This document shows positions 1 through 64,000 of a DNA stretch of 64,000 nucleotides, in pieces. The position numbers were made by a program, and so were the translations under genes. Within the stretch, counting starts at the first letter, position 1; each line of letters starts with the position of its first letter. Under the pieces are notes generated by a model. The model did not search any database. It was given only the letters and a program-made list of their open reading frames with translations, and had not been told where the DNA came from. Location of the stretch: positions 124,001 to 188,000 of IMG/VR virus record IMGVR_UViG_3300023202_000383. One strand, written 5' to 3'.

Positions 1-171
1 GGTAAGACCAGTCCTAAGACCTTAAAAGGTGCATCTAAGCAGATGCATGATTCTATGACAGAGAAAGAGCTTGAAGATTTCGCCAGGAAAGAGTCGTTTG
101 AATTGGCATTGGATACTGTTTTAGAATCAATAGGCTGATTTTTAGCACGCTCATGTCAATACACGTTTGAC

Positions 172-510
172 ATGAGCGTGCTAAAAAGAGCTGCAGTCGA
201 ATCAGAGGAAGGTTGGAGAGAGAAAGTTCTCCCAACTATGCCATTTATAAAATTCCCGGACGGCTGGGAAATAAAAATTATTCCACCTATTCAAGGTGCT
301 ACAACGAGGTTTATTGCAAAAATTGAGGGCATTGAGATATCGGTTTATTCAGATCATTTTGAAAACCTAGGCTGCTATGGTAAGCCGTATTGGGAAATAC
401 ACCCCATCGGTGGGGATGTTGCTAGATATGATTTGGACAAGCCAGATGAAATGATACTTGGAATATGCGAATCTGTAGTTGAACAAATGTCTAGAAAACA
501 GACGAAATGA
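172..510 (+). CDS. hypothetical protein
   Basis: 112-aa ORF in the co-directional gene run; no recognised motif. Confidence 0.7.
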   Translation: MSVLKRAAVESEEGWREKVLPTMPFIKFPDGWEIKIIPPIQGATTRFIAKIEGIEISVYSDHFENLGCYGKPYWEIHPIGGDVARYDLDKPDEMILGICESVVEQMSRKQTK

Positions 511-657
511 ATTGGATATTTAGAGTATTTACGCCGATGATGCGGCCAGACATATCACGCGCTCTAAGTGATCCAAGCACTATTGCTGCTTTCAAGAAAT
601 TCCAAAAATCTTTATGCGCCAACATAATAATGATCCCCCGATGCCCCTCAAATAAAA

Positions 658-1131
658 ATGCACATATTCAGCGCAGCAAATCGAAGGTCCCTTGAAGAAG
701 CGTCGGTTTTGGGCTTATGTTCAATTCGTGACGGAAAGATTGTAACGGACATAGATGGCCCACATTCTGACGCATTTGTGTGCTTTAGATTTGTCCTTAC
801 TAATGATGCCAAAATAGAAAAGATGGCATCAGATGTTGCTGCAAACATGGCATTCAAGGATATGACCGAGAGTCTCGTTCTTGGTTATAGAGGCAAGAGT
901 GTTGTGGATGTAGGATACTTTTATGCGCCACGTGTGTCACTCCATATCATCCCGGACGATGGTTTTGAATTTGTTTTGGGCGATACAATATTGGTTAATT
1001 CTGATTGTGATGGTTGGGTATTTTGTAAGTCAGGTAAAGTGATATCTCCATCACCATTTAATTTATATATCGAAGATTGCAATATGTTGTTGTCGTTGAT
1101 AAAAGAATATACTAATGAAGTCGGTGAATGA
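658..1131 (+). CDS. small protein containing a T4 gp23 (major capsid) C-terminal-like motif
   Basis: LVLGYRGKSVVDVGYFYAPRVSL resembles the gp23-family motif VGYKGxxxxDAGxxYAPYVxL; only 157 aa. Confidence 0.55.
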   Translation: MHIFSAANRRSLEEASVLGLCSIRDGKIVTDIDGPHSDAFVCFRFVLTNDAKIEKMASDVAANMAFKDMTESLVLGYRGKSVVDVGYFYAPRVSLHIIPDDGFEFVLGDTILVNSDCDGWVFCKSGKVISPSPFNLYIEDCNMLLSLIKEYTNEVGE

Positions 1132-1423
1132 TATGGATATGAGCGGAATTGATCTTAGATATAAGTCGGTTGATGGGTCTATGATTGCTGGGATCGTTGA
1201 TAAATATCTGAATTCAGTGTGGCCGAGGTTGGTTCTAGAAGAAGGCGGTCCGTGTGAATTGTTTTATTGGAAGTCGCATGAATCTAAAGTCAATGAAAAC
1301 TTTGCTGAAATGATTTATGTGATATGGGATGGCAACGAATGTATTGTAGTTGTTGAAAATGACATGGAAAATGCTATCAAAGAACTAATGAAGATTCACA
1401 TAAACTCAGTCAAACCCGCTTAA
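1115..1423 (+). CDS. hypothetical protein
   Basis: 102-aa ORF overlapping the upstream stop. Confidence 0.6.
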   Translation: MKSVNDMDMSGIDLRYKSVDGSMIAGIVDKYLNSVWPRLVLEEGGPCELFYWKSHESKVNENFAEMIYVIWDGNECIVVVENDMENAIKELMKIHINSVKPA

Positions 1424-1891
1424 TTTAGTCCATTTGTCAATCGCTAAGTATTTCCCCCAATGACCATGCATTTTCCCGGGTTTGCCGTGTTTTGTTATAG
1501 TTGTTGATGGTGTTATCAGAGCTTCGTCGGTATTATTTCGACCGTAGATTATCACTCCATTCTTATATCCTATTATATTTATTGCATCATCGATGATTTG
1601 TATTTGGTAATCGTTTACAAACAACCCATCATTGTCTATCTCGCTCCATTTGCCATACAATATTTTTATGTCTCCACACCAATCTCCATCATCTGCAAAG
1701 TCCAATGATAATCCATCGTCGTGAACAAATTCGTGCTTGATCTTAGTTAGCTTAGATTTTAAGGCGGCACTGCCTATGTCAATAAAATGTTGTTCTTTTA
1801 CTGGATATAATGGATCATTTAGTTTTGGGTCTCTAAATCCACTCCTCTGTGCCCACATAGCATAAAGCCAATTTGTGAGTTCTTGTTTCAT
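1406..1891 (-). CDS. hypothetical protein
   Basis: 161-aa ORF. Confidence 0.7.
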   Translation of the reverse strand: MKQELTNWLYAMWAQRSGFRDPKLNDPLYPVKEQHFIDIGSAALKSKLTKIKHEFVHDDGLSLDFADDGDWCGDIKILYGKWSEIDNDGLFVNDYQIQIIDDAINIIGYKNGVIIYGRNNTDEALITPSTTITKHGKPGKMHGHWGKYLAIDKWTKLSGFD

Positions 1892-2109
1892 CTTATTTTA
1901 TATACCATAATGACAAGAAAATATAAAGTAGAATGTTTTCGGCAATCAAATCATTCTTTAAAAAACGAAAATCTATTGCAAATAAGTCTACCCCAAAGGG
2001 CATGTCAAAAGTTATTGTTGTTGAATTCAAAAAAGATAAGATATATAAGTCAGTCAAATATGTCAAGCGCGACAATTTATAAAGCAGTTACTTGATGTCA
2101 CTGTAGGGA

Positions 2110-2475
2110 GTGAAAAAGCCATATCAATACGTTCTTGAATATAGAGGGATCGAGCTAGTTTATGTGCGTGATCTTGCGTTTGGGAATTATCAAGAGATCG
2201 TGCGTTTAGAAGATCCAACGGTTAAAATTGATCGCGAATTGTATTATTTAGTTTGCTTCTTAGTTGATGGAAGAGCACCAGACTCATCTCGATCAGACAC
2301 GCATGTTGCATATGTATTAGTGGATAACAATGAATATTATGAAGCAAGTTATTTGGCCCATCATTTACTTAAGGGATCTAGGTTGTTGAAAGGCATTAAA
2401 TATCACGACACATCACATGAACTCATAATAGCGTGTAAAGACGCTATCGATAAGCATATAGAGTCTATTGCATAG
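2110..2475 (+). CDS. hypothetical protein
   Basis: 121-aa ORF, GTG start preceded by AGGGA. Confidence 0.65.
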   Translation: MKKPYQYVLEYRGIELVYVRDLAFGNYQEIVRLEDPTVKIDRELYYLVCFLVDGRAPDSSRSDTHVAYVLVDNNEYYEASYLAHHLLKGSRLLKGIKYHDTSHELIIACKDAIDKHIESIA

Positions 2476-2998
2476 ACTCCAAATAAAATTGCACAGCTTT
2501 ATCTAACGTTTCTTTATCATATTTATATAATCTGAAGTCTGGTCGACAAATTTTGTTCGGATGTGGCCTCCACCACCCGACTTTTTCACCGTAAGCCTTT
2601 GGTGTTGTAGTGTAAAATGACCCATCATATATGACAAATTCTAAATCATCGAAGGCTTTTATCATTGTGAGAAAGCAGATAGTTGCATTTGGTCTTGAGA
2701 TATTGTAGTCTATTCTATCTTCTATTACAGATACAGTATCTAGTACCTCAGCATCCGATATCAGATTGCCCCTAATCTTGATCCCCCTATATACATACGT
2801 TATATATTTATTAACGTTTTCAAAGTCCCTCCATAATTTATTTGCAATCCTCATCTCTCTAAAGTATATTAAATGCGAAACCAACAATCTTACCAATTGG
2901 AGACTACGATGGAATCGCAACCAATGACGGACAGACCACAATCTAATTCTGAGCGCTATATTGAGAGAATAAATGTTCAAAAATGTATAGTTGCACAA
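2465..2998 (-). CDS. hypothetical protein (true start probably internal, near 2854)
   Basis: 177-aa ORF whose 5' part overlaps a + strand gene. Confidence 0.55.
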   Translation of the reverse strand: MCNYTFLNIYSLNIALRIRLWSVRHWLRFHRSLQLVRLLVSHLIYFREMRIANKLWRDFENVNKYITYVYRGIKIRGNLISDAEVLDTVSVIEDRIDYNISRPNATICFLTMIKAFDDLEFVIYDGSFYTTTPKAYGEKVGWWRPHPNKICRPDFRLYKYDKETLDKAVQFYLESMQ

Positions 2999-3193
2999 TG
3001 CAGGTTAAATGTTTCCGCTATTTCAGACGAATTAGACATGAATTTAAACGGGAGTGGTAGAGATAATGTTGAATGCGAAGAAGGGGATTGCAAAGATGGC
3101 GAGCCAACTAGCGTAAATATTGCCATATCCAAATTAGAGCAGGAAGTTGAAAGGTTGTCAAAACATATTGAAGCCTTGAGAGAAATTATATAA
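2873..3193 (+). CDS. hypothetical protein with C-terminal coiled coil
   Basis: 106-aa ORF; heptad-like C-terminus. Confidence 0.55.
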   Translation: MRNQQSYQLETTMESQPMTDRPQSNSERYIERINVQKCIVAQCRLNVSAISDELDMNLNGSGRDNVECEEGDCKDGEPTSVNIAISKLEQEVERLSKHIEALREII

Positions 3194-3238
3194 TTTTCGC
3201 CTGGTTAAGCTTGATGCACTGATGCATAAGGAAGACCA

Positions 3239-3517
3239 GTGGTGGAAAACACAGAACGAGTAAGATGGTACCACGTAGTTTCTAGTTTATCGGGTGGCGA
3301 CGCTGTATTGATCGTTGGTGTGTTTGTGCTTATAAGTGCCTTGATGGGTTTTGAATATGAGACTCCGATCGATGCTGTTTGGAATCTAGCGTTTTGTGCA
3401 GTTGGTTGGCAGATTGGTGGTCTTTTTAAGTGGAGAATGGGGACCCACCCGCATTTCAAATATAATTCAGATGGCAACCTATCTGGATCCGAGGAAGAAG
3501 AAGACGAAGAAGCGTAA
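3239..3517 (+). CDS. small membrane protein with acidic tail
   Basis: two hydrophobic segments and a SEEEEDEEA tail; AGGAAG upstream. Confidence 0.6.
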   Translation: MVENTERVRWYHVVSSLSGGDAVLIVGVFVLISALMGFEYETPIDAVWNLAFCAVGWQIGGLFKWRMGTHPHFKYNSDGNLSGSEEEEDEEA

Positions 3518-3710
3518 GTCTAAAGATAGGCTTAAGCGCAGAAAACCATGGCCATATCGGTTTGCTAGAAAGCCCAATATCGGGTTTGTATCGCAAGCTG
3601 GTCCTGGGTTCGCTGGCGGTGGGTTGGTGGGTGGTGGTTCGTACGCCGCAGCAGTTGGCGAAAGCTATATTAAAAAGCTTGATGATGTATTGTTGTCACC
3701 AATCTCTTAA
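3471..3710 (+). CDS. small basic, Gly-rich protein
   Basis: ATG at 3471 within ORF 3396..3710; RKKKTKKRKSK and GGGLVGGG. Confidence 0.5.
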   Translation: MATYLDPRKKKTKKRKSKDRLKRRKPWPYRFARKPNIGFVSQAGPGFAGGGLVGGGSYAAAVGESYIKKLDDVLLSPIS

Positions 3711-3723
3711 CGCATAATACGTT

Positions 3724-4101
3724 GTGAACCACAAAAGAGTGCATGTTGTTGAATTTTCTGATTCACCAGATGGTGAAGTTCTGTCAGTCAATGTCATTAG
3801 TACCGTAGCTATAGATTATAAAAATATGAGGCTTTGTGATGATATCGACAACCCAGATTTTACTCCGGCATTTAGGATAATGGTTAGACTACGAAGGAGA
3901 GATGTATCGATACAAGCTCAATTAATCGTAGCACCAGATGTATGGTATCAGGAAGATATTTCAACACAATTTTCATACTCACATTCACATCAAAAGAATG
4001 ACATGATATTTGAAGGTGAAGATGCGATGTCGAATGGCGAGAGAAAATGGATAGAAAATTGCATTCAAAGGTATATTGATAGTGCTATATGTAAATCATA
4101 A
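3724..4101 (+). CDS. hypothetical protein
   Basis: 125-aa ORF. Confidence 0.65.
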   Translation: MNHKRVHVVEFSDSPDGEVLSVNVISTVAIDYKNMRLCDDIDNPDFTPAFRIMVRLRRRDVSIQAQLIVAPDVWYQEDISTQFSYSHSHQKNDMIFEGEDAMSNGERKWIENCIQRYIDSAICKS

Positions 4102-4459
4102 CAAATATATTAAAGTGGAGGAGGATAGGTTCAATTCGTTTATTGATGGTTATAGACCAAATATCATAACTGGGCCAAATGGTGCTCCGGAGATAGAGGT
4201 CATAGATATAGTCCATATATCGAACAATAGGGCATATTATGGTGCAGATAAGCCGGGTGTCATCCCGTGGGTGTTGATGTCAATAAAGATACCAAATAGG
4301 GTTTACATAATAACAGATGGTGATAAGTGGGCATATGTCAGGCTGTCGATCTTCGGTTTATTATTGCCAGACAATGTTGATATTGAATTGAATCAGAAAG
4401 ATAGAGCGATAATTATAGGTGAGATGTTGCAATTTTCTGATAGTGTTCTAGCCATATGA
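4076..4459 (+). CDS. hypothetical protein
   Basis: 127-aa ORF. Confidence 0.6.
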   Translation: MIVLYVNHNKYIKVEEDRFNSFIDGYRPNIITGPNGAPEIEVIDIVHISNNRAYYGADKPGVIPWVLMSIKIPNRVYIITDGDKWAYVRLSIFGLLLPDNVDIELNQKDRAIIIGEMLQFSDSVLAI

Positions 4460-4493
4460 TTTCTCTCATCTTTGGCTTGTTGCAAGATAAGAT

Positions 4494-4718
4494 ATGAAAA
4501 CGGAAGACCTAAAAATTGGCAAAAGCGTTAGTTATATTTTTAGGGCTGTTGTGCCGTACAAGACGACCGGAATTGGGCACGGAAAAGTTGTTTCATTTGA
4601 CAATGACACTGTTTGTTTAGTTGATTCTGTTGGAGATCAATATTTGCATTTTGTTCCAATGCACGAGGTTTTTGATGCACAGCATCAAGCCGAAATGTTT
4701 ATTAAAAATGAAGAATAA
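4494..4718 (+). CDS. hypothetical protein
   Basis: 74-aa ORF. Confidence 0.6.
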   Translation: MKTEDLKIGKSVSYIFRAVVPYKTTGIGHGKVVSFDNDTVCLVDSVGDQYLHFVPMHEVFDAQHQAEMFIKNEE

Positions 4719-4786
4719 TTTCTGGCATCGAAACAATGTGCCATCGGTGCAAAGATAATATCGAACGTATTGTAAAAACAGAACAA

Positions 4787-4913
4787 TGATCCAGTTACAT
4801 ATGCCATCCATCCTCTCGCCCAGAACCTCAACGAGGTCACGCCTGTCTTCTATAAAAAGGCTATGCGTACTCGTCGGTCGCGGGACAGAGGGTAAGCATA
4901 TGTAACTGGATCA
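4787..4913 (+). ncRNA. candidate structured ncRNA closed by a perfect 18-bp stem
   Basis: TGATCCAGTTACATATGC (4787-4804) is the exact reverse complement of 4896-4913; internal hairpins; intergenic; followed by a terminator-like hairpin. Confidence 0.5.
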
Positions 4914-4935
4914 CCAAGCATTGAGAGCGGCACGT

Positions 4936-4976
4936 AACGCCCGGTGATCCAGAAGGTCACCGGGCGTTTGTTATTT
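4936..4976 (+). terminator. intrinsic terminator-like hairpin
   Basis: AACGCCCGGTGA / TCACCGGGCGTT 12-bp stem followed by TGTTATTTT. Confidence 0.6.
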
Positions 4977-5037
4977 TAGGAGGCAATGATGACTAGCGTT
5001 GAACGATTCCCTTAGTTATCTAACTAAGGAGAGTCGA

Positions 5038-5253
5038 ATGACAGACGAGAGAGTAAAAGAATGGCGATGGCTAAGACACCCAAAGACTACGCAAGAAAGG
5101 AGAGCCAATCAAGACAGAAATGGTGGGTATCATAGGCCGAGGAGAAGAAAACAGAATGTGCCTTGTGCTTATGATGATATTCATGTTTCTTGTTTAGATG
5201 ACAAATGCTGGAAAAGATGGCGTAAGACCCAATACTATCCAGTAGACATGTAA
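5038..5253 (+). CDS. small basic phage protein (PKTTQERR motif)
   Basis: ATG 5038 with AAGGAG Shine-Dalgarno (SD); Arg-rich. Confidence 0.65.
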   Translation: MTDERVKEWRWLRHPKTTQERRANQDRNGGYHRPRRRKQNVPCAYDDIHVSCLDDKCWKRWRKTQYYPVDM

Positions 5254-5257
5254 ATAG

Positions 5258-5340
5258 GCGGGTGTGGCGGAACGGAAGACGCGGCAGGTTTAGGTCCTGC
5301 TGACCGCAAGGTCGTGGAGGTTCGACTCCTCTCACCCGTA
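5258..5340 (+). tRNA. tRNA-Leu(TAG)
   Basis: cloverleaf GCGGGTG/CACCCGT; anticodon arm GCAGG-TTTAGGT-CCTGC; long variable arm. Confidence 0.92.
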
Positions 5341-5348
5341 TTCGGATG

Positions 5349-5399
5349 ATTCGCACCTTAGATCAAATATAAGAAGGAGTATAGATCTGAGGTGCGAAT
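5349..5399 (+). promoter_or_regulatory. hairpin sequestering the SD of the endonuclease gene
   Basis: ATTCGCACCTTAGATC pairs with GATCTGAGGTGCGAAT (16 bp, one G-U), covering GAGGTG 5389-5394 just before ATG 5400. Confidence 0.6.
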
Positions 5400-6062
5400 A
5401 TGGCTGCAAAAATTGATGAAACAATTGTAAAAAAGATTATAAAATTAAGGCAAAATGGAGAACCGGTAAAAAGAATAGCAAAAATTGTTGGATGTTCCAG
5501 TAGCACTGCGTCAAAATATTGTCAAGATGTAAATATCGACAATATTGACAGACACAATAAGATTTGCAACGATACAAAAAGAGAAAATGCATTGGCAGCA
5601 AGCGATGTTGCTAGAGAAAAGTGGCGGCAAAGAAGGGATGAGGTAAAGCGGGCTGCTAAATCTGAATGGAATGAGATAAAAAGTGATCCTCTTATGGTTG
5701 CATTTTTAGGATTATATGCTGGTGAAGGTAAAAAGACAACGTCAACGATAGGAATATCCAACAATGACCCAAGAATTATAAGACTGTCACTAAAAGCAAT
5801 TAGGAAATTGGATCCTAATAAAACATTGTCAGCCAGGGTGGTTTATTACGAGTCACACAACCCAGACGAATGCATGAAGTTTTGGCGAGAGATTTTTGAT
5901 GAGAACGTCAAAATAAAATTGGTTAAAAATTCAGACAATAGGTGCCAAAATTTGTCAGAGCCGCATAAACGGTGCACATTTGGGAGATGTGATCTGGAAT
6001 ACAATAAGTTCCGAACTTATTGGCGAATAATGCAGTGGATTGACTGCATGTATGATATGTGA
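5400..6062 (+). CDS. HTH plus LAGLIDADG-like endonuclease family protein
   Basis: N-terminal HTH (VKRIAKIVGCSSSTASKY); FLGLYAGEGKK motif followed by ISNNDP; located between tRNAs. Confidence 0.6.
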   Translation: MAAKIDETIVKKIIKLRQNGEPVKRIAKIVGCSSSTASKYCQDVNIDNIDRHNKICNDTKRENALAASDVAREKWRQRRDEVKRAAKSEWNEIKSDPLMVAFLGLYAGEGKKTTSTIGISNNDPRIIRLSLKAIRKLDPNKTLSARVVYYESHNPDECMKFWREIFDENVKIKLVKNSDNRCQNLSEPHKRCTFGRCDLEYNKFRTYWRIMQWIDCMYDM

Positions 6063-6199
6063 TCTTTTGAAAGTTAATAACCGTGATCACTTGCTTAGGT
6101 AGAGCCGCAGCCCACTAAAGTAGCCGTGTTGCGTACGGCAGCCGAAGTAGGTGTCTACTGGTGGTCAGAGCCCAATATGATGGGTGGCCACCAGTATCA

Positions 6200-6273
6200 G
6201 CCCCTGTCGTCTAGTTTGGTTAGGACGTCGCCCTCTCACGGCGAAAACGCTGGTTCAAATCCAGTCAGGGGTA
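6200..6273 (+). tRNA. tRNA-Glu(CTC)
   Basis: anticodon arm TCGCC-CTCTCAC-GGCGA; GCCCCTG/CAGGGGT acceptor. Confidence 0.92.
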
Positions 6274-6278
6274 TTATT

Positions 6279-6365
6279 GGAAGAGTGGCCGAGCGGTAAG
6301 GCAGCAGTTTGCTAAACTGTAATAGGGGTAATTCTCTATCGCGGGTTCGATTCCCGCCTCTTCCG
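6279..6365 (+). tRNA. tRNA-Ser(GCT)
   Basis: loop TTGCTAA; long variable arm; G73. Confidence 0.92.
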
Positions 6366-6370
6366 TTTAT

Positions 6371-6457
6371 GGAATCGTGGCAGAGAGGCTGAATGCGTCG
6401 TCTTGGAAAGGCGATATGCACTTTTGTGCATCATGGGTTCGAATCCCATCGATTCCG
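6371..6457 (+). tRNA. tRNA-Ser(GGA)
   Basis: loop TTGGAAA; long variable arm; G73. Confidence 0.92.
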
Positions 6458-6482
6458 TTCCAAATATATCGAGGAGGAGAAG

Positions 6483-6563
6483 ATGGGGGAAATGTGGTTA
6501 TATGTCAGAGCGTTTTTTGACATGTTTTTTAAGTTCATAAAGGACGTCTTTGGGTCAAGATGA
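6483..6563 (+). CDS. 26-aa amphipathic peptide MGEMWLYVRAFFDMFFKFIKDVFGSR
   Basis: strong GAGGAGG SD and AAATATA motif upstream; below the ORF-track size cut-off. Confidence 0.45.
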   Translation: MGEMWLYVRAFFDMFFKFIKDVFGSR

Positions 6564-6657
6564 CGTCTCGTTGGCTTCCCTTTGCCTTTGGAGGTTAATA
6601 GGGTGTCCAGACCTATCCCAGAAAAGACCGCAAAAGAGAGCCCTTCCGGGCCTTACA

Positions 6658-6729
6658 GACCCCGTAGCTTAATGGGCAAAGCATCGGTTTCCGGAACCGA
6701 CGATGCGGGTTCAATTCTTGCCGGGGTTA
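6658..6729 (+). tRNA. tRNA-Arg(CCG)
   Basis: TCGGT-TTCCGGA-ACCGA anticodon arm; GACCCCG/CGGGGTT acceptor. Confidence 0.88.
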
Positions 6730-7259
6730 TTGATAAACATGTTAGGGATAAATCGGTAGCAATAATAGGAAATAGTAATTCTATATTTAATGGCAATTAT
6801 GGAGATACAATAGATTCTCATGATATAATTATTAGGATTAATAGGGGGCATGAGATAGAAAGCCCTAAATCCCAAGGATCAAAAACTGATATTTTGTCAA
6901 TATCTATCCCAATACCAGAAAAGCTAGTAACACCGATAATGCCTGAACTAGTAATATGGGCCACAAACAAGATTGGCAATATGCCGAAGTATAACAATAT
7001 AGTTATGGTCAGGAATAGTGACAGTGCATGGAAAAAGCTCTTTGACCAAATCGGATCGAGACCATCTACCGGCTTGATCACAATAAATCTGTTTGCTAAT
7101 TATATGAATTGTAAGAACATATCATTATTTGGATTCGATTTTTTTAAAACAAAGACGTTCTATCATACAGATAGGCGAATAAAGATGCCGCATGACGGCA
7201 AATCAGAGGAAGCATTCGTTAGAAAATTGGTTGGTCGGAAAAACCTAATGCTCTATTGA
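6729..7259 (+). CDS. glycosyltransferase family 29 (sialyltransferase)-like protein; start codon uncertain
   Basis: VAIIGNS...IDSHDIIIRIN...GSKTD (L-motif-like) and RPSTGLITI...FGFDFF (S-motif-like); ORF-track 5' part is the tRNA. Confidence 0.7.
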   Translation: MDKHVRDKSVAIIGNSNSIFNGNYGDTIDSHDIIIRINRGHEIESPKSQGSKTDILSISIPIPEKLVTPIMPELVIWATNKIGNMPKYNNIVMVRNSDSAWKKLFDQIGSRPSTGLITINLFANYMNCKNISLFGFDFFKTKTFYHTDRRIKMPHDGKSEEAFVRKLVGRKNLMLY

Positions 7260-7923
7260 ATTCTACCCCACCTGCCAGTTTAAACCATTGTTCCGCTGCA
7301 GGTGTCCATTCCTCTAAAGTAGTATTCTTACTTCTCTTGGTGAGATTTTGTTTTCTCAATGCTTCGTCTACTACAATGCTTGGGTCGATATGTTGAATGC
7401 CGAGAAACTCGACAATTCTGATAACTTCAGACATTGCTGTCGATTCATTTGTGATTGATTCGAATTTACATGGTAAATATTTAGATTCCATCCATCCGAT
7501 ATTCAGTTTTGCATGATTTAATATATAATTACCGCACCGCTTGATTGAATCAAGGTGATTTTTGAATTTACCACCCTGAGTGAGTCGGTGTCTACGCCAT
7601 GACAAAATGCAGTGGCGGAGTTCTCTATGCATAAATATAACTTTGCAATCTGATAATTGATTATGACACTGATATTGCACATGGCCGATACTGAATCCGT
7701 TTTCTGGTATCGCGTCTATTGACTCGCTGAGCGATCGTTTTATGGAACCATATTTTCCTTGCTCTTTTAGTTTGGCCATCTGCTCCAAACTATTGATACC
7801 TTTATTTACAATATATCGATCTTCTCTCACATGATGGCCGGTCCAATTAAGACCTAGTATGTCAAGATACTGGCACATTAGGTATGTACCTGATTTTGGG
7901 ATTGATGTTACGAATGCTTTCAT
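7219..7923 (-). CDS. sulfotransferase-like protein
   Basis: SIPKSGTYLM 5'-PSB-like loop; ATG 7923 overlaps the upstream TGA. Confidence 0.65.
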   Translation of the reverse strand: MKAFVTSIPKSGTYLMCQYLDILGLNWTGHHVREDRYIVNKGINSLEQMAKLKEQGKYGSIKRSLSESIDAIPENGFSIGHVQYQCHNQLSDCKVIFMHRELRHCILSWRRHRLTQGGKFKNHLDSIKRCGNYILNHAKLNIGWMESKYLPCKFESITNESTAMSEVIRIVEFLGIQHIDPSIVVDEALRKQNLTKRSKNTTLEEWTPAAEQWFKLAGGVEFNRALGFSDQPIF

Positions 7924-8537
7924 TTTGTTATCATTGCATTGCCGCATTCTAATGCAGCAAACTTCATGGAATAATCGTTGCTACAGAATTCCATAACTGC
8001 TTTTGTGCAACCTGGAAAATTTCCGCCTTTAGGCCACGGTCCAAAATCATCGATTATTATAATGCCGTGATCAACCATTCTTGGATAAAAGTATTCTAGC
8101 GATTGTTTTGTTGGATGATATAGATCAACATCAATATGAACGAAGCTGTACTTTTCTGTGTCTGATTGTTCAAAGACTTCTGGGATCCAGCCTTTGTGGA
8201 CGCTGATGTTGTCGGCCTCTTTAAGAACCCATTTTAGGTTATCAACTGATGATTTGAATTGGCCTTTTTTGCTTTTTGGGATGCGGTCTTTATCAGACGG
8301 CATGCTAAGGCCTTTAAATGAATCAAATATGTCGAATTGGCAATAATTCAAATAGTTTGATATTAAGTATGATGATAATCCTTTATAGCATCCAGCCTCC
8401 GCTATATTGCCATAGGGACACAAGCGAGCTATCTGGATCATATTGTAAAACCTTCGTCTCCTACGAGACAGATCCGGCATATTAGTCAGAGCGATAGCTC
8501 TGTCATATATTGTATTAAATTCGCTGAAAGGATGCAT
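7920..8537 (-). CDS. TylF/MycF-family O-methyltransferase
   Basis: IAEAGCYKGLS, FDSFKGL, KGWIPEVF, HIDVDLY, IIIIDDFG motifs. Confidence 0.85.
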   Translation of the reverse strand: MHPFSEFNTIYDRAIALTNMPDLSRRRRRFYNMIQIARLCPYGNIAEAGCYKGLSSYLISNYLNYCQFDIFDSFKGLSMPSDKDRIPKSKKGQFKSSVDNLKWVLKEADNISVHKGWIPEVFEQSDTEKYSFVHIDVDLYHPTKQSLEYFYPRMVDHGIIIIDDFGPWPKGGNFPGCTKAVMEFCSNDYSMKFAALECGNAMITK

Positions 8538-8556
8538 ATTTTATTTTTGTGATGAT

Positions 8557-8643
8557 GGTGGGATGGCAGAGCGGCTGAATGCGTTGGTTTTGAAAACCAA
8601 TAACGATTAACTTCGTTCGTGGGTTCGAATCCCACTCCCACCT
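8557..8643 (+). tRNA. tRNA-Ser(TGA)
   Basis: TTGGT-TTTGAAA-ACCAA; long variable arm. Confidence 0.9.
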
Positions 8644-8689
8644 TTTCTGCCCATTCTGCTGCCAAGGTCCTTACGCTCCCCCAAGTGAA

Positions 8690-8764
8690 TTAGCCCCGCT
8701 CGGCCTCGAACCGAGTTTTCCGGATTTAAAGCCCGGCGTGCTAACCAGGTACACTACGGGGCCA
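8690..8764 (-). tRNA. ochre-suppressor-type tRNA, anticodon TTA
   Basis: minus strand (T)GGCCCCG-TA-GTGT-ACCTGGTTA-GCAC-G-CCGGG-CTTTAAA-TCCGG-AAAA-CTCGG-TTCGAGG-CCGAG-CGGGGCT(A)-A. Confidence 0.85.
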
Positions 8765-8804
8765 CTTCCCGGACCAAGGATGACGTCCAGCAGGATGGGT
8801 ATTT

Positions 8805-8892
8805 GGAGCGTCAAGCAGATTGGCGACTGCACTGTTTTCGAACAGCAGCGAGCCTGAACAAGGCCTTGGGGGTTCGATTCCCTCACGCTCCG
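8805..8892 (+). tRNA. tRNA-Ser(CGA)
   Basis: CTGTT-TTCGAAC-AGCAG anticodon arm; long variable arm; G73. Confidence 0.82.
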
Positions 8893-8894
8893 TT

Positions 8895-9263
8895 ATGAAG
8901 TTAAGGCATAAATTACCAAACAGTAGCAAACGACCAACCACTATTAGAGAAGTGCTTGTTGTCACAATCGATAGAAAGCCAAAGACGCTGATAAGCCTAA
9001 TTTCTCAATCTATAGAGGATCCAGATAGAGAGATATTTTGGGTCATAACATATAGTTGGGATGCGTCGAGAGATGCTACATCGAGGCATGCTACATCATA
9101 CCTAACTAGATCTGTATTGGTAGATGCGAATTTGGAGAGATATGGTGCTATTATCAATGTTGGTAGTGATATCAACCCAGAGTATGGTGTTGACAGGACA
9201 ACTGAATTGGAAATAATTCCGACTAAAGAACAAATAATAAAAGCGATAAATAATAAATTTTAG
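8895..9263 (+). CDS. hypothetical protein
   Basis: ATG 3 nt after the tRNA-Ser discriminator, within ORF 8820..9263. Confidence 0.65.
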   Translation: MKLRHKLPNSSKRPTTIREVLVVTIDRKPKTLISLISQSIEDPDREIFWVITYSWDASRDATSRHATSYLTRSVLVDANLERYGAIINVGSDINPEYGVDRTTELEIIPTKEQIIKAINNKF

Positions 9264-9335
9264 CCTCCGTAGCTCAATTGGTAGAGCAGCGTGCTCTTAA
9301 CGCGTTTGTTGTAGGTTCGAGCCCTACCGGGGGTA
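9263..9335 (+). tRNA. tRNA-Lys(CTT)
   Basis: GCGTG-CTCTTAA-CGCGT. Confidence 0.9.
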
Positions 9336-9337
9336 TT

Positions 9338-9415
9338 GGGAGTGTAGCTCAGCTGGCAGAGTTCTCGGCTTTTAACCGAGCGTTTTGGGTTGCAAGCATT
9401 AACGGTGATGCACCT
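9338..9415 (+). pseudogene. tRNA fragments: 5' half of a Lys(TTT) tRNA followed by a second acceptor/D-arm remnant
   Basis: GGGAGTG-TA-GCTC..GAGT-T-CTCGG-CTTTTAA-CCGAG with no T-arm; then GGGTTGC-AA-GCAT-TAACGGTG-ATGC-A. Confidence 0.6.
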
Positions 9416-9488
9416 GGCCTCCTAACTCAATCGGCAGAGTTCTTGACTTTTAATCAAGATGTTCTGGGTTCGAATCCCAGGGAGGCCA
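9416..9488 (+). tRNA. tRNA-Lys(TTT)
   Basis: CTTGA-CTTTTAA-TCAAG; GGCCTCC/GGAGGCC. Confidence 0.9.
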
Positions 9489-9522
9489 TTTAAAGCATAC
9501 TTATGTCATTAAAATATAAGTT

Positions 9523-10257
9523 ATGGACCCAGATAAAATTCTTATTGCGTGGTATCGTAAGAACAAAGAGACTTTGTCTGCCAATGGAATGAAAAGTCTT
9601 GATGATGTTATTGGTTTTATGGGCTGGCCATCAGAAGAGGATTTTCAGCCTTATTTAGAAGATGGCGGAAGCGCACTAAATACATATGAAGAAGATTTGG
9701 GTCTCCCATTGCCAAAAGAAATAATGCAGTATAAGATAAGCAAATGGCTTGGTAGAGAGGTTAAAATCGATCACCCGCTTGTGGTCAATCCAGATAAATG
9801 GCGGGGGATAGAAATGGATTCGCAATTTGATTCCGAAGATCCAATTGAATATAAACAATACTGGTTGCTAGTATACAATTCTGCTGGCCCAGAATTTAAG
9901 AAAAATATGGGATCATATAAAGATGTTACGGGCCGTATCGAATCTCCGGAAGTTCGAGGGAAGCTATATTATACTAGCATAAATGGCGTACCGGTTTCTA
10001 TTGTTGCTGGCGATGACTCTGTTGCATTCTTAATCGACAACGAAAAGATCAAAATATTCGATTATGATGGAAACAGGTTATATAAAGAAACTGGTAGTGA
10101 TCCTGATGACTACCCGAAAGTGATCAGTTGGATATCTGGATATCCAGGCCTCGGGATTAAATTAGATGATTTGAACCAGTTGCACGCCATCCTTGGTAAT
10201 AAATTAGCTAACTTAGTGATTGGCAAAGACGATATAAGTGTGCTCGATTTGCCGTAA
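9523..10257 (+). CDS. hypothetical protein
   Basis: 244-aa ORF with AAATATA motif upstream. Confidence 0.75.
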   Translation: MDPDKILIAWYRKNKETLSANGMKSLDDVIGFMGWPSEEDFQPYLEDGGSALNTYEEDLGLPLPKEIMQYKISKWLGREVKIDHPLVVNPDKWRGIEMDSQFDSEDPIEYKQYWLLVYNSAGPEFKKNMGSYKDVTGRIESPEVRGKLYYTSINGVPVSIVAGDDSVAFLIDNEKIKIFDYDGNRLYKETGSDPDDYPKVISWISGYPGLGIKLDDLNQLHAILGNKLANLVIGKDDISVLDLP

Positions 10258-10267
10258 TTCTTAATAT

Positions 10268-10339
10268 GTGCCTATAGCTCAGTGGCAGAGCGTCACCTTG
10301 CCAAGGTGAATGTCGTGGGTTCAAATCCCACTAGGCACT
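10268..10339 (+). tRNA. tRNA-Gly(GCC)
   Basis: TCACC-TTGCCAA-GGTGA; U73. Confidence 0.92.
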
Positions 10340-10343
10340 TTCT

Positions 10344-10416
10344 GGCCCCGTAGCTCAATGGATTAGAGCAATGCACTACGGATGCAAAGATAGAGGTTCG
10401 AATCCTCTCGGGGCTA
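10344..10416 (+). tRNA. tRNA-Arg(ACG)
   Basis: loop CTACGGA; GGCCCCG/CGGGGCT. Confidence 0.88.
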
Positions 10417-10432
10417 TTTCCAAATATAAAGT

Positions 10433-10594
10433 GTGATATTTAACTCCAAATTTCAATTTTGGTGTGGCGCACTGGCTTTTGTGTTTGGGTTTATTGCAAC
10501 ATCTATATTATCTGAACTGGTTTGGTGTGTTATAGGTGTTGTAAGCCTTATTTGGGGATCGATCTTATATGAACTTAGAAGATGCGGCCAATAG
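10433..10594 (+). CDS. small two-TM membrane protein (53 aa)
   Basis: GTG-start ORF translated by hand; two hydrophobic stretches. Confidence 0.45.
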   Translation: MIFNSKFQFWCGALAFVFGFIATSILSELVWCVIGVVSLIWGSILYELRRCGQ

Positions 10595-10676
10595 GGTATT
10601 TTTCGTCACAGTTGGTGATGTCATAACAACGTGTAAAACCTCAACCTCATAGAGTGCAATAGCTCGGGAGAAAACA

Positions 10677-11429
10677 ATGTCTGAAAAGAAGAATCCACGT
10701 CTGAACCAGATCATCGCGGTGCTGACCGCCCGCAAGAACCAGTCCCAAAAGAGACTGACTGATCTGTATAAAATGGTCCAGAGACCCGATGCCTTTAACG
10801 GCATGAGCAAGGTCTACACTCCTCGCGATGAAGATGGGGTCAAGTTCCCGACTGACTCGAAGCGTGTCCAGTTTCGTGCTAAGGATGTGTTTGATCGTGC
10901 CGAAGAGATCCTTACTGATTTCTTCGATCTAGCACTCACCCAGGATTCTGGCAACCAAGTGGCTAAGGCTGATGTGGTTGTTGGTGGCGAGACGATCGCT
11001 ACTGATGTTCCTGTCTCGACGCTGCTTTTCTTTGAGAAGCAGCTGACCGACATGAGAACTTTGATCACTAACGTTCCTACTCTCGATCCCGCCCACGAAT
11101 GGGATTTCGATGACAACTCTGGGCTGTACCGGACCAAGGACGAGATCATCAGTACCAAGACGCAGAAGGTCGCCAAGCCGATCGTTCTGCATCCGCCCAC
11201 CAAGGAACACCCGGCCCAGACCGAAATGGTGACCGAAGATCAGGTCGTTGGCGACTGGCATACGACCTACCTGTCCGGTGCTATCAGCCAGAGACGCAGA
11301 GATCAGCTTCTGCAGCGTGTCGATAAGCTGATCGATGCCGTCAAGACGGCTCGCGAGGAAGCCAACGCGATCGAAGTCGAACAACGCAAGGTCGGCAACA
11401 AGCTTATGGCCTTCCTGTTCTCCGAATAA
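10677..11429 (+). CDS. conserved helical protein of unknown function (LNQIIA...LLFFEKQL...HPAQ...AREEAN family)
   Basis: motifs I recall from a widespread uncharacterised bacterial/phage family; visibly more GC-rich than its flanks. Confidence 0.8.
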   Translation: MSEKKNPRLNQIIAVLTARKNQSQKRLTDLYKMVQRPDAFNGMSKVYTPRDEDGVKFPTDSKRVQFRAKDVFDRAEEILTDFFDLALTQDSGNQVAKADVVVGGETIATDVPVSTLLFFEKQLTDMRTLITNVPTLDPAHEWDFDDNSGLYRTKDEIISTKTQKVAKPIVLHPPTKEHPAQTEMVTEDQVVGDWHTTYLSGAISQRRRDQLLQRVDKLIDAVKTAREEANAIEVEQRKVGNKLMAFLFSE

Positions 11430-11433
11430 CTAT

Positions 11434-11898
11434 CAAACCCCTCCCCCTAGGATGGGGGAGGGGCTCCCATAGCTGGAGCCAAACTTAGACTTAAGCTCAA
11501 GTTAAATAAAAGCGTGACAGTGTGTGGTTCGAATCCCGCCCCCGGCATTCAAACTAACCCTAAGCCGGGGTAGCCCAATGGCAGAGGCAGCGCGAATAAA
11601 AGTCAAGTTATTGCTCCCAAGCTCAAGCGTGCTGTTCATCGTCTCGAACTCCAACCCCTGGATGCCTGGTGCTGGTTCGAATCCGGCCCTCCCCTTTCTG
11701 GTTTGAAGCACGCGAAAACATCGGGGAGGTAGCTCAAGGGCAGAGCAAGGTATATGAAGCTAAGGGAAGGATTAAACGGAAATGTGGCGATGAAGTGAGC
11801 AACAGGCCAGCGCGGATACAAAGAACTATCTCTTGAAAAGATAGTGGACTTGTAATCCACTCCGCCCCCGTAGCAGGGTATGCTACGGGGGCTTTTTA
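11434..11898 (+). ncRNA. structured RNA with two circularly permuted tRNA-like modules (Y RNA/YrlA-like topology)
   Basis: T-arm, then 3' acceptor strand, loop, 5' acceptor strand and D-arm, twice (11522-11589 and 11671-11747); perfect 7-bp acceptor helices; ends in a terminator. Confidence 0.75.
11864..11898 (+). terminator. intrinsic terminator
   Basis: GCCCCCGTAGCA/TGCTACGGGGGC 12-bp stem plus T-run. Confidence 0.85.
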
Positions 11899-12031
11899 TA
11901 AAACAATCGGCAGAAATGCCGTTGCGATAACCGGTTCCAGGCTCCAAAGGTTGGAGCAAAAACTAGGGATTGCGCACTAATCCCGCCTCTTACTGGTGCC
12001 GATTTGCCCGTCTCCACCCGAGCGGGCAAAT

Positions 12032-12103
12032 GCGCTATTGGTGTAATAGGAAACACGCCACTCTTCCAAAGTGGAATTATCAGTTCGATTCTGATATGGC
12101 GCA
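12032..12103 (+). tRNA. tRNA-Gly(TCC)
   Basis: CCACT-CTTCCAA-AGTGG; GCGCTAT/ATGGCGC; A73. Confidence 0.85.
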
Positions 12104-12125
12104 TTAGTTCGAATAATGCAGAATC

Positions 12126-12473
12126 ATGAATCTTCATAAAATAATTGCAAAGACCATTGTCGATGAATTGAATTTAAATTCTGCTTATATGGTAAAATCA
12201 AATAAACATAGGTCGTTCATAAGACAATATGGTACCACTAGAGAAGATGCGATTATAGAAAATGATAAAGTATATATAGGAATCAGATATAGAAGAATCG
12301 AATTCGACCCATGCGATCCAGATTTCGATCCGATAAGAATCGAATTCGACCCATGCGATCCAGATTTCGATCCGATAAGAATCGAATTCGACCCATGCGA
12401 TCCAGATTTCGATCCGATAATATTTTCATCAAAGATCGCAAACAAAATAGACAATTTACCGCCACTTCCTTAA
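12126..12473 (+). CDS. hypothetical protein with 3 x RIEFDPCDPDFDPI repeat
   Basis: ORF track; repeat visible in the DNA. Confidence 0.65.
   Translation: MNLHKIIAKTIVDELNLNSAYMVKSNKHRSFIRQYGTTREDAIIENDKVYIGIRYRRIEFDPCDPDFDPIRIEFDPCDPDFDPIRIEFDPCDPDFDPIIFSSKIANKIDNLPPLP
12294..12419 (+). repeat. perfect 42-bp tandem repeat x3 (coding)
   Basis: AGAATCGAATTCGACCCATGCGATCCAGATTTCGATCCGATA three times with no spacers. Confidence 0.95.
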
Positions 12474-12491
12474 AACAGGTATTTTATTGTC

Positions 12492-13004
12492 ATGGCCCAG
12501 AAAAAGAAACAGCGAGAATATACTCAGGAAGAAATTTCTGGAGCCTTGGAGAAGCTTGATCAAATATTAAGACATATCAAATTAGTCCAAGATGCTTGTC
12601 ATCTACTCGGTAGAAGATTGATTCAAGATGGGGATGTTCAACTTGGGTTGAATCTAATAAGAAATAGCTTCAAGCACGACAATAGCAAGTTTTATGGTCT
12701 AGAGTGGGAGCATATTGCTACAGCCGTGTCAGACAATAAAGATATTCAACAATTAGTTATTTACCATCATCGAATGATAAATGATCACCATCCTGAATTT
12801 TGGGACGGGATCGACCATATGCCGCAGGTTTCTTTAGCAGAATGCGTATGTGATTGGTACGCTAGAAGCACTGAATTCGCCACTGATCTCAGGGAATGGA
12901 TAAATAAAGAAGCATTAGATAGATATGATGTTTCTAAACACAGCAAAACATACAAATCAATAAAACGGTATGTTGATTTGTTGGTAGAGAAACCATTTAA
13001 ATGA
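12492..13004 (+). CDS. HD-like putative phosphohydrolase (DUF5662-like)
   Basis: KHDNSKF, HH...NDHHPEFW, LAECVCDWYA motifs. Confidence 0.65.
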   Translation: MAQKKKQREYTQEEISGALEKLDQILRHIKLVQDACHLLGRRLIQDGDVQLGLNLIRNSFKHDNSKFYGLEWEHIATAVSDNKDIQQLVIYHHRMINDHHPEFWDGIDHMPQVSLAECVCDWYARSTEFATDLREWINKEALDRYDVSKHSKTYKSIKRYVDLLVEKPFK

Positions 13005-13194
13005 GGAATATTATGGATCGTCGCAATTATAAAGCTGCTTGATGTGAACGATGATTACAAGCCATTTATGATATATGGTTGGATAGAATTAAGGCAACAT
13101 TGTTTTGATAACAAGAAGTTGTTGTCCATTAGCGATTACACCAGAGCAAATACAATGTCTGTCGATAAGTGGGAACAAGCATACTTGTAATTAT

Positions 13195-13267
13195 GCCGAT
13201 GTAGCTCAATTGGTAGAGCAGTTCTCTCGTAAAGAACAGGTCGTCGGTTCAAGCCCGACCATCGGCT
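13195..13267 (+). tRNA. tRNA-Thr(CGT)
   Basis: GTTCT-CTCGTAA-AGAAC. Confidence 0.92.
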
Positions 13268-13269
13268 TT

Positions 13270-13584
13270 ATGAAATCATTGAGAAGCTTTAGGAGGAAGG
13301 TTCTCAGCATTAAAGCCTCTGCGGAGTTGAGCTGCGCCAAATCAACAAAATATCATAGGCTGTTTCTTGAATGCGGCCATATTGTAAATCAACATAAAGA
13401 CAGAAAAATGTGGAGCATGAGAGTGACACTTGTTAAAAAGGGTTATGGTCCCTTTTTCACATGTTGCAAAATGTGTCAATCAAATGAGCCGCCTTCATTG
13501 GATATCACGACAAAAGAGTATGAAGTATTGCCGAAAGACGTGAGAGCCAAAATAGATAAACAGCTTGACAAAATGGTCAAATAA
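13270..13584 (+). CDS. hypothetical protein (Cys-containing)
   Basis: ATG 3 nt after the tRNA-Thr discriminator. Confidence 0.6.
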   Translation: MKSLRSFRRKVLSIKASAELSCAKSTKYHRLFLECGHIVNQHKDRKMWSMRVTLVKKGYGPFFTCCKMCQSNEPPSLDITTKEYEVLPKDVRAKIDKQLDKMVK

Positions 13585-13877
13585 TGTATTATGGCAGCCC
13601 AGAATATCACCGAGTAGTTGGATATAAAGGCGGAAGAATCATATATAATCCTGATCCTGAGACGAATTGTGCAATGTATGTGATTAATGTTAATCACAAA
13701 ACAAAATGTGGTTGGCTCGTGGATGTTAATGGAAAACGCGTGAAACCGATAATAAGCAAAGAAGTAACTGGAGAAGATATTTGCCACAAGCGATGGTACA
13801 GAGTCGGCAGCGGCATACATGTTGAGCATTTAGTAGAAGAAGCCGAGTATTATTTGCGGTGGTGCATGGCTCCATAG
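13584..13877 (+). CDS. hypothetical protein
   Basis: 97 aa; TAATG coupling to the upstream gene. Confidence 0.6.
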   Translation: MYYGSPEYHRVVGYKGGRIIYNPDPETNCAMYVINVNHKTKCGWLVDVNGKRVKPIISKEVTGEDICHKRWYRVGSGIHVEHLVEEAEYYLRWCMAP

Positions 13878-13938
13878 TTAAATGGCATAACACGTTCTTG
13901 GTACGAACGGATTGTGGGTTCAACTCCCGCTGGAGCCT
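13868..13938 (+). tRNA. tRNA-Thr(GGT)
   Basis: CGTTC-TTGGTAC-GAACG; GGCTCCA/TGGAGCC. Confidence 0.88.
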
Positions 13939-13953
13939 TTATTAGGAGATAAA

Positions 13954-14184
13954 ATGAGCAACAAGAAAGATCTTAGAGATATGGCGGCTATCATCTTTAA
14001 TGGATGTATTATTAGAGGGGTGGCAGGTCCCGACCACTCTGCTGGCGATAACAATAAAGCCATTAAGTTTGCTGTTGCCTGCGGGAAAAAGTTGATTGAC
14101 CGTGCCGATAAAGAAGCCCCAGCTGAGTCAGATATGCCTCCTCAAAGTGTGCTTAATGCTCCTTTGCCAGATCAGAATGTTTGA
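13954..14184 (+). CDS. hypothetical protein
   Basis: AGGAG SD; ATG 13954. Confidence 0.65.
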   Translation: MSNKKDLRDMAAIIFNGCIIRGVAGPDHSAGDNNKAIKFAVACGKKLIDRADKEAPAESDMPPQSVLNAPLPDQNV

Positions 14185-14440
14185 CAGACAAATCCAATCA
14201 AGCAGATGGGTTCTCGATAAGGCTATGATTGTGTTCTTTGTTAATGTATTTCTCGACAATCCGAATGAAATATTTAAAGACTTTGATCCGGGCAAGAAGC
14301 CAAAGCCGAAGATTTGGGTTGAATTAACTGGATTCTTGTTTTGCAGGAATTCCACATTTACTGAAACTCAAACAAGAGCTGATGCTAAAATTAGAGCTGC
14401 ATTTGATGTAGACAAGATGTTGACATGTGGGGGATTATGA
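14177..14440 (+). CDS. hypothetical protein
   Basis: internal ATG overlapping the upstream stop. Confidence 0.55.
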   Translation: MFDRQIQSSRWVLDKAMIVFFVNVFLDNPNEIFKDFDPGKKPKPKIWVELTGFLFCRNSTFTETQTRADAKIRAAFDVDKMLTCGGL

Positions 14441-14631
14441 TTTCAAAATATAGTGTTAATACCAAAACTAATTCATTTCATCTTTGCCATGTTTTTGATG
14501 CATCAAAAAAAGAATTTGTGGTATCTAATAATCCGAGCATTGCATGCCATGATAGTAATTATATAATCAATAGAGATGAATTAATGGAACACATCGGAGA
14601 ATGTGTTGAAGAAATACTAACTAATGAATAA
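14437..14631 (+). CDS. hypothetical protein
   Basis: ATGA overlap. Confidence 0.5.
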   Translation: MISKYSVNTKTNSFHLCHVFDASKKEFVVSNNPSIACHDSNYIINRDELMEHIGECVEEILTNE

Positions 14632-14866
14632 AAAGTTAGAACAAATACCGAAAGGTCACTATTGTTACAATAAAGATGGCGTGTGCCCGCATTGGGAGAA
14701 TCATCCAGAATATGGTGAGCAGAACAGTGGGTACTGCAGCTTGCTAGAGATTGGAGACTGGATGTTTGTTCCGGAAAATCAATGGATTGGGAAAGATGGC
14801 ATTATCCGGCACATGGGACTGTTGTGGGACAAAGTCAAAATCTGTGAGAAGAATGAAGACAAATGA
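14624..14866 (+). CDS. hypothetical protein (IPKGHYCY...CPHW motif)
   Basis: 80-aa ORF with Cys motifs. Confidence 0.6.
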   Translation: MNKKLEQIPKGHYCYNKDGVCPHWENHPEYGEQNSGYCSLLEIGDWMFVPENQWIGKDGIIRHMGLLWDKVKICEKNEDK

Positions 14867-14914
14867 AGGAAATAGTAAGCAAAATATGTAACCAAACTCT
14901 TGTGCAAATAAAAG

Positions 14915-15112
14915 ATGCCATATCTGATTTATTGGAAAGGCGATCGAATGGTGAATAAAGCGTCCAGTATGCTTTCAATAGCTAACCTACTAATTGCAAA
15001 AAACATGGTAGATAAGTCACTTGGCGATGAATCCAAATTACCGTTTTGGATCCGCAAAGAATGCAAGCATCGTGACTTATCTTTATCGGAGTGGATAAAA
15101 GTAATACCTTGA
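14915..15112 (+). CDS. hypothetical protein
   Basis: 65-aa ORF. Confidence 0.45.
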   Translation: MPYLIYWKGDRMVNKASSMLSIANLLIAKNMVDKSLGDESKLPFWIRKECKHRDLSLSEWIKVIP

Positions 15113-15156
15113 TTGTACGTGATAAAACAGATCTCAGATTATGTCCCACAATAGAA

Positions 15157-15230
15157 GGCCCTGTATCCCAACTGGCAGAGGAATGACGCTTAAAACGTCA
15201 GAGTTGGCGGTTCGAATCCGCCCAGGGCTA
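15157..15230 (+). tRNA. tRNA-Leu(TAA), short variable loop
   Basis: TGACG-CTTAAAA-CGTCA; variable region only GAGTT. Confidence 0.85.
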
Positions 15231-15232
15231 TT

Positions 15233-15433
15233 ATGCTTGACAAGGATGGCCTTTATTCTGTTGACTTGCCATATGCTTGTTATGGCATTGTGATTGAGAA
15301 TGGTGTTGTTATAGAAGCGGCTAATATAGCGGGATGGATGACGGGAAAGCGTGCTGAGGATGTCGAAAGATGGTTGATCAAAAAGAACGCGAAAATGATC
15401 GGTCCGCTTGAGCATCATTTGCCGAATTCATAA
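15233..15433 (+). CDS. hypothetical protein
   Basis: ATG 3 nt after the tRNA discriminator. Confidence 0.6.
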   Translation: MLDKDGLYSVDLPYACYGIVIENGVVIEAANIAGWMTGKRAEDVERWLIKKNAKMIGPLEHHLPNS

Positions 15434-16053
15434 CCAAAATATTTTATGTCTTTCTTGAACACTTTGGCGACTATATCTTTGGTTTTGTCTGTATAATGCT
15501 CCCAGTATGGTTTTCTTGGTCTGCTTGACTTATTCAGATGCGGTATCTTGTGCTTGCCAAGGCCAATTCTGTCCAATACTTCATTTGTGTCGTGTTCAAA
15601 ATTTTCGAATCTTCCTATGAAATCCATTGCAACATTTCCGTTGTGATCGGTTATCCAATCTAATTGAAGCCTATGGTCCCAATTAGAGACATATTCTTCA
15701 AACGGCATGTTTTTGGTTGAATATGGCATGCCATCGAACATGTCGTCCTTTTTATAAAAATAGTGCGACACGGCCCTGTCCCAGGGATTTCTGACAAACG
15801 CGAATTTGAAATAATCATCTAGGTCTATATTGCACCTATCTACATACTCTCTTATTGTCCAATGGCCACCGGTCCAATTTTTAAGTGCCTCTTTCGATTT
15901 TTTAGTCTTTTGTGGATAAAGATTGGCTATGTCTTCATTAGAAATGTCATCTAATACATCTAGGTCGTGGGTATTAACCAGGATGCATTTTAAACTTATG
16001 CCCCCAGTTTTTGGTATCCTAACGCCCAGCCACTTGTGCTCGGAATTCATCAT
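15415..16053 (-). CDS. sulfotransferase family 2 protein
   Basis: VRIPKTGG, FAFVRNPWDRAVSHY, DFIGRFEN. Confidence 0.88.
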   Translation of the reverse strand: MMNSEHKWLGVRIPKTGGISLKCILVNTHDLDVLDDISNEDIANLYPQKTKKSKEALKNWTGGHWTIREYVDRCNIDLDDYFKFAFVRNPWDRAVSHYFYKKDDMFDGMPYSTKNMPFEEYVSNWDHRLQLDWITDHNGNVAMDFIGRFENFEHDTNEVLDRIGLGKHKIPHLNKSSRPRKPYWEHYTDKTKDIVAKVFKKDIKYFGYEFGK

Positions 16054-16212
16054 GATAATTAAATACTGATATGGGACGATTAGACACTGAATTTATATCT
16101 TAAGTCATTAACTGCAGCAGTTGATGATGGTGCTGTACGCATAGGTCGGTGAGCATAGAGCTAACCGAGGATAAAATGTAATAGATAAATCCATTGATAA
16201 ATGGCTTAATAC

Positions 16213-16284
16213 GCCCTCGTAGCTCAGCGGAAGAGCAGCTGCCTTCTAAGCAGCAGGCCGCAGGTTCGAATCCTGCCGGGGGTA
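16213..16284 (+). tRNA. tRNA-Arg(TCT)
   Basis: GCTGC-CTTCTAA-GCAGC. Confidence 0.92.
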
Positions 16285-16286
16285 TT

Positions 16287-16360
16287 GTGACTGGAGCTCG
16301 GTCTGGTAGAGCACCTGATTGTGGTTCAGGGGGTCGCGGGTTCAAATCCCGTCAGTCACC
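16287..16360 (+). tRNA. tRNA-His(GTG)
   Basis: CCTGA-TTGTGGT-TCAGG; C73; base at -1 is T. Confidence 0.9.
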
Positions 16361-16381
16361 TTTACAACAAATATTCTATGG

Positions 16382-17278
16382 ATGTCAAGATATAGACCAA
16401 AAGTATATTTATTAAATGACACGAGCCGAGAACATGTCGGTTCAAAAGCTGCATCATATGTCATAAAGTCAGCGATCCGTAAGAACTACAGATTATATGC
16501 TAAGCATTTTACAAACACTCCGGTTGATTATGATATATTAAAAGCATCAAATATTGTAGTTATCAATGGCGAAGGAACTATGCATCATGATACAAGCAGG
16601 TCTATAATTTTAATGACGGCTATTAGACGAGCAATTAAGATGAACAAGCAAGTTCATCTCGTTAATACCGTGTGGCAAGATATGCACAGAAAATGGACTC
16701 GCATACTAAATAAAGTTGATAGCATAGTTGTAAGAGAGCCGAGAAGCAAGGCCGCATTGGAAGACATCGGAGTCAATAATGTCGAGATTTACCCAGACAT
16801 TTGTGTTGGGTTGAAAGCTAAGAAAGTAAAACCACAAATAAACTTTAGAGGCAAAGTCGTCGTGGGAGATAGCGTTAGAAAATTCAACGACATGCCACTA
16901 AAGGACGATAGAGTGTTTAGAAGGACGCCAAATTACAATATCCCGCGTGACAATTGGGCGCATTTTATAGCAGTGTTAAAGACTATAGGCGTATATGTAA
17001 CTGGTAGGCATCACGGGATATATGCCTGTTGTGCTGCTAAGACGCCGTTTGTGGCGTTTAAATCCAACACGCACAAAATGGAGGGACTTCTTGAATGGGC
17101 TGGATCATCCATCCCAATTTTAGACAACCCAAAAGATGCGCCATCAGCTATAAGATGGGCAAAGGACAACCAAGAAGAATATGATAAGCTCTTCAAATGG
17201 ATGAGAAGTCTACAAAAATGGCCAGGGTTTGATGATACTCGAGCACGACGCAATAATAATTCCGGAAGCGGCGGTTGA
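16382..17278 (+). CDS. polysaccharide pyruvyltransferase-family protein
   Basis: HVGS, VINGEGTMHH, VVREPRS, YPDI, VTGRHHG, SNTHKMEGLL. Confidence 0.8.
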   Translation: MSRYRPKVYLLNDTSREHVGSKAASYVIKSAIRKNYRLYAKHFTNTPVDYDILKASNIVVINGEGTMHHDTSRSIILMTAIRRAIKMNKQVHLVNTVWQDMHRKWTRILNKVDSIVVREPRSKAALEDIGVNNVEIYPDICVGLKAKKVKPQINFRGKVVVGDSVRKFNDMPLKDDRVFRRTPNYNIPRDNWAHFIAVLKTIGVYVTGRHHGIYACCAAKTPFVAFKSNTHKMEGLLEWAGSSIPILDNPKDAPSAIRWAKDNQEEYDKLFKWMRSLQKWPGFDDTRARRNNNSGSGG

Positions 17279-17648
17279 TTACCAAGGTTATGGGTGGCCG
17301 CATTCTAATTTGTTCTATATTTACAATGCCAGTTTCTCTTCTAAACGGATTGGTGGGGAACAGATTACATTTCTAGCTGAACAAGCCAAGGTGGTAATAT
17401 GCAATGTAAAGATGGATTTAGATATATGCCTCCGCGACAGGTCTCGATATTGTGTAGATCTTAATATTAGTGACCCGAGTATTCAACCTTGGATTATTGT
17501 GTTTTTTGGGCTAGATAAGTTTTTGTTGACCGACTCAGTGAATTGGTACGTTTTAAAAAGTTCTAATCTATATCATGATAGTAACCATGGTAGAGTCGGC
17601 GTACCTAAGTCTGTAATCGAAGCATGCATAGAGGCCAATATTAGGTGA
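17229..17648 (+). CDS. hypothetical protein
   Basis: 139-aa ORF. Confidence 0.5.
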   Translation: MMILEHDAIIIPEAAVDYQGYGWPHSNLFYIYNASFSSKRIGGEQITFLAEQAKVVICNVKMDLDICLRDRSRYCVDLNISDPSIQPWIIVFFGLDKFLLTDSVNWYVLKSSNLYHDSNHGRVGVPKSVIEACIEANIR

Positions 17649-18118
17649 ACCTGTTCATTCTAGATCGAAATCCAATAAAAGCTGCAGAAATGTATTGTGA
17701 TAAGCACGTTTGTAAAATCATACTTGAATCTGCACAGATGATGGCGATGGTTCATTGGATCCAGGGTTTTGATGTTCCTTCGGAATTAATATGCAAGTCG
17801 CATAAAAATAATCATGTTTCTAAATGGGTCAGGCAAACTACTGGAAATTACGAATGGACTGGGATCCATGCTAAGGCGTTATGTTCAGAATACACATACC
17901 GATATGGTAAGACCCATAAATGGAATAGCCATATTGATTGGTTAGCAACTAGCAATTCCTGCATCAGAGACCGAGGGATGACCGAATTCAGGCAAGCGGT
18001 CGACGATCCATGTCGTGACCCAGACCCAGTATTGGCATACCGCAAATATTATATGACTACCAAAAGAAGCATCTGTAAATGGGACAAAGGTAGACCAAAA
18101 CCGCGTTGGTTCATTTGA
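17645..18118 (+). CDS. pyrimidine-dimer DNA glycosylase / endonuclease V-like protein
   Basis: MNLFILD...CDKHVCKIILESAQM...HKNNHVSKW...EYTYRYGKTH...AYRKYY family pattern. Confidence 0.75.
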   Translation: MNLFILDRNPIKAAEMYCDKHVCKIILESAQMMAMVHWIQGFDVPSELICKSHKNNHVSKWVRQTTGNYEWTGIHAKALCSEYTYRYGKTHKWNSHIDWLATSNSCIRDRGMTEFRQAVDDPCRDPDPVLAYRKYYMTTKRSICKWDKGRPKPRWFI

Positions 18119-18388
18119 ATGCCAGAATATGAATTTAGTTTGGTTTGTATTGATGGTAACATGGTTGTTGATATTATAGACAATCCTGGGTCTAAGCCAT
18201 ATGTATTGGTAAAGCACGACTATCACAATAGATTGGTTGACTTAGATGAGTCTAGAATAGCTGACTGTTATCATGATCTCAAGAACACGTATATTCTTAG
18301 CGAATTTAGAAGGTGTCTTAGGTTCAATGATGGCCCGGTGATAGATGCCGCCATAAAATGGATTAGGAGTTTAGATATCAATGCCTAA
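18119..18388 (+). CDS. hypothetical protein
   Basis: 89-aa ORF. Confidence 0.55.
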   Translation: MPEYEFSLVCIDGNMVVDIIDNPGSKPYVLVKHDYHNRLVDLDESRIADCYHDLKNTYILSEFRRCLRFNDGPVIDAAIKWIRSLDINA

Positions 18389-18767
18389 AGAACCAAAAGT
18401 TAGCGAGATAGATCTTAAATGTGTCTGTTGTGGCGCAGGCATAGATGAAGTACCGGGATCTCCTGACTCTGAAGCGTCTTCGTCGTGTTGGGATGGTGCT
18501 GTTGTCGATAAGATTTGTGGTGGTTATGGGTCTAAGCATGATATGTCATTGTTCATTATTGGTATTTGTGATAAATGCGTGTCTGAAAGAATAGAAAGCG
18601 GGCTGCTAATAAGATTCAGAACCATGGACGATATGCTCGAATCTCCTGAATTTAAAGCACAACAAGCTGGAATTTTAGAGATAATTAGGGATCAAAAAGG
18701 AAATGCAAAAAAGAATTCGCTCAAAAGATTCTGGAGAACACTTAGAGAATACCTCATTAATCCCTGA
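18381..18767 (+). CDS. hypothetical zinc-finger-like protein
   Basis: CVCC...ICDKC. Confidence 0.6.
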   Translation: MPKEPKVSEIDLKCVCCGAGIDEVPGSPDSEASSSCWDGAVVDKICGGYGSKHDMSLFIIGICDKCVSERIESGLLIRFRTMDDMLESPEFKAQQAGILEIIRDQKGNAKKNSLKRFWRTLREYLINP

Positions 18768-18860
18768 GTGCGACCACTCCAGTATGACTGTTGCAGAATC
18801 TTATGTTAAATCAAAATGCATGATTTGTGGAAAGATTTTGATTTGCATAGAGACACCAAA

Positions 18861-18933
18861 CAGCGTTATGCCGAGCGGTTGAGGCGCTGCGTTTGGGGCG
18901 CAGATCTGGCTGGTTCGACTCCAGCAACGCTGA
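18861..18933 (+). tRNA. tRNA-Pro(TGG)
   Basis: CAGCGTT/AACGCTG, A73; CTGCG-TTTGGGG-CGCAG. Confidence 0.85.
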
Positions 18934-18997
18934 TTGAAAGACATGATTGATAGCGAACCCACAAAACACAGAGAATTAAAGCAGAAGCGAGGACCCG

Positions 18998-19717
18998 ATG
19001 GATGACACACCGAAACCATGCCCGTTTTGCGGGGAAGATGATGCATACTTCACCAGCCACTATGTATCGCCTAACGTAAGGGTCGCGTGTGGGACGTGTG
19101 GAGCATCCAGCATTGACAAGTGCTGCAAAGAGGACGCTGTGAAATTGTGGAATGCACGCGCCACCCCGAAGGCAGAGACAGTGGGTCGAATCACAGAAAG
19201 GAAGTGCAAAATGAACTTTGAGCCAACACACACAATGGGAAAGAATGGACCAAGATGCAAGCCCCTAAACTTTGAGTCTGATCATATATCTAACGAATGC
19301 CTATTAGATAACGGCGTGGTTGTTGAGGTTCCAACGCTTGATCTCATTCCCATTAACCCACCGCTCAAGTGCGAGCCGGAGTACGTGACGGTTCGGAGGT
19401 TGATCGACGGGTACGGTGCAATGCATCGTGATTGGTGGACCAGCCGGGACCCGGACAGCGTGAAACACCACACGAACACAGGCGATGAGCGCACGTTCCT
19501 CGTCGGAGTGCCTATGGTCGAAGAGTTTGTCGAGCATTTCGACGTAGGGATCAAGGGCTATAAGTGGGGTGGCATCTCATTCAGCCCGCTCGGAGATGAT
19601 TTTAAGTTCCGATCGTTAATACCATGCAAGGAAACGTTGGACGAAGCTCGCATTGCGGTATGGGAATACATGATCGAGCACGAGCCCGACAAAGCACGGG
19701 CATGGATTGAGCAGTGA
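18998..19717 (+). CDS. Lar (restriction alleviation)-like zinc-finger domain fused to an unknown domain
   Basis: KPCPFCG...VACGTCGAS...AVKLWNAR. Confidence 0.6.
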   Translation: MDDTPKPCPFCGEDDAYFTSHYVSPNVRVACGTCGASSIDKCCKEDAVKLWNARATPKAETVGRITERKCKMNFEPTHTMGKNGPRCKPLNFESDHISNECLLDNGVVVEVPTLDLIPINPPLKCEPEYVTVRRLIDGYGAMHRDWWTSRDPDSVKHHTNTGDERTFLVGVPMVEEFVEHFDVGIKGYKWGGISFSPLGDDFKFRSLIPCKETLDEARIAVWEYMIEHEPDKARAWIEQ

Positions 19718-19733
19718 TTTGGGGTGAATGTGA

Positions 19734-19994
19734 TTGAAATTAAGATTTATTGACAATATCTCTATTGCTAAGATAAGCAATATTTGTTGCTTTTCTGGAG
19801 CTCATAAGCGTGAGGAAATCACGTTTAAGGCTGGTGATGAAATTGAGTATAACGGACTATCAGAAGAACGCAGGTTAGATGCTCCTAATGGTCGTAAAGG
19901 CGATAAGGTGGTTGATATTTTCATTAGCGATAGAACATTACATCCTAATAGGTATATTGACGTCCCTATTAAATCGTTTGAGGCAATAGAATGA
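19734..19994 (+). CDS. hypothetical protein
   Basis: 86-aa ORF. Confidence 0.55.
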   Translation: MKLRFIDNISIAKISNICCFSGAHKREEITFKAGDEIEYNGLSEERRLDAPNGRKGDKVVDIFISDRTLHPNRYIDVPIKSFEAIE

Positions 19995-20067
19995 CCGCAT
20001 TTAGCTCAATTTGGTAGAGCGCTCGCTTTGGGGCGAGAGGTTGCAAGTTCAAATCTTGCAATGCGGA
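19995..20067 (+). tRNA. tRNA-Pro(TGG) with an anticodon arm one base short (atypical or pseudo)
   Basis: CCGCATT/AATGCGG; CTCGC-TTTGGG-GCGAG gives a 6-nt loop. Confidence 0.7.
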
Positions 20068-20102
20068 TTCACAAAAGTTTTGATCCCAATCAAACATAAG
20101 CT

Positions 20103-21020
20103 ATGAAATTCAATGAAATCGACTGGGATCTAATACAATCAGATTATGATTCGGGCCTTACTCTTAGGCAGGTTGGCAAGAGACATAAAATTGGCAATTC
20201 TAGTATCCATAAAGCACAAAAATCAGGACTTCTTAAGACTACGCGGAAGCGATCGTTATCAGAAGAGCATAGAAAAAAGCTTTCTGATAGTATGAAAAAA
20301 GCTGGTATAAGACCGCCCACAACTGTCAAGAGAGAAATTTCAAGCACTAAAGCATGTACTAAATGTACATGCTTGAAACCTATTAATCAATTCCATAAAA
20401 AAGATGGAGCATATGATGGTAGGCAATCAATATGCAAATCGTGCCGCAATATTCATGGTAGAAAATATATGTGCAAGCCGCATATAAACAAAAAACTCAA
20501 GAAACGAAAAGAAGAAATAAAATACAGAAATCAGAGATATATTAAAGAATATTTGTCGATGCATTCATGCAAGTGTGGTGTCGATGACATCAGACTTCTT
20601 GAATTCCACCATCTTAAAAATAAAAAATATGAAGTCCATCAAATGGTGTGGCACAAGTTAGAATCCATAGATAAAGAAATCGCAAAATGTGTTGTTTTGT
20701 GTGTTAATTGTCATAGAAGAGAAACAAATAAAGATAACCCTAGAGAGAATCAGAAGCATCGCAGGGCCATAAAATACAAATTAATAGAAGAAATTCATGG
20801 TACTAAATGTGTGGAGTGTGGGCTTGACGATAAGATAATTATGGATTTAAACCATATCGACCCAACGACCAAATTATTCAATATTGGCGGGTGGTCTGCG
20901 GGCGATACTGATGTATTGATTAAAGAGATAAAGAAATGTGAGCTTATCTGCCCTAATTGTCATCGTCTCAAAACTATTACACAGTCCGACAATTACCTTC
21001 ACAGGATAAAGGAGGCCTAA
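20103..21020 (+). CDS. HNH homing endonuclease with HTH and two tandem HNH domains
   Basis: CKCG...LEFHHL...CVVLCVNCHRRET and CVECG...LNHID...CELICPNCHRLKT. Confidence 0.85.
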   Translation: MKFNEIDWDLIQSDYDSGLTLRQVGKRHKIGNSSIHKAQKSGLLKTTRKRSLSEEHRKKLSDSMKKAGIRPPTTVKREISSTKACTKCTCLKPINQFHKKDGAYDGRQSICKSCRNIHGRKYMCKPHINKKLKKRKEEIKYRNQRYIKEYLSMHSCKCGVDDIRLLEFHHLKNKKYEVHQMVWHKLESIDKEIAKCVVLCVNCHRRETNKDNPRENQKHRRAIKYKLIEEIHGTKCVECGLDDKIIMDLNHIDPTTKLFNIGGWSAGDTDVLIKEIKKCELICPNCHRLKTITQSDNYLHRIKEA

Positions 21021-21021
21021 A

Positions 21022-21794
21022 ATGGCCAGGAAACCAAGAATACCGGTTAAGAACAGGGGGCGGCTTTGACTCCGCTAAGAATGGTGGAGTAAGGGGGTGT
21101 CTTTGAAAATGCCACTGAAATTATCGTCGAAATCCAATTTGGCGAAGGTGGCGATGATAGCAAGTTGTTTGTGGACGACCTGTTATCTGCTTACTTGAAA
21201 TATGCCAAGTCGCTCGGTTTTAAGTCCGATCTGATATTCTCAGATAACGGGCATGCTACAATTAAAATCATTGGTAACAATGTTTGGAAGGCTTTTAGAT
21301 ATGAGCCTGGTAAACATTGTGTTCAGCGTATCCCACCAACAGAGAGCAAGGGTAGAGCGCAGACTTCTATTGTTTCTGTGGCTGTGTTGCCGATACCGCC
21401 CAAGATAGGCACTAAGCTTAAATCGAGTGATCTCAAAATTGAGAGGGTTAACCTCGGTGGAAAGGGCGGACAGCACCAGAATAAGACTCTATCTGGTTGC
21501 AGAATGACTCATATTCCAACTGGCCTTAAAGCAACCATCAATGGTAGAGATTACCATAGCAATGAGCGGGAAGCTAAGAGGATACTGGCTGCTAGAGTTC
21601 AGGAGCTTAAACAATCTAAAGCCAATGCTAATTACTCCGCAAAAAGAGTTGAGCAACTTGGGGGCGGAGGCAGGAGCGATAAGGTGAGAACTTACAACTT
21701 CATTAAATCTAGGGTTGTAGACCATAATCTTGGCACTAAGACCAGGAACATCAAGCAAGTGATGAAGGGCAACTTTGAGCTGTTGTTGAAATAA
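21022..21794 (+). CDS. class I peptide-chain release factor (RF1-like PxT, GGQ; domain 1 largely absent) expressed through two +1 frameshifts
   Basis: AGGAGG SD and ATG 21022; CTT-TGA at 21064-69 and 21101-06; then EIIVEIQFGEGGDD, HCVQRIPPTE, GGKGGQHQNKT, THIPTG, RSDKVRTYNF; predicted 256 aa. Confidence 0.85.
21055..21070 (+). promoter_or_regulatory. prfB-type +1 programmed frameshift cassette 1
   Basis: AGGGGG-CGG-CTT-TGA-C, same architecture as E. coli prfB AGGGGG-TAT-CTT-TGA-C. Confidence 0.88.
21092..21107 (+). promoter_or_regulatory. prfB-type +1 programmed frameshift cassette 2
   Basis: AGGGGG-TGT-CTT-TGA-A, in the +1 frame of cassette 1; its own +1 frame is the RF ORF. Confidence 0.88.
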
Positions 21795-21819
21795 TGGAAA
21801 CACCGAACATAGGTGTCAT

Positions 21820-22179
21820 ATGGACAAACCGCACGTAATAAAGAGGAAAAAAGCCATAGATGTGACGCCACTAGATCACGGCATTTGGTGCACAGTATGT
21901 GACAGTGAGCCGTTCGTCAACGCTATTGTACTGCGAAAGTGGTCTGAAGATGGCAAAAAGATATGGTTTATGTTAGACACTCATAATTTCATGGATGCCG
22001 ACCCTGATGAAGAGATAGATGTTGTTGAGATTGAGCCAATGTATCCTCCTAAATTGTTTAGAGAATGTCTAGAAAAAGACAAGATAAAAATGGCCAATAG
22101 GCCGATAGAGCAGCATAATTGTCCACACTGCAACGGCTCTGGAAAATCCCCGTTGCCAAAGAGCCTGGTGGTAGAATAG
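21820..22179 (+). CDS. hypothetical protein
   Basis: 119-aa ORF; CPHCNGSG at the C-terminus. Confidence 0.6.
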   Translation: MDKPHVIKRKKAIDVTPLDHGIWCTVCDSEPFVNAIVLRKWSEDGKKIWFMLDTHNFMDADPDEEIDVVEIEPMYPPKLFRECLEKDKIKMANRPIEQHNCPHCNGSGKSPLPKSLVVE

Positions 22180-22264
22180 TATTTAATATTAACCAAGTAA
22201 ATGACGATAGAGAAGGTAAAGACCACCGTTTGTTCTTGGCGTTGAATATAAATGTGTCCCTGTA

Positions 22265-22337
22265 GCCCCCATCGGTTAATTGGATAAACCACGGGCTTCC
22301 TAAGCCTGGACTGCAGGTTCGAATCCTGCTGGGGGTA
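22265..22337 (+). tRNA. tRNA-Arg(CCT)
   Basis: CGGGC-TTCCTAA-GCCTG; GCCCCCA/TGGGGGT. Confidence 0.88.
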
Positions 22338-22351
22338 TTAAGGAGTGTCAA

Positions 22352-22540
22352 ATGGCTAAGAAAGTAATACTGCAGGTTCAAAAGTCTGATGGCTGGTACG
22401 TTGGTAAGGCCAAGGACTGTTTGGGTGTAATTAGTCAAGGCAGGACAATCGAAGAACTAAAAGAAAATATTATTGATGCCCATTTATTGATGTATCCTAA
22501 TGAACCTAGAGAGATAGATATAGAAGTAGTTACTATATGA
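22352..22540 (+). CDS. HicB-like antitoxin (N-terminal domain only)
   Basis: DGWYVG...GVISQGRTIEELKENIIDA; AAGGAG SD. Confidence 0.8.
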   Translation: MAKKVILQVQKSDGWYVGKAKDCLGVISQGRTIEELKENIIDAHLLMYPNEPREIDIEVVTI

Positions 22541-22739
22541 AAGACGAATGTGACTAGGATGAAGTGTCATAAGAATCCGTATGTATGGCATGAGACGAAA
22601 AACGCTATTAGAGTTTATTTTGAGTCTGTTTATTGGGCGTTTAGCAAGACAGGCAGAAAACTGCCAGTCTAATTAAGTGGCTCTTTGGGAAGAGCCACTA
22701 AGCAGTTTTCCAAACATACCATAGAAAGGAGGTGGTGGA

Positions 22740-23357
22740 ATGTCTGCTGTACTTTCGCAGCCGGTTCTTGTTATCAACAAGAATTATCGTGCCGTTAACT
22801 TCGCAAGCGTCAAAAGAGCTTTCTGCCTTCTAGCTAATGGTGTGGCAGAAGTCATTGACGTAGAAGACGGCAAATACTACAATTACGACTTTGAGTCGTG
22901 GCAAGAACTTAGTGAGTTTGAATCTGAGTTCGAAGACAATAGGTATGACTGGGTCAATTGCGTTGACTACAAAATTCCTATACCAAAAATTGTTCGTCTG
23001 TTAGCATTCGGAGAATTCAAGAGACCGAAGGTTAAGTTCAATCGTAGGAACATCTACGCAAGGGATAAGAACACTTGTCAGTATTGTGGAAAGAGGTTCT
23101 CTACTAAGGATCTTAACTTGGACCATGTTTTGCCAAGATCTCTTGGAGGCCAGAGTTGTTGGACCAATATCGTATGCAGTTGCATAAAGTGCAACACGAA
23201 AAAGGCCAACAGAACGCCAGAGCAGGCTGGGATGAAGTTGATAAGACCTCCGAAGGCATTAGATAGGCCAATTTTTATGGTCAAGGAAAAGTATCACCAC
23301 GATTCCTGGAAGCATTTCGTGGACGAAGCTTATTGGAATGTGACCCTACGTGACTAG
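22740..23357 (+). CDS. HNH endonuclease (McrA-like / HNH_5, bacterial type)
   Basis: VLVINKNY, FNRRNIYARDKNTCQYCG, LNLDHVLPRSLGG, NIVCSCIKCNTKKANRTP. Confidence 0.9.
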   Translation: MSAVLSQPVLVINKNYRAVNFASVKRAFCLLANGVAEVIDVEDGKYYNYDFESWQELSEFESEFEDNRYDWVNCVDYKIPIPKIVRLLAFGEFKRPKVKFNRRNIYARDKNTCQYCGKRFSTKDLNLDHVLPRSLGGQSCWTNIVCSCIKCNTKKANRTPEQAGMKLIRPPKALDRPIFMVKEKYHHDSWKHFVDEAYWNVTLRD

Positions 23358-23521
23358 GCAATACAATATGTGCCTAAGACAACAAAAGTGTAGAAGTTTT
23401 GGGTTGAATTGGTTAGAGCAAGCAGTTTAAGAATTAATTACCGTGTTGGTAATAACTTGGGATCGTAAGACTAACGCCACCCTGTCTGATCCCTCACTCT
23501 CGGTAGGTTAAGCCGAGTTTG

Positions 23522-23594
23522 GGGCCTGTAGCTCAGCGGTCAGAGCTGGCCACTCATAATGGCTAGGTCGGGGGTTCGAATCCCTCCAGGCCCA
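23522..23594 (+). tRNA. tRNA with CAT anticodon, Ile2-type body
   Basis: GGGCCTG-TAGCTCAG..., GGCCA-CTCATAA-TGGCT; A73. Confidence 0.85.
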
Positions 23595-23657
23595 TTCAAG
23601 CATATGATATGAAGATACAATGCAACGAATGTGGGAAATATTCAATAAGAGACCAAG

Positions 23658-24053
23658 CTAAGCGCTTATTGAATTCATGAAACTGACGAATTCTGAGTCA
23701 GCATTGAGATCAGCCAATACTGCTGCTAAATCTGCGGTTATTTGCTCATCTATTGAAGACAATTCTTTGTTGCTGCCTAGAACGTTAATGGATCCGTTCG
23801 TAGTTACGGCAGCAAACCTGAATGTATAATCTTCTACAGTATTAGGTGTGGGGTCCGGGGATCCCTTGCCGTATCCTATAGCCTGTAGAAATGTATTTAG
23901 TTCTGGTAGTGTAGTAGCAACAGAGAAATCAGATAGCTCACCATTCACAAATCTCACGACGCCATTTGAAGTGTTATCCTTTATAGCAGCGAAATTATCT
24001 TCTAGGCCGTTGGTTCTGGCTAGTTGAATTGATAGTGTCCAAAGAGTTTCCAT
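23658..24053 (-). CDS. hypothetical protein
   Basis: 131 aa; GGAGG SD. Confidence 0.75.
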   Translation of the reverse strand: METLWTLSIQLARTNGLEDNFAAIKDNTSNGVVRFVNGELSDFSVATTLPELNTFLQAIGYGKGSPDPTPNTVEDYTFRFAAVTTNGSINVLGSNKELSSIDEQITADLAAVLADLNADSEFVSFMNSISA

Positions 24054-24102
24054 TTAATACCTCCTTGATATGTTTGATAAAATATAATTAGGAGGTTTAA
24101 CT

Positions 24103-24315
24103 ATGTTTATGTTTCTAAAGAAATTGTTCACAAAGACTCCTTTGGGTCTCATTGTGAGGGTTGAAAACAAGAATAAGCACCATGCTGCTGATAAGCAGTA
24201 TTATGTTGTAAAGGTGAAGTTTACTAATGGTGTCAGACATCTGATGTTGACTGATACTGAGGTCGAGCGTGCCCTCAAAAGAGTAGAGAAAAATAAAGAA
24301 GATCTACCTAAGTAA
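24103..24315 (+). CDS. hypothetical protein
   Basis: 70 aa; AGGAGG SD. Confidence 0.7.
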   Translation: MFMFLKKLFTKTPLGLIVRVENKNKHHAADKQYYVVKVKFTNGVRHLMLTDTEVERALKRVEKNKEDLPK

Positions 24316-24333
24316 ATAGCAAATTCAAGCCCA

Positions 24334-25656
24334 TTGGAGATTATGATGCCGAGACCAGATAAACCACGAGCAGACCTGACTGCCAAAGAAGCTATTGCTA
24401 ATCTAAGTAAAGAAATATCAGATTTCATGTTATCCAGGCGCATGAATTCAATGGTTGAGATGGGCGACTTTAAGGGTCTTCAGGAATGGGCGTTGAGGGC
24501 AGCCGAAAAATATAAAGAAAGAGGGCTTAGTAGAGCCCATTATATGGAATTCGTCAACGCTGTTAAGGGCACGCCTTTACCAGGGAAAGAAGGGAAGTTC
24601 ACTGGAAGTTATGGTCGAAAGATATGGGACCATATCCAAAGGGGTGACGTAGCCGCTTTGGCTCAAATGTTGTCTAATTATGCCCTGTCCGGTGCTGACT
24701 TGTCTGTATTGTCACAATCTAAAAAACCGTATCATAGAGAAAGTTTAAGCGATGTTGATATCGTTGCATCTATGATGACGGAAGATCCGAATATATTTAA
24801 TGATTTGCCCGATCGTTACAAGGAATTGGTTGAGGCATATGCTGAAATGTTTCCGGGCGATGAGAGTATAGCGATAAAGCTTATATATGAAAATGCACAG
24901 ATATTTGAAGATGAAGAAGTTGGTGACTATGCTGGAGATTATGGACGTGAAGAAGCGGATATGTCTTCCGGAGATCTGACTAGCTCAGAGGCAAGACCAA
25001 ACCTCAGCAAAGAGATCTCAGAATTTATGAATAGTGAGCGAATGGCCGAAATGGTCAGTTCCGGCGATTTAGATGGTCTTAAGCAATGGGCTTTGGAAGC
25101 AGCTGCAAAATATCGTGGCAAGGGGTTGAGTGAAAGAAATTACAAAGAATTTATCAGGAGAGTACATCAAGCCAGAAATATTGATAGACTGAGTATGATG
25201 CTTTCTAATTATATGCTGAAAGCAGCGGGTCTCGGTGTTCTTGAATCATCGAATGCCATAGATGCAATAGCGCGTTGTATTACTGAGGATATCAACACAT
25301 TTAACAATATGTCTGACGAGCAGAAGAGGCTTGCCACTTTACATCTTGAAATGTTCCCAGACACGCAAGTTGTGATGCTTGAAGACCATAACGATTATGA
25401 AGATGGAGTAGAAGCCAGTATGTCTGTTGGCGTTAGCAAGCCTGAACCGGAGCCTGAGGCAGAGGACCACGGACACGACGAAATGGTTTTGGTAATTGCT
25501 GATATGAAAGACCAGCCGCCAGCGGTCTTTTCTGGAAATTATGGGTTGTTGGAATCTTTATTTAAAGGTCAGGGTCGCGAATACCATATAATGAAAGCCT
25601 CTGAAGTCCATGATTTCTTAGGCGGCAGAGAGTTTGTAACTTCACATATGTCATGA
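24334..25656 (+). CDS. acidic protein with an internal ~110-aa duplication
   Basis: NLSKEISDFM...GLQEWALRAAEKY recurs as NLSKEISEFM...GLKQWALEAAAKY. Confidence 0.8.
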   Translation: MEIMMPRPDKPRADLTAKEAIANLSKEISDFMLSRRMNSMVEMGDFKGLQEWALRAAEKYKERGLSRAHYMEFVNAVKGTPLPGKEGKFTGSYGRKIWDHIQRGDVAALAQMLSNYALSGADLSVLSQSKKPYHRESLSDVDIVASMMTEDPNIFNDLPDRYKELVEAYAEMFPGDESIAIKLIYENAQIFEDEEVGDYAGDYGREEADMSSGDLTSSEARPNLSKEISEFMNSERMAEMVSSGDLDGLKQWALEAAAKYRGKGLSERNYKEFIRRVHQARNIDRLSMMLSNYMLKAAGLGVLESSNAIDAIARCITEDINTFNNMSDEQKRLATLHLEMFPDTQVVMLEDHNDYEDGVEASMSVGVSKPEPEPEAEDHGHDEMVLVIADMKDQPPAVFSGNYGLLESLFKGQGREYHIMKASEVHDFLGGREFVTSHMS

Positions 25657-26069
25657 TTAGATATGCTAGAATCGAAGATTTAGACGACATATTAAGGTTA
25701 TTAGACCAGCTAAGCCCAGCTGATAAAACAGATAGATCGGAATTTGTATTCAGAATGCTCATAAATAATGGGCATTATGTTATAGCTTTATATGAAGATG
25801 GTAATAAAGTAATTGGCACTGCAACTTTGATGGTCAGGATAAATCTGTCTCACGATTGCAGGCCGGTTGGCTATATAGAAAATGTTGTTGTTGATGATTC
25901 GTACAGGGGTCAGGGCATAGGGAAAAAACTTGTTGAAAATCTTCTTGATAAAGCAGACGCTCTGGACTGCTATAAAGTAATATTAGATTGCTCCAAACAC
26001 AATATTAAGTTCTATGAAAAGGTTGGCTTCTCTGTAACTGATGAAGTGAATATGAGAGTTGACCTGTAG
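25653..26069 (+). CDS. GNAT acetyltransferase, glucosamine-6-phosphate N-acetyltransferase (GNA1)-like
   Basis: VGYIENVVVDDSYRGQGIGKKLV, CYKVILDC, FYEKVGF. Confidence 0.88.
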   Translation: MIRYARIEDLDDILRLLDQLSPADKTDRSEFVFRMLINNGHYVIALYEDGNKVIGTATLMVRINLSHDCRPVGYIENVVVDDSYRGQGIGKKLVENLLDKADALDCYKVILDCSKHNIKFYEKVGFSVTDEVNMRVDL

Positions 26070-26098
26070 AACAAAAATATTTATGGAGGATAGGAGAG

Positions 26099-26701
26099 AT
26101 GAGAATATTAATTGCTATGGTCGTGTTGTTGGTGTCGTCTGCTGTTCTAGCAGACAATTTAACTGATTCAGAACGTAAAGAAAAAGCCGATGTTGTGCGT
26201 TCTGAATTGGCGCATAATCAAATGCAGAGGCGAATGATAATTGAGAGAGCCAAGATGCTCAACTCTGCTATGGTTATGCTGCGTAAAGAACGCCCTGATG
26301 CCAGTGACGAAGACAAGAAAGAAATCGACAAGAGAATTGATCGCCTAAAGCTTGAGCTGCAATCTCTTAGAATAGAGTCTTTGAGGTTGTCGCATTCTAG
26401 AATGCGACTAATCCATGAGCAAAATCGAGATCGTGCAAGAGAAAAAGAAAAGCCGCCAGTCTTCAAAATGAGGACTAGGTATAAGATTAAGAACAAGAGA
26501 TTTGTGCCAATTCCGCCACATATTGCTGCTACAAGTTACTACTTACGTGACCCACGAACTGGCCAGTATTATTATGTCAATATGCATGATGCTGGGTCTG
26601 CAACGCCTGGACTAAGGCACGCTCCTAGGCAGCCGAAGGTTCTTAAGTATGATTATGAGAGATATCACAAATATAATCCAGTCGAATCTAAAAGTAAGTG
26701 A
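26099..26701 (+). CDS. secreted coiled-coil protein (signal peptide)
   Basis: MRILIAMVVLLVSSAVLA-D signal-like N-terminus. Confidence 0.7.
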   Translation: MRILIAMVVLLVSSAVLADNLTDSERKEKADVVRSELAHNQMQRRMIIERAKMLNSAMVMLRKERPDASDEDKKEIDKRIDRLKLELQSLRIESLRLSHSRMRLIHEQNRDRAREKEKPPVFKMRTRYKIKNKRFVPIPPHIAATSYYLRDPRTGQYYYVNMHDAGSATPGLRHAPRQPKVLKYDYERYHKYNPVESKSK

Positions 26702-27276
26702 TATCAAGCATATATAAATGCATATTTGTGCACATCCCGCGAACGGGCGGCACCAGTATAGAGAAGCAGCTTAATCCTTCTCTTAGGGATGGCGTAAAGA
26801 GCGGTCATTCTAAACACATGACCGCTAAGCAGATTTATAGTTTACATCCTGATGCGTGGGACAAGTACTTCAAATTCTCATTTGTTAGAAACCCATGGGA
26901 CAGAATGGTATCTATGTACTACCAAGGATTCTATAATAATCCTAAAATTCCAACTAGATATTATGGGCATAAATCAGGACATTCTTTAGAAGAATTTATT
27001 GAATGGTGGAAGCCCACCAAATGGGAAAAGCTGCTGCAAGTAGAATATTTTGACCATAGTGAGATGGACTTTATTGGTAGGTTTGAGAGACGCAGTAGGG
27101 ATTTGACATACATCTCTGATCAGATAGGTCTAGATTTGACAAGCAGCATAAAACTTCGTCCTAGTCGCGGCAGGCCGAAGGATTATACGAAGCTTTATAC
27201 TAGGCAAGCAATTAAAACGGTAGAAAACAGATTCGCAGAAGATATTGAAGCGTTTGGATATAAATTTGGAAAATAA
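26698..27276 (+). CDS. sulfotransferase family 2 protein
   Basis: FVHIPRTGGTSI, FSFVRNPWDRMVSMY, DFIGRFE. Confidence 0.9.
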   Translation: MISSIYKCIFVHIPRTGGTSIEKQLNPSLRDGVKSGHSKHMTAKQIYSLHPDAWDKYFKFSFVRNPWDRMVSMYYQGFYNNPKIPTRYYGHKSGHSLEEFIEWWKPTKWEKLLQVEYFDHSEMDFIGRFERRSRDLTYISDQIGLDLTSSIKLRPSRGRPKDYTKLYTRQAIKTVENRFAEDIEAFGYKFGK

Positions 27277-27286
27277 AATATAAAAT

Positions 27287-27733
27287 ATGGAAGATTCGAC
27301 TAAGAAAACAATATATAAAACTGTTGCCAGTGTTTTGGCTGGCGCTGTACTAACTTGGGGCACTTGGGTAACGGTTAATATATATGGGTCGCAAAGCAAG
27401 CAAGCAGAATATGACACATATATTCAAGCGGCGTTTAGTACTCTTGCTAAAGCAGAAGAAATGGCATCTAAAGCCGATAGAGAGTCATATGCTAACAGCA
27501 AAGTAAACGAAATGCTGGTTCAAATAATGTCTGGACATGGCATAGATCCAGAAAAAGTTAAAAACGCTCTAGAAAGTGTTGATCCAACAGAAGATGGCGC
27601 AGAAGAGGACAGGAGCTTGCCTAATAGGAATACAAGCTCGGATCGTAGCTCTCCACCCAGGACAATTACTGGAGAAGAGTTAGATAGATACATGCAACGC
27701 CAGGTCCAGCAGGTAGCACCCGCTGGAAAATAG
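27287..27733 (+). CDS. single-TM membrane protein
   Basis: N-terminal hydrophobic helix. Confidence 0.65.
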   Translation: MEDSTKKTIYKTVASVLAGAVLTWGTWVTVNIYGSQSKQAEYDTYIQAAFSTLAKAEEMASKADRESYANSKVNEMLVQIMSGHGIDPEKVKNALESVDPTEDGAEEDRSLPNRNTSSDRSSPPRTITGEELDRYMQRQVQQVAPAGK

Positions 27734-27739
27734 ATTTAA

Positions 27740-27821
27740 GCCCCCATGATGGAATTGGCAGACATGTGGCACTCAAAATGCCATGCCGCAAGGCGTGTAG
27801 GTTCGAATCCTACTGGGGGTA
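27740..27821 (+). tRNA. tRNA-Leu(CAA)
   Basis: TGGCA-CTCAAAA-TGCCA; long variable arm. Confidence 0.92.
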
Positions 27822-27823
27822 TT

Positions 27824-28477
27824 GGGCCTGTAGCTCAGTTTGGCCAGAGCGTTCAGGATTGTACTTTTGTCCACAAATTCGAGCAAATATGATAAATGGA
27901 TAAATGGAAAAACGAACAGTATCTTACTAAATTAATATCAAGCGGATTGACTCAAAGAGAAATTGCAAAAGAATGCAATGTTAGTCAATCGACAATAAAA
28001 TATTGGCTTAAAAAGTTTAGCCTAAAAACAAGCAATGACAATAAACCACGACCACGACCACGACCACGACCACAATGTAGATACTGCGGTGACGACAAGC
28101 TTGAGTCATTTTACAGAAAACAACGCAGAATGTGCAAAAAATGCGACGCAAAAAGAATAGTGGAATTGTCAAGGTCCAAAAAAGCTAGAGCTGTTGAATA
28201 CAAAGGCGGTGAATGCGAACGATGTGGATATCATAAATATCATGGGTCATTGGCGTTCCATCATGTAGATCCATCTTCAAAGGATCCAAATTTTAATTCT
28301 ATGAATTTATGGAAATGGGATAGAATAAAAGAAGAAATTGATAAATGTATGCTATTGTGCACTAACTGTCATCAAGAATTGCACGGTGGTGTTTGGGCGA
28401 TTGGCGCAGATGGCTAGCGCGCCGGTGTTAGTGCTTACACCGCATGTGAGTCGGGGGTTCGAGTCCCTCCAGGCCCA
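27824..28477 (+). pseudogene. tRNA split by an HNH gene (5' half 27824-27851; T-arm and acceptor 3' half ~28447-28477)
   Basis: GGGCCTG plus D-arm upstream of the HNH pairs perfectly with CAGGCCC-A downstream; a second tRNA 5' half GGGCGAT starts at 28395. Confidence 0.75.
27896..28417 (+). CDS. HNH homing endonuclease with N-terminal HTH
   Basis: TQREIAKECNVSQSTIKYW; YKGGECERCGY...AFHHVDP...CMLLCTNCHQELH; ACCACG repeat at 28045-28072. Confidence 0.88.
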   Translation: MDKWKNEQYLTKLISSGLTQREIAKECNVSQSTIKYWLKKFSLKTSNDNKPRPRPRPRPQCRYCGDDKLESFYRKQRRMCKKCDAKRIVELSRSKKARAVEYKGGECERCGYHKYHGSLAFHHVDPSSKDPNFNSMNLWKWDRIKEEIDKCMLLCTNCHQELHGGVWAIGADG

Positions 28478-28555
28478 TTACATAATGCCCCCAGTTCGAT
28501 CCTGAGATCGCCCATTATAAATTTTTGTTGTTTGCTATGTTATGTACATTAAAAC

Positions 28556-29137
28556 ATGGCAGATCCCAAAAAAGCCCAAGAAATTTTAAGAGAATACTTC
28601 AAGAGCGTCTCCAAAGAGCAATTTCTCAAAGACGTTGAAGAATCCAGTCCAGGATTCTTAAAAGAATGCGCCGATGTAGCTCAACTGGCAGAGCAGCCGC
28701 CTCATGAGCGGTATGTTGGGGGTTCGAATCCCTCCATCGGTATTACAGTAGTTGCTTCGGCATTAGTGCCGGGCAATGGTAAGATCTTGCTTGGTAAACG
28801 TAAGAAAAGTACCAGCCAATGGTGGGGCATGCCTGGCGGGAAGGTTGAATTTGGCGAAAACCCTATCGAGGCTGTAAAGCGAGAAGTCTTCGAGGAGACA
28901 AACCTTAAGATTGATAAATTAAGCTTGTTCGATGTTGTGTCATGGGTGGGAGAAAATGGGCACAAGATAGTTATAATTTACGCAGCAAGGTCGAAAACCG
29001 GCGAGCTTAAGAATATGGAGCCCGATAAGTTCGAAGAGTGGCGATATTTTGGCGTAGATGAATTATCAGAAACCGGCAACCCTTCCATCGGGAAGTACCA
29101 AAATGAAGAAGATTTCTGGTGGAGATTTTGGAAATGA
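28556..29137 (+). CDS. NUDIX hydrolase; the reading frame runs through a tRNA gene
   Basis: Nudix box GGKVEFGENPIEAVKREVFEETNL; domain starts right after tRNA 28670-28742. Confidence 0.75.
   Translation: MADPKKAQEILREYFKSVSKEQFLKDVEESSPGFLKECADVAQLAEQPPHERYVGGSNPSIGITVVASALVPGNGKILLGKRKKSTSQWWGMPGGKVEFGENPIEAVKREVFEETNLKIDKLSLFDVVSWVGENGHKIVIIYAARSKTGELKNMEPDKFEEWRYFGVDELSETGNPSIGKYQNEEDFWWRFWK
28670..28742 (+). tRNA. tRNA-Met(CAT)-type
   Basis: GCCGATG/CATCGGT; GCCGC-CTCATGA-GCGGT. Confidence 0.85.
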
Positions 29138-29361
29138 CAGAAGAGAATGCTAGAAAACAGGCGAAGAAAATCGCTGAAAAGATCCAAGTCGAAGCGAGAA
29201 AAGAACGAGAAAAGTACCACGACATTATCATGCGGGGCGGAAATGCCTCGGAATATGGAATGAGAGGAGATGTCGAATTAATAACCGACATTCTCGCTCC
29301 TGAAATTCTTAAAATAAGTAGAAAATTGCCATTCTCTGATGATCCCGACTTCACTTTCTGA
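29134..29361 (+). CDS. hypothetical protein
   Basis: ATGA overlap with the NUDIX stop. Confidence 0.55.
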   Translation: MTEENARKQAKKIAEKIQVEARKEREKYHDIIMRGGNASEYGMRGDVELITDILAPEILKISRKLPFSDDPDFTF

Positions 29362-29363
29362 AT

Positions 29364-29436
29364 GGCACCTTAGCTCAGTTGGCAGAGCGGCTCTCTTGTA
29401 AAGAGCAGGTCGTCGGTTCAAGCCCGACAGGTGCCT
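29364..29436 (+). tRNA. tRNA-Thr(TGT)
   Basis: GCTCT-CTTGTAA-AGAGC. Confidence 0.92.
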
Positions 29437-29438
29437 TT

Positions 29439-29990
29439 ATGAATTACTTTACAATATCGATAGCGTTTTATGCTGGCGCATCTATTATCACTTTGGTAAT
29501 GATGCTTGGCTCATATTGTGAGAATGTGTGTTGTAAAAGAAATTATTCTCATAGTATAAAAGTGTTGTTATTGATATTCGCTTGTTCGTGCTTATGGCCG
29601 ATTCTTTTGGTATATACTACAATATATCTTTGTGATTTGAGATCGAAAACAAAATCATGTGAGGATGATCGCTCTGAAAGAATATCGCACATTGTGTTTG
29701 ATAAGCCAGTCGATTCCGGTCAGTGGATTACTGGAATAACTATACGCAAACCGGCGATTTCTCCAGATCCAGATACAGAGGCCAGATTAAAATTTGATAT
29801 CGATATCGAGTTAGATAGTCCGTTATCTGGTATAGGGGCACAATCATCGGCATCTACTAAAGTATATATGAATGATAGCGGCGAACTAGAATTTGTCGAT
29901 GGAGATCTTGTTAAAGCAGGCAATCTTGATATTGCAATAGATACTATAGAAAAGATCATTGGTTGGCATTTTGATGGGATACTTAAGTAA
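29439..29990 (+). CDS. membrane protein
   Basis: ATG 3 nt after the tRNA discriminator; two TM segments. Confidence 0.65.
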   Translation: MNYFTISIAFYAGASIITLVMMLGSYCENVCCKRNYSHSIKVLLLIFACSCLWPILLVYTTIYLCDLRSKTKSCEDDRSERISHIVFDKPVDSGQWITGITIRKPAISPDPDTEARLKFDIDIELDSPLSGIGAQSSASTKVYMNDSGELEFVDGDLVKAGNLDIAIDTIEKIIGWHFDGILK

Positions 29991-30023
29991 GTGGTCACGG
30001 TTAAATTGGCCGGGTAGCCAAAT

Positions 30024-30108
30024 GCACGGTTGGCCGAGTGGTTGAAGGCGTTGGCCTGCAAAGCCAATGGGCGGAAGCTCCACGTGGGTTCGAATCCCTC
30101 ACCGTGCT
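30024..30108 (+). tRNA. tRNA-Cys(GCA) with a long variable arm
   Basis: TTGGC-CTGCAAA-GCCAA; U73; 16-nt variable region. Confidence 0.85.
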
Positions 30109-30126
30109 TTTGCCAAAGGTTTGATT

Positions 30127-30492
30127 ATGAATAAAATAACTTTTAATCAATTCATTCCTGGCAAAGAGACTCTGGTACATATAAATGTTGTTCGTGTAGT
30201 GTCTATGAATGAAGTTGGCGACATAGAGGAAGATATCGCCAATCCTTCAAAATCTGTATTTCTTGAATTAACCGTACGTAATAATGCTAATATTAGTTTT
30301 ACTATCATAACTGATGGTGACAGTTGGGCCAATGTAGCAAAAGTTTTGGCCGATATTTACAGCTATGATAGTCTTGGTGCTGACATGAAGTATAGAATTG
30401 TAGACATGTCTGACTTAATTCAACTAACCACGGCAGACCAAGACAAAATAAAATCTAATATCCAAAAATTCTTGGAAGATTTAGACATATGA
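30127..30492 (+). CDS. hypothetical protein
   Basis: internal ATG after the tRNA. Confidence 0.65.
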   Translation: MNKITFNQFIPGKETLVHINVVRVVSMNEVGDIEEDIANPSKSVFLELTVRNNANISFTIITDGDSWANVAKVLADIYSYDSLGADMKYRIVDMSDLIQLTTADQDKIKSNIQKFLEDLDI

Positions 30493-31067
30493 GATCGATA
30501 ATCCATGTTGGTGCACATAGAGGTCAGGAAGCCAAGAAATATCATAATTCTGGGTCGCAAGTTGTGTGGGTCGAGGCAATACCGTGGATCTTCTTAGACC
30601 TCCAGGAGAAAATTAAAAAATATAAAAATCAAGTTGCCATAAATGCATTGGTGTCAGACAAGCATGATTCTGAATATAACTTTAAAATATCAAATAATAG
30701 AGATGGTGTAAGTTCATCTATATATGAATTCGGTAAAGATGGAAATGAAATGTTCGACATCTCTATGTGCAGTTCTATATTGTTGCGTAGCACTACATTA
30801 AAAATGCTGTTTGATAATTATAGGTTGCATAAAAGAAATATTGAGCATATGGTTCTGGATGTTCAAGGTGCAGAACTGTTGGTATTAAAAGGTGCCGGTT
30901 CTCTGCTAGGTCAGTTCAAGATTATTAAAACCGAAGTGAGTACGGTTGAAGTTTACAAAGATGGCGTTCAATGGCCAGAATTGAGACAGTTCTTGAACAA
31001 TAAGGGATTCAAGGAAGTTGCGGCACCATCTAAAGAACATTGCGATGTAGTTTTTAAACGCGTATAA
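30489..31067 (+). CDS. FkbM-family methyltransferase
   Basis: IIHVGAHRGQE, VEAIP, LDVQGAELLVLKG, TEVS. Confidence 0.9.
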   Translation: MRSIIHVGAHRGQEAKKYHNSGSQVVWVEAIPWIFLDLQEKIKKYKNQVAINALVSDKHDSEYNFKISNNRDGVSSSIYEFGKDGNEMFDISMCSSILLRSTTLKMLFDNYRLHKRNIEHMVLDVQGAELLVLKGAGSLLGQFKIIKTEVSTVEVYKDGVQWPELRQFLNNKGFKEVAAPSKEHCDVVFKRV

Positions 31068-31174
31068 TTTCTGTGCAATAATGCGTTTGATATAACGTAT
31101 TCAAAGATAGACTGCGGCAATGGGCCGCAGAAGAAGAGTGGCAGCAATCGGCTGCGAAGAAGAAGGAGATTGTC

Positions 31175-32071
31175 ATGAGTATTGGCGAGAAGTTTCTATC
31201 TGTACGTAGTATCCTCCAAGAGCACAATAAAGTTATTGGCGAAGGAAATGCGGGATTTATAGATCTCGACAAATTTTTTGCCAATATCAAAGCTGCTGGA
31301 GGAACGTCTGAACCCCGCTTAAAATCAATGAAGTATGAGGATATCCTTGCATGCTTCCCTGCAAGCGGGTCTACCGATGGTGGCGTCAAGCCCACAGCAC
31401 TTGCCCGAGACATAGCTAAGGTCTTTAGGGGCAAGGAAGACACAACGGCGAGCCGAAGGCCAGTATCTTCTAGGCGTGCCGAATTGATGCCGCTAAATGA
31501 GCTTATCGGAGCGTTTGATCCCGACGAGCCGGATAACCCCGTAGCGAAGCGGCTTAAAACGATTAGTAGTAATCGACCGTTTATTGTCTACAATGATGGT
31601 GTAGACGTAAATGTCGAGGCTACATATCAATTGCTAAAAGAATTGAAGCAGGGATATCCGCCGAGAGACAGCTTCGATGTAAATGGAGTCCCCAAGAAGA
31701 TATATTCTGTCGGTGACAGGCCAGATAGATTGGTTCCCGAAAATCCAATTTATCACGGAAGGCCGTTGCGTCCCGATGGGACATGTGATCAAACTGGCAG
31801 ATCATGGGATGGTGTCGATAAGGAAGTCAGGCAACTGATACGTATTGGTACCAGGATTGGCGAGATCAAGATCAAGAGTATCGATGATGCCCATTCAGTC
31901 ATGGACCTCGCCATCTCTGAGGATGCTGCTAATAAGTTGAGATCTCGGTACAAGAAAACATCTCTCGAATTTGATAACAAGGACAGATTGGGCAACCTGC
32001 CTAATCTGGTTGTAGAATTAGGTAAGTCCGGCTCTAGCTTTCCGGACGGCAAAAAAGTTCTTTTGGGCTAA
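31175..32071 (+). CDS. conserved hypothetical phage protein
   Basis: 298-aa ORF; AGGAG SD. Confidence 0.8.
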   Translation: MSIGEKFLSVRSILQEHNKVIGEGNAGFIDLDKFFANIKAAGGTSEPRLKSMKYEDILACFPASGSTDGGVKPTALARDIAKVFRGKEDTTASRRPVSSRRAELMPLNELIGAFDPDEPDNPVAKRLKTISSNRPFIVYNDGVDVNVEATYQLLKELKQGYPPRDSFDVNGVPKKIYSVGDRPDRLVPENPIYHGRPLRPDGTCDQTGRSWDGVDKEVRQLIRIGTRIGEIKIKSIDDAHSVMDLAISEDAANKLRSRYKKTSLEFDNKDRLGNLPNLVVELGKSGSSFPDGKKVLLG

Positions 32072-32089
32072 ATTGACAAGGAGACAAAA

Positions 32090-32878
32090 ATGTCTGGAAA
32101 AGCTCATGTTGCGATTGTTTTAGATAGGTCGGGCTCGATGTTCGACAAGGTCGAAGAAACTGTTAAAGGTTTCAACGAGCAGGTTCAGCAGGTAAAGCAC
32201 AATGCTGAGGAGATTGAAACCGAAGTGTCATTGATCACATTTAATGGCAATGTCTTCGAACACTTATGGAACGAACCTGCTGGTTCGTTGGTCGAGACAA
32301 CTGCTGAAGGTTATGAGCCCAGTGGAGTAACGGCTATGTACGATGCTCTTGGGTATGTGGTTGACAAATTTAAGGAAACTACTGATTATCAGAATGAAGA
32401 CAATACATATCTGATAGTTGTGATTTCCGATGGTGATGAAAATTCATCTCGTCATTACAATTCGAGTTCTATAAAAGAGATAGTCGAGGGATGCCAAGCG
32501 ACTGGAAGATGGACGTTTACATTTATCGGCTGCGATAAGAGTTCTCTTGAGAAGTTAGCTAGGGCAACTAGCGTCCCAGTTAGCAATATGGCTGCTGTCG
32601 ATTGGAGTGCCAGGAATGCTGTGTCGGCTGGATTTGCTGCCACTGCGGCCAACACTGGTAGATACTTGAGAAGCAGGGGCGAGGGCGTTATCAGAACTGC
32701 CAATTTGTATAGTAAAACTGACAATTTGGTGGATATATCAGCAGACAATGCCGACATGATTGTTGACAATCTTGCGGATGAATCTGGTAATGTGTTAAAG
32801 ACCACTACCAATGTGCTTGGGTCCGGCAATGTGCTTGGATCCGGTAAGCAAGTTACGATTAGCCGCAGCGATTCTTAA
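32090..32878 (+). CDS. von Willebrand factor A domain protein
   Basis: IVLDRSGSM MIDAS motif, TAMYDALG, ISDGDENSS. Confidence 0.92.
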   Translation: MSGKAHVAIVLDRSGSMFDKVEETVKGFNEQVQQVKHNAEEIETEVSLITFNGNVFEHLWNEPAGSLVETTAEGYEPSGVTAMYDALGYVVDKFKETTDYQNEDNTYLIVVISDGDENSSRHYNSSSIKEIVEGCQATGRWTFTFIGCDKSSLEKLARATSVPVSNMAAVDWSARNAVSAGFAATAANTGRYLRSRGEGVIRTANLYSKTDNLVDISADNADMIVDNLADESGNVLKTTTNVLGSGNVLGSGKQVTISRSDS

Positions 32879-33866
32879 CGTACCAGTCGATCGTTCGTTT
32901 TAGACCTTCATCAAGGCCTACCTTGGGTTCCCATCCGAGGTAGGCCTTTGCTTTAGATATATCTAGGCATCGCCTTGGCTGCCCGTCCGGTTTTGATGAA
33001 TCCCACACTATCTCACCTTCGTATCCACATAAATCGGCTATTTTGTTGGATAAATCTCTTATTGTGATTTCGCTGCCTGTGCCGAGGTTTATTGGCGTGG
33101 GGTTATCAACCTTTTTGGTGATTTCGATTATTCCATCTGCTGCATCACCCACATATAGGAATTCTCTGCTTGCAGATCCTGTGCCCCAACATTCTACTTG
33201 TGGCTTCCTGTTTTCTTTAGCTTCCAAAAATTTTCGAATAAGAGCTGGTATTACGTGGCTGGTTTCTAAATTGAAGTTGTCTTCGGGTCCGTAAAGATTT
33301 ACTGGCACTGGAATAGCACTACGCATTCCATACTCTCTATTATATGCATCTAGCATGACGAATAGAGATTTCTTAGCAACACCATATGGGGCGTTTGTTT
33401 CTTCAGGGTATCCATTCCATATGTCGTCTTCATTAAACGGCACTGGTGTGAATTTTGGATATGCGCACACTGTACCAACTTGGATAAATTTATATATGCC
33501 TCTTTTTCTAGATTCTTCGATTAAATTAAGACCCATAGCTATATTGGCAAAAAAGAATCTGCCGGGCCGCTTCATATTTGCACCTATCCCGCCGACTTCT
33601 GCTGCTAGATGAATCACAATTGTGTGTCTAGGATCCCTGCATATTGTTTGGAACATTTCTTTTGCGTGGCTTGATTGAGTCAGATCAAATCGCTTACTTC
33701 TAGGAATCCATATGGATCTGCACCCTATATCTGATAATTTTTTGACTAGTGGCTTACCCAGGAAGCCCGCACCACCTGTTACAATAAAATCAAATCTCGA
33801 AAGGTCCAAATCATCCTCCTTGAATGTTTGGCAATCCTTGTCTCTGTTTGAACATGTGGGCATCAC
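32859..33866 (-). CDS. fcl: GDP-L-fucose synthase
   Basis: VTGGAGFLG, IHLAAEVGGIGAN, GTVCAYPKF, PYGVAKK, NLYGPEDNF, SHVIPALI, WGTGSASREFLYV. Confidence 0.92.
   Translation of the reverse strand: MMPTCSNRDKDCQTFKEDDLDLSRFDFIVTGGAGFLGKPLVKKLSDIGCRSIWIPRSKRFDLTQSSHAKEMFQTICRDPRHTIVIHLAAEVGGIGANMKRPGRFFFANIAMGLNLIEESRKRGIYKFIQVGTVCAYPKFTPVPFNEDDIWNGYPEETNAPYGVAKKSLFVMLDAYNREYGMRSAIPVPVNLYGPEDNFNLETSHVIPALIRKFLEAKENRKPQVECWGTGSASREFLYVGDAADGIIEITKKVDNPTPINLGTGSEITIRDLSNKIADLCGYEGEIVWDSSKPDGQPRRCLDISKAKAYLGWEPKVGLDEGLKRTIDWYVKNRCG
32913..32948. terminator. hairpin between converging genes
   Basis: AAGGCCTACCTTGGG / CCGAGGTAGGCCTT inverted repeat just after the VWA stop. Confidence 0.5.
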
Positions 33867-34224
33867 GTCGAATATTATATTCTGGGTTGGGCTTCATAAC
33901 CCTATTTACTTTTATCTTTCCGGAGTCTCTATTGATGCTGCTTCTCTTGTAGCCCTTTTTGTGTATGGCGGGCGATTTGTATTGCGAGCGGAATTCCGTT
34001 TCTTGATCTTGTTTAGATTTGCTGGGCAGGTTTCTCAATGTATCGTTGATATCTCTAAGAGCATTTACATCGTCAATTGATAGATCAGCTATATCTATCT
34101 TAGATGCATTTTTTATTATCTCATCTATTATTGTGCCGTTGTCAGTCTCGGAGTATGATTCTGTTTCGCCAATAATTGAGTTGAGTTTAGATTCAAAATC
34201 AGTCGTTTTATAGTTTATATTCAT
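33811..34224 (-). CDS. hypothetical protein
   Basis: 137-aa ORF. Confidence 0.6.
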   Translation of the reverse strand: MNINYKTTDFESKLNSIIGETESYSETDNGTIIDEIIKNASKIDIADLSIDDVNALRDINDTLRNLPSKSKQDQETEFRSQYKSPAIHKKGYKRSSINRDSGKIKVNRVMKPNPEYNIRRDAHMFKQRQGLPNIQGG

Positions 34225-34240
34225 ATTATATCTTTGGATA

Positions 34241-34275
34241 AGAAAAGACCCGTTGATGCGGTCTGCACCAACGGG
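34241..34275 (-). terminator. intrinsic terminator downstream of RNR
   Basis: CCCGTTGGTGC/GCATCAACGGG plus TCTTTTCT on the minus strand. Confidence 0.7.
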
Positions 34276-34339
34276 CCTGGATCCCGGCCAGCGGACCTCC
34301 CGCCGACTTCACGGGATGCCTATTACTGTGTGATTTCTT

Positions 34340-37150
34340 TTAAAGGTTGATCTGGCATGTTCCACCAGCACATGCTGCTTCACCAGACAGGTCAGTGTTG
34401 TCTTCTTCCTCGTGGAAGTCTTCCCAATTTATTTTTGTATAATTTGAGATTAGCTCTTTCCACTTTGCTTCATCTGCGTCGGTGGATATTTCTTCAAATG
34501 GAGCGTTTTCATACTCTTTATCACCAGTAAATGCCAGCATTGATACGCCCGAGAAGTACTTCTTATTTTTCCACAAGAATTCTTTAACATCATCCCATTC
34601 ATCTTCCTTGACGCTTATCGTGTTAGACACATTGTGCGTGACCCCTGGAGATGAATCAGGCTTGGCGGTTCCGGGCGATACCCAATTCTTTTGAGTAGAC
34701 ATGACACGCTCAAGGAATTCAACAGCTGTGAAGTCCGATCTTATAAGTGCCCCATCTGGTGCCTTGACTGGGAACATTAGAAGATCTTTGTTCTTATTGA
34801 CAGTAATGCACATATGCGGATTATGTTTTTTAAATTCCTTGTATGCTTCGCATTGCGGATTTACTCTTATTCTTCTGAAATATCTTCTAGCGTGGTGGCA
34901 ATGATGGCCAGCACCTACGCCTCCAAGCACTAATGATGCGGTGCCGCTTGGTTTGACGCATGTTACTCTAGCTGCCGACCTTATTCCAATTTTGTTTGCG
35001 ATTTCAATATTGGTTTCGACAGCTATTTGAGCTGCTGTCTTCTGAACCTCCGGGCTTAGAGCAATATCTGGATTGTCCATTATACCAGTGAGAGATACTC
35101 CTAGAAGTGCCTCTCTAGTGCATATTGCTTCGCTGACCCATCCAAGATAACCAAAATCTGTATATCCTGCTTGAGCTGTGCCAAGTATAGCTGCTGCTTT
35201 TACTCTGTCATAAAACTCTTCTGTTGTGTCTGCAGTTGCACAATTTACCTCAGATAAATTACATTGCTGCCAGCCCCAGTAGGTTGAGCCGACTTTCAAT
35301 TTTGGGGTCTTTTTGCCATTCTCTTTGGCCCATTTTTCTGTCCATACTTTTATCTGTGGCGTGATTTCGAATTTTGGGTTCAACCCGATTTCGACGCATT
35401 GTCCTATTTGAATAGTATTGATGAATACTTCATTATTTGATGGTTCGTTTAGGCAGTACACCTGCTTCTTGCCAATATATTCAATAGCTTTAACTTTGGT
35501 ATAGTCGTAAGATCCCTGGGGATAAGCTAGCGGGATTCTATCGCCAATTTTTAAGTCTTTGCATTGTTTCCTGATTTTAGTCCTACCAGCAACAGCAGTA
35601 GCAGTAGATCCAGTACCGTTTTTGCGCCAGTTTCTCTTATCTTCAAGGACTATCCATTGATGATTGGAAGTAGTCTCTATTTGGTCACCATTCTGCAATG
35701 TTATTCTATATACCTTAGCAGATTTAGATGTCCTAAAAACATTCGATGCAATTGATCTACCGTGACTGTTGACTATATTCTGGACGCCATAATCATCGAG
35801 AGTCTTATGGCTAGCATATTCTTGGCGTCCTCCGTTTTCCCACAATTCTTCGATGGTCTTGTATCCATCGCTTGTCATTAGCTTCATGTTGCCAGTAAAG
35901 CACGGATTAGCCCCTGTATCTTCGTCATTAGTAAAATAAAATCCAGGCTCGCCCCATTGTCTTGTCGATTTGAATATTCTGTCGTATTGTCTCTTCTTTG
36001 TCTCTTTACGATGCAAAACAACAGAGTTGTTAGACCTAGCCCTCCATGGATGAGTCTCGCCCCATTTGCCAGTCTTGGCATTCATCATTTCGCCATCGTC
36101 AATAGAAAACAGGCATATCATTGCCGCTTCTCTGATGCCGCCAGCGTAAACAGCGTCTGCCAATGAGCACATGATGTCATAACATTCTATTGGTCTTAGG
36201 TGTCTTCCTTGTGCTAAGTCTAGAATGCTTCTGGATCTATCTAATGCCTGCTTAAGCGGTAAGTGTCCAGGTGCCTTCCCGCCGCTTGTTTTAAGAGGAG
36301 ATCCCTTAGGTCTTATCTTGCCGTATGAGAACTCTACGTATGTTCCCGTATGCATATAGGATCTGATCAATTCGTGTGCTGCATCTGCCCAGCCTTCGAT
36401 TGTGTCTGGTATAGCAAAATGTTTTACATTGTCACTATCGATTCTTTTAAGCTCTGGCAACTGATCTACATGCTGGAATTGAACAGAGAACCCAACTCCA
36501 GTTCCACTCAACAGCAACCAGAAAGCTTCTGCAAAAAATTTTGGTCTGTTGCAAACAGAGAATGAGCAGTTGTAGCCTTTAGCGTGATTCAATTCTTGAG
36601 CAGGTCCTCCGAATTGCATAGATCTCATTGATCCAAGCACCTGCTTGTCCCGTACCTTATCCATTACCCAATCTAATTCGCCCTTAATTTGCGGGTATCG
36701 GTCAGCGTGCATTTTGTGCACTCTGTCTACACACTCTTCATAGGTTTCTCGCCTTTTCAGATCTTCTCTGTAGCGAGAATATCGCATTCTTACTACGAGA
36801 TCTTCTATTATTGTTGGGTCTGGGTCTAGACGAGTCTTTCTTAGATCGTCTTTGTGTCTACTATATAATATGTATTCTTCTGCAACACCGTGAAATTGAT
36901 AATCCATCAGTTTACGTTTGACGATTTGTTGAATGTCGTCGACGCCTATTCGATTGTCGCTGTCTAATCTGACAAATGCTTCATCTTCTATCGCTTTTAA
37001 AAGATGATCGAATTTCCCATTAATGTCTGTGCTAGCATCTTTTGCTGCTTTTTGGATCGCTATCTTTATTTTGTCTGGATTCCAGTCTACTGATGTTTTC
37101 CCATCTCTTTTGATAACTTTAGCGGACGCCTTCGTAAGTGGTGACATCAT
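34340..37150 (-). CDS. nrdJ: class II (B12-dependent) ribonucleotide reductase with ATP-cone and intein
   Basis: ATP-cone VIKRDG; SMRSMQFGG; YNCS; NPC-intein-CVEI; TCVKPSGTAS; C-terminal EAACAGGTC. Confidence 0.9.
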   Translation of the reverse strand: MMSPLTKASAKVIKRDGKTSVDWNPDKIKIAIQKAAKDASTDINGKFDHLLKAIEDEAFVRLDSDNRIGVDDIQQIVKRKLMDYQFHGVAEEYILYSRHKDDLRKTRLDPDPTIIEDLVVRMRYSRYREDLKRRETYEECVDRVHKMHADRYPQIKGELDWVMDKVRDKQVLGSMRSMQFGGPAQELNHAKGYNCSFSVCNRPKFFAEAFWLLLSGTGVGFSVQFQHVDQLPELKRIDSDNVKHFAIPDTIEGWADAAHELIRSYMHTGTYVEFSYGKIRPKGSPLKTSGGKAPGHLPLKQALDRSRSILDLAQGRHLRPIECYDIMCSLADAVYAGGIREAAMICLFSIDDGEMMNAKTGKWGETHPWRARSNNSVVLHRKETKKRQYDRIFKSTRQWGEPGFYFTNDEDTGANPCFTGNMKLMTSDGYKTIEELWENGGRQEYASHKTLDDYGVQNIVNSHGRSIASNVFRTSKSAKVYRITLQNGDQIETTSNHQWIVLEDKRNWRKNGTGSTATAVAGRTKIRKQCKDLKIGDRIPLAYPQGSYDYTKVKAIEYIGKKQVYCLNEPSNNEVFINTIQIGQCVEIGLNPKFEITPQIKVWTEKWAKENGKKTPKLKVGSTYWGWQQCNLSEVNCATADTTEEFYDRVKAAAILGTAQAGYTDFGYLGWVSEAICTREALLGVSLTGIMDNPDIALSPEVQKTAAQIAVETNIEIANKIGIRSAARVTCVKPSGTASLVLGGVGAGHHCHHARRYFRRIRVNPQCEAYKEFKKHNPHMCITVNKNKDLLMFPVKAPDGALIRSDFTAVEFLERVMSTQKNWVSPGTAKPDSSPGVTHNVSNTISVKEDEWDDVKEFLWKNKKYFSGVSMLAFTGDKEYENAPFEEISTDADEAKWKELISNYTKINWEDFHEEEDNTDLSGEAACAGGTCQINL
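35399..35902 (-). mobile_element. mini-intein (168 aa), C1...Gln end, at the catalytic NPC|EI site
   Basis: CFTGNMKLMT N-terminus; KQVYCLNEP...VFINTIQIGQ followed by C+1; no endonuclease motif. Confidence 0.85.
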
Positions 37151-37269
37151 TACCTCGTGTTTATGAATTAAATTTCTTGTCGGATTGACCAGTGTATCTT
37201 TGACAAATGTTTTGCAAGCTCATGCCACATGTTGGATAGCGCTGGTCACAACAGACTGTCATTTACATT

Positions 37270-37773
37270 TTGTTTATATACTTAAACGACAAAAATACTA
37301 TAATGGATATTTTAGAAAATCTGAATCTTGCGATTCAATCAATATCTGAAGATATCGATAAAGGCGATCTAGATGCATTTAATACTGCCGGTTCATATGT
37401 TGATGCTCCTGGTTATCTGATAGCGTATAGGATGCTAATTGGTGGCAGAAGATCTGGTTATTGGATAGTAAATTATAATGACCAAATGGTTGGCACAATA
37501 AACATAAAAGGAACTAAATGGAAGCACGAACAAATAAATCATACATATAATTATCCTAATAAAGTAATGAATAAGGACAATAGGAGGTATCTAGATAGCA
37601 AAATGCACGATTTGGGCAGGGAGATAAGGAAAGCGATTTCTGCCAGAAATGCCGACATTGTAAAAATAAAAGTAGATAACGAAGAGATCAATGCATCTGA
37701 AATGAATTATACGATACCAAATTATAGGGGAGGAGCCGCATTTGCAGACCCAGAAAGGCGGAGGCCAAGATGA
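37270..37773 (+). CDS. hypothetical protein
   Basis: 167-aa ORF. Confidence 0.65.
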   Translation: MFIYLNDKNTIMDILENLNLAIQSISEDIDKGDLDAFNTAGSYVDAPGYLIAYRMLIGGRRSGYWIVNYNDQMVGTINIKGTKWKHEQINHTYNYPNKVMNKDNRRYLDSKMHDLGREIRKAISARNADIVKIKVDNEEINASEMNYTIPNYRGGAAFADPERRRPR

Positions 37774-38060
37774 GTTGCGATAAAACCCCATGGCCGCAGT
37801 CAAAGACTGCTCAAGTGATGCTCACAAACAAGGCTGTAGTGCATTCCAATGCACAGCCAGAAACGCCAGATAGTGTAGTCAATCAAATAGCTGCCATGAT
37901 GGATGAGAACGATGAGCCAAAGCCAGCTAAAACTAAAGACGTTAAAATAGAAACTAGTCCGCTGAAGCTCAATGGCAATCTGCCTGCTGCGAAAGTCGTT
38001 GATATGAGCTCAGAAAAAGTGCTTGTTGACTTGCTATCGCAGGGCTATGAGATATTATGA
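37770..38060 (+). CDS. hypothetical protein
   Basis: ATGA overlap. Confidence 0.65.
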   Translation: MSCDKTPWPQSKTAQVMLTNKAVVHSNAQPETPDSVVNQIAAMMDENDEPKPAKTKDVKIETSPLKLNGNLPAAKVVDMSSEKVLVDLLSQGYEIL

Positions 38061-38578
38061 AATTCGATGATATACTAAACTTGGCGTTAGAGACTATCGA
38101 ACCAGAAGACAAAGCTGGGTCGCAATGGGCTAAAAGCGGTTCACAAGATAGAGAAAAGGGCAAAATCGGGCCAAAAACTTTTAGCGGCGAAGAAGATAAA
38201 GTAAAAATCAAATTCGACCCAGACGACCCGGACATTAAGGGTGAGTATATTGAACATACCCATCCGATACCGGATGGAATGGAGCCATCTGTTGCCATAG
38301 CACTTCCATCTCATGAAGACTTAGAAGTAGCCATGGATCATATAGACCATAATATTGCTGGCATAATAGTTTATACCAGTGATGGCAGATATCAGTCTAA
38401 ATTGACTTATACTGACAAAATAAGACCAAATGCTGACACATCAGCTTACAAACAAGTATTCGAGATAGCCGCTAAAGATCGCACAGATGAAAATATTCAG
38501 AGGGCGATAGATGAATTAAAGAAGTTGGGATTTGATGTGGATATAATCGACCACGAGAAATCACAAGAATTAGCTTAA
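38057..38578 (+). CDS. hypothetical protein with JAB-like HTHP...PSxxD motif
   Basis: EHTHPIP...LPSHEDL. Confidence 0.55.
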   Translation: MKFDDILNLALETIEPEDKAGSQWAKSGSQDREKGKIGPKTFSGEEDKVKIKFDPDDPDIKGEYIEHTHPIPDGMEPSVAIALPSHEDLEVAMDHIDHNIAGIIVYTSDGRYQSKLTYTDKIRPNADTSAYKQVFEIAAKDRTDENIQRAIDELKKLGFDVDIIDHEKSQELA

Positions 38579-38579
38579 C

Positions 38580-38930
38580 TTATTCTAACGACCCACAATC
38601 CCTTCTGATAATATCATTTGTGTCTAACTCTGTCCAGTAAATTTCATAGCAGATCGAATCATTATCTAAAACTTCAAATCTATGATATTCTTCTGGTTTT
38701 ATTGTCATAGATTGGTGTGGTTCTAATATTGTTTCGTCGACTAAGTCATAATCATTTTTCTCAATTACTACTTTTATTCGCCCTTTTTCAACAAAAAACA
38801 TCGAATATTTATGGCTATGCTTATGCATAGAACTTTTGCCGCCGGTTTTACCGACTATTCTAAATATTTCAACATTGTTTTTGGAAAACAATTTACTTGT
38901 GCATCCCCATACTTTTCCGCTAATATCCAT
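38580..38930 (-). CDS. cupin-fold protein (mannose-6-phosphate isomerase-like)
   Basis: GKVWG, SMHKHSHKYSMFFVEKG, PEEYHRF, EIY. Confidence 0.8.
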   Translation of the reverse strand: MDISGKVWGCTSKLFSKNNVEIFRIVGKTGGKSSMHKHSHKYSMFFVEKGRIKVVIEKNDYDLVDETILEPHQSMTIKPEEYHRFEVLDNDSICYEIYWTELDTNDIIRRDCGSLE

Positions 38931-39657
38931 TTTTGTTCTCCATGTGAAATTTACACAATTGATAGATCCAACCATAAAATTCGTCGATGGTTTTGTTTGA
39001 TTTTGCTGAATTACATGTGGTACAACATGGTACTACATTGTTGACTGCATAATGCTGTAGATTGTCTACTCTATCCAATCCGTTATAATAATAATCTCCA
39101 TTGCCTCTTGGATTTTTAATAATTGACTGAGGCTTAGATCCACAATAATGGCAATTCATTGATGTCAATTTAATAAATTCGCCAAATGGTATATCAAAGA
39201 CCAGATTCCTGTTGCCAGCTGATGATTTATATATATTAAAAAGCGCCTTTTTTGAACTCATCCCAAATTCAGTTTTGCGTTTTAAATAGCACCCGCAACT
39301 AGACATTTTATTTGGCTGCAAGCTAGAAGTGCGTTTTGTTATTTTCTTGCCGCAGTCGCACCGGCATAGCCATATTCTGTCTGTGCGTTTGAAATTTTTG
39401 CCCCTAACTTTTGTGCCAGCTGACTCTAGTACTATTAATTTGCCGAACCTCTGCCCAATAAGATTTTTACGACTTCTGCACCCGCAGTTTGTGGATTTTC
39501 CATTAGCTAGGTGCCCAAAACTTACTAATTTTATGCTCCCACATTTGCATTTGCATTCATAATAATTTGAATTAGAATTTTGGTTTTTACAAGGTCCATT
39601 TAGCACAGTCCACGACCCGCATTTGCTGCCGGGCTTTAAGTTTGCCGCTTTACGCAT
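38920..39657 (-). CDS. HNH-type homing endonuclease with repeated CxCxCG/SCGC domains
   Basis: ECKCKCG...STNCGC; WLCRCDCG...SSCGC; CHYCG...GLDRVDN...NVVPCCTTCNSAK. Confidence 0.85.
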   Translation of the reverse strand: MRKAANLKPGSKCGSWTVLNGPCKNQNSNSNYYECKCKCGSIKLVSFGHLANGKSTNCGCRSRKNLIGQRFGKLIVLESAGTKVRGKNFKRTDRIWLCRCDCGKKITKRTSSLQPNKMSSCGCYLKRKTEFGMSSKKALFNIYKSSAGNRNLVFDIPFGEFIKLTSMNCHYCGSKPQSIIKNPRGNGDYYYNGLDRVDNLQHYAVNNVVPCCTTCNSAKSNKTIDEFYGWIYQLCKFHMENKNGY

Positions 39658-39725
39658 ATCGAGTTATATTTGAGTAAGAATGTGAATGTTTGTGTTTTGC
39701 CCCAGACCTTTCCTTGGACTTCCAT
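39636..39725 (-). pseudogene. 5' fragment of a cupin gene (MEVQGKVWGKTQTF...)
   Basis: GGAGG SD; the first 14 codons are homologous to MDISGKVWGCTSKLF of the intact cupin beyond the HNH. Confidence 0.75.
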
Positions 39726-39792
39726 GATAGCCTCCTAATTGCTGGAAAAGCTTCTATGATATATTTTAGCAGGGGTTGACCGAAGAGGGATT

Positions 39793-40569
39793 ATGAAAGA
39801 CGGCTTCGATAGAGTGTATATTGACGATTCGTTTAAGAAATCGAATTGCATGAGAGTGTATGACATCGACATTGATGTCGAACGCCAAGTGGTTTTGTTT
39901 TATGAGCCGATATCGAAGTTCCCTAAGTCAGATGAACAATTTATGTTTAAACAGTATAATTTCTTTAAATATAGATACTTAAGATTTAAAGATGAACAAT
40001 ATTATCATAAAGCCAAAATCATAAAAGACAAGATTGGGAAACAATATATAAATCTTATCAGAAAAGAAGCACAGAGGTGCGCAGAACGGACCAGCAGGAC
40101 GGAATCTTATGATGATGCGTTCTCTGAAGCGAATATATTGTTCTCTAGATCAATAGATTTATTTAATTTTAATCTGGGATATAGATTTTCAACTTACATT
40201 GTTAATTCCATAAGAACTACGTTGCCTAGAAACTTCCTACGATTATTTAGGCACCATAGCAAGGAATGGAATTGTTCTAATGCTGTTGATAGTGACGATG
40301 CATTTATCAAGATCATAGACCCAAAATCTGGCAAGGACCTGGATGGGGCGTTAATAAGGTCCGACATTGATATGATATTTAATGGTAATGTTGAATTGTT
40401 AGATGATAGAGAACGAGAGATAATGCGTAGAAGGTATGGTTTCAATGGCGAAACAATATCTATGAGGGATCTCGCCAAAGAAACAGGGATTAGTCTAGCT
40501 AGCGTTAGCGGTGCAGAATCATCAGCTAAAAAGAAGCTGCGTGGATTCCGCGAAAAAGGCGGTATTTAA
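39793..40569 (+). CDS. sigma70-family sigma factor (regions 2 and 4)
   Basis: DAFSEANILFSRSIDLFNFNLGYRFSTY; LDDREREIMRRRYGF...SMRDLAKETGISLASV. Confidence 0.85.
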   Translation: MKDGFDRVYIDDSFKKSNCMRVYDIDIDVERQVVLFYEPISKFPKSDEQFMFKQYNFFKYRYLRFKDEQYYHKAKIIKDKIGKQYINLIRKEAQRCAERTSRTESYDDAFSEANILFSRSIDLFNFNLGYRFSTYIVNSIRTTLPRNFLRLFRHHSKEWNCSNAVDSDDAFIKIIDPKSGKDLDGALIRSDIDMIFNGNVELLDDREREIMRRRYGFNGETISMRDLAKETGISLASVSGAESSAKKKLRGFREKGGI

Positions 40570-40574
40570 TTCCG

Positions 40575-41606
40575 GTGAATAAAATTGTATTTAGACATCA
40601 TTTATCGCCTGGAGATATAGTGTGCATGACTGCGGCGATCCGCGATCTGCATATGAACCATAGCGGTAAGTTTGAGACTGGCGTTGATACAACTGCAATG
40701 CAGGTTTGGCAGGGCAATCCATATATTACCAAATTCAACCATAAAGATATAGTAAAGCTAGACAACGACAAAGATGATAAATATAGAGCTACCCACGACG
40801 AAATAAAAGAAATATGGGATTCTGGCAAGATCCCATCAGTGAAGCTTCATTATGATTTGATCCATCAATCGAACACTTGCACTGGCCATTTTATAGATGG
40901 GTTTTGCGATGGCATAGAAGATCTTCTAAATGTTAGAATAAAGAACCGCAAATGTTATGGTGACATATATATATCTGATGTCGAGCGGTCATGGGTGTCT
41001 CAAGTCCAAGAAGTGACTGAATCTGACACCCATTTCTGGATAGTTGTGAATGGCGGAAAATACGACTTCACATGCAAATGGTGGGATCCATTTAGGATGC
41101 AGAAGGTCGTAAACGCTATGAGACACATAACATTTGTGCAAGTTGGTGAAAAAGGGCACAACCATCATCCATTGGTTGGCCCAAATGTGATAGATTTTAT
41201 AGGCAAAACAGACATTAGGCAGCTGATAAGATTAGTGTATCATAGTAGTGGAGCCATATGTCCGGTTACATTTATGATGCATCTGGCGGCTGCTGTGCCA
41301 GTAAGGCCAGAAAAGACGTATGCTAGAAAAACAAGGCCTTGTGTTGTTATTGCTGGGGGCAGAGAGCCCTCCAGATGGGAAGCATATACCAATCATGCAT
41401 ATTTGCACAAATGTGGTACACTAGCATGCTGCGACAATGGTGGGTGTTGGAAGTCTAGAGTTGTTCCTTTAGGTGACGAAGATGAGAAAGATAAGGATCT
41501 CTGTTTAGATCCAGTTACCACAGAAAATGGTATAATCGTCCCTAAATGTATGAAAATGATAACAGTGTCTGATGTTATAGAAGCTATTGAAAGCTATTTA
41601 CCATAG
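40575..41606 (+). CDS. glycosyltransferase family 9 (heptosyltransferase)-like
   Basis: SPGDIVCMTAAIRDLH; TCKWW; DFIGKTDIRQLIRLVYHS; HLAAA. Confidence 0.75.
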   Translation: MNKIVFRHHLSPGDIVCMTAAIRDLHMNHSGKFETGVDTTAMQVWQGNPYITKFNHKDIVKLDNDKDDKYRATHDEIKEIWDSGKIPSVKLHYDLIHQSNTCTGHFIDGFCDGIEDLLNVRIKNRKCYGDIYISDVERSWVSQVQEVTESDTHFWIVVNGGKYDFTCKWWDPFRMQKVVNAMRHITFVQVGEKGHNHHPLVGPNVIDFIGKTDIRQLIRLVYHSSGAICPVTFMMHLAAAVPVRPEKTYARKTRPCVVIAGGREPSRWEAYTNHAYLHKCGTLACCDNGGCWKSRVVPLGDEDEKDKDLCLDPVTTENGIIVPKCMKMITVSDVIEAIESYLP

Positions 41607-41614
41607 GAGTTGTA

Positions 41615-43234
41615 ATGCCGAAGGATATCATTTTTGATGAGTCAGTTAGAAGCAAGATCCAAGACGGTCTCAACAAGCTGGCCCAAGCAGTCAGAGTGAC
41701 TTTGGGGCCGACTGGCCGTGTTGTCATGATTGAAAGGGATTTTGGAGACCCTATCATAACGAAGGATGGGGTCACTGTAGCCAAACACATAGATCTTGAA
41801 GATAAGCTGTCGAATATGGCTGCAATGATGGTGCGTCAGGCGGCGTCCAAAACTGCCTCTGAGGCTGGAGATGGCACAACGACTGCTACTATTTATACTG
41901 AAGCAATATATGGTGCTGGTATAAAGAGTGTTCTGGCTGGGGCTAATCCTCAAGATCTCAAAAATGGGATGAATAAAGCTGTACAGGCTATCGTCCATCA
42001 ACTTGAGAGAATGGCTAAGCCTATAACCAGCACAGAAGAGATAAAGCAGGTCGCTGCGTGCAGCGCCAATCAAGACAATATTATAGGGTCTATAATTGCC
42101 GACGCTATGGATAAAGTCGGCAAAGATGGCGTTGTCACAATAGAAGAAGGCAAGACGTTGGATACTTCGGTATCTGTTGTCGATGGTTATCAATTCGATA
42201 AAGGATATATGAGCCAACATTTTGTGACCAATAAGGAAAAGATGGTCGCTGAATACGAGGAGCCCTATATACTGTTGAGCGAAGATCGAATCGACGATCT
42301 TAAAAGCCTCTTGGGGATGCTTGAGCTCGCAATCAAGAAGGGCCAAAGGCCGATAGTTATCATAGCCGATGATTTTGATGATACGGTCATGACGACTTTG
42401 ACTGTCAATCACTTAAGGGGGTCGTTGAAAGTGTTGGCTATAAAGTCCCCCGGCTTTGGCGACAGACGTAAGCAGATGATGGAAGATATAGCAACAATAA
42501 CTGGTGCGAAGGTCTTCTCCAAGGCATCTGGCGTGACAATGAAGAATCCTAGCATAGACGCTTTTGGGTCGTGCGAAAAGATCACTGCGTCTGATGATTC
42601 CACTATTATAGTGGAAGGTGCTGGCGATGAATCTGAAATAGAAGAAAGAATAAATCAGATCAGGACTCAGCTCGAATCTGTTGGTGGCGATTTTGATAAA
42701 GAAAAGCTCCAAGAAAGGCTTTCTAAGCTGATAGGCGGCGTTGCTAGAATTGTCGTCGGCGGTGCTACAGAAGTTGAAGTTAGAGAAAAGAAAGATCGCA
42801 TCGACGACGCTTTACATGCTTGCAAAGCTGCTGTTCAAGAAGGAATATTGCCTGGCGGTGGTGTTGCTGTTCTACGAGCTTTCCAATCTGTTTCTCTGGA
42901 GTTTGATTCTAGAGATGAGGAAATGGGAGTTGGCATAATATTCAAAGCCATAGAAGATCCAATAAGGCAAATCGCCAAGAATACTGGCAAGGATGATGGT
43001 GCTGTTCTCGCTAAAGTGATGGAAAGCAGCGATGCCAACTTTGGGTTCAATGCTGCCAAGGATTCCTTCGAAAATCTGATCGACGCTGGCATAATCGTCC
43101 CAGCCAAGGTTGAGAGGATTGCATTGCAAAATGCCGCATCTATAGCTGCCTTACTTCTTGCTACGGATTGCATGATATCTATAATTCCTGAAGTCGCACC
43201 CGCACAGCCTGACGGGATATATCCAGGGATGTAG
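41615..43234 (+). CDS. groEL: chaperonin GroEL
   Basis: TLGPTGR, ITKDGVTVAK, GDGTTTAT, PGFGDRRK, GGGVA. Confidence 0.97.
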   Translation: MPKDIIFDESVRSKIQDGLNKLAQAVRVTLGPTGRVVMIERDFGDPIITKDGVTVAKHIDLEDKLSNMAAMMVRQAASKTASEAGDGTTTATIYTEAIYGAGIKSVLAGANPQDLKNGMNKAVQAIVHQLERMAKPITSTEEIKQVAACSANQDNIIGSIIADAMDKVGKDGVVTIEEGKTLDTSVSVVDGYQFDKGYMSQHFVTNKEKMVAEYEEPYILLSEDRIDDLKSLLGMLELAIKKGQRPIVIIADDFDDTVMTTLTVNHLRGSLKVLAIKSPGFGDRRKQMMEDIATITGAKVFSKASGVTMKNPSIDAFGSCEKITASDDSTIIVEGAGDESEIEERINQIRTQLESVGGDFDKEKLQERLSKLIGGVARIVVGGATEVEVREKKDRIDDALHACKAAVQEGILPGGGVAVLRAFQSVSLEFDSRDEEMGVGIIFKAIEDPIRQIAKNTGKDDGAVLAKVMESSDANFGFNAAKDSFENLIDAGIIVPAKVERIALQNAASIAALLLATDCMISIIPEVAPAQPDGIYPGM

Positions 43235-43250
43235 TCAAAGATATCATGGA

Positions 43251-44363
43251 ATGATTTCTGATAGATTAGATACGGCCTTGGAGCAGGTCGGTCACTGGAG
43301 ACCCCATACTGGTGGCCGAGTTAGATTTACTGCATATCCAGAGAAATATCCAGACTCGATGGACAAATTAGATTCATCTGGTAAAATCAAAAAGAAGCGA
43401 AAGAAGAAAAAAGGCAAGTTCTTCGAAGATTCTAGTAATCTGACCGTGTATCTATATATACCAGAATGGGACGATTACGATGCTTTTTCTGGCAGCGAAG
43501 AAGATCTACGGAAAGAATTATTCGGCTATCTTCAAAAATATGATTCGAAGCAATTGTTTAATATAGCCAAAGAAGGCCATGATTTTAAATTATATTATGA
43601 TTTGCCAAGTAAAAACGCTGTGATCAGGAATCTTATTGATAATTTAATAGATCGTGCTCATGAGCGTGCGAAGGAAGATACAATGCATAGCCCAAGAATT
43701 CCTCCAAAAGGCCCTAATCCATATAGAGCCAGGGCACATAATCCAATTAGGTCGTGGGTTGGTGCTGAAAATTTGGATAAAGTAGATGATGTTTTAAATG
43801 AATTAGTAAGTAGCGGCGCTGTTGCTATGGGCGATGTGGCGGCATTTCATGATGTCACTAAGAATGCTGCCACTCACGGAGGATACGGAAGAGTTGACGG
43901 GCTTAGCGGAGGAGACCACAAACAACCGAAACCGGGTCGACTACTTCGGAAAACGAAAAAGAAAAAGAAGAGCAAAGGGAAGCCAAAAAAGATACATTCC
44001 CGGCTCACCCATAAACTCGCTGGGATAAATGAGGAAGGTGAGCGTCCTCTAAGTGTACACCCGGGGGAATTATTAGATAACACTGTTGAAGATATATATT
44101 GGATGTTCCGCAAGTTGCAGTCTAGAGAGAAGCGGACGGAAGATGCTATTCATAAATTAAGATATGGATTGTTGTTCCTAAAAAATTTCAAATCCAGTGT
44201 AGAGCCTGAGAAACAGAGATATTGGTTTAGAAGGGCAGTTGATAGTCTTGAAGCAGTAGCTGGATTCTACGCGGATACAGATGAGGGTAAAGAGCTGGAC
44301 AGTGTTTTGAAGTCGCTCGATAAGTATATAAAATTAGTAAATGATCGATCTGAATCTGACTAA
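43251..44363 (+). CDS. hypothetical protein with Lys-rich patches
   Basis: 370-aa ORF. Confidence 0.75.
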   Translation: MISDRLDTALEQVGHWRPHTGGRVRFTAYPEKYPDSMDKLDSSGKIKKKRKKKKGKFFEDSSNLTVYLYIPEWDDYDAFSGSEEDLRKELFGYLQKYDSKQLFNIAKEGHDFKLYYDLPSKNAVIRNLIDNLIDRAHERAKEDTMHSPRIPPKGPNPYRARAHNPIRSWVGAENLDKVDDVLNELVSSGAVAMGDVAAFHDVTKNAATHGGYGRVDGLSGGDHKQPKPGRLLRKTKKKKKSKGKPKKIHSRLTHKLAGINEEGERPLSVHPGELLDNTVEDIYWMFRKLQSREKRTEDAIHKLRYGLLFLKNFKSSVEPEKQRYWFRRAVDSLEAVAGFYADTDEGKELDSVLKSLDKYIKLVNDRSESD

Positions 44364-44366
44364 TTT

Positions 44367-44792
44367 ATGAAGAAGAAGCCATATCTTAGAATAGGTAGAG
44401 ACGAGCCAGCTGAGGGGAAAGCTGTATATGAGTTGGTCGTAGACGACTACTTTGAGGAACTCAATCCTCCGAAACAGCTTGGTGTCGAATCGATGAGTCC
44501 AGCAATGTATTATGTCACTAGTGGTGACGCTGTGCAGAAAGCGTTGAAGCTTAAGAAAGACTTATACGCTTATGCTGGAAATGCAAGATCAGCTCTAAAT
44601 TCTATTAAATCTCCATCGAAATCCAGCAAAGAATTTGTCAAAAAATGTTGGTCTGCCGCTTCTAAATGCAATCAGCTTATAAAGGATTTAGAAGCAGCTC
44701 GTGGGGATGATGTGTTCTTAGAGACCGAGAGAGACATCGAGGGTAAATTAAAATGCATTCCTAAAAACCCACGAATTAAGAAGTCTTCTTAA
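44367..44792 (+). CDS. hypothetical protein
   Basis: 141-aa ORF. Confidence 0.7.
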   Translation: MKKKPYLRIGRDEPAEGKAVYELVVDDYFEELNPPKQLGVESMSPAMYYVTSGDAVQKALKLKKDLYAYAGNARSALNSIKSPSKSSKEFVKKCWSAASKCNQLIKDLEAARGDDVFLETERDIEGKLKCIPKNPRIKKSS

Positions 44793-45209
44793 GTCCTCTA
44801 GAGACCCATTGTTGCTTATTGTTTCCGTCGAATCTTCTGGGCCTATTTGATCTGTTGTATTTCTGTTTGCAGATGCCCTATCTATCCATAATATATGATC
44901 AAATAAGTGCTTAGATGCTTTGATTTCATCTTTATTTCTTACGCCTACTATAATATTGTGATTTTCAAGTCCCTTGGATACTGGATAACTCGGATCCTTG
45001 GCTTGCTTTTCCCTTCCGAATTGATATAGGTCATCTCTCAAATCTTTTTTGTTGGCAACTACGTAATCAACATCTAAGTTATTTGAATCGGCAAAATCTT
45101 GCATGATTATATCAGATGTGTTTATAGCAGACATATTAAGCTTTTCTGCTAACATATCTGCGGCGGCGCTTTTGCCGGATTCGCTATATCCAAGAATCAT
45201 GATGTTCAT
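44748..45209 (-). CDS. P-loop nucleotide kinase-like (dNMP kinase)
   Basis: ILGYSESGKSAAA Walker A; VGVRNKDE; ISNNGSLEDL. Confidence 0.7.
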   Translation of the reverse strand: MNIMILGYSESGKSAAADMLAEKLNMSAINTSDIIMQDFADSNNLDVDYVVANKKDLRDDLYQFGREKQAKDPSYPVSKGLENHNIIVGVRNKDEIKASKHLFDHILWIDRASANRNTTDQIGPEDSTETISNNGSLEDLRRLLNSWVFRNAF

Positions 45210-45556
45210 TGCACATTCCAAACATAATAGGCTGCTATCAAACTTGCGCCAACTGTCGATATGATAGCAACAATCACGCATATTGTTGCTATCCTGTTGT
45301 TGGTTTTGTCGTGGTTTTCTTCGGGGTCTTGCTCGTCTATTCCCATCAATTTGTTCCTGTTATTTCTGAGTTTTGTCAGCTGGATCTCTCCGATTTTCAA
45401 CACATCATACTCTGATTTGCTTATCTGCATAATGTCGCTTGGTGTCTTGCCGTCTTGCAATAAACTTAATGCGACGTATTCAAAGCTTATAGCTTGGTCG
45501 ACACCACTATAGTAGTTACCATTATCATCATAGGCTTTATATTTAAAGTATCGCAT
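45206..45556 (-). CDS. membrane protein with a PilC/GspF-like N-terminal domain
   Basis: MRYFKYKAYDDNG...G...A.S...VA..L...G..P..I pattern; C-terminal TM helix. Confidence 0.55.
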   Translation of the reverse strand: MRYFKYKAYDDNGNYYSGVDQAISFEYVALSLLQDGKTPSDIMQISKSEYDVLKIGEIQLTKLRNNRNKLMGIDEQDPEENHDKTNNRIATICVIVAIISTVGASLIAAYYVWNVQ

Positions 45557-45750
45557 TGGAGGTTGCTGTGGATTTATTGGTAAAATACCAGTCTGATGAG
45601 ATAAGGGAGCATATGTCTGTTAAATATGCCAAAAGAGGCGATGCTGGCATAGATCTATATAATGCAAGTGGTAAAGAAATAATCATCAAACCAGACACTA
45701 AAGAACGGGGATCGTGGCGCACCGTCTTTCTTAGAAAAATAATCGCATAG
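45556..45750 (+). pseudogene. dUTPase 5' fragment
   Basis: KYAKRGDAGIDLY (motif I), then stop. Confidence 0.7.
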
Positions 45751-45823
45751 CACATGCCAGCCAATCGAGGTGGTGATTTCTTGTCGTCAACTATTTTAAT
45801 TTATGTAGATTAGGGGCAGCAAA

Positions 45824-47014
45824 ATGCCATTGGTCAAAGTACTACCAACTGCTAATTATAAAGAACTTCCAAAATTAAAGCAGTTCACAAAAGGTTCTGT
45901 TGGCATCGACCTATATTGCGCATCCGATGCCACAATCATGCCCAGGCAAAAAATAGATATTCCATGTGCTATAAAATTAGAATTGCCAAAAGGGTATTAT
46001 GCTAGGATTACCGGCAGATCTTCATCATTCATGCTTGGTATAGATATTAGAGAAGGCATAATCGACCAAGACTACAGGGGCGAGATTTATATTGGTGCCT
46101 ATAATTTTAGCGATGAGACGGTCACGATTAGCAGAGGTGACCGGCTAGCTCAAATGCTAATATCAAAATACGAGGATATAAGCATTGAGTACGTTGAATC
46201 AATAAATGATACTCAGAGGGGAGACGGGGGTTTTGGCAGCACAGATGTTACTGTTGGGGTAGAACATGCCAATTTTATCAATAAAGAATTCTTAGATGAA
46301 TTCTACATAAAAAAAGGGCTGTCTGCTGCCGAAATCGCCAAGAGATTCAACGTTGGCAAAACAACAGTACTGAGGAAAATGACAGAAAATGGTGTTGCCG
46401 CCTTAAATTCGTGGGAAAGACATCCACCAGAATTAGACGAATTACAGAGCATGCTAATTGCCGGGTCTATAATCGGCGATTTATCCATCAAGCATAGCGA
46501 GGCTTGGACGCATGCCAGGTGTGACTTCGCACACGGGCCTAATCAAATAGACTACTTAAGATATAAAAAAGACATAATGGCGAAATTCGTTACAATGGAC
46601 ATAAATTCTAAATATAACAAAGAATTCGATTCCGTCACTTTTTATTTCTCGACCATCACACATCCAATATTCACGCGACTGAGGGAGGAATATTATCCTA
46701 ATGGTGTGAAAGTGGTGACCGATAAGCTTTTGAATAGATTGAATCCTTTTTCACTATCTGTTTGGTATATGGACGATGGGTCTCTGCACATTAGTAATAG
46801 CAATAGTAGGTGGATATCTATGCATGTGGAGGGGTTTGACCCCGACTCACAAGTTAGAATCTTGTCGTGGCTTAATGATAACAGGTATGAGGCTAAATTC
46901 AGAAACGACGGGAAAGGCCATAGGTTTATCGTTCTCAATTCGATTGGTACAAGAAGGCTTATAGACACAGTAGAACCACACATCATCCCATGCATGCAAT
47001 ACAAAATTAGGTAA
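45824..47014 (+). CDS. dut: dUTPase fused to HTH and LAGLIDADG endonuclease
   Basis: GSVGIDL, GRSS, GIIDQDYRGEI, GDRLAQM, RGDGGFGST; then IAGSIIGDLSI and LSVWYMDDGS. Confidence 0.88.
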   Translation: MPLVKVLPTANYKELPKLKQFTKGSVGIDLYCASDATIMPRQKIDIPCAIKLELPKGYYARITGRSSSFMLGIDIREGIIDQDYRGEIYIGAYNFSDETVTISRGDRLAQMLISKYEDISIEYVESINDTQRGDGGFGSTDVTVGVEHANFINKEFLDEFYIKKGLSAAEIAKRFNVGKTTVLRKMTENGVAALNSWERHPPELDELQSMLIAGSIIGDLSIKHSEAWTHARCDFAHGPNQIDYLRYKKDIMAKFVTMDINSKYNKEFDSVTFYFSTITHPIFTRLREEYYPNGVKVVTDKLLNRLNPFSLSVWYMDDGSLHISNSNSRWISMHVEGFDPDSQVRILSWLNDNRYEAKFRNDGKGHRFIVLNSIGTRRLIDTVEPHIIPCMQYKIR

Positions 47015-47019
47015 CTAGC

Positions 47020-47112
47020 GTGATTCCGTATTTAAGTGCTAACATCATAGAAGTGAATTCGTTGCCGGACACCGAGAGAGAGCATAGTGGTTTTGGGAAT
47101 TCCGGTCTTTAA
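47020..47112 (+). pseudogene. dUTPase 3' fragment
   Basis: VIPYLSANIIEVNSLPDTEREHSGFGNSGL* resembles motif V. Confidence 0.7.
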
Positions 47113-47130
47113 TAGTTCAAAGATAATAAA

Positions 47131-47415
47131 ATGTTTTTAGTGGTATATTGTAAAATTAGTGATGATAAATCCGAAGGCATAGAGCTATCGACTGTATATT
47201 TTGGTGGTGTCTGTGCGACTCAAGAAGAAGCGGATAATGTCGCAACTGAATGCGTTAGCAACACACAGGGCGGGATAATAATACCTAGAATATTGCAGTT
47301 TGAAGGCAATATGTTTGATGCCATAGATGAGGTCATTGTCCAGCTTGATAAAATGATACAAAGAATGCAAGACAATGATGATATTATGCGGAATACTAAA
47401 TATTATAAGAGGTAG
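47131..47415 (+). CDS. hypothetical protein
   Basis: 94-aa ORF. Confidence 0.7.
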   Translation: MFLVVYCKISDDKSEGIELSTVYFGGVCATQEEADNVATECVSNTQGGIIIPRILQFEGNMFDAIDEVIVQLDKMIQRMQDNDDIMRNTKYYKR

Positions 47416-48135
47416 TTATTTCTTGTTTGCTCTTGATTTTATGGTATAATCCTTGCCTAAAGGATGCATTTGTTTTTCTATTGTGCATTGAATCTTTATA
47501 GCTCTAATTTTATTTGAATCTTTTACGGTTTTAACGAAGAAGCAATTTACATTTATGCTTCTTGCATGGATGTATCCAAATTCAGATAGGAAACTGATCA
47601 GTTTTGTTTTGTCTTGGTTTGAATTTGCTTCAGCAACAATCACATCTGGCTTGTTGGATTTTAGGTCCATGCCACTTAAAACATCAAGCTCGTGACCTTC
47701 TACATCTATAGAAATGAAGTTGATATGTCTATTGGGCAAGACATTAGACAGGGGTTTGCATATGACTTTGTGATTCTTGACGCCAGGATATTCTAATTTC
47801 CTGCCTCGATATCTCTTTTTTAGGTCATTTTCGTCAACGTTTATCCCAGACAAAAGACCTATGTCCTCTGCCATAAAGTCAACAACGTATTCTTTAGACC
47901 CACATGCTATCTCTAGGCATTTAGAGTTTGGTCGATTTGATTTGCACAACGGAAAATATTTTGGATGCGGTTCTATGCATATGCCGTCCCACCCGGCTAA
48001 CTCGAACGAATATGAATTACTTAAATGTACACCATCAAATGCACCAACGTCTACGTAAAACCCATCTGGCTTCCTGTCAAAGAATTCCCATAATAAGTAA
48101 TCCTCCCCATGCTGACTATAGTATTTATATTCCAT
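47416..48135 (-). CDS. FkbM-family methyltransferase
   Basis: YSQHGED, VDVGAFDGVHLSNS, GICIEP, ISIDVEGHE. Confidence 0.92.
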   Translation of the reverse strand: MEYKYYSQHGEDYLLWEFFDRKPDGFYVDVGAFDGVHLSNSYSFELAGWDGICIEPHPKYFPLCKSNRPNSKCLEIACGSKEYVVDFMAEDIGLLSGINVDENDLKKRYRGRKLEYPGVKNHKVICKPLSNVLPNRHINFISIDVEGHELDVLSGMDLKSNKPDVIVAEANSNQDKTKLISFLSEFGYIHARSINVNCFFVKTVKDSNKIRAIKIQCTIEKQMHPLGKDYTIKSRANKK

Positions 48136-48904
48136 GAAAATAGCTCATATAATAAATCCAGTTAATGTTAAACCGAATTCCAATCTCGGTATTGCTCAAC
48201 CAATAACATTTAAGACGATGGAAATCGCCAAAGATCATGTTAAAAATACTATCGATGTTAAACTATATTCTGCACAATACAAAGAAGATAGGGTGGCTGT
48301 GCCTGCCGGATTTATTATGACCCCGGACCTAAAAGAATCGGTGTTGGATTATGGTAAATTTAATATTCCTAGGAAGTTGCCTATTCTTGACGATATAATA
48401 AGAAGGTTACATCATTACTCCAACGAAGATTATTTGATATATACAAATGCTGACATAGCATTGATGCCAAATTTTTATCAAGAAGTTGCAAGATATATAG
48501 ACGATGGGCACGATGCCATCGAAATAACAAGAAGAACGATACCATCTACATATAGTGATGTGAGCCAGATAAAAAAGATGTTTAAATTAAAAGGGAAGAA
48601 GCATCCCGGCCACGATTGTTTTGTGTTCCACGCGTCTCTGTTTCAGAGAATGTTTGAATTGGCCAAAGTTTGTATAGGTGCACCTGCTGTCGGTAAGTGC
48701 ATGTTGTTGAACTTGCGGTGCTTCGCTAAGAAATTTATCAGGGTCACTGATCGTCATTTAACATTCCATATTGGTGACGATAAGATTTGGAATAAATATG
48801 CTGACTATAAAGAATACAATAGGTCAGAATATAGAAAAGCACACAATAGACTGCTAGTTAGGCATGCAATCCCAAATAGACTATTGGAATGGGCCGAGCT
48901 ATGA
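48134..48904 (+). CDS. glycosyltransferase-like protein
   Basis: YLIYTNADIAL DxD-like motif; HPGHDCFVF. Confidence 0.6.
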   Translation: MKIAHIINPVNVKPNSNLGIAQPITFKTMEIAKDHVKNTIDVKLYSAQYKEDRVAVPAGFIMTPDLKESVLDYGKFNIPRKLPILDDIIRRLHHYSNEDYLIYTNADIALMPNFYQEVARYIDDGHDAIEITRRTIPSTYSDVSQIKKMFKLKGKKHPGHDCFVFHASLFQRMFELAKVCIGAPAVGKCMLLNLRCFAKKFIRVTDRHLTFHIGDDKIWNKYADYKEYNRSEYRKAHNRLLVRHAIPNRLLEWAEL

Positions 48905-49945
48905 GCAATAGAATATGTAATCTGTGTGCTTTGAGGCTATTCTTGTCAGCACTTTTATGATTCTGTGTGGCTTGAATAATTTTTTAGCTTCATCGTACTG
49001 ATAATTGTTGACAAACACGATTGAGTTTTTATATTCTCCAGACACTTCAGCTATTTCTCTTATATCAGCTTTCCTGAATCTTCTTATGGCAATAAGAACG
49101 TCCTTGCTCCTCGATAGGCCCAACCCTATTGCGTTGTAAAATTCGTTGCCAAATCTATCTTCGTGTCTTAAGGGATAATATTTGTGTCCTTGGAGTGCAC
49201 ATGCTACGGCCTTTTCTCCAACGTTTGGAAACATGTCGTGTATCGTCCTGTTTTCACTATCTTCTAAGAGGTTAAAGATACCTTTGTATACTGCTGGAGA
49301 TACCCATTTCGGCCCACCATATTTATAAGTCTTTCCTATTATGTTGTTTATAGTAATGTCTTGCGTGGCACTATTTGCCATTTTAGATATTACTAAATAG
49401 CGTATTCTTTTATCATCCATTGTCCTTCTGAATGATTTATCATACTTGTTCTCGACTATATCTTGAAAATTGACGTACTTCTCGAATATTTGTCTTCCTG
49501 CTTTTCTCCTGTGGTAAGCATGGATATGATCGGACACCTTTATCATCGAAACATCATCTATTCGTTTCAATTCATTGTATGTTTCTGTGTCTGTATATAC
49601 TGGATCTGTATATCCAGTGACTCTCAGCAACAGTTTATGGATAAGTATTTCTTTATCCATATATGTTGAATTTTTTAGGTCGCTCTTTTTTACTAATGGA
49701 TACTTATTTGAATCTCGGTCGTGAAATTGATCATGTATTGGTATGTCGCGGCTTATTACGCCTTTTTCTCTGTCTATCGGCCTTATATATCTATATCGTT
49801 TTTTGGGCTCTAGAAAGCAATAATTTCTTTTCATCCCATTCTTGTATGTGACATATATTCTATCGGTGTCGAGACGTAATTTTTCAACCACGTCTTTCGC
49901 CTTTAATGCCTCGAATAACCTTCTAACCCATATCGGGGGTGACAT
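48899..49945 (-). CDS. hypothetical protein
   Basis: 348-aa ORF. Confidence 0.75.
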   Translation of the reverse strand: MSPPIWVRRLFEALKAKDVVEKLRLDTDRIYVTYKNGMKRNYCFLEPKKRYRYIRPIDREKGVISRDIPIHDQFHDRDSNKYPLVKKSDLKNSTYMDKEILIHKLLLRVTGYTDPVYTDTETYNELKRIDDVSMIKVSDHIHAYHRRKAGRQIFEKYVNFQDIVENKYDKSFRRTMDDKRIRYLVISKMANSATQDITINNIIGKTYKYGGPKWVSPAVYKGIFNLLEDSENRTIHDMFPNVGEKAVACALQGHKYYPLRHEDRFGNEFYNAIGLGLSRSKDVLIAIRRFRKADIREIAEVSGEYKNSIVFVNNYQYDEAKKLFKPHRIIKVLTRIASKHTDYIFYCS

Positions 49946-50514
49946 TGATAATACCTAATGCTAATTCCTGCCTTGGTTAACCATTGCCTTATTGTGCTGG
50001 CACTAACCCCAGCCAGCCTGGCACATTCTCTCATACCCATCATCTTATCGATATGATGCTCTTTAAGCCATTCTATATTATTTAGTGGGTGTTTTTGCTC
50101 ATTGTTGTCGATCGTGATGTTTTCTTTTGCTAACATCCTCTTTATTCTTTCTTTAGAACACTGAAAGATGTGAGCTAGTCTTCTAAGGCTATAACCTTTT
50201 TCATATAATTCACATACTCTATTGATATTTAGTGGCTCTATTTCGTCATTGTACTTAGGTTCTCTTGGTGGTTTGTATGGTTCTAGTCTCTCTATCTCCG
50301 CTAGGCAGTTGCCAAAGTCTATTATGACTACTTCGTCTACTCCCCATCTCTTCTTTGTATGTATAATTGACTGTTCTGATGTGCCGATCACGTGTGACAA
50401 TTCGGCATTAGTAAGGTCTTGATGCGACTTAAACCAAGATCTTAATGATTTTATGTCTTTTTTGCCGATCGATTCGAATTGCTCTTTGATCTTATCTAGG
50501 TCTTGATCTTTCAT
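49903..50514 (-). CDS. multi-HTH DNA-binding protein
   Basis: YSLRRLAHIFQCS; GMRECARLAGVSASTIRQWL. Confidence 0.7.
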   Translation of the reverse strand: MKDQDLDKIKEQFESIGKKDIKSLRSWFKSHQDLTNAELSHVIGTSEQSIIHTKKRWGVDEVVIIDFGNCLAEIERLEPYKPPREPKYNDEIEPLNINRVCELYEKGYSLRRLAHIFQCSKERIKRMLAKENITIDNNEQKHPLNNIEWLKEHHIDKMMGMRECARLAGVSASTIRQWLTKAGISIRYYQCHPRYGLEGYSRH

Positions 50515-53447
50515 GGCTGGTTAGGATCAGGGACCGGTTCCCACACAGCGAGTTTTACGCCGCGTCTTGGATCAAATGCTACCCATTTACGCCTAAACAA
50601 CACATTAAGCCTTGTGTTGTAATAGAAATTGTTTCTATGTGTTGTCGCATCTGGCTCGTGAGGCAGGTAATCTATGATAGCACCACCAAACATCTCGACA
50701 AATCTATGAGGATTGTCTCCAGGCTCTCTAGGTCTAACGGCTGTAGACGATGAGCTTGAACTGGACTCGCTCGATTCGGAGCTTTCGCTGCTTGCTGAAC
50801 TTGAAGCACTAGATCCGCTTGAATCGCTGGATCCACTGGATGAGCTTGATGGTATCGAGCTTTCGCTGCTTGCCGAACTTGAGCTGCTTGGGAATGTTCC
50901 GCAGGCAGCGAATTCGAATCCAGCAGTTTGGTTGTCGTTATCATCTACAGCCACGACTCTAAAGTCATATGTACTATTAGCGTCTAATCCAGTAACAGTA
51001 AATGTAGTTGCTGGTGGAGGCAATGTTCCGCCTCCAGAGTTCGACCCAGATAAAATCCAAAATGCATCACCAGTCATTCTGTAGTAGATATCATATCTTA
51101 CGACTTCTCCGTCTGGGTCAGTCGACGCATCCCATTCTATGTCTATGGTAGTAGCGGTGGAGTCGACGCATCTAATATTTCCTGGTGCAGTCGGCGGAAT
51201 ATCTCCTGGAGATGTAGAGCTGCTGGAACTACTACCGCTAGATGATGAGCTTTGGCTCGAATCTGAGCTTTGGCTGGAACTGCTGGAATCGGAGCTTGAG
51301 CTTTGGCTAGAACTGCTATCACTGCTCGAGCTACTAGAACCAGAACTGGAGCTAGAACTAATGCTGCTGGAGCTGCTAACACTACTAGAACTTGAGCTCC
51401 CGCTCGATGAGCTCGATGAGCTTTTGCTTGATCCTGAGCTTGAGCTGCTTCCGCTAGAACTGCTTCTACTGGAGCTTGATGGCAATGTAAATCCAGACCC
51501 AGCGAAGGCCAAGCCACCAACAACATCATCAATTACAGTGCCAGTTATTGGGTATGCAGCAGAGAATCCAGGACTAGAAACCCTTAGTACATCCCCACCG
51601 TTAGTGTCCAATATCCATAATCTACCGTTGGCGTCATACGCCATGGCAGTTGGGATAAGTGAACTATCTCCTGGATCGATCGAGTGCAATCCAGTATATG
51701 GGAATGGCACCCTTGTAAATCTTGTGTTCGCACTAGGAACGGGACCTATCGCAACAACTAAGTCCAAGTTGGATGGATCTATTGCACAAGCGCGGATACC
51801 AGCATTATTGGGGTTCGCTATACTGCCAAGAAATGTCCTAACGCCAGTAGCTATGTCTACTTCTGCGATTCTAACTGCTGGCGTTAATCCGCTCGATGGG
51901 ATGACTACAGAACCTGGAGTAAGAACATAGTAAACACCGGTCACATCACTTTTAGTGAAGCACCCGTCGTAATTTACCTGCAAAATGTTACTTGAAGTGT
52001 TGTCTACGGCACTAATATCAGCGAACTTTTGTCCGAGGTTTAGTGTTGTGGAAGCGCCGTGAACAACTATATCATCAGAAATGTCATCTCTGAACGCTGC
52101 ACCGCCGACTGCCGAAGAGAAAATTTCGGGAGTTCTTATCCCATCGACTCTTACTGTCAACCCAGCAGATGGACCTTCTGGCACTACCCTGTAAAGTCTT
52201 CTAGTTCCGACCATATATAAATCAGTCAGAGACTCCGGAGTGCTTGACGATGAAGAAGATGCTGTAACTGGTTGATCCAGGAATGGCGATCCGCTTATTA
52301 TAAAGACGCTACCATCGAATGTCGCTAAAGCTGTACCAAATTGGTCGCCAGCCCCAGCGCCAGACTCTTGGTCGAAATCCGATGTAGTAATTTGTTGCGA
52401 CTGAGAAAATGACCCACCGGACCTTGTAAATGTTACTATCGATCCGGAATTAGATCTATCGTTGTTGTTTGTTGTGGATGATGCACAAACAACCATCCTA
52501 TTGCTGTCCAATAAGGCGATTTTATTGCCGAGACCGTTGAATTGGCCTCCAACTATTCTTTGTGTTTGGGTCGCGGTGCCGTTGCTAGTGTTTAAACTGA
52601 ATACATATACAGCACCATTGGCATCGCCTAGTGGGTCCTCTTCTCCAGGCGCTCCAGTCACGATAGTACTGCCGCTTATGGCTACCGATGACCCAAATAG
52701 GACATCTTGGTCGCTTGGGTTACTGCCGGATGGCCTCAACACATCTGTTTCTATATAACTTGGCCCAGTAAGTTCATAGATGTGGAAAGCGCCATTAAAG
52801 TTTGCAGGCGACAATTCGTCTTGTCTGGCCCCGATTACAACAAAGTTACCATCAGTATCTATGTCGGAGCCGAAGAACCTGAAGTTGTTTGTGCCAGATG
52901 GCTGGTTGGGGCCATTTATGGCTTGGACAAAATTGAATCCCGATCCAGTGTAATCATATATAAAGACTCTACCGTGACCACTATTTGCGGCGATAGACGA
53001 TACAAATATTCTGTTTCCGTTTGCATGGATTATGTCTAAAACGTTGTCCGATATAGATATTGTAAGCTGTTCATTTAATGTATATGTACCGCCGCTTCTC
53101 TCGTACGCATAAACTTTCTTGAGAAAGCCACTTACGATAAACAATGTGGTGCCATTAAATGCGATTGCCTTTCCAAAGCTACCGAATGATTCCTCTGGCG
53201 ATTCGATAGTTTGAGCAAAGACTAATTCATCATTTATTATATCATATATATGTACCGCTCTGCCGACGCTCGATCCTGTAGCGGAGTTTAATTTAGCACC
53301 TATGGCGACTATGCTTCCATTTGAAGCAATGTCATCGCCAAAATTTTCTTGCCCAAAGACAACCGGCGGATTGACCTTATCGACTTCTACCAGTGATGAT
53401 AGGTCGTTACCTTTGAATAAATATGCTGCACCAACATCGAATGCCAT
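50511..53447 (-). CDS. large virion/surface protein: FG-GAP propeller, poly-Ser linkers, fibronectin type III
   Basis: FGSDIDTDGN, FGSSVAISG, QFGTALA; PTAPGNIRC...WDASTDPDG...YDFRVVAVD; Ser tracts. Confidence 0.85.
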   Translation of the reverse strand: MAFDVGAAYLFKGNDLSSLVEVDKVNPPVVFGQENFGDDIASNGSIVAIGAKLNSATGSSVGRAVHIYDIINDELVFAQTIESPEESFGSFGKAIAFNGTTLFIVSGFLKKVYAYERSGGTYTLNEQLTISISDNVLDIIHANGNRIFVSSIAANSGHGRVFIYDYTGSGFNFVQAINGPNQPSGTNNFRFFGSDIDTDGNFVVIGARQDELSPANFNGAFHIYELTGPSYIETDVLRPSGSNPSDQDVLFGSSVAISGSTIVTGAPGEEDPLGDANGAVYVFSLNTSNGTATQTQRIVGGQFNGLGNKIALLDSNRMVVCASSTTNNNDRSNSGSIVTFTRSGGSFSQSQQITTSDFDQESGAGAGDQFGTALATFDGSVFIISGSPFLDQPVTASSSSSSTPESLTDLYMVGTRRLYRVVPEGPSAGLTVRVDGIRTPEIFSSAVGGAAFRDDISDDIVVHGASTTLNLGQKFADISAVDNTSSNILQVNYDGCFTKSDVTGVYYVLTPGSVVIPSSGLTPAVRIAEVDIATGVRTFLGSIANPNNAGIRACAIDPSNLDLVVAIGPVPSANTRFTRVPFPYTGLHSIDPGDSSLIPTAMAYDANGRLWILDTNGGDVLRVSSPGFSAAYPITGTVIDDVVGGLAFAGSGFTLPSSSSRSSSSGSSSSSGSSKSSSSSSSGSSSSSSVSSSSSISSSSSSGSSSSSSDSSSSQSSSSDSSSSSQSSDSSQSSSSSGSSSSSSTSPGDIPPTAPGNIRCVDSTATTIDIEWDASTDPDGEVVRYDIYYRMTGDAFWILSGSNSGGGTLPPPATTFTVTGLDANSTYDFRVVAVDDNDNQTAGFEFAACGTFPSSSSSASSESSIPSSSSSGSSDSSGSSASSSASSESSESSESSSSSSSTAVRPREPGDNPHRFVEMFGGAIIDYLPHEPDATTHRNNFYYNTRLNVLFRRKWVAFDPRRGVKLAVWEPVPDPNQP
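50745..51478 (-). repeat. low-complexity Ser-codon tracts
   Basis: two poly-Ser runs flanking the FN3 domain. Confidence 0.85.
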
Positions 53448-53451
53448 CTGA

Positions 53452-54738
53452 TTATCCTAACAGGAAACCGAATTCCGTCTTGATTTCTTCTTCGATAGTT
53501 CTCAATTCAGGCCAATCAGATTCTGATATTACTTGCTCGCCATCGAATATGACTCGTACTGTTTCTTTCGATCTCCAATCGGCTTCTCCAAGCACCTCTG
53601 CGACATTGTCGCTAATGTCAATAATTGATTCTCTAGTCCTAATATTATATATCAAGATCAATTTATTGCCGTTAGAGAAATCAAAATAGCTACCTTTGTT
53701 CTCTAATTTATGATCGAAGAATTCATCTATTTGGTGGCATTTTATATATTCAGATGGATTACGCCATTGGACATCTTTTGTATTATCCAATTGCTCCACT
53801 ATCCTCTCTAATTTGTTTTCAAATGATTCTTCTACGTCTTCCGGCCCTTCCTTGTCCGTCTCTTCTCTACCTCTTAGCTTATCTACTAATCCTTTTATTC
53901 CGCCGCCTATTTTCTTGCCGGCTTGCTTGAGCTTGTCAACGATTTGTGATGCTATTTTCTTAACTTTTAGTTTGTCTGCTGCTGATTTAACGTCGCGTTT
54001 TATTCTGCTGACAATGTCATCTTTTTCTGGTTCTTCTGGTTCTTCTGGTTCTGGCTTTTCTTCCTTAGCTTCTGGTTCTGGTTTTTCTTCCGGTTCAGAT
54101 TCCGCTTCGGGTTCCTCTGGTTCGGGAACCGGCATCTTTGGCTCTTTTTCAGCTTCTGGCTCCGGTATCCTCGGGGCCTTTTCAGGTTCGTCAGGCATCT
54201 CCGGGGGCTCTTCTTGTGGCTTCGTTGGTGGTTCTGGCTCATCAGGCTCAGGTTCTGGTCGTTCCGGAAGTTCGTCTGGGTCTGGAGGAGTCACAGCTTT
54301 CGGCTCTGGCAACTTTCTTTCAGTATCTCTAGGATTGCTAATATAGGCTTGATTCCAGTGCCTATAGGTCCTTTTCATAAATTCTATGCCAAGCAGGTCT
54401 TTGGCTTTGCTATATCGCTCGCGGGGGCTAAGTTTGCTGCTCATTATTTCTGGCAGCGCTTCCTTAAATTGCTCTTTCGCTTGTTGCGGCAAAGACCTGA
54501 TCTTCTTTAGGTTCATTCCATAAAGAAGCTCGTTGTTGGTTCTAGGGTGCCTATATGCCCCGAATGGTATCACTAGTGGATTAGGGTCTGTTGTGTTTGG
54601 GCCAGCGTAATCCATCTGTAGAACCCTAAGCACACCCTCAATCAATAAGTCGATGTCATTGTGGTGGTCATATTCAGACAGCAACTTATCTAGTTGCGAT
54701 TCTGTGGCTGAATGTGTGATAAATTCGTGTAAATCCAT
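53452..54738 (-). CDS. hypothetical protein with a Pro/Glu-rich linker
   Basis: EPEPDEPEPP...EPEEPEEPEK. Confidence 0.8.
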   Translation of the reverse strand: MDLHEFITHSATESQLDKLLSEYDHHNDIDLLIEGVLRVLQMDYAGPNTTDPNPLVIPFGAYRHPRTNNELLYGMNLKKIRSLPQQAKEQFKEALPEIMSSKLSPRERYSKAKDLLGIEFMKRTYRHWNQAYISNPRDTERKLPEPKAVTPPDPDELPERPEPEPDEPEPPTKPQEEPPEMPDEPEKAPRIPEPEAEKEPKMPVPEPEEPEAESEPEEKPEPEAKEEKPEPEEPEEPEKDDIVSRIKRDVKSAADKLKVKKIASQIVDKLKQAGKKIGGGIKGLVDKLRGREETDKEGPEDVEESFENKLERIVEQLDNTKDVQWRNPSEYIKCHQIDEFFDHKLENKGSYFDFSNGNKLILIYNIRTRESIIDISDNVAEVLGEADWRSKETVRVIFDGEQVISESDWPELRTIEEEIKTEFGFLLG

Positions 54739-55233
54739 TTACTTGTAATCATCCAAATCTAATTCCTGGGAGACATGATCTCCGTGGTCTTTTACTTTAT
54801 CGTCATCGTTTTCTAGGTCTCTTTCTGATATTTGATTATCGTAATCACTGACCGTCGTGTCCACGACCTTACCTGGCCCTACTGCATTAGGGATTCTATA
54901 GGTCCATTTCTTTTTAATGGATTCTAATTCAGATTCTATATCTGGTTTCTTAACTACTTCTGGTTCCGGTTTTTCTTGGTCTGGGGGAGATACAGATCTA
55001 CCACTACCGCGTCGCTGTTTCATCTTTATCAGCTTTTGCGGTAGTGGTAGATCTTTAAATGGGATTCGAACGAGTCCCTTGTGAAACTTCTTATCTACAG
55101 TGGCAGGCAAATCCTGTTGAGGACTATTTCTTACTCGCCGGGAGTTCCTGCTTCTGTTTTTCAATGAATACACTCGCTTGCTTGACGGAATCGAAATAAC
55201 CTTCTGGATGGTCTTCCGCCCTACGCCACTCAA
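54739..55233 (-). CDS. hypothetical protein
   Basis: 164-aa ORF. Confidence 0.55.
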   Translation of the reverse strand: MSGVGRKTIQKVISIPSSKRVYSLKNRSRNSRRVRNSPQQDLPATVDKKFHKGLVRIPFKDLPLPQKLIKMKQRRGSGRSVSPPDQEKPEPEVVKKPDIESELESIKKKWTYRIPNAVGPGKVVDTTVSDYDNQISERDLENDDDKVKDHGDHVSQELDLDDYK

Positions 55234-57094
55234 ACTTCTCGCCGCTAGAGGTCTGGCCCGCCTTGGTTATTTCTTTTTGCCATTGCTGGACTTCATATTT
55301 GCCTTGTATCGTCTTTCCGTCATCGTCTTTTGCTGGCATTATCTTAAACGCGCGTCCGGTGTTACCACGCACATCCTTGTACTTCTTGCTGAGCTCTGGA
55401 TCTTTTTCAGATACATGTCTAAACTTCTTAATTGCGGACTTGATATCTTTGTTGACTTTAATTCCAGTCTTCCCCATGATCTTGCCAATCGCAGTAGGGC
55501 CATGCTTGACTCGCGGCCGCTTAATATATTCTTTGTACTGCTCGATCTGCGCATTTATTTGATCGGCGGCTGGATGATCAGCTGGTGCCTTAAGGCCGAA
55601 ATAAAGTCTAAGAGCCGTTTCCTGGCCTGGAGTTAGGTATGATTGGCCCATAAAATCTTGGCTAGATGCTTTATCGAAAAAGCCCTTGATGAGTGATGCT
55701 CTAAGGGCTTTTTCATCTCTAGTAGCCATTTGTGTTTCTGGTTTCGGAGGTTTTGGCTTTTCAGGCGATCTCTCATCTTTTACGGCAATCGTGCCTTTAC
55801 CGGCCCTTCCACCCTTGCCAAGCTGTTTTGCGACACCGCCACACATATCACAGCCAACTAGGAATTTGCGGCCCCCATATTCCATTTCTACGACGCCGCC
55901 GCCGCTTAGTTTCAATTCCACTCCCGGATTGATGGCTTTATCGTCCGCGCGTCGCAGATCTGCAATTCCAGCGTCTTTGAGTGATTTGCGGTTTTGTCTA
56001 GCGATCATTTTCCAGAGACTTTCATCACCAAATACGTCTCTGGCTATGCTTTTGAGAGTATCACCCTCTTTTGTTTCGTATGTTTCTTTAGATCCGCACT
56101 GTGGGCATATCTTCTTGGCCATAAATGCATCAACATGGCCCTGTATGTCATGCATCGACCCTTCGTCGTCGCCAACGGGAGCATCCATTGATTGGATTAC
56201 ATCGCCGACTTTTTGGCCTTTCGTTCTGGCTGTTCTAGTATCGACCTGAGAACGACCTTGCTTGTATGCACGGCGGTCGGCTCGTCTGCTCATTGCATTG
56301 AAGACGTGACCAGAGAATGGCTGAATACCCTTGTCGGTCTTCAGTGCCTGCATGATAGCAAACGTGGCTTCTTGGAATGCATCTCCAAGATCCATGCTGC
56401 GTTGGCGGCGTACGATTTTAGAAATCGGGCCTTTAACGCCGGAAGCTTCCCCACCCTTGAACTTCAGTCCGCCAAGGGCTTCAACGATTTCCGCTATAGT
56501 CCATGGTTGTCTACCGATTCTGTCGAGAGCCAGGGGAAGCTTGACATTCTTCAGATGTCTATAGTCCGGGAAGTCGGGATCATTGCGATACCCCTCTGGG
56601 TTGCTGTCCGACACTTCTCCTACATGCGTCTTTTCTTTTCCAGTTGCAGTTCTGTACTTCTCGTTGTCGGCTCTGAATTTCTGGATAGCAGCGAGGATTT
56701 CTTCGTCGAAGATATTGCCTTGCTCGTCTGCATTGCCAGCGAGGTCATATTCCTTGCCATCTACAGTTATCTGGTCTGGAAGACCACTGATACTCTTTTT
56801 GGATTTGTCTTCATCTCCTTCATCGGCCTTTGTGATTATTTTTATAGCATAGTCATCGTCATCCAGGCTGCTGCCGAGACCGCCTTCTTCCTTAGACATC
56901 TCAATGTATTCTGCGGCACCCTCGCGGTCCGTGAATTTACTGGAAACGGGCTCCCCTGATTTGTCTACAACAACATACTCATAGTTATCCTCGTCGAAAA
57001 ACACATCCTCAAGCAGGATCGGTGCTTCGACAAGATACAATACACCATGACTACGTATGAACATAACGAACCTCCTATTAGTAGATTTGCCCAA
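55124..57094 (-). CDS. sigma70-like protein with an inserted Zn-ribbon/LysM module
   Basis: region 2 DLGDAFQEATFAIMQAL...FSGHV; region 3 SMDAPVGDD; LysM YETKEGDTLKSIA...LWKMIARQN; region 4 LTPGQETALRLYFGL...AIGKIMG. Confidence 0.65.
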   Translation of the reverse strand: MGKSTNRRFVMFIRSHGVLYLVEAPILLEDVFFDEDNYEYVVVDKSGEPVSSKFTDREGAAEYIEMSKEEGGLGSSLDDDDYAIKIITKADEGDEDKSKKSISGLPDQITVDGKEYDLAGNADEQGNIFDEEILAAIQKFRADNEKYRTATGKEKTHVGEVSDSNPEGYRNDPDFPDYRHLKNVKLPLALDRIGRQPWTIAEIVEALGGLKFKGGEASGVKGPISKIVRRQRSMDLGDAFQEATFAIMQALKTDKGIQPFSGHVFNAMSRRADRRAYKQGRSQVDTRTARTKGQKVGDVIQSMDAPVGDDEGSMHDIQGHVDAFMAKKICPQCGSKETYETKEGDTLKSIARDVFGDESLWKMIARQNRKSLKDAGIADLRRADDKAINPGVELKLSGGGVVEMEYGGRKFLVGCDMCGGVAKQLGKGGRAGKGTIAVKDERSPEKPKPPKPETQMATRDEKALRASLIKGFFDKASSQDFMGQSYLTPGQETALRLYFGLKAPADHPAADQINAQIEQYKEYIKRPRVKHGPTAIGKIMGKTGIKVNKDIKSAIKKFRHVSEKDPELSKKYKDVRGNTGRAFKIMPAKDDDGKTIQGKYEVQQWQKEITKAGQTSSGEKFEWRRAEDHPEGYFDSVKQASVFIEKQKQELPASKK

Positions 57095-57103
57095 CTGGTT
57101 CTT

Positions 57104-58084
57104 TTATCGCCCTCTGATATATTCTTCGAACAATTCGCAGGCGTTATCCTTGAATTGTTCGAGATCATTCTTGGTAGCAAGCCCGTTGCTCAATGCAAGA
57201 TCGAACTCGTCGTCGAGCCTGCAGCCGAATTGTATGGGATCGTCTGTGTTTAGAGTGATCCTACAACCGGCTTCAATCATTCTTTTTATAGGATGGTCCC
57301 CTATCGATTTTACGACCCCAGTGTAGAGATTGCTGTGGAGGGCCAAATCAAAGGTGATCCCCTGGTTGTTGCACATGTCAAGAATCTCTTTAGAGGCTTG
57401 GATTCCGTGTGCTATTCGATCGACGCCACTACATTTTACCACATCTTCAACGTGCTTGCAAGTATCTGGCAGCTCACCCACATGTGCACGAACGTGCTTA
57501 CCGGCTTTGCGCCAGTTTTCGATGAGTGGTTTGTAAAAGTCGATATCAAAGGCTGCCTCATCCCCAACGAGGTCCATTCCAACAAAATGACGCGCTATCT
57601 CATCATCAAAAATTATATCGGCAAATCGCTTTTGATCATCTCTAGAGGACTCGTACTTTAAAGACAATAACAGGCCGACATTTACGTTATGTCTTTTAGA
57701 CGACTCTTCGAGGTTGCGTGTTATTATCTCAGCTGCTTTATGGACCGACCAGTTGTGGTGCTTAGTAAACTTGTTTAGTGACAAGCTTATTTCAGAGAAA
57801 TCAATATTATCCTCTCTGAGATCTTTACAGACCTGGTCGACCATTATTCTTATGGCCCACTCATCCCACGTAATCTCATCCAGAATTTGGAATTTAGTTA
57901 AGAATGTCTTGAAATCATTTTTGTCGCCACGAGAGAATCTCATGGCTTTGTTTACTTCTCGAAATGATTTAGCTATATGGTATGATTTAGATTTATTTAT
58001 TATTGACCATACAGTTTCAGGGGATATAGACCCACCTAGCTAAAGGTGGCGATGAATGTCGCACCTTGGACGTTCAATCGCCAC
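57104..58084 (-). CDS. add: adenosine/adenine deaminase with an in-frame TAG at codon 15 (CTT-TAG-CTA)
   Basis: AGGAGG SD and GTG 58084; DIHRHL*LGGSISPET; RAHVGE, RIAHG, LNTDDP; the ORF track shows only the 57104..57943 part. Confidence 0.85.
58037..58045 (-). promoter_or_regulatory. candidate stop-hop / readthrough site CTT-TAG-CTA
   Basis: Leu-amber-Leu inside the HxHLGGS motif; removing 6 nt restores the consensus. Confidence 0.7.
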
Positions 58085-58091
58085 AGTCCTC

Positions 58092-58415
58092 CTATCCTGA
58101 TATTAGATCCCTAATAGAGATATTTAAAGAGTTGAGCATTCTGTCCGTGATTCTATCCATCAAGTCATTTTTTCTATCATACGAATGAGTCAATAGAACT
58201 ATTTCTTTTACTGTTATATCATCGAGACTTTTAGACAAGTTATATTTCTTGTCGATAAGACCCGACTTTCTAAGAACCGCAACCACTTTCGCTATATACG
58301 ATTCTGATCCATCTATATTTTCTGATATGCCAGCAATGCTTTGAGCGCCGTCATCGACAGCTACTAATATATCGATAGCATACTCAATCCACTTTTCGTC
58401 TCTAAGCATTGTCAA
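58092..58415 (-). CDS. Rrf2-like winged-helix regulator
   Basis: YAIDILVAV...SIAGISE...SESYIAKVVAVLRKSGLI. Confidence 0.7.
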   Translation of the reverse strand: MTMLRDEKWIEYAIDILVAVDDGAQSIAGISENIDGSESYIAKVVAVLRKSGLIDKKYNLSKSLDDITVKEIVLLTHSYDRKNDLMDRITDRMLNSLNISIRDLISG

Positions 58416-58708
58416 TCCTTTTCGGATATCGTGTCAGTTTCTAGAGGCGTCGGTGGTGCTTGAAACACTTCTGGATTATAAGCCTCTAAAGACTTCTTAA
58501 AAACTTCATATGTTTGCCGATCTTCATTATGCGATGGTATTAGCATACAGGTATCACCATTATCGGCCCATATTGTGTAGCTGCCAACTGGTATCTTTAT
58601 AGCGTCAGATACCACAGCATTGATGTTAAGTGTCATTCCTTCCTCTATGACGAGCTCATTTTTGTCTAAGCTCTCTAGAGCCGCATGCAATTTATTGTCG
58701 AATTTCAT
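58412..58708 (-). CDS. hypothetical protein
   Basis: 98-aa ORF. Confidence 0.7.
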   Translation of the reverse strand: MKFDNKLHAALESLDKNELVIEEGMTLNINAVVSDAIKIPVGSYTIWADNGDTCMLIPSHNEDRQTYEVFKKSLEAYNPEVFQAPPTPLETDTISEKD

Positions 58709-58782
58709 ATTTCACCTATAGTATTTTTATTTCCATACGCAAGATAAGGCAAATCTATTAAAGAGATCTGGAGACTATATAT

Positions 58783-61700
58783 ATGCCGATTTTTAACAAT
58801 TCTTTGATCCCGTCAGTTAGTGCTGGCAGAATCATTGATAGATTTCTGTCTGATGAGACTCTGAATGTACGCTGGCTCACTCCGGAAGATCCTGCGCACT
58901 TTAGTGCTTTGAATAGGCCGTTGTCTGATCTTGCATTGAGGCAATTGGTAATTGCGAAAGTTCTCGACACCATTACATTAGATTTGAAGTTCGTTGAGAA
59001 GTTTCCGTTTGTGTGCCAGCCTGTTGTGGAAGGTGGTTCATTTACTTTAGATCTACCTCTGAAACTAATTAGAGATCTTCATGTGGCCTTCCCTGCTAAG
59101 TACGCGAATCCAAGACTAGCTAGGATAGATCGTTTAAATGGCTCGAATGATTCTGGGACTGATCCGAAATATACTGGAACGCTAAGATTTATATTTATTG
59201 CTGATTCTGGAGATGGTAGCGATGTTGCGTTATTTTATGCTGATTATTTAATCGATAGTAGTGATGATTTACAATTTGTTAGTGTAGAAGCCGCATCTGA
59301 CCAATCCAAAGTTCCTGGCTTAACTCCGCTCCCAAGCGAGGATTCTGGTTTCATTACCGGTGTTATGATATTTAGGACCGGTGACCAAGATTTATCAGAT
59401 ATAACTACATTTTATGATTTTGTTGCTCCAAGCGACGTCAATGGTATAGCCAATTATCCGATATTAGATGCACAAAGCTGTGAGATAAATATCGGAACTG
59501 ACGTTTTAGATAGCGGGAGCGGCTTACTAACATCTAGTGCTTATAATCAGATAATATCTGGTATTAATATAGAACCGGCAGCGGAAAGTGGAATAACTGT
59601 AGAATTTGATGAGGATCAAAATGCCTTTATAATTGGGCTAGATCAATCTCAGATAGATCATACTCAAATTGCAAATATTGGCGTCAACACTCACGACCAA
59701 ATTGATGCCCATATAATTAACACCAATAATCCCCACCAAGTCACGCCTACGCAGCTTGGCAATGGCTCTCCGATATGGAATACCAATAAAATTCAGAGCA
59801 GAAACGTCAGTAACCAAGCGCCAGAAGATGGCCAAGCTCTGATATTCGACCAAGCAACTAACCAATATATACCATCGGATGTGGCAGCTAGCGGCGGTGG
59901 CAGCGGAAATGTTGTTGAGAGAACTGTATTTATCGACCCAGTAACGGTTGATGAATCCGACTCATCCGACACTAAAGCGTTTACGACATTTGATGCATCT
60001 GACTTCGTCGACAATGATGCTGTCGCTGTCGTGCTGCAGGCCAAAGGTGATGGTGTTGCTGGCGTCGCTGGTAGTCTTTCATGGGTTGGCTTCACTGCCC
60101 ATCAATCCGAGCCGCTGGGCAGGGGTGCTGGCAGTCTTAATATACCTATATATCCTGGCGTTGTTGAAGTTTCCAGATCTGATGGTGTTCAGACTTATGC
60201 ATATGATGTGTCTGGCTTTGTTGGTAGCGGTTTCAACCAGAGCCAATTGACATTTATTCAGATCCATGCATATATAGATATCGGAACTGCTGGTGCGAGT
60301 TCATCTGACTTCATAAGAATACAAGCTAGGTGGCCAGATGGCTCATTTAGGGATTTAGCAGTAGGAAGAGCCGATGGTGGTGATGATTCTAGGCACGGCA
60401 AAACATTGTTGGTTCCTATTGCTCCTGGCCAAACGCAATTTGAAATAAGGATTGAGCAAACTTGGGACGACGACGGAGGGTGGGTATACCAGATTCTTGG
60501 TGCTGTCCAACAAGGAGGTGCTCAAGGGGGCAGCAGTGCCGGTCAGATAACCGTCAGAAAAGAAGATGGTGAACCAGAATACAATCTAATTATAGCTAGT
60601 GACGGTTCTGAGCAGGCGATCTTCCCGCTAGCCAGTGACAAGAGCTTTGAATATGCAGTACCAGCTGGGTTTGCTGACGGCTATAAGATAGAGCTTATAG
60701 GCTATATCAGAAGAAGTCTAGATGGTAGAAGTATACCGAGAGATCTTGCTGGCAGGACTTTCTTGCCAGCTGATTCGTCATCTACTAGATTCCATAGAGT
60801 AGGTGGATTTGGTACTGGTTCGTCAAGCCATTTCAAGAATATAGATAGGCTTGAAAAGAACCCCAATATGAACAATAGGTTCGACTATTGGGCTAAAAGG
60901 GTTAATCTCAACACCGGATTGACTAACGAAGCCGTGCCAGAGAATGCCACGCATGTCATGTTAAGGGTGTTGGCTGATTACAATTTACTAGGGTCTGATG
61001 AAGTTACGCTCCATATTGGAAAATTTGACAATAGCTTGCCAGAATCATATACTGGGTCTACATTCAATGATGCCAATTTAATAGGCACTACGCAAGCTAC
61101 TTCATTTATCAACACGCCTGGTACAGACAAAGCGCTGGCGTTGTCTAGAACAGCCACTACTAACTTGGATCAACAGGGATCGACAGTTGTGGTCCCAATA
61201 GAGCCAGAAGATACCAACCACATAACGTGGCTTCTTGGGCTAAGAGACATAGCAGATAACACATCGCTAGATTTTACGATTTATGTGGAAGGATATTATC
61301 TAAGAGAAAGCCAGACAATAGTCGATGATAGTGAGAGCACTGATACTGGAGGGGATACTGGTCCTGGCGGAATCTTGTTAGCCGACCTACTACAGGATCC
61401 GAATTTCTATGACCACCTTAGTGGAAATCTTGGGAATCAGAATTCCGGGATGACCACTAAGGGCGAGGCGTTGCCGTTTACTGAGGTGCCGCAGTCTGAG
61501 CAGACTATAGTTATAGATCCAGATAATGCAAGGCGTGTTGCGATACTCAGAGTAGACATTAGATATAGTGCTACCGGGAATGGCGATCCACTAACGTTTA
61601 GGCTAAGATCAACAACGGCTGGCGATACCTACACGAGGTGGGTAACGGATCTTTATCGCGCTGGCAATGGCGACAGACCTCACGCTGGTTTTTCGTCAAC

Positions 61701-62649
61701 AGTTTTGATACCTCTCGATGATTCTGGTGCTGTTAGAGTAACAGCATTCGCACAAGACATAAACGCTGCGTTCTACAGACTCCAGCTTGAAGGTTTCGCT
61801 TCCAATGAAGGGGGCGGAGGTGATGGGGGCGGGGGTGCAACACCCCCACCGGCAATTGTTTCTGGTTTAATAACTGGCTCAATAGGTGGGCTTCTTATGC
61901 GGCAAAGCACGGGAGATCCAGACAATGATATTGTCATAACTTCCGGGTCGTGTGTCGATGCGAATGAGACTATTTTGATGAGGGTAACTGGCACGCTCAT
62001 CAAGAGATTAGACGCACCTTGGAGCGAAGGCACGAATGATGGTGGTTTGGCTAGTTCGCTATCTGTTCAACCAAATAGAACTTATCATGTTTTCTTGATT
62101 GCCAAGCCTGATGGGACAGTGGATGGTGGATTTGATGAGGATGTGTCGGCCTCCGCATTATTAGCGGATGGTTCACCATCTGGGTACACAACTTATCGTA
62201 GGGTTGGGTCTATAGAGACCGATGGCAATAGCAGAATCAGAGATTTTGTCTCGAATGAGACTCCTGGTGGCGGCTTAGAAATCCTATGGTCCCAAGACAG
62301 GACCAAACCGTTGTCAACAGTTGGTTCGGGGGGATTTTTTGAACTCAATGTACCGTTTGGCGTAAGTTATGAGGCTATAATAAATGCCAGACTTAGCGGG
62401 CAAGGCGGCAACGGAGGAGAATTGCGGATAACAACTCCATCTGGTCCTATTCATAATTCCGATGTCCCAGCTATAGAAATTGGTGGTTCTTTTATAAGAG
62501 ATAGTGACCAAACAGATAATTTTATTTTGTCATCTCAATTGAGGGTAAGAACCAACGCAGCCAAACAAGTTGTAGTGTCTATCAGTGGCGATGACGATGA
62601 ATCAGAAGTGACAACAATCGGATTTATAGACTCCAGAAGACAAATTTAA
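58783..62649 (+). CDS. large virion structural protein (tail fibre-like)
   Basis: 1288 aa; H..N..NPH.VT..Q.G fibre motif; C-terminal KRLDAPWSEGTNDGGL...TYHVFLI. Confidence 0.75.
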   Translation: MPIFNNSLIPSVSAGRIIDRFLSDETLNVRWLTPEDPAHFSALNRPLSDLALRQLVIAKVLDTITLDLKFVEKFPFVCQPVVEGGSFTLDLPLKLIRDLHVAFPAKYANPRLARIDRLNGSNDSGTDPKYTGTLRFIFIADSGDGSDVALFYADYLIDSSDDLQFVSVEAASDQSKVPGLTPLPSEDSGFITGVMIFRTGDQDLSDITTFYDFVAPSDVNGIANYPILDAQSCEINIGTDVLDSGSGLLTSSAYNQIISGINIEPAAESGITVEFDEDQNAFIIGLDQSQIDHTQIANIGVNTHDQIDAHIINTNNPHQVTPTQLGNGSPIWNTNKIQSRNVSNQAPEDGQALIFDQATNQYIPSDVAASGGGSGNVVERTVFIDPVTVDESDSSDTKAFTTFDASDFVDNDAVAVVLQAKGDGVAGVAGSLSWVGFTAHQSEPLGRGAGSLNIPIYPGVVEVSRSDGVQTYAYDVSGFVGSGFNQSQLTFIQIHAYIDIGTAGASSSDFIRIQARWPDGSFRDLAVGRADGGDDSRHGKTLLVPIAPGQTQFEIRIEQTWDDDGGWVYQILGAVQQGGAQGGSSAGQITVRKEDGEPEYNLIIASDGSEQAIFPLASDKSFEYAVPAGFADGYKIELIGYIRRSLDGRSIPRDLAGRTFLPADSSSTRFHRVGGFGTGSSSHFKNIDRLEKNPNMNNRFDYWAKRVNLNTGLTNEAVPENATHVMLRVLADYNLLGSDEVTLHIGKFDNSLPESYTGSTFNDANLIGTTQATSFINTPGTDKALALSRTATTNLDQQGSTVVVPIEPEDTNHITWLLGLRDIADNTSLDFTIYVEGYYLRESQTIVDDSESTDTGGDTGPGGILLADLLQDPNFYDHLSGNLGNQNSGMTTKGEALPFTEVPQSEQTIVIDPDNARRVAILRVDIRYSATGNGDPLTFRLRSTTAGDTYTRWVTDLYRAGNGDRPHAGFSSTVLIPLDDSGAVRVTAFAQDINAAFYRLQLEGFASNEGGGGDGGGGATPPPAIVSGLITGSIGGLLMRQSTGDPDNDIVITSGSCVDANETILMRVTGTLIKRLDAPWSEGTNDGGLASSLSVQPNRTYHVFLIAKPDGTVDGGFDEDVSASALLADGSPSGYTTYRRVGSIETDGNSRIRDFVSNETPGGGLEILWSQDRTKPLSTVGSGGFFELNVPFGVSYEAIINARLSGQGGNGGELRITTPSGPIHNSDVPAIEIGGSFIRDSDQTDNFILSSQLRVRTNAAKQVVVSISGDDDESEVTTIGFIDSRRQI

Positions 62650-62679
62650 AATAGGTAAATATAATAGGGAAATTTAGGT

Positions 62680-64000
62680 ATGCCTAATTTTAATTCAGGA
62701 TTAGTTCCAACAATAACGCCAGGGACCATTTTTGATAGGTTCTTGTCGGATGAGACGATCAATATACGGTGGTTGACTGCTTTAGATCCAGCTTACTTTG
62801 AGGCTATCAACCGTCCGATGGCTGACATAACGCTGCGTCAGTTAATTATAGCCAAAGCTCTTGATACACAAAATGCTAAGCTTGGTGCCGCCTCTATATT
62901 CCCGTTCTTGATTACTCCACAGGTCACTAACGGTTCGTCAAGTGTAGAACTCCCCGTACGGTTGTTTTGGGACATGCATGTGTCGATACCAGGCAGGTGG
63001 AGGAATTTGAGGTTAGCTAGAGTTGACAGGATATCTGGGGCAAACAATCCAGATATCACTGGAACCGCCAGATTTATTTGGGCTGCTGAAGATTCGAGCG
63101 ATGGCGATACTGAAAAAGCTTTGTTTTATGCTGACTATGAAATAGATAGCGATGTCACGTATCAAATAGCTCCAATAACATTGGTTGATTCCGGAATTGC
63201 AAATCCTCTAACTGCCGCACCAGATGGTCAAGCCAATTTTATTGGTGGACTGGTGGTATTTAGGACGGGCGATCTGGATGACTCGACATTCAGTTCATTT
63301 TTCGAGTTTGTTGGTCCAGGCACTAATTTCAAATATGAAGTTGTCGATACTGATGGATCTGAAGTTGAGACATTTAGTGAATTTGGCCTAAGCCACGGTC
63401 GTGGGTTAATGGTTGCTAGTGCCTTCAATGTAATTCCTGGCACTGGTGGTGCTGGGACAGATGGTGGCACCGAAGGTGGTAGTGGTCTTGGATTCGATAT
63501 CGAGCCAGCAGGTAGCTCGGTTACAGTCACGTTTGATGACTCGACCAATACGTTTACGATCGGAATCGATCCGACAGAGATCGCACACCAATCATTGAAC
63601 GGTGTTGGGTCATTTACCCACGCCGACATTGATGACCATATTGTAGACAAAACGAACCCACATGCTGTTACTGCTGCCCAGGTTGGTAGGGATACTGCTC
63701 AATGGAATGCTAGCAAGATCCAGGGTACTCCTGTGGACGGTGCAGCACCAGCGGCCACTAATGACATTTTAGCGTACAACCTTGGCACGAACAGATATGA
63801 GCCGAAAGCATTAAGTTCTGATATTCTTACTGTAGATCTTCCGAGCGGTGACACAGTTAGCTTGACCGATTACGTTAGCTTGATCCCATCGGTAATAATT
63901 ATAACAGAAGTTAGCGACACTGCATTGTCAGTAGTTAAGGATGACTGGCAACCAAGAAGACTTAATACAATAGCTGCCAATAGTGCTGGATCAACCGTTT
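62680..64000 (+). CDS. paralogous virion structural protein (runs off the window end)
   Basis: MPNFNSGLVPTITPGTIFDRFLSDETINIRWLT matches the N-terminus of 58783..62649; NPHAVTAAQVG. Confidence 0.85.
   Translation, partial: MPNFNSGLVPTITPGTIFDRFLSDETINIRWLTALDPAYFEAINRPMADITLRQLIIAKALDTQNAKLGAASIFPFLITPQVTNGSSSVELPVRLFWDMHVSIPGRWRNLRLARVDRISGANNPDITGTARFIWAAEDSSDGDTEKALFYADYEIDSDVTYQIAPITLVDSGIANPLTAAPDGQANFIGGLVVFRTGDLDDSTFSSFFEFVGPGTNFKYEVVDTDGSEVETFSEFGLSHGRGLMVASAFNVIPGTGGAGTDGGTEGGSGLGFDIEPAGSSVTVTFDDSTNTFTIGIDPTEIAHQSLNGVGSFTHADIDDHIVDKTNPHAVTAAQVGRDTAQWNASKIQGTPVDGAAPAATNDILAYNLGTNRYEPKALSSDILTVDLPSGDTVSLTDYVSLIPSVIIITEVSDTALSVVKDDWQPRRLNTIAANSAGSTV

What the first reader, a model, noticed from the sequence alone, without database searches (positions are those of the whole stretch)
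5258..58084. Possible phage termination-sensing circuit touching UGA, UAG and UAA
Seen in one window: UGA-dependent double frameshift (release factor), UAG-dependent hop/readthrough (deaminase), a UAA/UAG suppressor tRNA, and tRNA-Leu(UAG). All three recoding sites take off from the same CUU Leu codon. Inference: the phage may use stop-codon decoding efficiency as a switch. Low RF2 would induce the phage RF1-like factor, which would compete at the UAG in add, while the suppressor opposes it. This could time gene expression or respond to host anti-translation defence. The genome otherwise uses code 11, unlike known recoded phages.
Basis: inference. Interest (0 to 1): 0.85.

Follow-up and report, generated by a model that had tools for sequence, protein, structure and literature searches.

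The report
Two stop-codon recoding devices in phage
A huge phage carries a release-factor gene that needs two ribosomal frameshifts and a deaminase gene that needs ribosomes to skip a stop codon; relatives show both tricks are conserved, but they are not shown to form one circuit.

Summary
All four elements are real and lie at the stated places. (1) The release-factor gene (21022-21794, +) has two tandem prfB-type +1 frameshift cassettes (AGGGGG, 3 nt, CTT TGA) 37 nt apart. They sit in front of an RF1-type protein that lacks domain 1. Of 19 distinct relatives, 15 have one or two such CTT-stop cassettes, and these use TGA, TAG or TAA. (2) The adenosine deaminase gene (57104-58084, -) reads HRH-L(CTT)-TAG-L(CTA)-GGS, where homologues read HRH-L-GGS. 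Twelve other phage add genes, scattered over the add tree, carry a 2-7 nt insert that starts with a stop at this same codon. In all but one, landing just before GGT restores the consensus, which favours a short translational hop over readthrough or decay. (3) The tRNA with anticodon UUA (8690-8764, -) and tRNA-Leu(UAG) (5258-5340, +) are good tRNA genes. The window uses the standard code. The proposed circuit is only partly supported. RF and add recoding occur independently among relatives, but a complete relative with a two-site RF also has an amber suppressor tRNA. RF1-type frameshifting and natural stop-hops are both listed as unknown in the reviews I read.

The parts
5258..5340 (+). tRNA-Leu, anticodon UAG, long variable arm. 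It is the one tRNA type able to pair with both CUU (take-off) and CUA (landing).
   Evidence: ARAGORN; Rfam tRNA 48.4 bits; fold. The pairing argument rests on general knowledge of U34 wobble.
8690..8764 (-). Suppressor-type tRNA, anticodon UUA (reads UAA and, by wobble, UAG). It is the only tRNA on the minus strand. Which amino acid it carries is unknown.
   Evidence: ARAGORN; Rfam 55.9 bits; cloverleaf with loop CUUUAAA. The closest tRNA in the window is only 67% identical.
21022..21069 (+). RF leader, frame 0: ATG, 14 sense codons ending in CTT, then TGA. First +1 cassette: AGGGGG 21055-60, CGG, CTT 21064-66, TGA 21067-69, then C.
   Evidence: Sequence; motif count 2 against 0.04 expected; the same layout in relatives.
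21068..21106 (+). RF leader, second frame: 12 codons (DSAKNGGVRGCL), then TGA. Second +1 cassette: AGGGGG 21092-97, TGT, CTT 21101-03, TGA 21104-06, then A.
21105..21794 (+). Main frame of the release factor: 229 codons covering domains 2-4 only. PPT tripeptide at 21333-41, GGQ at 21465-73.
   Evidence: NCBIfam prfA 224 bits (profile positions 102-334 of 347) against prfB 134. Pfam PCRF C-terminal half plus RF-1. PDB RF1 156 bits against RF2 112, aligned from RF1 residue ~106.
58040..58084 (-). add, first piece: GTG start after AGGAGG, then MAIERPRCDIHRHL (holds the HxH metal-binding motif), take-off CTT 58045-43, TAG 58042-40.
   Evidence: homologue alignment.
57104..58039 (-). add, second piece, same frame: landing CTA 58039-37, then GGSISPETVW and onward for 311 codons to TAA.
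   Evidence: Pfam A_deaminase 126 bits; TIGR01430 144 bits; alignment A1.
58092..58415 (-). Rrf2-like small regulator directly upstream of add. Its stop overlaps the add ribosome-binding site. The pairing is conserved in relatives.
   Evidence: Pfam Rrf2 30 bits; the same gene order in L126 and L128.

Best explanation
The window holds two separate 'shifty-stop' recoding devices, each conserved in evolution. In both, a peptidyl-tRNA-Leu sits on CUU in the P site while a poorly terminated stop (followed by C or A) waits in the A site. Device 1: a phage release factor of RF1 type lacks domain 1 and is made only if ribosomes shift +1 twice, at two prfB-like cassettes (internal Shine-Dalgarno AGGGGG, 3-nt spacer, CUU UGA). 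Failure at either site releases a peptide of 15 or 27 residues. Output therefore falls roughly with the square of termination efficiency at UGA. Host RF2 sets that efficiency, because the phage factor is predicted to read only UAA and UAG. Feedback can still close indirectly: the phage factor takes over UAA stops and so frees RF2. Device 2: add carries a 6-nt coding gap (UAG CUA). The most likely decoding is a +6 hop. Peptidyl-tRNA-Leu leaves CUU, the mRNA slides, the tRNA re-pairs with CUA, and reading resumes at GGU, giving the consensus HRHLGGS. The result would be low, termination-sensitive expression of the deaminase. The phage's own tRNA-Leu(UAG) is the tRNA type that fits both codons. 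The UUA suppressor tRNA is a real gene. Its link to either device is unproven. It could read the add UAG, which would give a product two residues longer. Shown: the sequences, the frames, the family assignments and the conservation. Inferred: that frameshifting and hopping actually occur, their efficiencies, the factor's codon specificity and any regulatory purpose.
For: RF. The cassettes match the prfB design and occur only at this gene. In the 19 distinct relatives of the truncated RF1-type gene, 6 have two CTT-stop sites 34-49 nt apart, 9 have one and 4 have none. The 21 sites use TGA 12 times, TAG 7 times and TAA twice. Most have GGAGG- or AGGGGG-like runs 3 nt upstream. The close sisters L054 and L001 differ only in TAG against TAA at site 1, so a stop is kept while its identity drifts. 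All six aligned members score RF1 above RF2, and most relatives keep PPT. add. 87 of 120 database homologues have exactly one residue between HxH and GG, and none has three. Thirteen loci, the window included, carry an insert that starts with a stop at this codon: CUU UAG CUA (window, L284), CUU UAA CUA (L182), CUU UGA CUA (L209), CUC UGA CUU (L194, L199, L221, L224), CUC UAG G and CUA UAG G (+2; L207, L282, L283), AUG UAG C UUG (+7; L281), and the odd case L216. In every case except L216, landing on the codon just before GGU restores the consensus. The +2 and +7 forms cannot be rescued by readthrough. The take-off and landing pairs co-vary so that one tRNA can read both: CUU/CUA for anticodon UAG, CUC/CUU for anticodon GAG. 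The recoded genes are otherwise intact and are scattered on the tree (at least 5 changes, at least 3 forced by strong branches). Cellular-type ADA genes (HRHLEGS) never show the insert.
Against: There are no expression data of any kind. Unassisted stop-hops in E. coli constructs are described as low-level, so the yield may be small. The CCACCU/AGGUGG hairpin around the site (-9.9 kcal/mol) is not universal; L199 lacks it. L216 does not fit a simple hop. The patchy tree needs either repeated gain or repeated exact loss of the insert, and I cannot say which. RF specificity is read from motifs only, and three relatives have PKN, PDN or PPN instead of PPT. Four relatives lack a CTT-stop site, and I did not establish a start codon for two of them. 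The host is unknown.
Confidence: 0.6

Rival explanations
1. Low RF2 switches on the phage RF1-like factor. That factor then shuts down the UAG event in add, while the UUA suppressor pushes the other way. The four parts would be one evolved timing or defence-sensing switch.
For: Each arrow is mechanistically possible. UGA sites feed an RF1-type factor, add has a UAG site, and a UUA tRNA is present. LR756511.1, a standard-code relative with a two-site RF, also has an amber suppressor tRNA. On the only other contig with both genes, neither is recoded.
Against: The elements are distributed largely independently. The add stop is UAA or UGA in other phages, so no fixed RF1-add pairing exists. The suppressor has no close relative in IMG/VR by its anticodon arm. 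tRNA-Leu(UAG) is a generic member of the tRNA sets. The co-occurrence counts are n=2.
Confidence: 0.15
2. The add stop is decoded by readthrough, not hopping. The phage UUA tRNA or a near-cognate host tRNA inserts an amino acid at UAG, giving a deaminase with two extra residues (X-Leu) after HRHL.
For: A suppressor able to wobble-read UAG is encoded 49 kb away. The stop is followed by C, a weak termination context (own knowledge). The in-frame variants are compatible with this.
Against: None of 120 homologues has a sense codon at this place, although one mutation would create it. All three stops are used in different phages, which would need different suppressors. The +2 and +7 variants cannot be rescued by readthrough. 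The Leu codon after the stop is always kept.
Confidence: 0.15
3. The add genes with inserts are dead or dying genes. A mutation-prone palindrome (CACCTAGGTG) collects small insertions. Only the RF frameshifts are functional.
For: The site lies in a palindrome made by the His-Leu-Gly-Gly codons, and hairpins can template insertions (inference). The close syntenic relatives L126-L128 are intact.
Against: In 13 loci the insert always begins with a stop placed directly after the Leu or Met codon, and in 12 of them the insert ends so that a landing codon precedes GGT. None shows a second lesion in about 300 downstream codons at 32-57% divergence. The short first piece keeps its start, ribosome-binding site and HxH motif.
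Confidence: 0.08

Closest known systems
prfB (RF2) autoregulatory +1 frameshift of bacteria
   Same: CUU UGA C shift site, an internal Shine-Dalgarno-like AGGGGG 3 nt upstream, a short frame-0 leader and the main body in +1, and a product that is a class-I release factor.
   Different: The product is RF1-type, so it should not read the UGA it depends on. There are two cassettes in tandem. Relatives use TAG and TAA as well as TGA. The protein lacks domain 1. The gene is on a phage. The 2025 survey found no programmed frameshift in prfA and never found TAG in the prfB motif (PMC12421855). The 2016 review calls the RF1 counterpart unknown (PMC5009743).
Mimivirus/Megavirus class-I release factor gene (Jeudy et al. 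2012, PMC3521657)
   Same: A virus-encoded termination factor whose translation must pass two internal stops by recoding, read as bacterial-style autoregulation.
   Different: That factor is of eukaryotic/archaeal eRF1 type and uses one frameshift plus one readthrough. Here a bacterial RF1-type factor uses two +1 frameshifts of the same design.
Synthetic 'stop-hops' in E. coli (Weiss, Dunn, Atkins, Gesteland 1987, as described in PMC5009743)
   Same: Matched codons flank a stop, so that 9 nt specify one amino acid. The product is two residues shorter than a readthrough product.
   Different: Those were engineered constructs with low yield. The review states that no natural occurrences are known. 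Here the arrangement sits in natural genes, is conserved, and has +2 and +7 relatives at the same codon.
Phage T4 gene 60 translational bypass
   Same: A phage gene with take-off and landing codons read by one tRNA, a UAG directly after take-off, and a local hairpin in some members.
   Different: The gap is 2-7 nt, not 50. No nascent-peptide signal is evident (only 14 residues have been made). There is no mobile-element context and no sequence homology.
Code-change modules of recoded phages (suppressor tRNA plus release factor; Borges et al. preprint 10.1101/2021.08.26.457843)
   Same: A phage carries a suppressor tRNA and a release factor.
   Different: In those modules the factor spares the reassigned stop (RF2 with TAG recoding, RF1 with TGA recoding) and many genes hold in-frame stops. 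Here the tRNA and the factor act on the same codons, and the genome uses the standard code.

Membership tests
prfB-type programmed +1 frameshift cassette | Shift site CUU followed by a stop, with the +1 frame open into the main body | tested here: met
   Two sites, CTT TGA C and CTT TGA A. The frames chain from ATG 21022 to the stop at 21794.
prfB-type programmed +1 frameshift cassette | Internal Shine-Dalgarno-like element about 3 nt 5' of the CUU | tested here: met
   AGGGGG plus 3 nt at both sites. Similar runs are present in most relatives.
prfB-type programmed +1 frameshift cassette | The encoded factor recognises the stop in the cassette (direct autoregulation) | tested here: not met
   The product scores as RF1 (224 against 134 bits) and has a PxT-type tripeptide, PPT. 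RF1 reads UAA and UAG, not UGA. This rests on motifs only; no biochemistry was done.
Peptide chain release factor 1 (prfA equivalog) | Score above the NCBIfam curated cut-off, and full length with domain 1 | tested here: not met
   224 bits against a cut-off of 400. The match covers profile positions 102-334 of 347, so the N-terminal ~100 residues are absent.
Peptide chain release factor 1 (prfA equivalog) | GGQ hydrolysis motif and PxT codon-recognition tripeptide with the flanking Gln and Thr | tested here: met
   GGQ is at residues 121-123 and VQRIPPTESKGRAQTS is present. These residues are invariant in alignment A2.
Stop-hop / short translational bypass | Take-off and landing codons readable by one tRNA, flanking a stop | tested here: met
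   CUU-UAG-CUA in the window. CUU/CUA and CUC/CUU pairs occur in relatives.
Stop-hop / short translational bypass | The product lacks the residues of the gap | not testable with these tools
   Indirect only. The homologue consensus has no residues there (87 of 120 with one residue, 0 with three).
Stop-codon reassignment (code 4 or 15 phages) | Many genes with in-frame stops, and low coding density under code 11 | tested here: not met
   87% of the window is coding under code 11 and all three stops end genes. Making any stop sense gains nothing. No other broken gene was found in the window.
Suppressor tRNA | tRNA fold with an anticodon complementary to a stop | tested here: met
   Rfam 55.9 bits; 7-nt loop CUUUAAA.
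Suppressor tRNA | The tRNA is aminoacylated and suppresses in vivo | not testable with these tools
   No close paralogue to suggest an identity (67% at best). No promoter could be called.

The most novel reading that the evidence does not exclude
Phage adenosine deaminase genes hold the first natural family of programmed short-range translational bypasses (stop-hops over 2-7 nt). Huge phages also regulate an RF1-type factor by one or two prfB-style frameshifts at any of the three stops. Together these would mean that such phages read out the cell's termination capacity, codon by codon, to set the expression of particular genes. Suppressor tRNAs would be a third, adjustable input.
Probability: 0.4. 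Interest if true: 0.9.

Novelty: new variant of a known kind. Interest (0 to 1): 0.8.

Why it matters
Two gaps in the recoding literature become directly testable. First, the field has said for decades that RF2 is autoregulated by frameshifting and RF1 is not, and that TAG never occupies that cassette. Here a whole family of RF1-type genes uses the cassette, singly or doubled, with TGA, TAG or TAA. This allows a clean comparison of self-sensing (UAG, UAA) with sensing of the other factor (UGA). It also allows a test of what a second site adds, for example a steeper response or coupling through ribosome queuing at 34-49 nt spacing. Second, in-frame stop-hopping has been a laboratory curiosity since 1987 with no natural case. 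The add site offers a dozen natural variants at one codon, with built-in controls: unrecoded sisters, three stops, and +2, +6 and +7 gaps. For phage biology it suggests that large phages with their own tRNAs and factors tune single genes through the termination step without changing the genetic code.

Tried and rejected
1. Megablast of the RF and add regions against GenBank phages found no match, so the phage is known only from metagenomes.
2. A single-sequence search for add in IMG/VR found only the window's own contig; the alignment-based search was needed.
3. At first I took the add insert to be lineage-specific, because the syntenic relatives L126-L128 are intact. I dropped that view when the same site turned up recoded in distant relatives.
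4. An exact 15-mer of the suppressor's anticodon arm found 50 IMG/VR stretches. Only the window's own contig holds a suppressor tRNA there.
5. A scan for two long open frames joined by one stop was too noisy to use. A scan for CTT-stop sites with a long +1 frame found only the RF site plus chance hits inside ordinary genes.
6. A promoter and terminator scan around the suppressor tRNA gave counts no better than shuffled sequence.
7. The hairpin as a required signal was rejected, because L199 lacks it.
8. Selenocysteine or pyrrolysine at the add stop was rejected, because all three stops occur at the site.
9. Reinitiation after the stop was rejected as a route to active enzyme, because the product would lack the HxH metal ligands.
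10. An L-stop-L scan of the complete relative LR756511.1 found nothing convincing.
11. The DNA for P0033 and P0077 could not be fetched. One fold (L284) used the wrong coordinates and is not used.


Full report
WHAT IS THERE. The window is part of IMG/VR contig UViG_3300023202_000383 (256.5 kb; the same sequence also lies on a 332-kb JGI contig). It has 41.7% G+C, 26 tRNA genes and dense standard-code genes.

THE RELEASE FACTOR. From ATG 21022 the frame runs 14 codons to CTT TGA (21064-69). One base forward, a second frame runs 12 codons to CTT TGA (21101-06). One base forward again, a 229-codon frame runs to 21794. Both CTT codons are preceded by AGGGGG and a 3-nt spacer. The degenerate motif occurs only at these two places in 64 kb, against 0.04 expected. 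This is the design of the bacterial prfB frameshift site, used twice, 37 nt apart.

The long frame encodes domains 2-4 of a class-I release factor. It matches Pfam PCRF (C-terminal half only) plus RF-1. NCBIfam gives prfA 224 bits against prfB 134, covering profile positions 102-334. In the PDB it scores 156 bits to RF1 and 112 to RF2, aligned from about residue 106 of RF1. It keeps GGQ and the recognition loop VQRIPPTESKGRAQTS. This is a PxT-type tripeptide with the flanking Gln and Thr of RF1. By established knowledge of the tripeptide rule, it predicts reading of UAA and UAG but not UGA. That prediction is an inference; I did not test specificity.

RELATIVES OF THE FACTOR. Searches of IMG/VR and GenBank phages gave 19 distinct relatives of this truncated RF1-type gene at 43-65% identity, mostly on contigs of 100-600 kb and often inside tRNA arrays.
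- Six have two CTT-stop sites 34-49 nt apart: the window (TGA, TGA), L048 (TAA, TGA), L051 (TAG, TAG), L054 (TAG, TGA), L063 (TAG, TAG) and LR756511.1 (TAA, TGA).
- Nine have one site: seven with TGA and two with TAG.
- Four have none detected.

The codon before CTT is usually TGT, and most sites have a GGAGG- or AGGGGG-like run 3 nt upstream. L054 and LR756511.1 are close sisters that differ in TAG against TAA at the first site, and the window's sister L048 has TAA where the window has TGA. So a stop is conserved while its identity drifts. Most relatives keep PPT whatever the stop; three have PKN, PDN or PPN. All six aligned members score RF1 above RF2. A more distant G+C-rich lineage (L067-L069) has CTT TGA at a different place, inside domain 2, in an RF-like gene that has no PxT.

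WHAT THE LITERATURE SAYS ON THE FACTOR. A 2025 survey of 12,753 genomes found no programmed frameshift in prfA and never found TAG in the prfB motif (PMC12421855). The 2016 review states that the RF1 counterpart is unknown (PMC5009743). Phage release factors have been reported only as parts of code-change modules in recoded phages. The nearest precedent is the Mimivirus eRF1-type gene, which needs one frameshift and one readthrough (PMC3521657).

THE DEAMINASE. On the minus strand, GTG 58084 follows AGGAGG and the stop of an Rrf2-like gene. The frame reads MAIERPRCDIHRHL, then TAG, then L-GGSISPETVW and 300 further codons of an adenosine deaminase (Pfam 126 bits). The first piece holds the HxH metal ligands, so the second piece alone would be inactive. 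A contig from a different sequencing run is identical across the site. Homologues read K(Y/C)D(I/L)HRH(L/M)GGSISP without interruption. The window therefore has six extra bases, TAG CTA.

I first thought this was a private mutation, because three syntenic relatives are intact. An alignment-based search changed that view. At the very same codon:
- L182 has CTT TAA CTA.
- L209 has CTT TGA CTA.
- L284 has CTT TAG CTA.
- L194, L199, L221 and L224 have CTC TGA CTT.
- L207 has CTC TAG G with the body in the +2 frame.
- L282 and L283 have CTA TAG G, also +2.
- L281 has ATG TAG C TTG, a gap of 7.
- L216 has CAC TGA TGT AGG, which I cannot fit.

In every case but L216, if the peptidyl-tRNA on the Leu or Met codon re-pairs with the triplet just before GGT, the product is the family consensus. 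The in-frame pairs are CUU/CUA and CUC/CUU. Each pair is readable by a single tRNA-Leu, with anticodon UAG and GAG respectively (general wobble knowledge). The base after the stop is always C in the in-frame forms.

Of 120 database homologues, 87 show exactly one residue between HxH and GG, none shows three, and the rest are truncated calls. On a maximum-likelihood tree the recoded genes are scattered: at least 5 changes, of which at least 3 are forced by well-supported branches. Cellular-type deaminases (HRHLEGS) never show the insert. These facts argue against decay, since the genes are intact after deep divergence. They also argue against simple readthrough: all three stops occur, no sense version exists, and the out-of-frame variants cannot be read through. 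The arrangement is that of the synthetic stop-hop, for which the 2016 review says no natural occurrences are known. A 2024 preprint from the same school still describes stop-hopping only as a low-level event in constructs. A hairpin CCACCU/AGGUGG brackets the site in the window (-9.9 kcal/mol) and in several relatives but not in all. It largely follows from the His-Leu-Gly-Gly codons, and I do not count it as a signal.

THE tRNAs. The UUA tRNA is a sound tRNA by ARAGORN, Rfam (55.9 bits) and folding. It lies antisense between two tRNA-Ser genes, next to minus-strand methyltransferase and sulfotransferase genes. No promoter could be called and it has no close paralogue. Its anticodon arm has no tRNA counterpart elsewhere in IMG/VR. 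No suppressor occurs among 534 tRNAs in 1.23 Mb of relatives' loci. tRNA-Leu(UAG) is common in these phages.

THE CIRCUIT. Gene presence is largely independent. Only the window's contig and one other (3300032132_000001) carry both the RF and add, and the recoded add contigs are not among the RF hits. LR756511.1 has the RF but no add. I fetched all 595 kb of LR756511.1. It uses the standard code. It has 63 tRNAs, including two tRNA-Leu(UAG) and an amber suppressor (anticodon CUA; Rfam 65 bits). It has no L-stop-L site of note. So in both large sequences of this clade that I could inspect, an RF1-type gene with a double frameshift coexists with a suppressor of RF1-specific stops. On the one other contig with both genes, neither add nor the RF is recoded. 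These are two anecdotes. They keep a link between the factor and the suppressor open, but they do not show a circuit, and they give no support for add as its designed output.

HOW IT MOST LIKELY WORKS. Both devices convert slow termination into product.
- For the factor, two sites in series multiply two probabilities. This gives low basal output and a steeper rise when RF2 is limiting. At 34-49 nt spacing, a ribosome waiting at site 2 would hold the next one near site 1; this is an inference prompted by work on collisions at prfB. Because UAA is the commonest stop here, an RF1-type factor would relieve RF2 and close the loop indirectly.
- In relatives with UAG or UAA sites, the loop is direct.
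- For add, a hop gives a small fraction of full-length enzyme. That fraction depends on RF1 activity at UAG and on a tRNA-Leu able to pair at both codons, which the phage supplies.

I put 0.6 on this overall picture: about 0.9 that the RF frameshifts are functional, about 0.8 that the add site is functional recoding of some kind, and about 0.65 that the recoding is a hop.

LIMITS. There are no expression data. The host is unknown. Only 64 kb of the phage was available.

Noticed in passing
window 19995-20067 (+): A tRNA (Rfam 62.9 bits) that resembles tRNA-Pro(UGG) but has a 6-nt anticodon loop, UUUGGG (or an 8-nt loop if the closing C-G pair opens). ARAGORN could not name it. It lies just upstream of the operon that ends in the RF gene. 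The normal tRNA-Pro(UGG) is at 18861-18933.
   Followed up: partly
LR756511.1 290614-290689 (complement) = L291 about 40614-40689: The complete relative has a tRNA that ARAGORN reads with a four-base anticodon, gaaa (an enlarged loop). This is the shape of classical +1 frameshift-suppressor tRNAs. It was not examined further.
   Followed up: no
LR756511.1 179588-179661 (complement) = L289 29589-29661: An amber suppressor tRNA (anticodon CUA, Rfam 65 bits) in a standard-code 595-kb phage that also has the two-site RF1-type gene.
   Followed up: partly
window 15157-15230 (+): A 74-nt tRNA with anticodon UAA (a Leu codon, UUA) that lacks the long variable arm expected of bacterial tRNA-Leu. Short 'Leu' tRNAs also occur beside the RF gene in L062.
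   Followed up: no
window 8640-8800: The minus-strand suppressor tRNA is flanked by imperfect inverted repeats (cccatTctgctg...ccaaggtcc on the left, ggaccaagg...cagcaggatggg on the right). This may be a trace of an inversion or insertion.
   Followed up: no
L067, L068, L069 (RF match at 4001): G+C-rich phages carry an RF-like gene that lacks the PxT tripeptide. It has AAGGAG, 3 nt, then CTT TGA C placed inside domain 2 (after GEGGxDAxRFAKE). This is a second, differently placed prfB-like cassette.
   Followed up: partly
IMG/VR contig 3300032132_000001: L189 (add) and L050 (RF): add and the RF1-type gene lie about 6 kb apart on a 395-kb contig, and neither gene is recoded there.
   Followed up: partly
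window 34340-37150 (-): A ribonucleotide reductase with an ATP-cone and an intein splicing domain (Pfam).
   Followed up: no
window 41615-43234 (+): A phage-encoded Cpn60/GroEL-type chaperonin (Pfam 248 bits).
   Followed up: no
window 20103-21020 (+): A 305-residue Cys/His-rich protein with no family match. Its stop abuts the RF start (TAA at 21018-20, ATG at 21022), so it is probably co-translated with the RF leader.
   Followed up: no

What the first reader, a model, noticed from the sequence alone, without database searches (positions are those of the whole stretch)
8690..8764. Ochre-suppressor tRNA (anticodon UUA) with a possible 8-bp acceptor stem, inverted within the tRNA cluster
Seen: a full cloverleaf with anticodon loop CU-UUA-AA. 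It is the only minus-strand tRNA in the window. The acceptor can extend to 8 bp (TGGCCCCG/CGGGGCTA), and only in that register does it show the N73-TT trailer shared by all other tRNAs here. Known: UUA decodes UAA, and UAG by wobble. U1-A72 is a Gln-type feature. Seen: many genes here end in TAA, so the code is not reassigned. Inference: this is a conditional suppressor, or it is charged unusually.
Basis: partly seen in the sequence, partly recalled or inferred. Interest (0 to 1): 0.75.

Follow-up and report, generated by a model that had tools for sequence, protein, structure and literature searches.

The report
Ochre suppressor tRNA in huge phage
A well-formed tRNA gene that reads the stop codon UAA lies backwards inside the tRNA array of a 257-kb phage that uses the ordinary genetic code; such suppressor tRNAs are already known in large phages, but this phage and its relatives also carry their own release-factor gene, and that pairing is worth testing.

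Summary
Window 8763..8691 (-) is a canonical tRNA (Rfam 55.9 bits) with anticodon UUA. It is the only minus-strand tRNA of the 26 in the window. Contigs of three DNA runs agree with it at every base, so TTA is not an assembly error.

The window lies in a 256.5-kb myovirus-like phage genome assembled from a metagenome, with 35 tRNAs. The genome uses the standard code throughout: TAA ends 128 of 320 ORFs. I found no read-through signal and no recoded block.

The 8-bp acceptor and the N-TT trailer argument are correct as sequence facts. They are not diagnostic, because 13 other tRNAs here also have a -1 T that could pair with N73. In the normal register the top pair is G1.U72, which 11 of the 26 window tRNAs share.

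With the anticodon masked, the body groups with Lys, Gln and Glu tRNAs, and its D arm and 4-nt variable loop are most Gln-like. My best reading is a natural supB-type ochre suppressor. Expression and charging are untested.

The context is the more interesting part. The same tRNA array encodes an RF1-type release factor without domain 1, made through two prfB-like +1 frameshift sites. Ten of 11 related phage records with this factor carry a CUA or UUA suppressor tRNA.

Verdict: a new member of a known kind.

The parts
8691..8763 (-). tRNA with anticodon UUA in the canonical 7-bp register: G1.U72, A73, 4-nt variable loop AAAA, D arm GUGU/GCAC
   Evidence: Rfam RF00005 55.9 bits, model 1-71; ARAGORN
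8727..8729 (-). Anticodon U34 U35 A36. It reads TAA on the + strand.
   Evidence: Sequence read; identical in contigs of three DNA runs
8764..8764 (-). -1 T that can pair with A73 (8691) to give an 8-bp acceptor
   Evidence: ARAGORN drawing. The same potential exists in 13 other tRNAs of the genome.
8688..8690 (-). 3' trailer A-TT: one extra A (8690) between A73 and the TT that follows N73 directly in all 34 other tRNAs
   Evidence: Flank table
7920..8537 (-). TylF-like methyltransferase gene, first ORF downstream on the same strand. tRNA-Ser(UGA) on the + strand (8557-8643) lies between it and the UUA tRNA.
   Evidence: Pfam PF05711 E 4e-13, PF13578
7219..7947 (-). Sulfotransferase gene, second ORF of the minus-strand unit. 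A terminator-like hairpin lies at 7200-7186 (-).
   Evidence: Pfam PF00685; terminator scan
21022..21794 (+). Context: an RF1-type release factor without domain 1. It starts at ATG 21022 after the SD AAGGAGG and has two +1 frameshift sites, CTT TGA at 21064-21069 and 21101-21106. It carries a PPT tripeptide and GGQ.
   Evidence: Pfam PCRF+RF-1; NCBIfam RF1 198 bits; reading of the three frames; homologues

Best explanation
This is a genuine phage tRNA gene with anticodon UUA, that is, an ochre suppressor. Its body belongs to the Gln/Lys/Glu group of tRNAs and is most like the tRNA-Gln of related huge phages. Shown: the cloverleaf is intact, the anticodon is fixed in the sampled population, and the genome uses the standard code with TAA as its commonest stop. 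Inferred: it is transcribed from the minus strand, probably on the transcript that serves the methyltransferase and sulfotransferase genes downstream. It is then cut out by RNase P and RNase Z and given CCA, like the other CCA-less tRNAs here. The host's GlnRS or LysRS, which rely mainly on U35, would charge it. It would insert Gln or Lys at UAA, and by wobble at UAG, at low efficiency, in competition with RF1 and RF2 and with the phage's own RF1-type factor. It is therefore a general weak read-through agent, like E. coli supB, and not the decoder of a reassigned codon.
For: The tRNA scores 55.9 bits with all conserved positions and no broken stem pair. The sequence is identical in three runs. 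The code is standard: 91% of the genome is covered by ORFs, with stops TAA 128, TGA 122 and TAG 70. Treating TAA, TAG or TGA as sense gives no gain in coding density overall or in any 16-kb block. Coding-stop-coding junctions are no commoner at TAA (19/128) than at TAG (11/70) or TGA (23/122). The anticodon-masked profile scores are Lys -0.0, Gln -1.3, Glu -2.9 and next best -11.9. The D-arm signature occurs in 9/20 Gln tRNAs against 7/220 others, and a 4-nt variable loop in 15/20 Gln tRNAs. The genome has no ordinary type-I tRNA-Gln. Real genes lie downstream on the same strand, with only 19 nt between the first ATG and the next + strand tRNA, so minus-strand transcription must start further upstream. 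Suppressor tRNAs recur in related phages and are published for the standard-code jumbo phages phiKp24 and XacN1.
Against: There is no expression or charging data; no RNA run was listed. No promoter-like site lies just upstream on the minus strand, and no shared upstream motif was found. No sequence homologue turned up in viral, metagenome or genome collections, so conservation of this particular tRNA cannot be shown. The raw nearest neighbours are a mixed set of isotypes. A73 fits Lys and Glu better than Gln, whose tRNAs mostly have G73 in relatives. A strong ochre suppressor would harm a phage in which 40% of genes end in TAA.
Confidence: 0.55

Rival explanations
1. It is one half of a phage toolkit for setting termination at UAA and UAG. 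The suppressor tRNA and the phage's RF1-type factor oppose each other. The factor's synthesis is gated by two +1 frameshift sites at UGA. Because the two genes lie on opposite strands, they could be expressed at different times and so shift the balance between read-through and release during infection.
For: The RF1-type gene lies 12.4 kb away in the same tRNA array. Ten of 11 well-sampled phage records with this factor carry a CUA or UUA tRNA. None of 5 tRNA-bearing phages without an RF-1 domain has a canonical one, although phiKp24 has an aberrant one. The frameshift leader is conserved in 38 of 48 loci, and some members use TAG or TAA at the shift site.
Against: The control set is small, unrelated and made of smaller genomes, and the records with the factor are kin, so the counts are not independent. 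Suppressor and RF genes are often far apart. The relatives' CUA tRNAs are not homologues of this UUA tRNA. No mechanism has been tested.
Confidence: 0.3
2. It is a silent or decaying gene: a Gln/Lys/Glu-type tRNA copy that was inverted, lost its promoter and took a neutral anticodon change. It does nothing.
For: It is the only inverted tRNA in the array and has no promoter-like site upstream. It has an odd trailer with one extra A. No homologue was found.
Against: No stem pair is broken and all conserved loop bases are kept. Its Rfam score lies within the range of the other tRNAs, 48-74 bits. The minus strand must be transcribed here for the two downstream genes.
Confidence: 0.2
3. It is a special tRNA with a true 8-bp acceptor and 5-bp T stem, 13 bp in all as in bacterial tRNA-Sec. 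It would therefore bind EF-Tu poorly or be handled by a dedicated factor or enzyme.
For: T8764:A8691 can pair, and only then does the universal N-TT trailer fit.
Against: Thirteen other ordinary tRNAs here have the same -1 T:N73 potential. The long variable arm, 6-bp D stem and UCA anticodon of tRNA-Sec are absent. No SelB-like factor or synthetase gene was seen among the array's ORFs. By general knowledge, RNase P measures 12 bp and prefers U at -1.
Confidence: 0.12
4. It decodes specific in-frame TAA codons in phage genes, either as programmed read-through or as the start of a code change.
For: Published work proposes that suppressor tRNAs are acquired before recoding. Nineteen coding-TAA-coding junctions exist.
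Against: The junction rate is the same as for TAG and TGA, and most junctions have a start codon within 6 codons of the stop. No density gain appears with TAA as sense. No Pfam domain is split across the five best pairs.
Confidence: 0.05

Closest known systems
E. coli supB (tRNA-Gln with UUG changed to UUA) and laboratory ochre-suppressor mutants of phage T4 tRNA-Gln (from my own knowledge; reviewed by Eggertsson and Soll 1988, listed as ref. 46 of PMC8386662)
   Same: A type-I tRNA of the Gln group with anticodon UUA. It would read UAA and UAG weakly in an organism that keeps the standard code.
   Different: Those are mutants selected in the laboratory. This one is fixed in a wild phage population, has A73 and G1.U72, sits inverted in its array, and has untested charging.
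tRNA-Sup-TTA of Klebsiella jumbo phage phiKp24 (PMC8386662)
   Same: A UUA-anticodon tRNA in a jumbo phage with the standard code, lying near a DUF7873 gene.
   Different: The phiKp24 gene folds poorly, with acceptor mismatches and an odd 85-nt form. It is not a sequence relative. That phage has no RF-1 domain gene.
CUA suppressor tRNAs of Xanthomonas jumbo phage XacN1 (PMC5852040)
   Same: Suppressor tRNAs inside a large tRNA array of a standard-code phage, with no target genes found by in-silico read-through.
   Different: They are amber, not ochre.
Suppressor tRNAs of stop-codon-recoded phages (bioRxiv 10.1101/2021.08.26.457843)
   Same: A phage-borne suppressor tRNA, sometimes together with a phage release factor.
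   Different: Those phages reassign TAG or TGA, show low coding density in the standard code, and carry the release factor that does not read the reassigned codon. Here nothing is reassigned, and the factor is RF1-type, so it reads the same codons as the suppressor.
Bacterial tRNA-Sec (8/5 acceptor/T-stem) and tRNA-His (G-1:C73)
   Same: An eighth acceptor pair formed with the -1 base is possible.
   Different: It has no long arm, no 6-bp D stem and no UCA or GUG anticodon. The eighth pair is a weak U:A that many other tRNAs here could also form.

Membership tests
tRNA (Rfam RF00005) | Cloverleaf and conserved loop bases scoring above the gathering threshold | tested here: met
   55.9 bits against 29, full model 1-71
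Nonsense suppressor tRNA | Anticodon complementary to a stop codon in a standard 7-nt loop | tested here: met
   Loop CUUUAAA with anticodon UUA; identical in three runs
Nonsense suppressor tRNA | Expressed, aminoacylated and active in read-through | not testable with these tools
   No RNA run was listed. Only DNA contigs were laid.
Suppressor tRNA of a recoded (alternative-code) phage | In-frame stop codons in genes, and low coding density under the standard code that is restored when the stop is read as sense | tested here: not met
   Density is 0.854 under the standard code and 0.856 with TAA as sense, and no block improves. Junction rates are equal for the three stops.
tRNA-Gln | Body features of tRNA-Gln in related phages: D arm YR-GUGU-A..RCAY and a 4-nt variable loop | tested here: met
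   The D-arm signature is in 9/20 Gln tRNAs against 7/220 others, and the 4-nt loop in 15/20 Gln tRNAs. The profile ranks Gln second of 18 isotypes, within 1.3 bits of Lys.
tRNA-Gln | Weak U1-A72 or A1-U72 pair and G73 | tested here: inconclusive
   G1.U72 in the usual register, U:A only in the 8-bp register, and A73. Two of 20 related Gln tRNAs also have A73.
tRNA-Gln | Anticodon YUG | tested here: not met
   The anticodon is UUA.
tRNA-Sec-like 8/5 tRNA | 8-bp acceptor in the mature RNA | not testable with these tools
   The pairing is possible, but the ends of the mature RNA are unknown.
tRNA-Sec-like 8/5 tRNA | Long variable arm, 6-bp D stem, UCA anticodon | tested here: not met
   4-nt variable loop, 4-bp D stem, UUA

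The most novel reading that the evidence does not exclude
A clade of huge phages that use the standard code carries a two-part kit for termination at RF1's codons. One part is an RF1-type release factor without domain 1, whose synthesis needs one or two prfB-like +1 frameshifts at a CTT-stop site. The other is a suppressor tRNA for UAG, or for UAA and UAG. The window's inverted UUA tRNA would be this phage's version of the second part. The phage would then control the balance of read-through and release at UAA and UAG, on host or phage messages, independently of host RF1.
Probability: 0.3. Interest if true: 0.8.

Novelty: new member of a known kind. Interest (0 to 1): 0.5.

Why it matters
Suppressor tRNAs in phages are usually explained by stop-codon reassignment. 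Here a clean ochre suppressor sits in a phage where TAA is the commonest stop, so that explanation fails. Ochre suppressors are also the kind that cells tolerate least. The phage and its relatives carry a release factor for the same codons, apparently autoregulated by frameshifting. If the two work together, this would be a viral way to retune translation termination. It would also supply a natural tRNA and release-factor pair for study or engineering.

Tried and rejected
- **Close relatives.** megablast of window 8000-12000 against phage records found nothing. Single-protein scans of viral contigs with the two neighbouring proteins also found nothing.
- **Homologues of the tRNA by DNA pattern.** Two exact anticodon-arm patterns in viral contigs gave 0 hits. 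A pattern of D arm plus anticodon stem gave 0 hits in metagenome and genome contigs. A loops-only pattern gave 87 metagenome hits, none of which is a tRNA. An anticodon-free loops pattern gave 0 hits in genomes.
- **DUF7873 as a partner.** The DUF7873 gene lies next to phiKp24's Sup-TTA. In four other phages DUF7873 sits in or beside tRNA arrays that have no UUA tRNA, so the link is to tRNA arrays in general. I rejected it as a specific partner.
- **Orthology with relatives' CUA suppressors.** Pairwise identity of 0.51-0.71 is no higher than to unrelated isotypes. Rejected.
- **An in-frame TAA in the RF gene read by this tRNA.** Homologues show that the leader works by frameshift, not read-through. 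Rejected.
- **Promoter evidence.** Neither the consensus scan nor a k-mer search upstream of the tRNAs found a motif.
- **Inverted repeats around the minus-strand block.** Only tRNA-to-tRNA similarity appeared.
- **Records and data that could not be reached.** No RNA runs were listed. The 1988 suppressor review is not held in the library.

Full report
**The object**

ARAGORN finds 26 tRNA genes between window 5258 and 30108. Twenty-five are on the + strand. The one at 8690-8764 is on the - strand and has anticodon tta. Rfam's tRNA model matches 8691-8763 (-) over its whole length at 55.9 bits against a gathering score of 29. The other tRNAs here score 48 to 74 bits, and a permissive scan finds no plus-strand tRNA at this place.

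In the usual register the acceptor stem is GGCCCCG/CGGGGCU, with G1.U72 and discriminator A73. The D stem is GUGU/GCAC and the anticodon stem is CCGGG/UCCGG. The anticodon loop is CUUUAAA, the variable loop is the 4-nt AAAA, and the T arm is CUCGG-UUCGAGG-CCGAG. No stem pair is broken. U8, A14, G18 G19, U33, A37, U54 U55 C56 and A58 are all present.

**Is TTA real?**

The window is bases 124001-188000 of a single 256,507-bp contig with 41% G+C. Three DNA runs of one metagenome study hold the region. Contigs from all three cover 8690-8764 without any difference, while they do show differences elsewhere in the 5.9 kb laid. Two of the runs may be the source of the assembly, so this is not fully independent support. 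It does rule out a one-off assembly error. No RNA run was listed, so expression is untested.

**What genome is this?**

Tail sheath, baseplate wedge, UvsX-like recombinase, SbcC-like nuclease and several HNH endonucleases mark it as a large myovirus-type phage. The best tail-sheath matches among deposited phages are only 30-40% identical. It has 35 tRNAs in two clusters.

**Genetic code**

Greedy ORF calling under code 11 covers 91% of the genome. The stops are TAA 128, TGA 122 and TAG 70. Reading TAA, TAG or TGA as sense changes coverage by ORFs of at least 100 aa from 0.854 to 0.856, 0.867 and 0.866. No 16-kb block stands out apart from the tRNA-dense one, which is low under every code.

Places where coding-like sequence continues in frame across a stop number 19 for TAA, 11 for TAG and 23 for TGA. 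That is 15%, 16% and 19% of the genes with each stop. Most have a start codon within six codons of the stop, as adjacent genes do. The five best in-frame pairs show no Pfam domain split across the stop. The genome is therefore not recoded, and I found no gene that needs this tRNA.

**The 8-bp acceptor and the trailer**

T8764 can pair with A8691. All 34 other tRNAs lack CCA and have TT directly after N73, whereas this one has A73-A-TT. Two points weaken the inference.

- Fourteen of the 35 tRNAs, this one included, have a -1 T that could pair with an A73 or G73. The other 13 are ordinary tRNAs.
- G1.U72 followed by A73-TT occurs in 11 of the 26 window tRNAs. These include Leu(UAG), Glu(CUC), Arg(CCG, ACG, UCU, CCU), Lys(CUU), Leu(UAA, CAA) and one Met. 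It is house style, not a mark of identity.

The extra A remains unexplained. Whether the mature RNA has 7 or 8 acceptor pairs depends on where RNase P and RNase Z cut, which DNA cannot show. From general knowledge, RNase P measures the 12-bp acceptor/T stack and favours U at -1. I therefore put the 8-bp form at roughly one in eight to one in four.

**Which amino acid?**

I collected 241 distinct type-I tRNAs from this genome and from related or comparison phage loci. I masked the anticodons, aligned them and scored this tRNA against a profile of each isotype. Lys (-0.0), Gln (-1.3) and Glu (-2.9) stand well apart from the next best, Met at -11.9. These are the three isotypes whose anticodons differ from UUA only at position 36.

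The D arm pattern YR-GUGU-A...RCAY occurs in 9 of 20 Gln tRNAs and in 7 of 220 others, none of them among the 16 Lys tRNAs. A 4-nt variable loop occurs in 15/20 Gln, 8/12 Glu and 4/16 Lys tRNAs. One Gln(CUG) tRNA of a relative has almost the same anticodon stem and an AAAU variable loop. The genome has no ordinary tRNA-Gln, only an 88-nt form with a long extra arm.

Two things count against Gln. Most related Gln tRNAs have G73, although two have A73. Raw nearest neighbours are a mixture of isotypes at 0.67-0.71 identity, so there is no clear orthologue.

By established genetics (my own knowledge), GlnRS and LysRS both lean on U35 and are the enzymes that charge UUA- and CUA-anticodon tRNAs in E. 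coli. supB is exactly tRNA-Gln with UUG changed to UUA. My estimate is Gln about 40%, Lys about 25%, Glu about 15% and other about 20%.

**Expression context**

Downstream on the minus strand lie a TylF-like methyltransferase gene (8537..7920) and a sulfotransferase gene (7947..7219), followed by a terminator-like hairpin at 7200-7186. Only 19 nt separate the methyltransferase ATG from the + strand tRNA-Ser(UGA) gene. The promoter for these genes must therefore lie further upstream, at or beyond the UUA tRNA or in the 46-nt spacer before it. Co-transcription of the tRNA as a leader is plausible but unproven. No sigma-70-like site lies in the right place, and no shared motif was found upstream of the tRNAs.

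**Relatives of the tRNA**

Five pattern scans of public collections gave no homologue.

**A release factor in the same array**

Window 21165-21794 carries the PCRF and RF-1 domains. Its best NCBIfam match is RF1, at 198 bits over model positions 121-334 of 347, against 117 bits for RF2 and 49 for PrfH. It has the RF1 tripeptide as PPT within QRIPPTESKGR, it has GGQ, and it lacks domain 1.

Reading the three frames shows the following layout.

- An ATG at 21022 follows a perfect AAGGAGG.
- A 15-codon leader ends in CTT TGA C, preceded by AGGGGG CGG.
- A 12-codon stretch in the +1 frame ends in CTT TGA A, preceded by AGGGGG TGT.
- The next +1 frame opens with the conserved start of RF domain 2.

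From memory, the E. coli prfB site is AGGGGG UAU CUU UGA C.

The protein has 662 homologues at E of 1e-10 or better. They are 205-250 aa long and sit on contigs of up to 477 kb, with GGQ invariant and PxT kept. In 38 of 48 loci examined, a CTT-stop site in the -1 frame, behind a short ATG leader, sits at the start of the RF domain. Four loci have two such sites in tandem. The stop is usually TGA, but it is TAG in seven loci and TAA in two. My literature searches found no description of this.

**Suppressors travel with the factor**

Records that carry the factor and were sampled beyond the gene's own flanks almost all hold a suppressor tRNA. The window genome has UUA, and two records have one CUA each. 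A 527-kb record has a UUA tRNA with an adjacent 86-nt CUA call. A 532-kb record has three CUA tRNAs. Three further records have one or two CUA tRNAs each. Two more have a CUA tRNA within 10 kb of the RF gene. One 572-kb record gave none by a limited pattern search. That makes 10 of 11.

The sampled parts of these relatives look standard-coded, and TAG serves as a stop in them. Five tRNA-bearing phages used as comparison have no RF-1 domain. They also have no canonical CUA or UUA tRNA by the same pattern-plus-ARAGORN route. phiKp24's published Sup-TTA is a poorly folding 85-nt gene.

The control is small and unmatched, and the records with the factor are related to one another. I treat this as a lead, not a result. 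The relatives' CUA tRNAs are not sequence relatives of the window's UUA tRNA.

**Comparison with what is known**

Suppressor tRNAs in standard-code jumbo phages are already published. phiKp24 has a TTA one. XacN1 has two CUA ones, and in-silico read-through found no targets for them. Suppressor tRNAs, sometimes with a release factor, are well described in recoded phages. There the factor is the one that does not read the reassigned codon. The window's tRNA is a cleaner example of the first group, and it works like supB. It fails the test for a recoded-phage suppressor.

**Verdict**

It is a new member of a known kind. The interest lies mainly in the unexplained presence of an ochre suppressor in a TAA-rich standard-code phage, and in its company with a frameshift-gated RF1-type factor.

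Noticed in passing
window 21022-21794 (+): An RF1-type release factor without domain 1 (PPT tripeptide, GGQ) lies inside the tRNA array. Its reading frame needs two consecutive prfB-like +1 frameshifts, at AGGGGG-CGG-CTT TGA C (21064-21069) and AGGGGG-TGT-CTT TGA A (21101-21106), after a 15-codon leader that starts at ATG 21022 behind AAGGAGG.
   Followed up: yes
L017-L067 (RF gene at about 10001 in most loci): This is a large family of 205-250-aa RF1-like genes on huge-phage contigs (662 hits). In 38 of 48 loci a CTT-stop +1 shift site sits behind a short ATG leader. The stop is mostly TGA, but TAG in seven loci and TAA in two, and four loci have tandem sites. I found no description of this in the papers searched.
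   Followed up: partly
L029 755-831; L032 14612-14689; L070 5921-5992; L071 12892-12967; L163 2265-2425; L170 6393-6540; L176, L182, L192, L193: Amber (CUA) or ochre (UUA) suppressor tRNAs occur in 10 of 11 RF1-like-bearing phage records, which look standard-coded. Five RF-less tRNA-bearing phages have no canonical one. The control is small and unmatched.
   Followed up: partly
window 10677-11429 (+): A DUF7873 protein (E 1e-95) is encoded here at 53% G+C, among neighbours at 35-39%. Its homologues sit inside or beside tRNA arrays in Gordonia, Arthrobacter, Vibrio and Klebsiella phages. In phiKp24 the homologue lies 250 bp from that phage's Sup-TTA. Its function is unknown.
   Followed up: partly
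window 30024-30108; genome 198221-198305 (-) and 205225-205312 (-): tRNA-Cys(GCA), tRNA-Trp(CCA) and tRNA-Gln(UUG) are 85-88 nt long with a long extra arm, yet they keep the discriminators expected for their isotypes (U73, G73, G73). Long-arm Cys, Thr, Ile and Asn tRNAs also occur in relatives.
   Followed up: no
window 15157-15230 (+): tRNA-Leu(UAA) is only 74 nt long and has no long variable arm. Short Leu tRNAs also occur in Gordonia and Arthrobacter phages and in relatives (L013, L014, L025).
   Followed up: no
all 35 tRNAs of the genome: No tRNA has an encoded CCA, and 34 of 35 have TT directly after N73. Eleven of the 26 window tRNAs have G1.U72 with A73. This probably reflects a shared 3'-processing signal.
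   Followed up: partly
window 9345-9414 (+): A remnant of a tRNA-Lys(UUU) lies between the two Lys tRNA genes. It keeps the D arm and anticodon arm but has a broken T arm.
   Followed up: no
window 19995-20067 (+): ARAGORN's 'tRNA-???' reads as a second tRNA-Pro(UGG) with loop UUUGGGG. It scores 62.9 bits in Rfam.
   Followed up: no
window 6582-8537, 15415-17278, 26698-27276, 30489-31067: Sulfotransferase, TylF- and FkbM-type methyltransferase, GT29 sialyltransferase-like and pyruvyl transferase genes are interspersed among the tRNAs. The RF-bearing relatives carry the same kinds of genes, which suggests phage-encoded glycan modification.
   Followed up: no
window 34340-37219 (-), 41591-43234 (+), 20103-21020 (+): Three other genes were noted: a class II ribonucleotide reductase with an intein, a GroEL-type chaperonin, and a 305-aa HTH and Cys-rich HNH-like ORF directly upstream of the RF gene.
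   Followed up: no

Follow-up and report, generated by a model that had tools for sequence, protein, structure and literature searches.

How is a release factor produced from a phage gene whose reading frame contains no start codon upstream of the conserved domain and is preceded by two short reading frames, each of which ends at CTT-TGA? This question is raised by a locus within a 64-kb stretch of DNA (hereinafter, the window) from the 256.5-kb IMG/VR contig IMGVR_UViG_3300023202_000383. A sequence-only reading of this locus proposed that the gene is gated by two tandem +1 frameshift cassettes of the type found in bacterial prfB, the gene for RF2, and that synthesis of the phage factor depends steeply on low RF2 activity of the host. 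We examined the anatomy of the locus, the encoded protein and its homologs. The observation itself held in every sequence element, whereas the interpretation was supported only in part.

Anatomy of the locus

A strong Shine-Dalgarno sequence (SD), AGGAGG (21010-21015, plus strand, as are all features of this gene), is located 6 nt before ATG 21022; the TAA of an upstream HNH endonuclease ORF (21018-21020) lies between the two. The ATG opens a 15-codon leader, MARKPRIPVKNRGRL (21022-21069), that ends with the first cassette (21055-21070), which consists of the SD-like AGGGGG (21055-21060), the spacer and E-site codon CGG, the slippery codon CTT (21064-21066), the stop codon TGA (21067-21069) and a C. 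The +1 frame, starting at 21068, runs for 12 codons, DSAKNGGVRGCL (21068-21106), to the second cassette (21092-21107), with AGGGGG (21092-21097), the E-site codon TGT, CTT (21101-21103), TGA (21104-21106) and an A. The next +1 frame (21105-21794) encodes 229 amino acids and ends in TAA. This frame is closed upstream by TAA 21090-21092, and its first ATG, GTG or TTG is TTG 21165, twenty codons into the conserved domain.

Both cassettes match the consensus described for prfB, namely, AGGGGG, a 3-nt spacer, CTTT and GA (PMC12421855). The 15-nt pattern AGGGGGNNNCTTTGA occurs only at these two sites in the window on either strand, compared to 0.03 expected occurrences, and none of 100 shuffles yielded two or more. 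The two copies form a direct repeat 37 nt apart, which is 1 mod 3, as required for two +1 shifts. A contig assembled separately from a different run accession (Logan assembly of SRR23862438) is 100% identical over 251 nt spanning the leader and both cassettes, which argues against an assembly error. A 9-bp hairpin is predicted at 21069-21090, starting at the last base of the first TGA and ending just before the second SD-like element (z = -4.1 against dinucleotide shuffles); comparable hairpins are found in some relatives with two cassettes, and the structure is strong in the window and four relatives but absent in others (mean z -1.3), so that its role remains uncertain. A search of the region against Rfam identified no family, and a scan for promoters and terminators yielded nothing above the shuffled expectation.

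The contig represents a jumbo phage that encodes GroEL, ribonucleotide reductase and dUTPase and has no close cultured relative: a nucleotide search against 50,697 phage records yielded no match, and the best hits to its GroEL were only 50% identical, leaving the host unresolved. The gene is located inside an island of 26 tRNA genes and is flanked by HNH endonuclease ORFs. In the window, TGA appears to be a normal stop codon: the 100 ORFs of at least 100 aa end in TAA, TGA and TAG at 40:37:23, and treating any one stop as sense does not repair broken genes. Thus, the ORFs of the window, which covers 64 of the 256 kb, fit the standard code, although a tRNA with the anticodon UUA is predicted at 8690-8764 on the minus strand.

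The encoded protein and its predicted fold

The ORF encodes a release factor of the RF1 type that lacks domain 1. A Pfam search detected the C-terminal half of PCRF and the RF-1 domain. Among the NCBIfam models, prfA scored higher (224 bits) than prfB (134 bits), but the protein falls far below both prfA equivalog cutoffs (224 and 220 bits against 400 and 423) because only model positions 102-334 are covered. In a sequence comparison with PDB, RF1 (1e-44) ranked above RF2 (1e-31), and an AlphaFold model built from 32 family sequences (pLDDT 92.7) superposes on ribosome-bound RF1 with TM 0.93 and rmsd of 1.6-1.7 A. The RF1-type PxT codon-recognition motif is present as PPT (21333-21341) within QRIPPTE, the catalytic GGQ motif (21465-21473) is intact, and the Gln and Thr that read the third stop base in RF1 are present. 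However, the His that is invariant in RF1 and RF2 (GRxHTS) is replaced by Gln here and in most of the family, and the GGxE element reads GGDD, so that the codon specificity predicted from the sequence is not certain. The sequence-only reading correctly recognized the RF1-type motifs and the near absence of domain 1. By contrast, kinship with PrfH, to which this reading compared the protein in size, is not supported beyond size: the PrfH model (TIGR03072) matches weakly and only in the GGQ domain (50 bits against a cutoff of 167), and no RtcB gene was seen among the neighboring ORFs scanned. A rescue-type factor, which was also suggested, is unlikely because the codon-reading domains are complete; we rejected both the PrfH and the ArfB-like readings on domain content and scores.

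Conservation of the cassettes in phage homologs

The decisive evidence is comparative. A protein search returned 717 relatives, mostly of 205-250 aa, many of them encoded on contigs of 100-530 kb. We recovered DNA for relatives from IMG/VR, GenBank and Logan/JGI assemblies and read the region upstream of the conserved strand in all three frames; a partial metagenome scan with generic RF motifs returned only cellular RF1 and RF2 at 33-41% identity and added nothing. Thirty-three non-redundant loci, 32-65% identical in protein to the window (also given as 38-65%), need a +1 shift at a stop codon to reach the RF frame, and 13 of these, including the window and all six of its closest relatives, have two cassettes in series, spaced 34-70 nt apart. 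The codon before the stop is CTT in 45 of the 46 cassettes and GTT in one, and every leader has an ATG with a good SD. Beyond the CTT-stop core that was used to find the cassettes, the conserved positions are those known to drive prfB frameshifting: G-rich purines at -9 to -4, T at -3 in 44 of the 47 cassette sequences scanned (TGT being the usual, T-rich, E-site codon) and C after the stop in 35 of 47, in agreement with the logo for 8,164 bacterial genomes (PMC12421855). One of the 47 sequences, an apparent third upstream cassette in the locus L246, proved to be an artifact because the ATG start with an SD lies downstream of it. The window deviates from these preferences in that its first cassette has CGG in the E site and its second cassette is followed by A rather than by the weak-context C. 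The leader peptides are otherwise poorly conserved.

Some members of the clade (the loci L045, L061 and L218) start directly at an ATG four or five codons before the conserved strand, which indicates that the leader is not needed for the protein and is a regulatory add-on. Among the 120 best of the database relatives, gene callers truncated the N-terminus in 71; of the 49 with enough N-terminus, 40 show the translation of the final frame expected of a cassette. Thus, the device is common in the family, and most of these genes are currently mis-annotated.

In a maximum-likelihood tree, the phage factors lacking domain 1 are separated from five cellular RFs with 100/100 support, and a clade of 34 members (100/100) includes nearly all cassette-bearing genes. 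The window belongs to a subclade of 7 members, all with two cassettes, six of which, including the window, form a group with 100/99 support. The number of cassettes changes at least 11 times on the tree, and double cassettes occur in at least five separate places. Nearly identical proteins can differ in cassette state: L214 has a cassette whereas L216 has a direct start, L054 has TAG whereas L236 has TAA, and L001 has TAA whereas L048 has TAG.

The 46 cassettes use TGA 27 times, TAG 15 times and TAA 4 times. Of the 13 double cassettes, nine have TAG or TAA first and TGA second, two (the window and L058) have TGA twice, one has TAG twice, one has TAA followed by TAG, and none has TGA followed by TAG or TAA. 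All six closest relatives of the window have TAG or TAA first and TGA second, so that, by parsimony, the first stop of the window changed to TGA. We found no association between the stop used and the PxT variant or the His/Gln state. A crude test for stop-codon recoding in the short loci of the relatives was uninformative except for the locus L226.

Proposed mechanism and comparison with known systems

We propose that synthesis of this factor requires two successive programmed +1 frameshifts. At each cassette, the ribosome would hold tRNA-Leu on CUU in the P site and UGA in the A site; the SD-like tract three bases upstream would pair with 16S rRNA and favor re-pairing of the tRNA on UUU, in competition with termination by the release factor that reads the A-site stop. 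This competition is established for prfB and is inferred here from the identical anatomy. The yield of the full-length factor should then equal the product of two slip probabilities, each set by host RF2 activity given that canonical RF1-type proteins do not read UGA, so that the device would be a steeper sensor than a single cassette, producing the phage factor when UGA termination is slow. Because the product appears to be a UAA/UAG reader, it cannot directly close a feedback loop on UGA, and control would be cross-regulation, as the sequence-only reading suggested, with at most an indirect loop in which the additional factor takes over UAA stops and frees RF2. The notion that the device senses only host RF2 requires qualification: it fits the two UGA codons of the window, but the closest relatives use UAG or UAA first and other relatives use UAG alone, so that the logic at the level of the family would be broader, a sensor of termination capacity that is partly autoregulatory where the stop is UAG or UAA. 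In relatives with UAG or UAA first and UGA second, the same design would combine autoregulation with RF2 sensing, and the product would be made only when both kinds of termination are slow. The interchange of stops among nearly identical proteins also implies that stop identity might not be tightly tied to one host factor. What the analysis establishes is the anatomy of the locus, its conservation and, at the level of a structural model, the RF1-type fold; that frameshifting occurs, that RF2 controls and represses it, and what the phage gains are inferences from sequence without experimental evidence. We consider the frameshifting highly likely, whereas our confidence in the RF2-sensor logic, and in the explanation as a whole, is no more than moderate.

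Several alternatives have to be weighed against this scenario. The phage factor might read UGA along with UAA and UAG, in which case every cassette would be repressed by the product itself, as in prfB. This would be the simplest single rule covering all three stops, which are used by proteins with nearly the same recognition loop, and is compatible with the Gln-for-His replacement and the GGDD variant; however, the PxT motif, the Gln and Thr that read the third base, and the overall scores are RF1-like, we found no association of the His/Gln state or the PxT variants with the stop used, and the arrangement of an RF1-readable stop followed by UGA in nine of 13 double cassettes looks like two different inputs, so we consider this possibility unlikely. 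About equally unlikely, the cassettes could be fixed attenuators that sense nothing and, by multiplication, set a low constitutive output of a factor that is harmful in excess. Overproduced release factor is toxic in Bacillus subtilis (PMC12421855), the frequent changes in cassette number are as expected of a tunable dial, and members with direct starts exist; yet, a weak SD or start codon would attenuate more cheaply, all leaders retain strong SDs and ATG starts, and the specific retention of a stop codon with a weak 3' context, rather than any slow codon, points to competition with termination.

Translation from within the RF frame, for example, from TTG 21165, as assumed by gene callers that produce a 207-209 aa product, is very unlikely. 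Such a start, which is not preceded by an SD, would remove the conserved first strand and the GEGGDD element that is nearly invariant in the family and present in every RF1 and RF2, and would leave unexplained the conservation of the cassettes in the correct frames in 33 loci. Two frame breaks in one gene are typical of pseudogenes, but decay or sequencing error is close to refuted given the identical second assembly, the location of the breaks exactly at consensus cassettes, and the retention of the same arrangement across proteins only 48-65% identical while the ORF remains intact and is confidently folded in the model.

A more speculative possibility, which we regard as tentative, is that the tandem cassettes form a two-input translational logic gate. 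In the ancestral arrangement of this clade, the first site (UAG or UAA) would report RF1-type activity, including that of the phage factor itself, and the second (UGA) would report host RF2, so that the phage would run its own termination homeostasis, making the factor only when both inputs are low. The window phage would have rewired the first input to UGA, possibly because it also carries the UUA-anticodon tRNA, a potential suppressor that would corrupt a UAA or UAG sensor. If so, this would be the first programmed frameshift control of an RF1-type gene, the first natural use of UAG in a prfB-like cassette, and the first tandem +1 sensor.

The prfB frameshift is the textbook case of a translation factor measuring its own activity on the ribosome, and a 2025 survey of 12,753 bacterial genomes concluded that it is confined to RF2, never uses TAG and has no counterpart in RF1 genes (PMC12421855). 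The phage family described here, with frameshifting inferred from sequence, breaks all three limits and adds tandem copies; it therefore offers natural variants in stop identity, copy number, spacing, E-site codon and an optional hairpin for dissecting the competition between termination and +1 slippage. It also suggests that large phages monitor and top up the termination capacity of the host, which bears on how translation is kept running late in infection and on the evolution of stop-codon recoding in phages. In searches of PMC and bioRxiv, an incomplete sample of the literature, we found no report of a frameshift-gated phage release factor, of frameshifting in an RF1-type gene or of tandem prfB-type cassettes.

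Phage-encoded RF1 and RF2 have been noted in huge phages (PMC7162821) and in recoded phages (PMC13037316). The release factors of the stop-codon-recoded Lak, crAss-like and Jade phages (bioRxiv 10.1101/2021.08.26.457843) are, like the factor described here, class-I release factors that sit among translation genes and tRNAs, and a sister clade of the window protein, with a conserved in-frame TGA at a Trp position, belongs to this category; however, the ORFs of the window fit the standard code, and no frameshift gating is described for those factors. PrfH, the RtcB2-PrfH ribosome repair/rescue factor (PMC1586002), is also a short class-I RF homolog without domain 1, of similar length, but the window protein has a normal codon-recognition domain with PxT. 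Bacterial RF1 (prfA) shares the PCRF and RF-1 domains, the PxT and GGQ motifs and the fold predicted by the model, but contains domain 1 and the conserved His, and is not known to use programmed frameshifting. Genes that need more than one frameshift, such as retroviral gag-pro-pol with two -1 shifts and Euplotes and mitochondrial genes (PMC5009743), similarly have a yield that is the product of the individual efficiencies, but involve -1 shifts that produce fusion-protein ratios, or genome-wide +1 decoding quirks, rather than tandem sensor cassettes tens of nucleotides apart in a leader. The closest system is bacterial prfB itself, which shares the short leader ORF, the internal SD-like AGGGGG, the 3-nt spacer, the CTT slippery codon, the in-frame stop, and the main ORF, encoding a class-I release factor, in the +1 frame; the stop is usually followed by C in prfB and in the phage family, but in the window only in the first cassette. 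It differs in having one cassette and in that its product, RF2, reads the stop in its own cassette, which was TGA or TAA in 100% of 8,164 genomes and never TAG (PMC12421855), whereas the product here is RF1-type, both stops in the window are UGA, and relatives use TAG freely. Furthermore, the leaders in the phage family are 6-27 codons long rather than about 25, the shift precedes domain 2 because domain 1 is absent, and the carrier is a phage.

Phage tRNA genes and the stop codons of the cassettes

Among the 26 tRNA genes of the window, the only one on the minus strand, at positions 8690-8764, is a well-formed tRNA with the anticodon UUA, that is, of the ochre-suppressor type, which scores 55.9 bits with the Rfam tRNA model on that strand and has a canonical anticodon loop with U33 and A37. 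The window otherwise fits the standard code. It is tempting to speculate that a suppressor reading UAA/UAG might explain why this phage, alone in its subclade, carries TGA rather than TAG or TAA in the first frameshift cassette of the release factor (RF) gene. The gene at 19995-20067 was assigned a 2-base anticodon and no identity ("???") by ARAGORN; however, inspection by eye shows the loop TTTGGGG, which gives the anticodon UGG; this gene, with an Rfam score of 62.9 bits, is likely a second copy of tRNA-Pro(UGG). The gene at 15157-15230 is called tRNA-Leu(UAA) but is only 74 nt long and lacks the long variable arm expected of Leu tRNAs; its identity is uncertain. In two relatives, L213 (7691-7773) and L209 (10924-11011), a phage tRNA-Leu(GAG), the reader of the slippery CUU codon, is located just upstream of the frameshift-gated RF gene, among other Leu tRNAs.

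Predicted RNA structure between the two cassettes

A predicted 9-bp hairpin at 21069-21090 starts at the last base of the first TGA (z = -4.1). Hairpins in the same place but with different sequences are found in the relatives L244 (z = -4.7), L058, L246 and L003, whereas they are absent in L001, L048, L050 and L005. In several relatives, a CUCC immediately following the first stop can pair with the GGAG of the second SD-like tract.

Divergent arrangements and recognition motifs among the relatives

A sister clade of domain-1-less phage RF1-like genes (the IMG/VR loci L065-L123, L226 and L238) has an ordinary ATG start and carries a single conserved in-frame TGA located exactly at the Trp position that is conserved in bacterial RF1 (KGW). 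These phages are probably TGA-recoded, so that the RF1 gene itself would need UGA suppression in order to be read. A different arrangement is seen in two clade members, L049 (2470-2510) and L056 (2440-2510), where the leader and the RF are in the same frame and are separated by AGT-TGA, which could represent read-through gating, local recoding or a downstream start; L056 additionally contains a second in-frame TGA near the C-terminus, and a crude coding-density test gave no clear answer. A divergent single-cassette member (the IMG/VR loci L104-L109) possesses a prfB-like leader of 26 codons (GGGGG-TCA-CTT-TGA-C) and a PKND motif in place of PxTE. The variants PDND, PSND and PHLE are present in L053, L060 and L050. 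All of these, the PKND member included, may have altered codon specificity.

Gene neighborhood of the release factor

Within the tRNA island, the RF gene is flanked by HNH homing-endonuclease ORFs at 20103-21020 and 22740-23357; the stop codon of the first of these lies between the SD and the ATG of the RF leader. A Lar-like ORF is located at 18998-19717. Farther along the window (45824-47014; 41615-43234; 34340-37150 (minus strand)), a dUTPase ORF carries a LAGLIDADG homing-endonuclease-like insert, and the phage also encodes a GroEL and a ribonucleotide reductase of 936 aa. These are auxiliary genes typical of jumbo phages.
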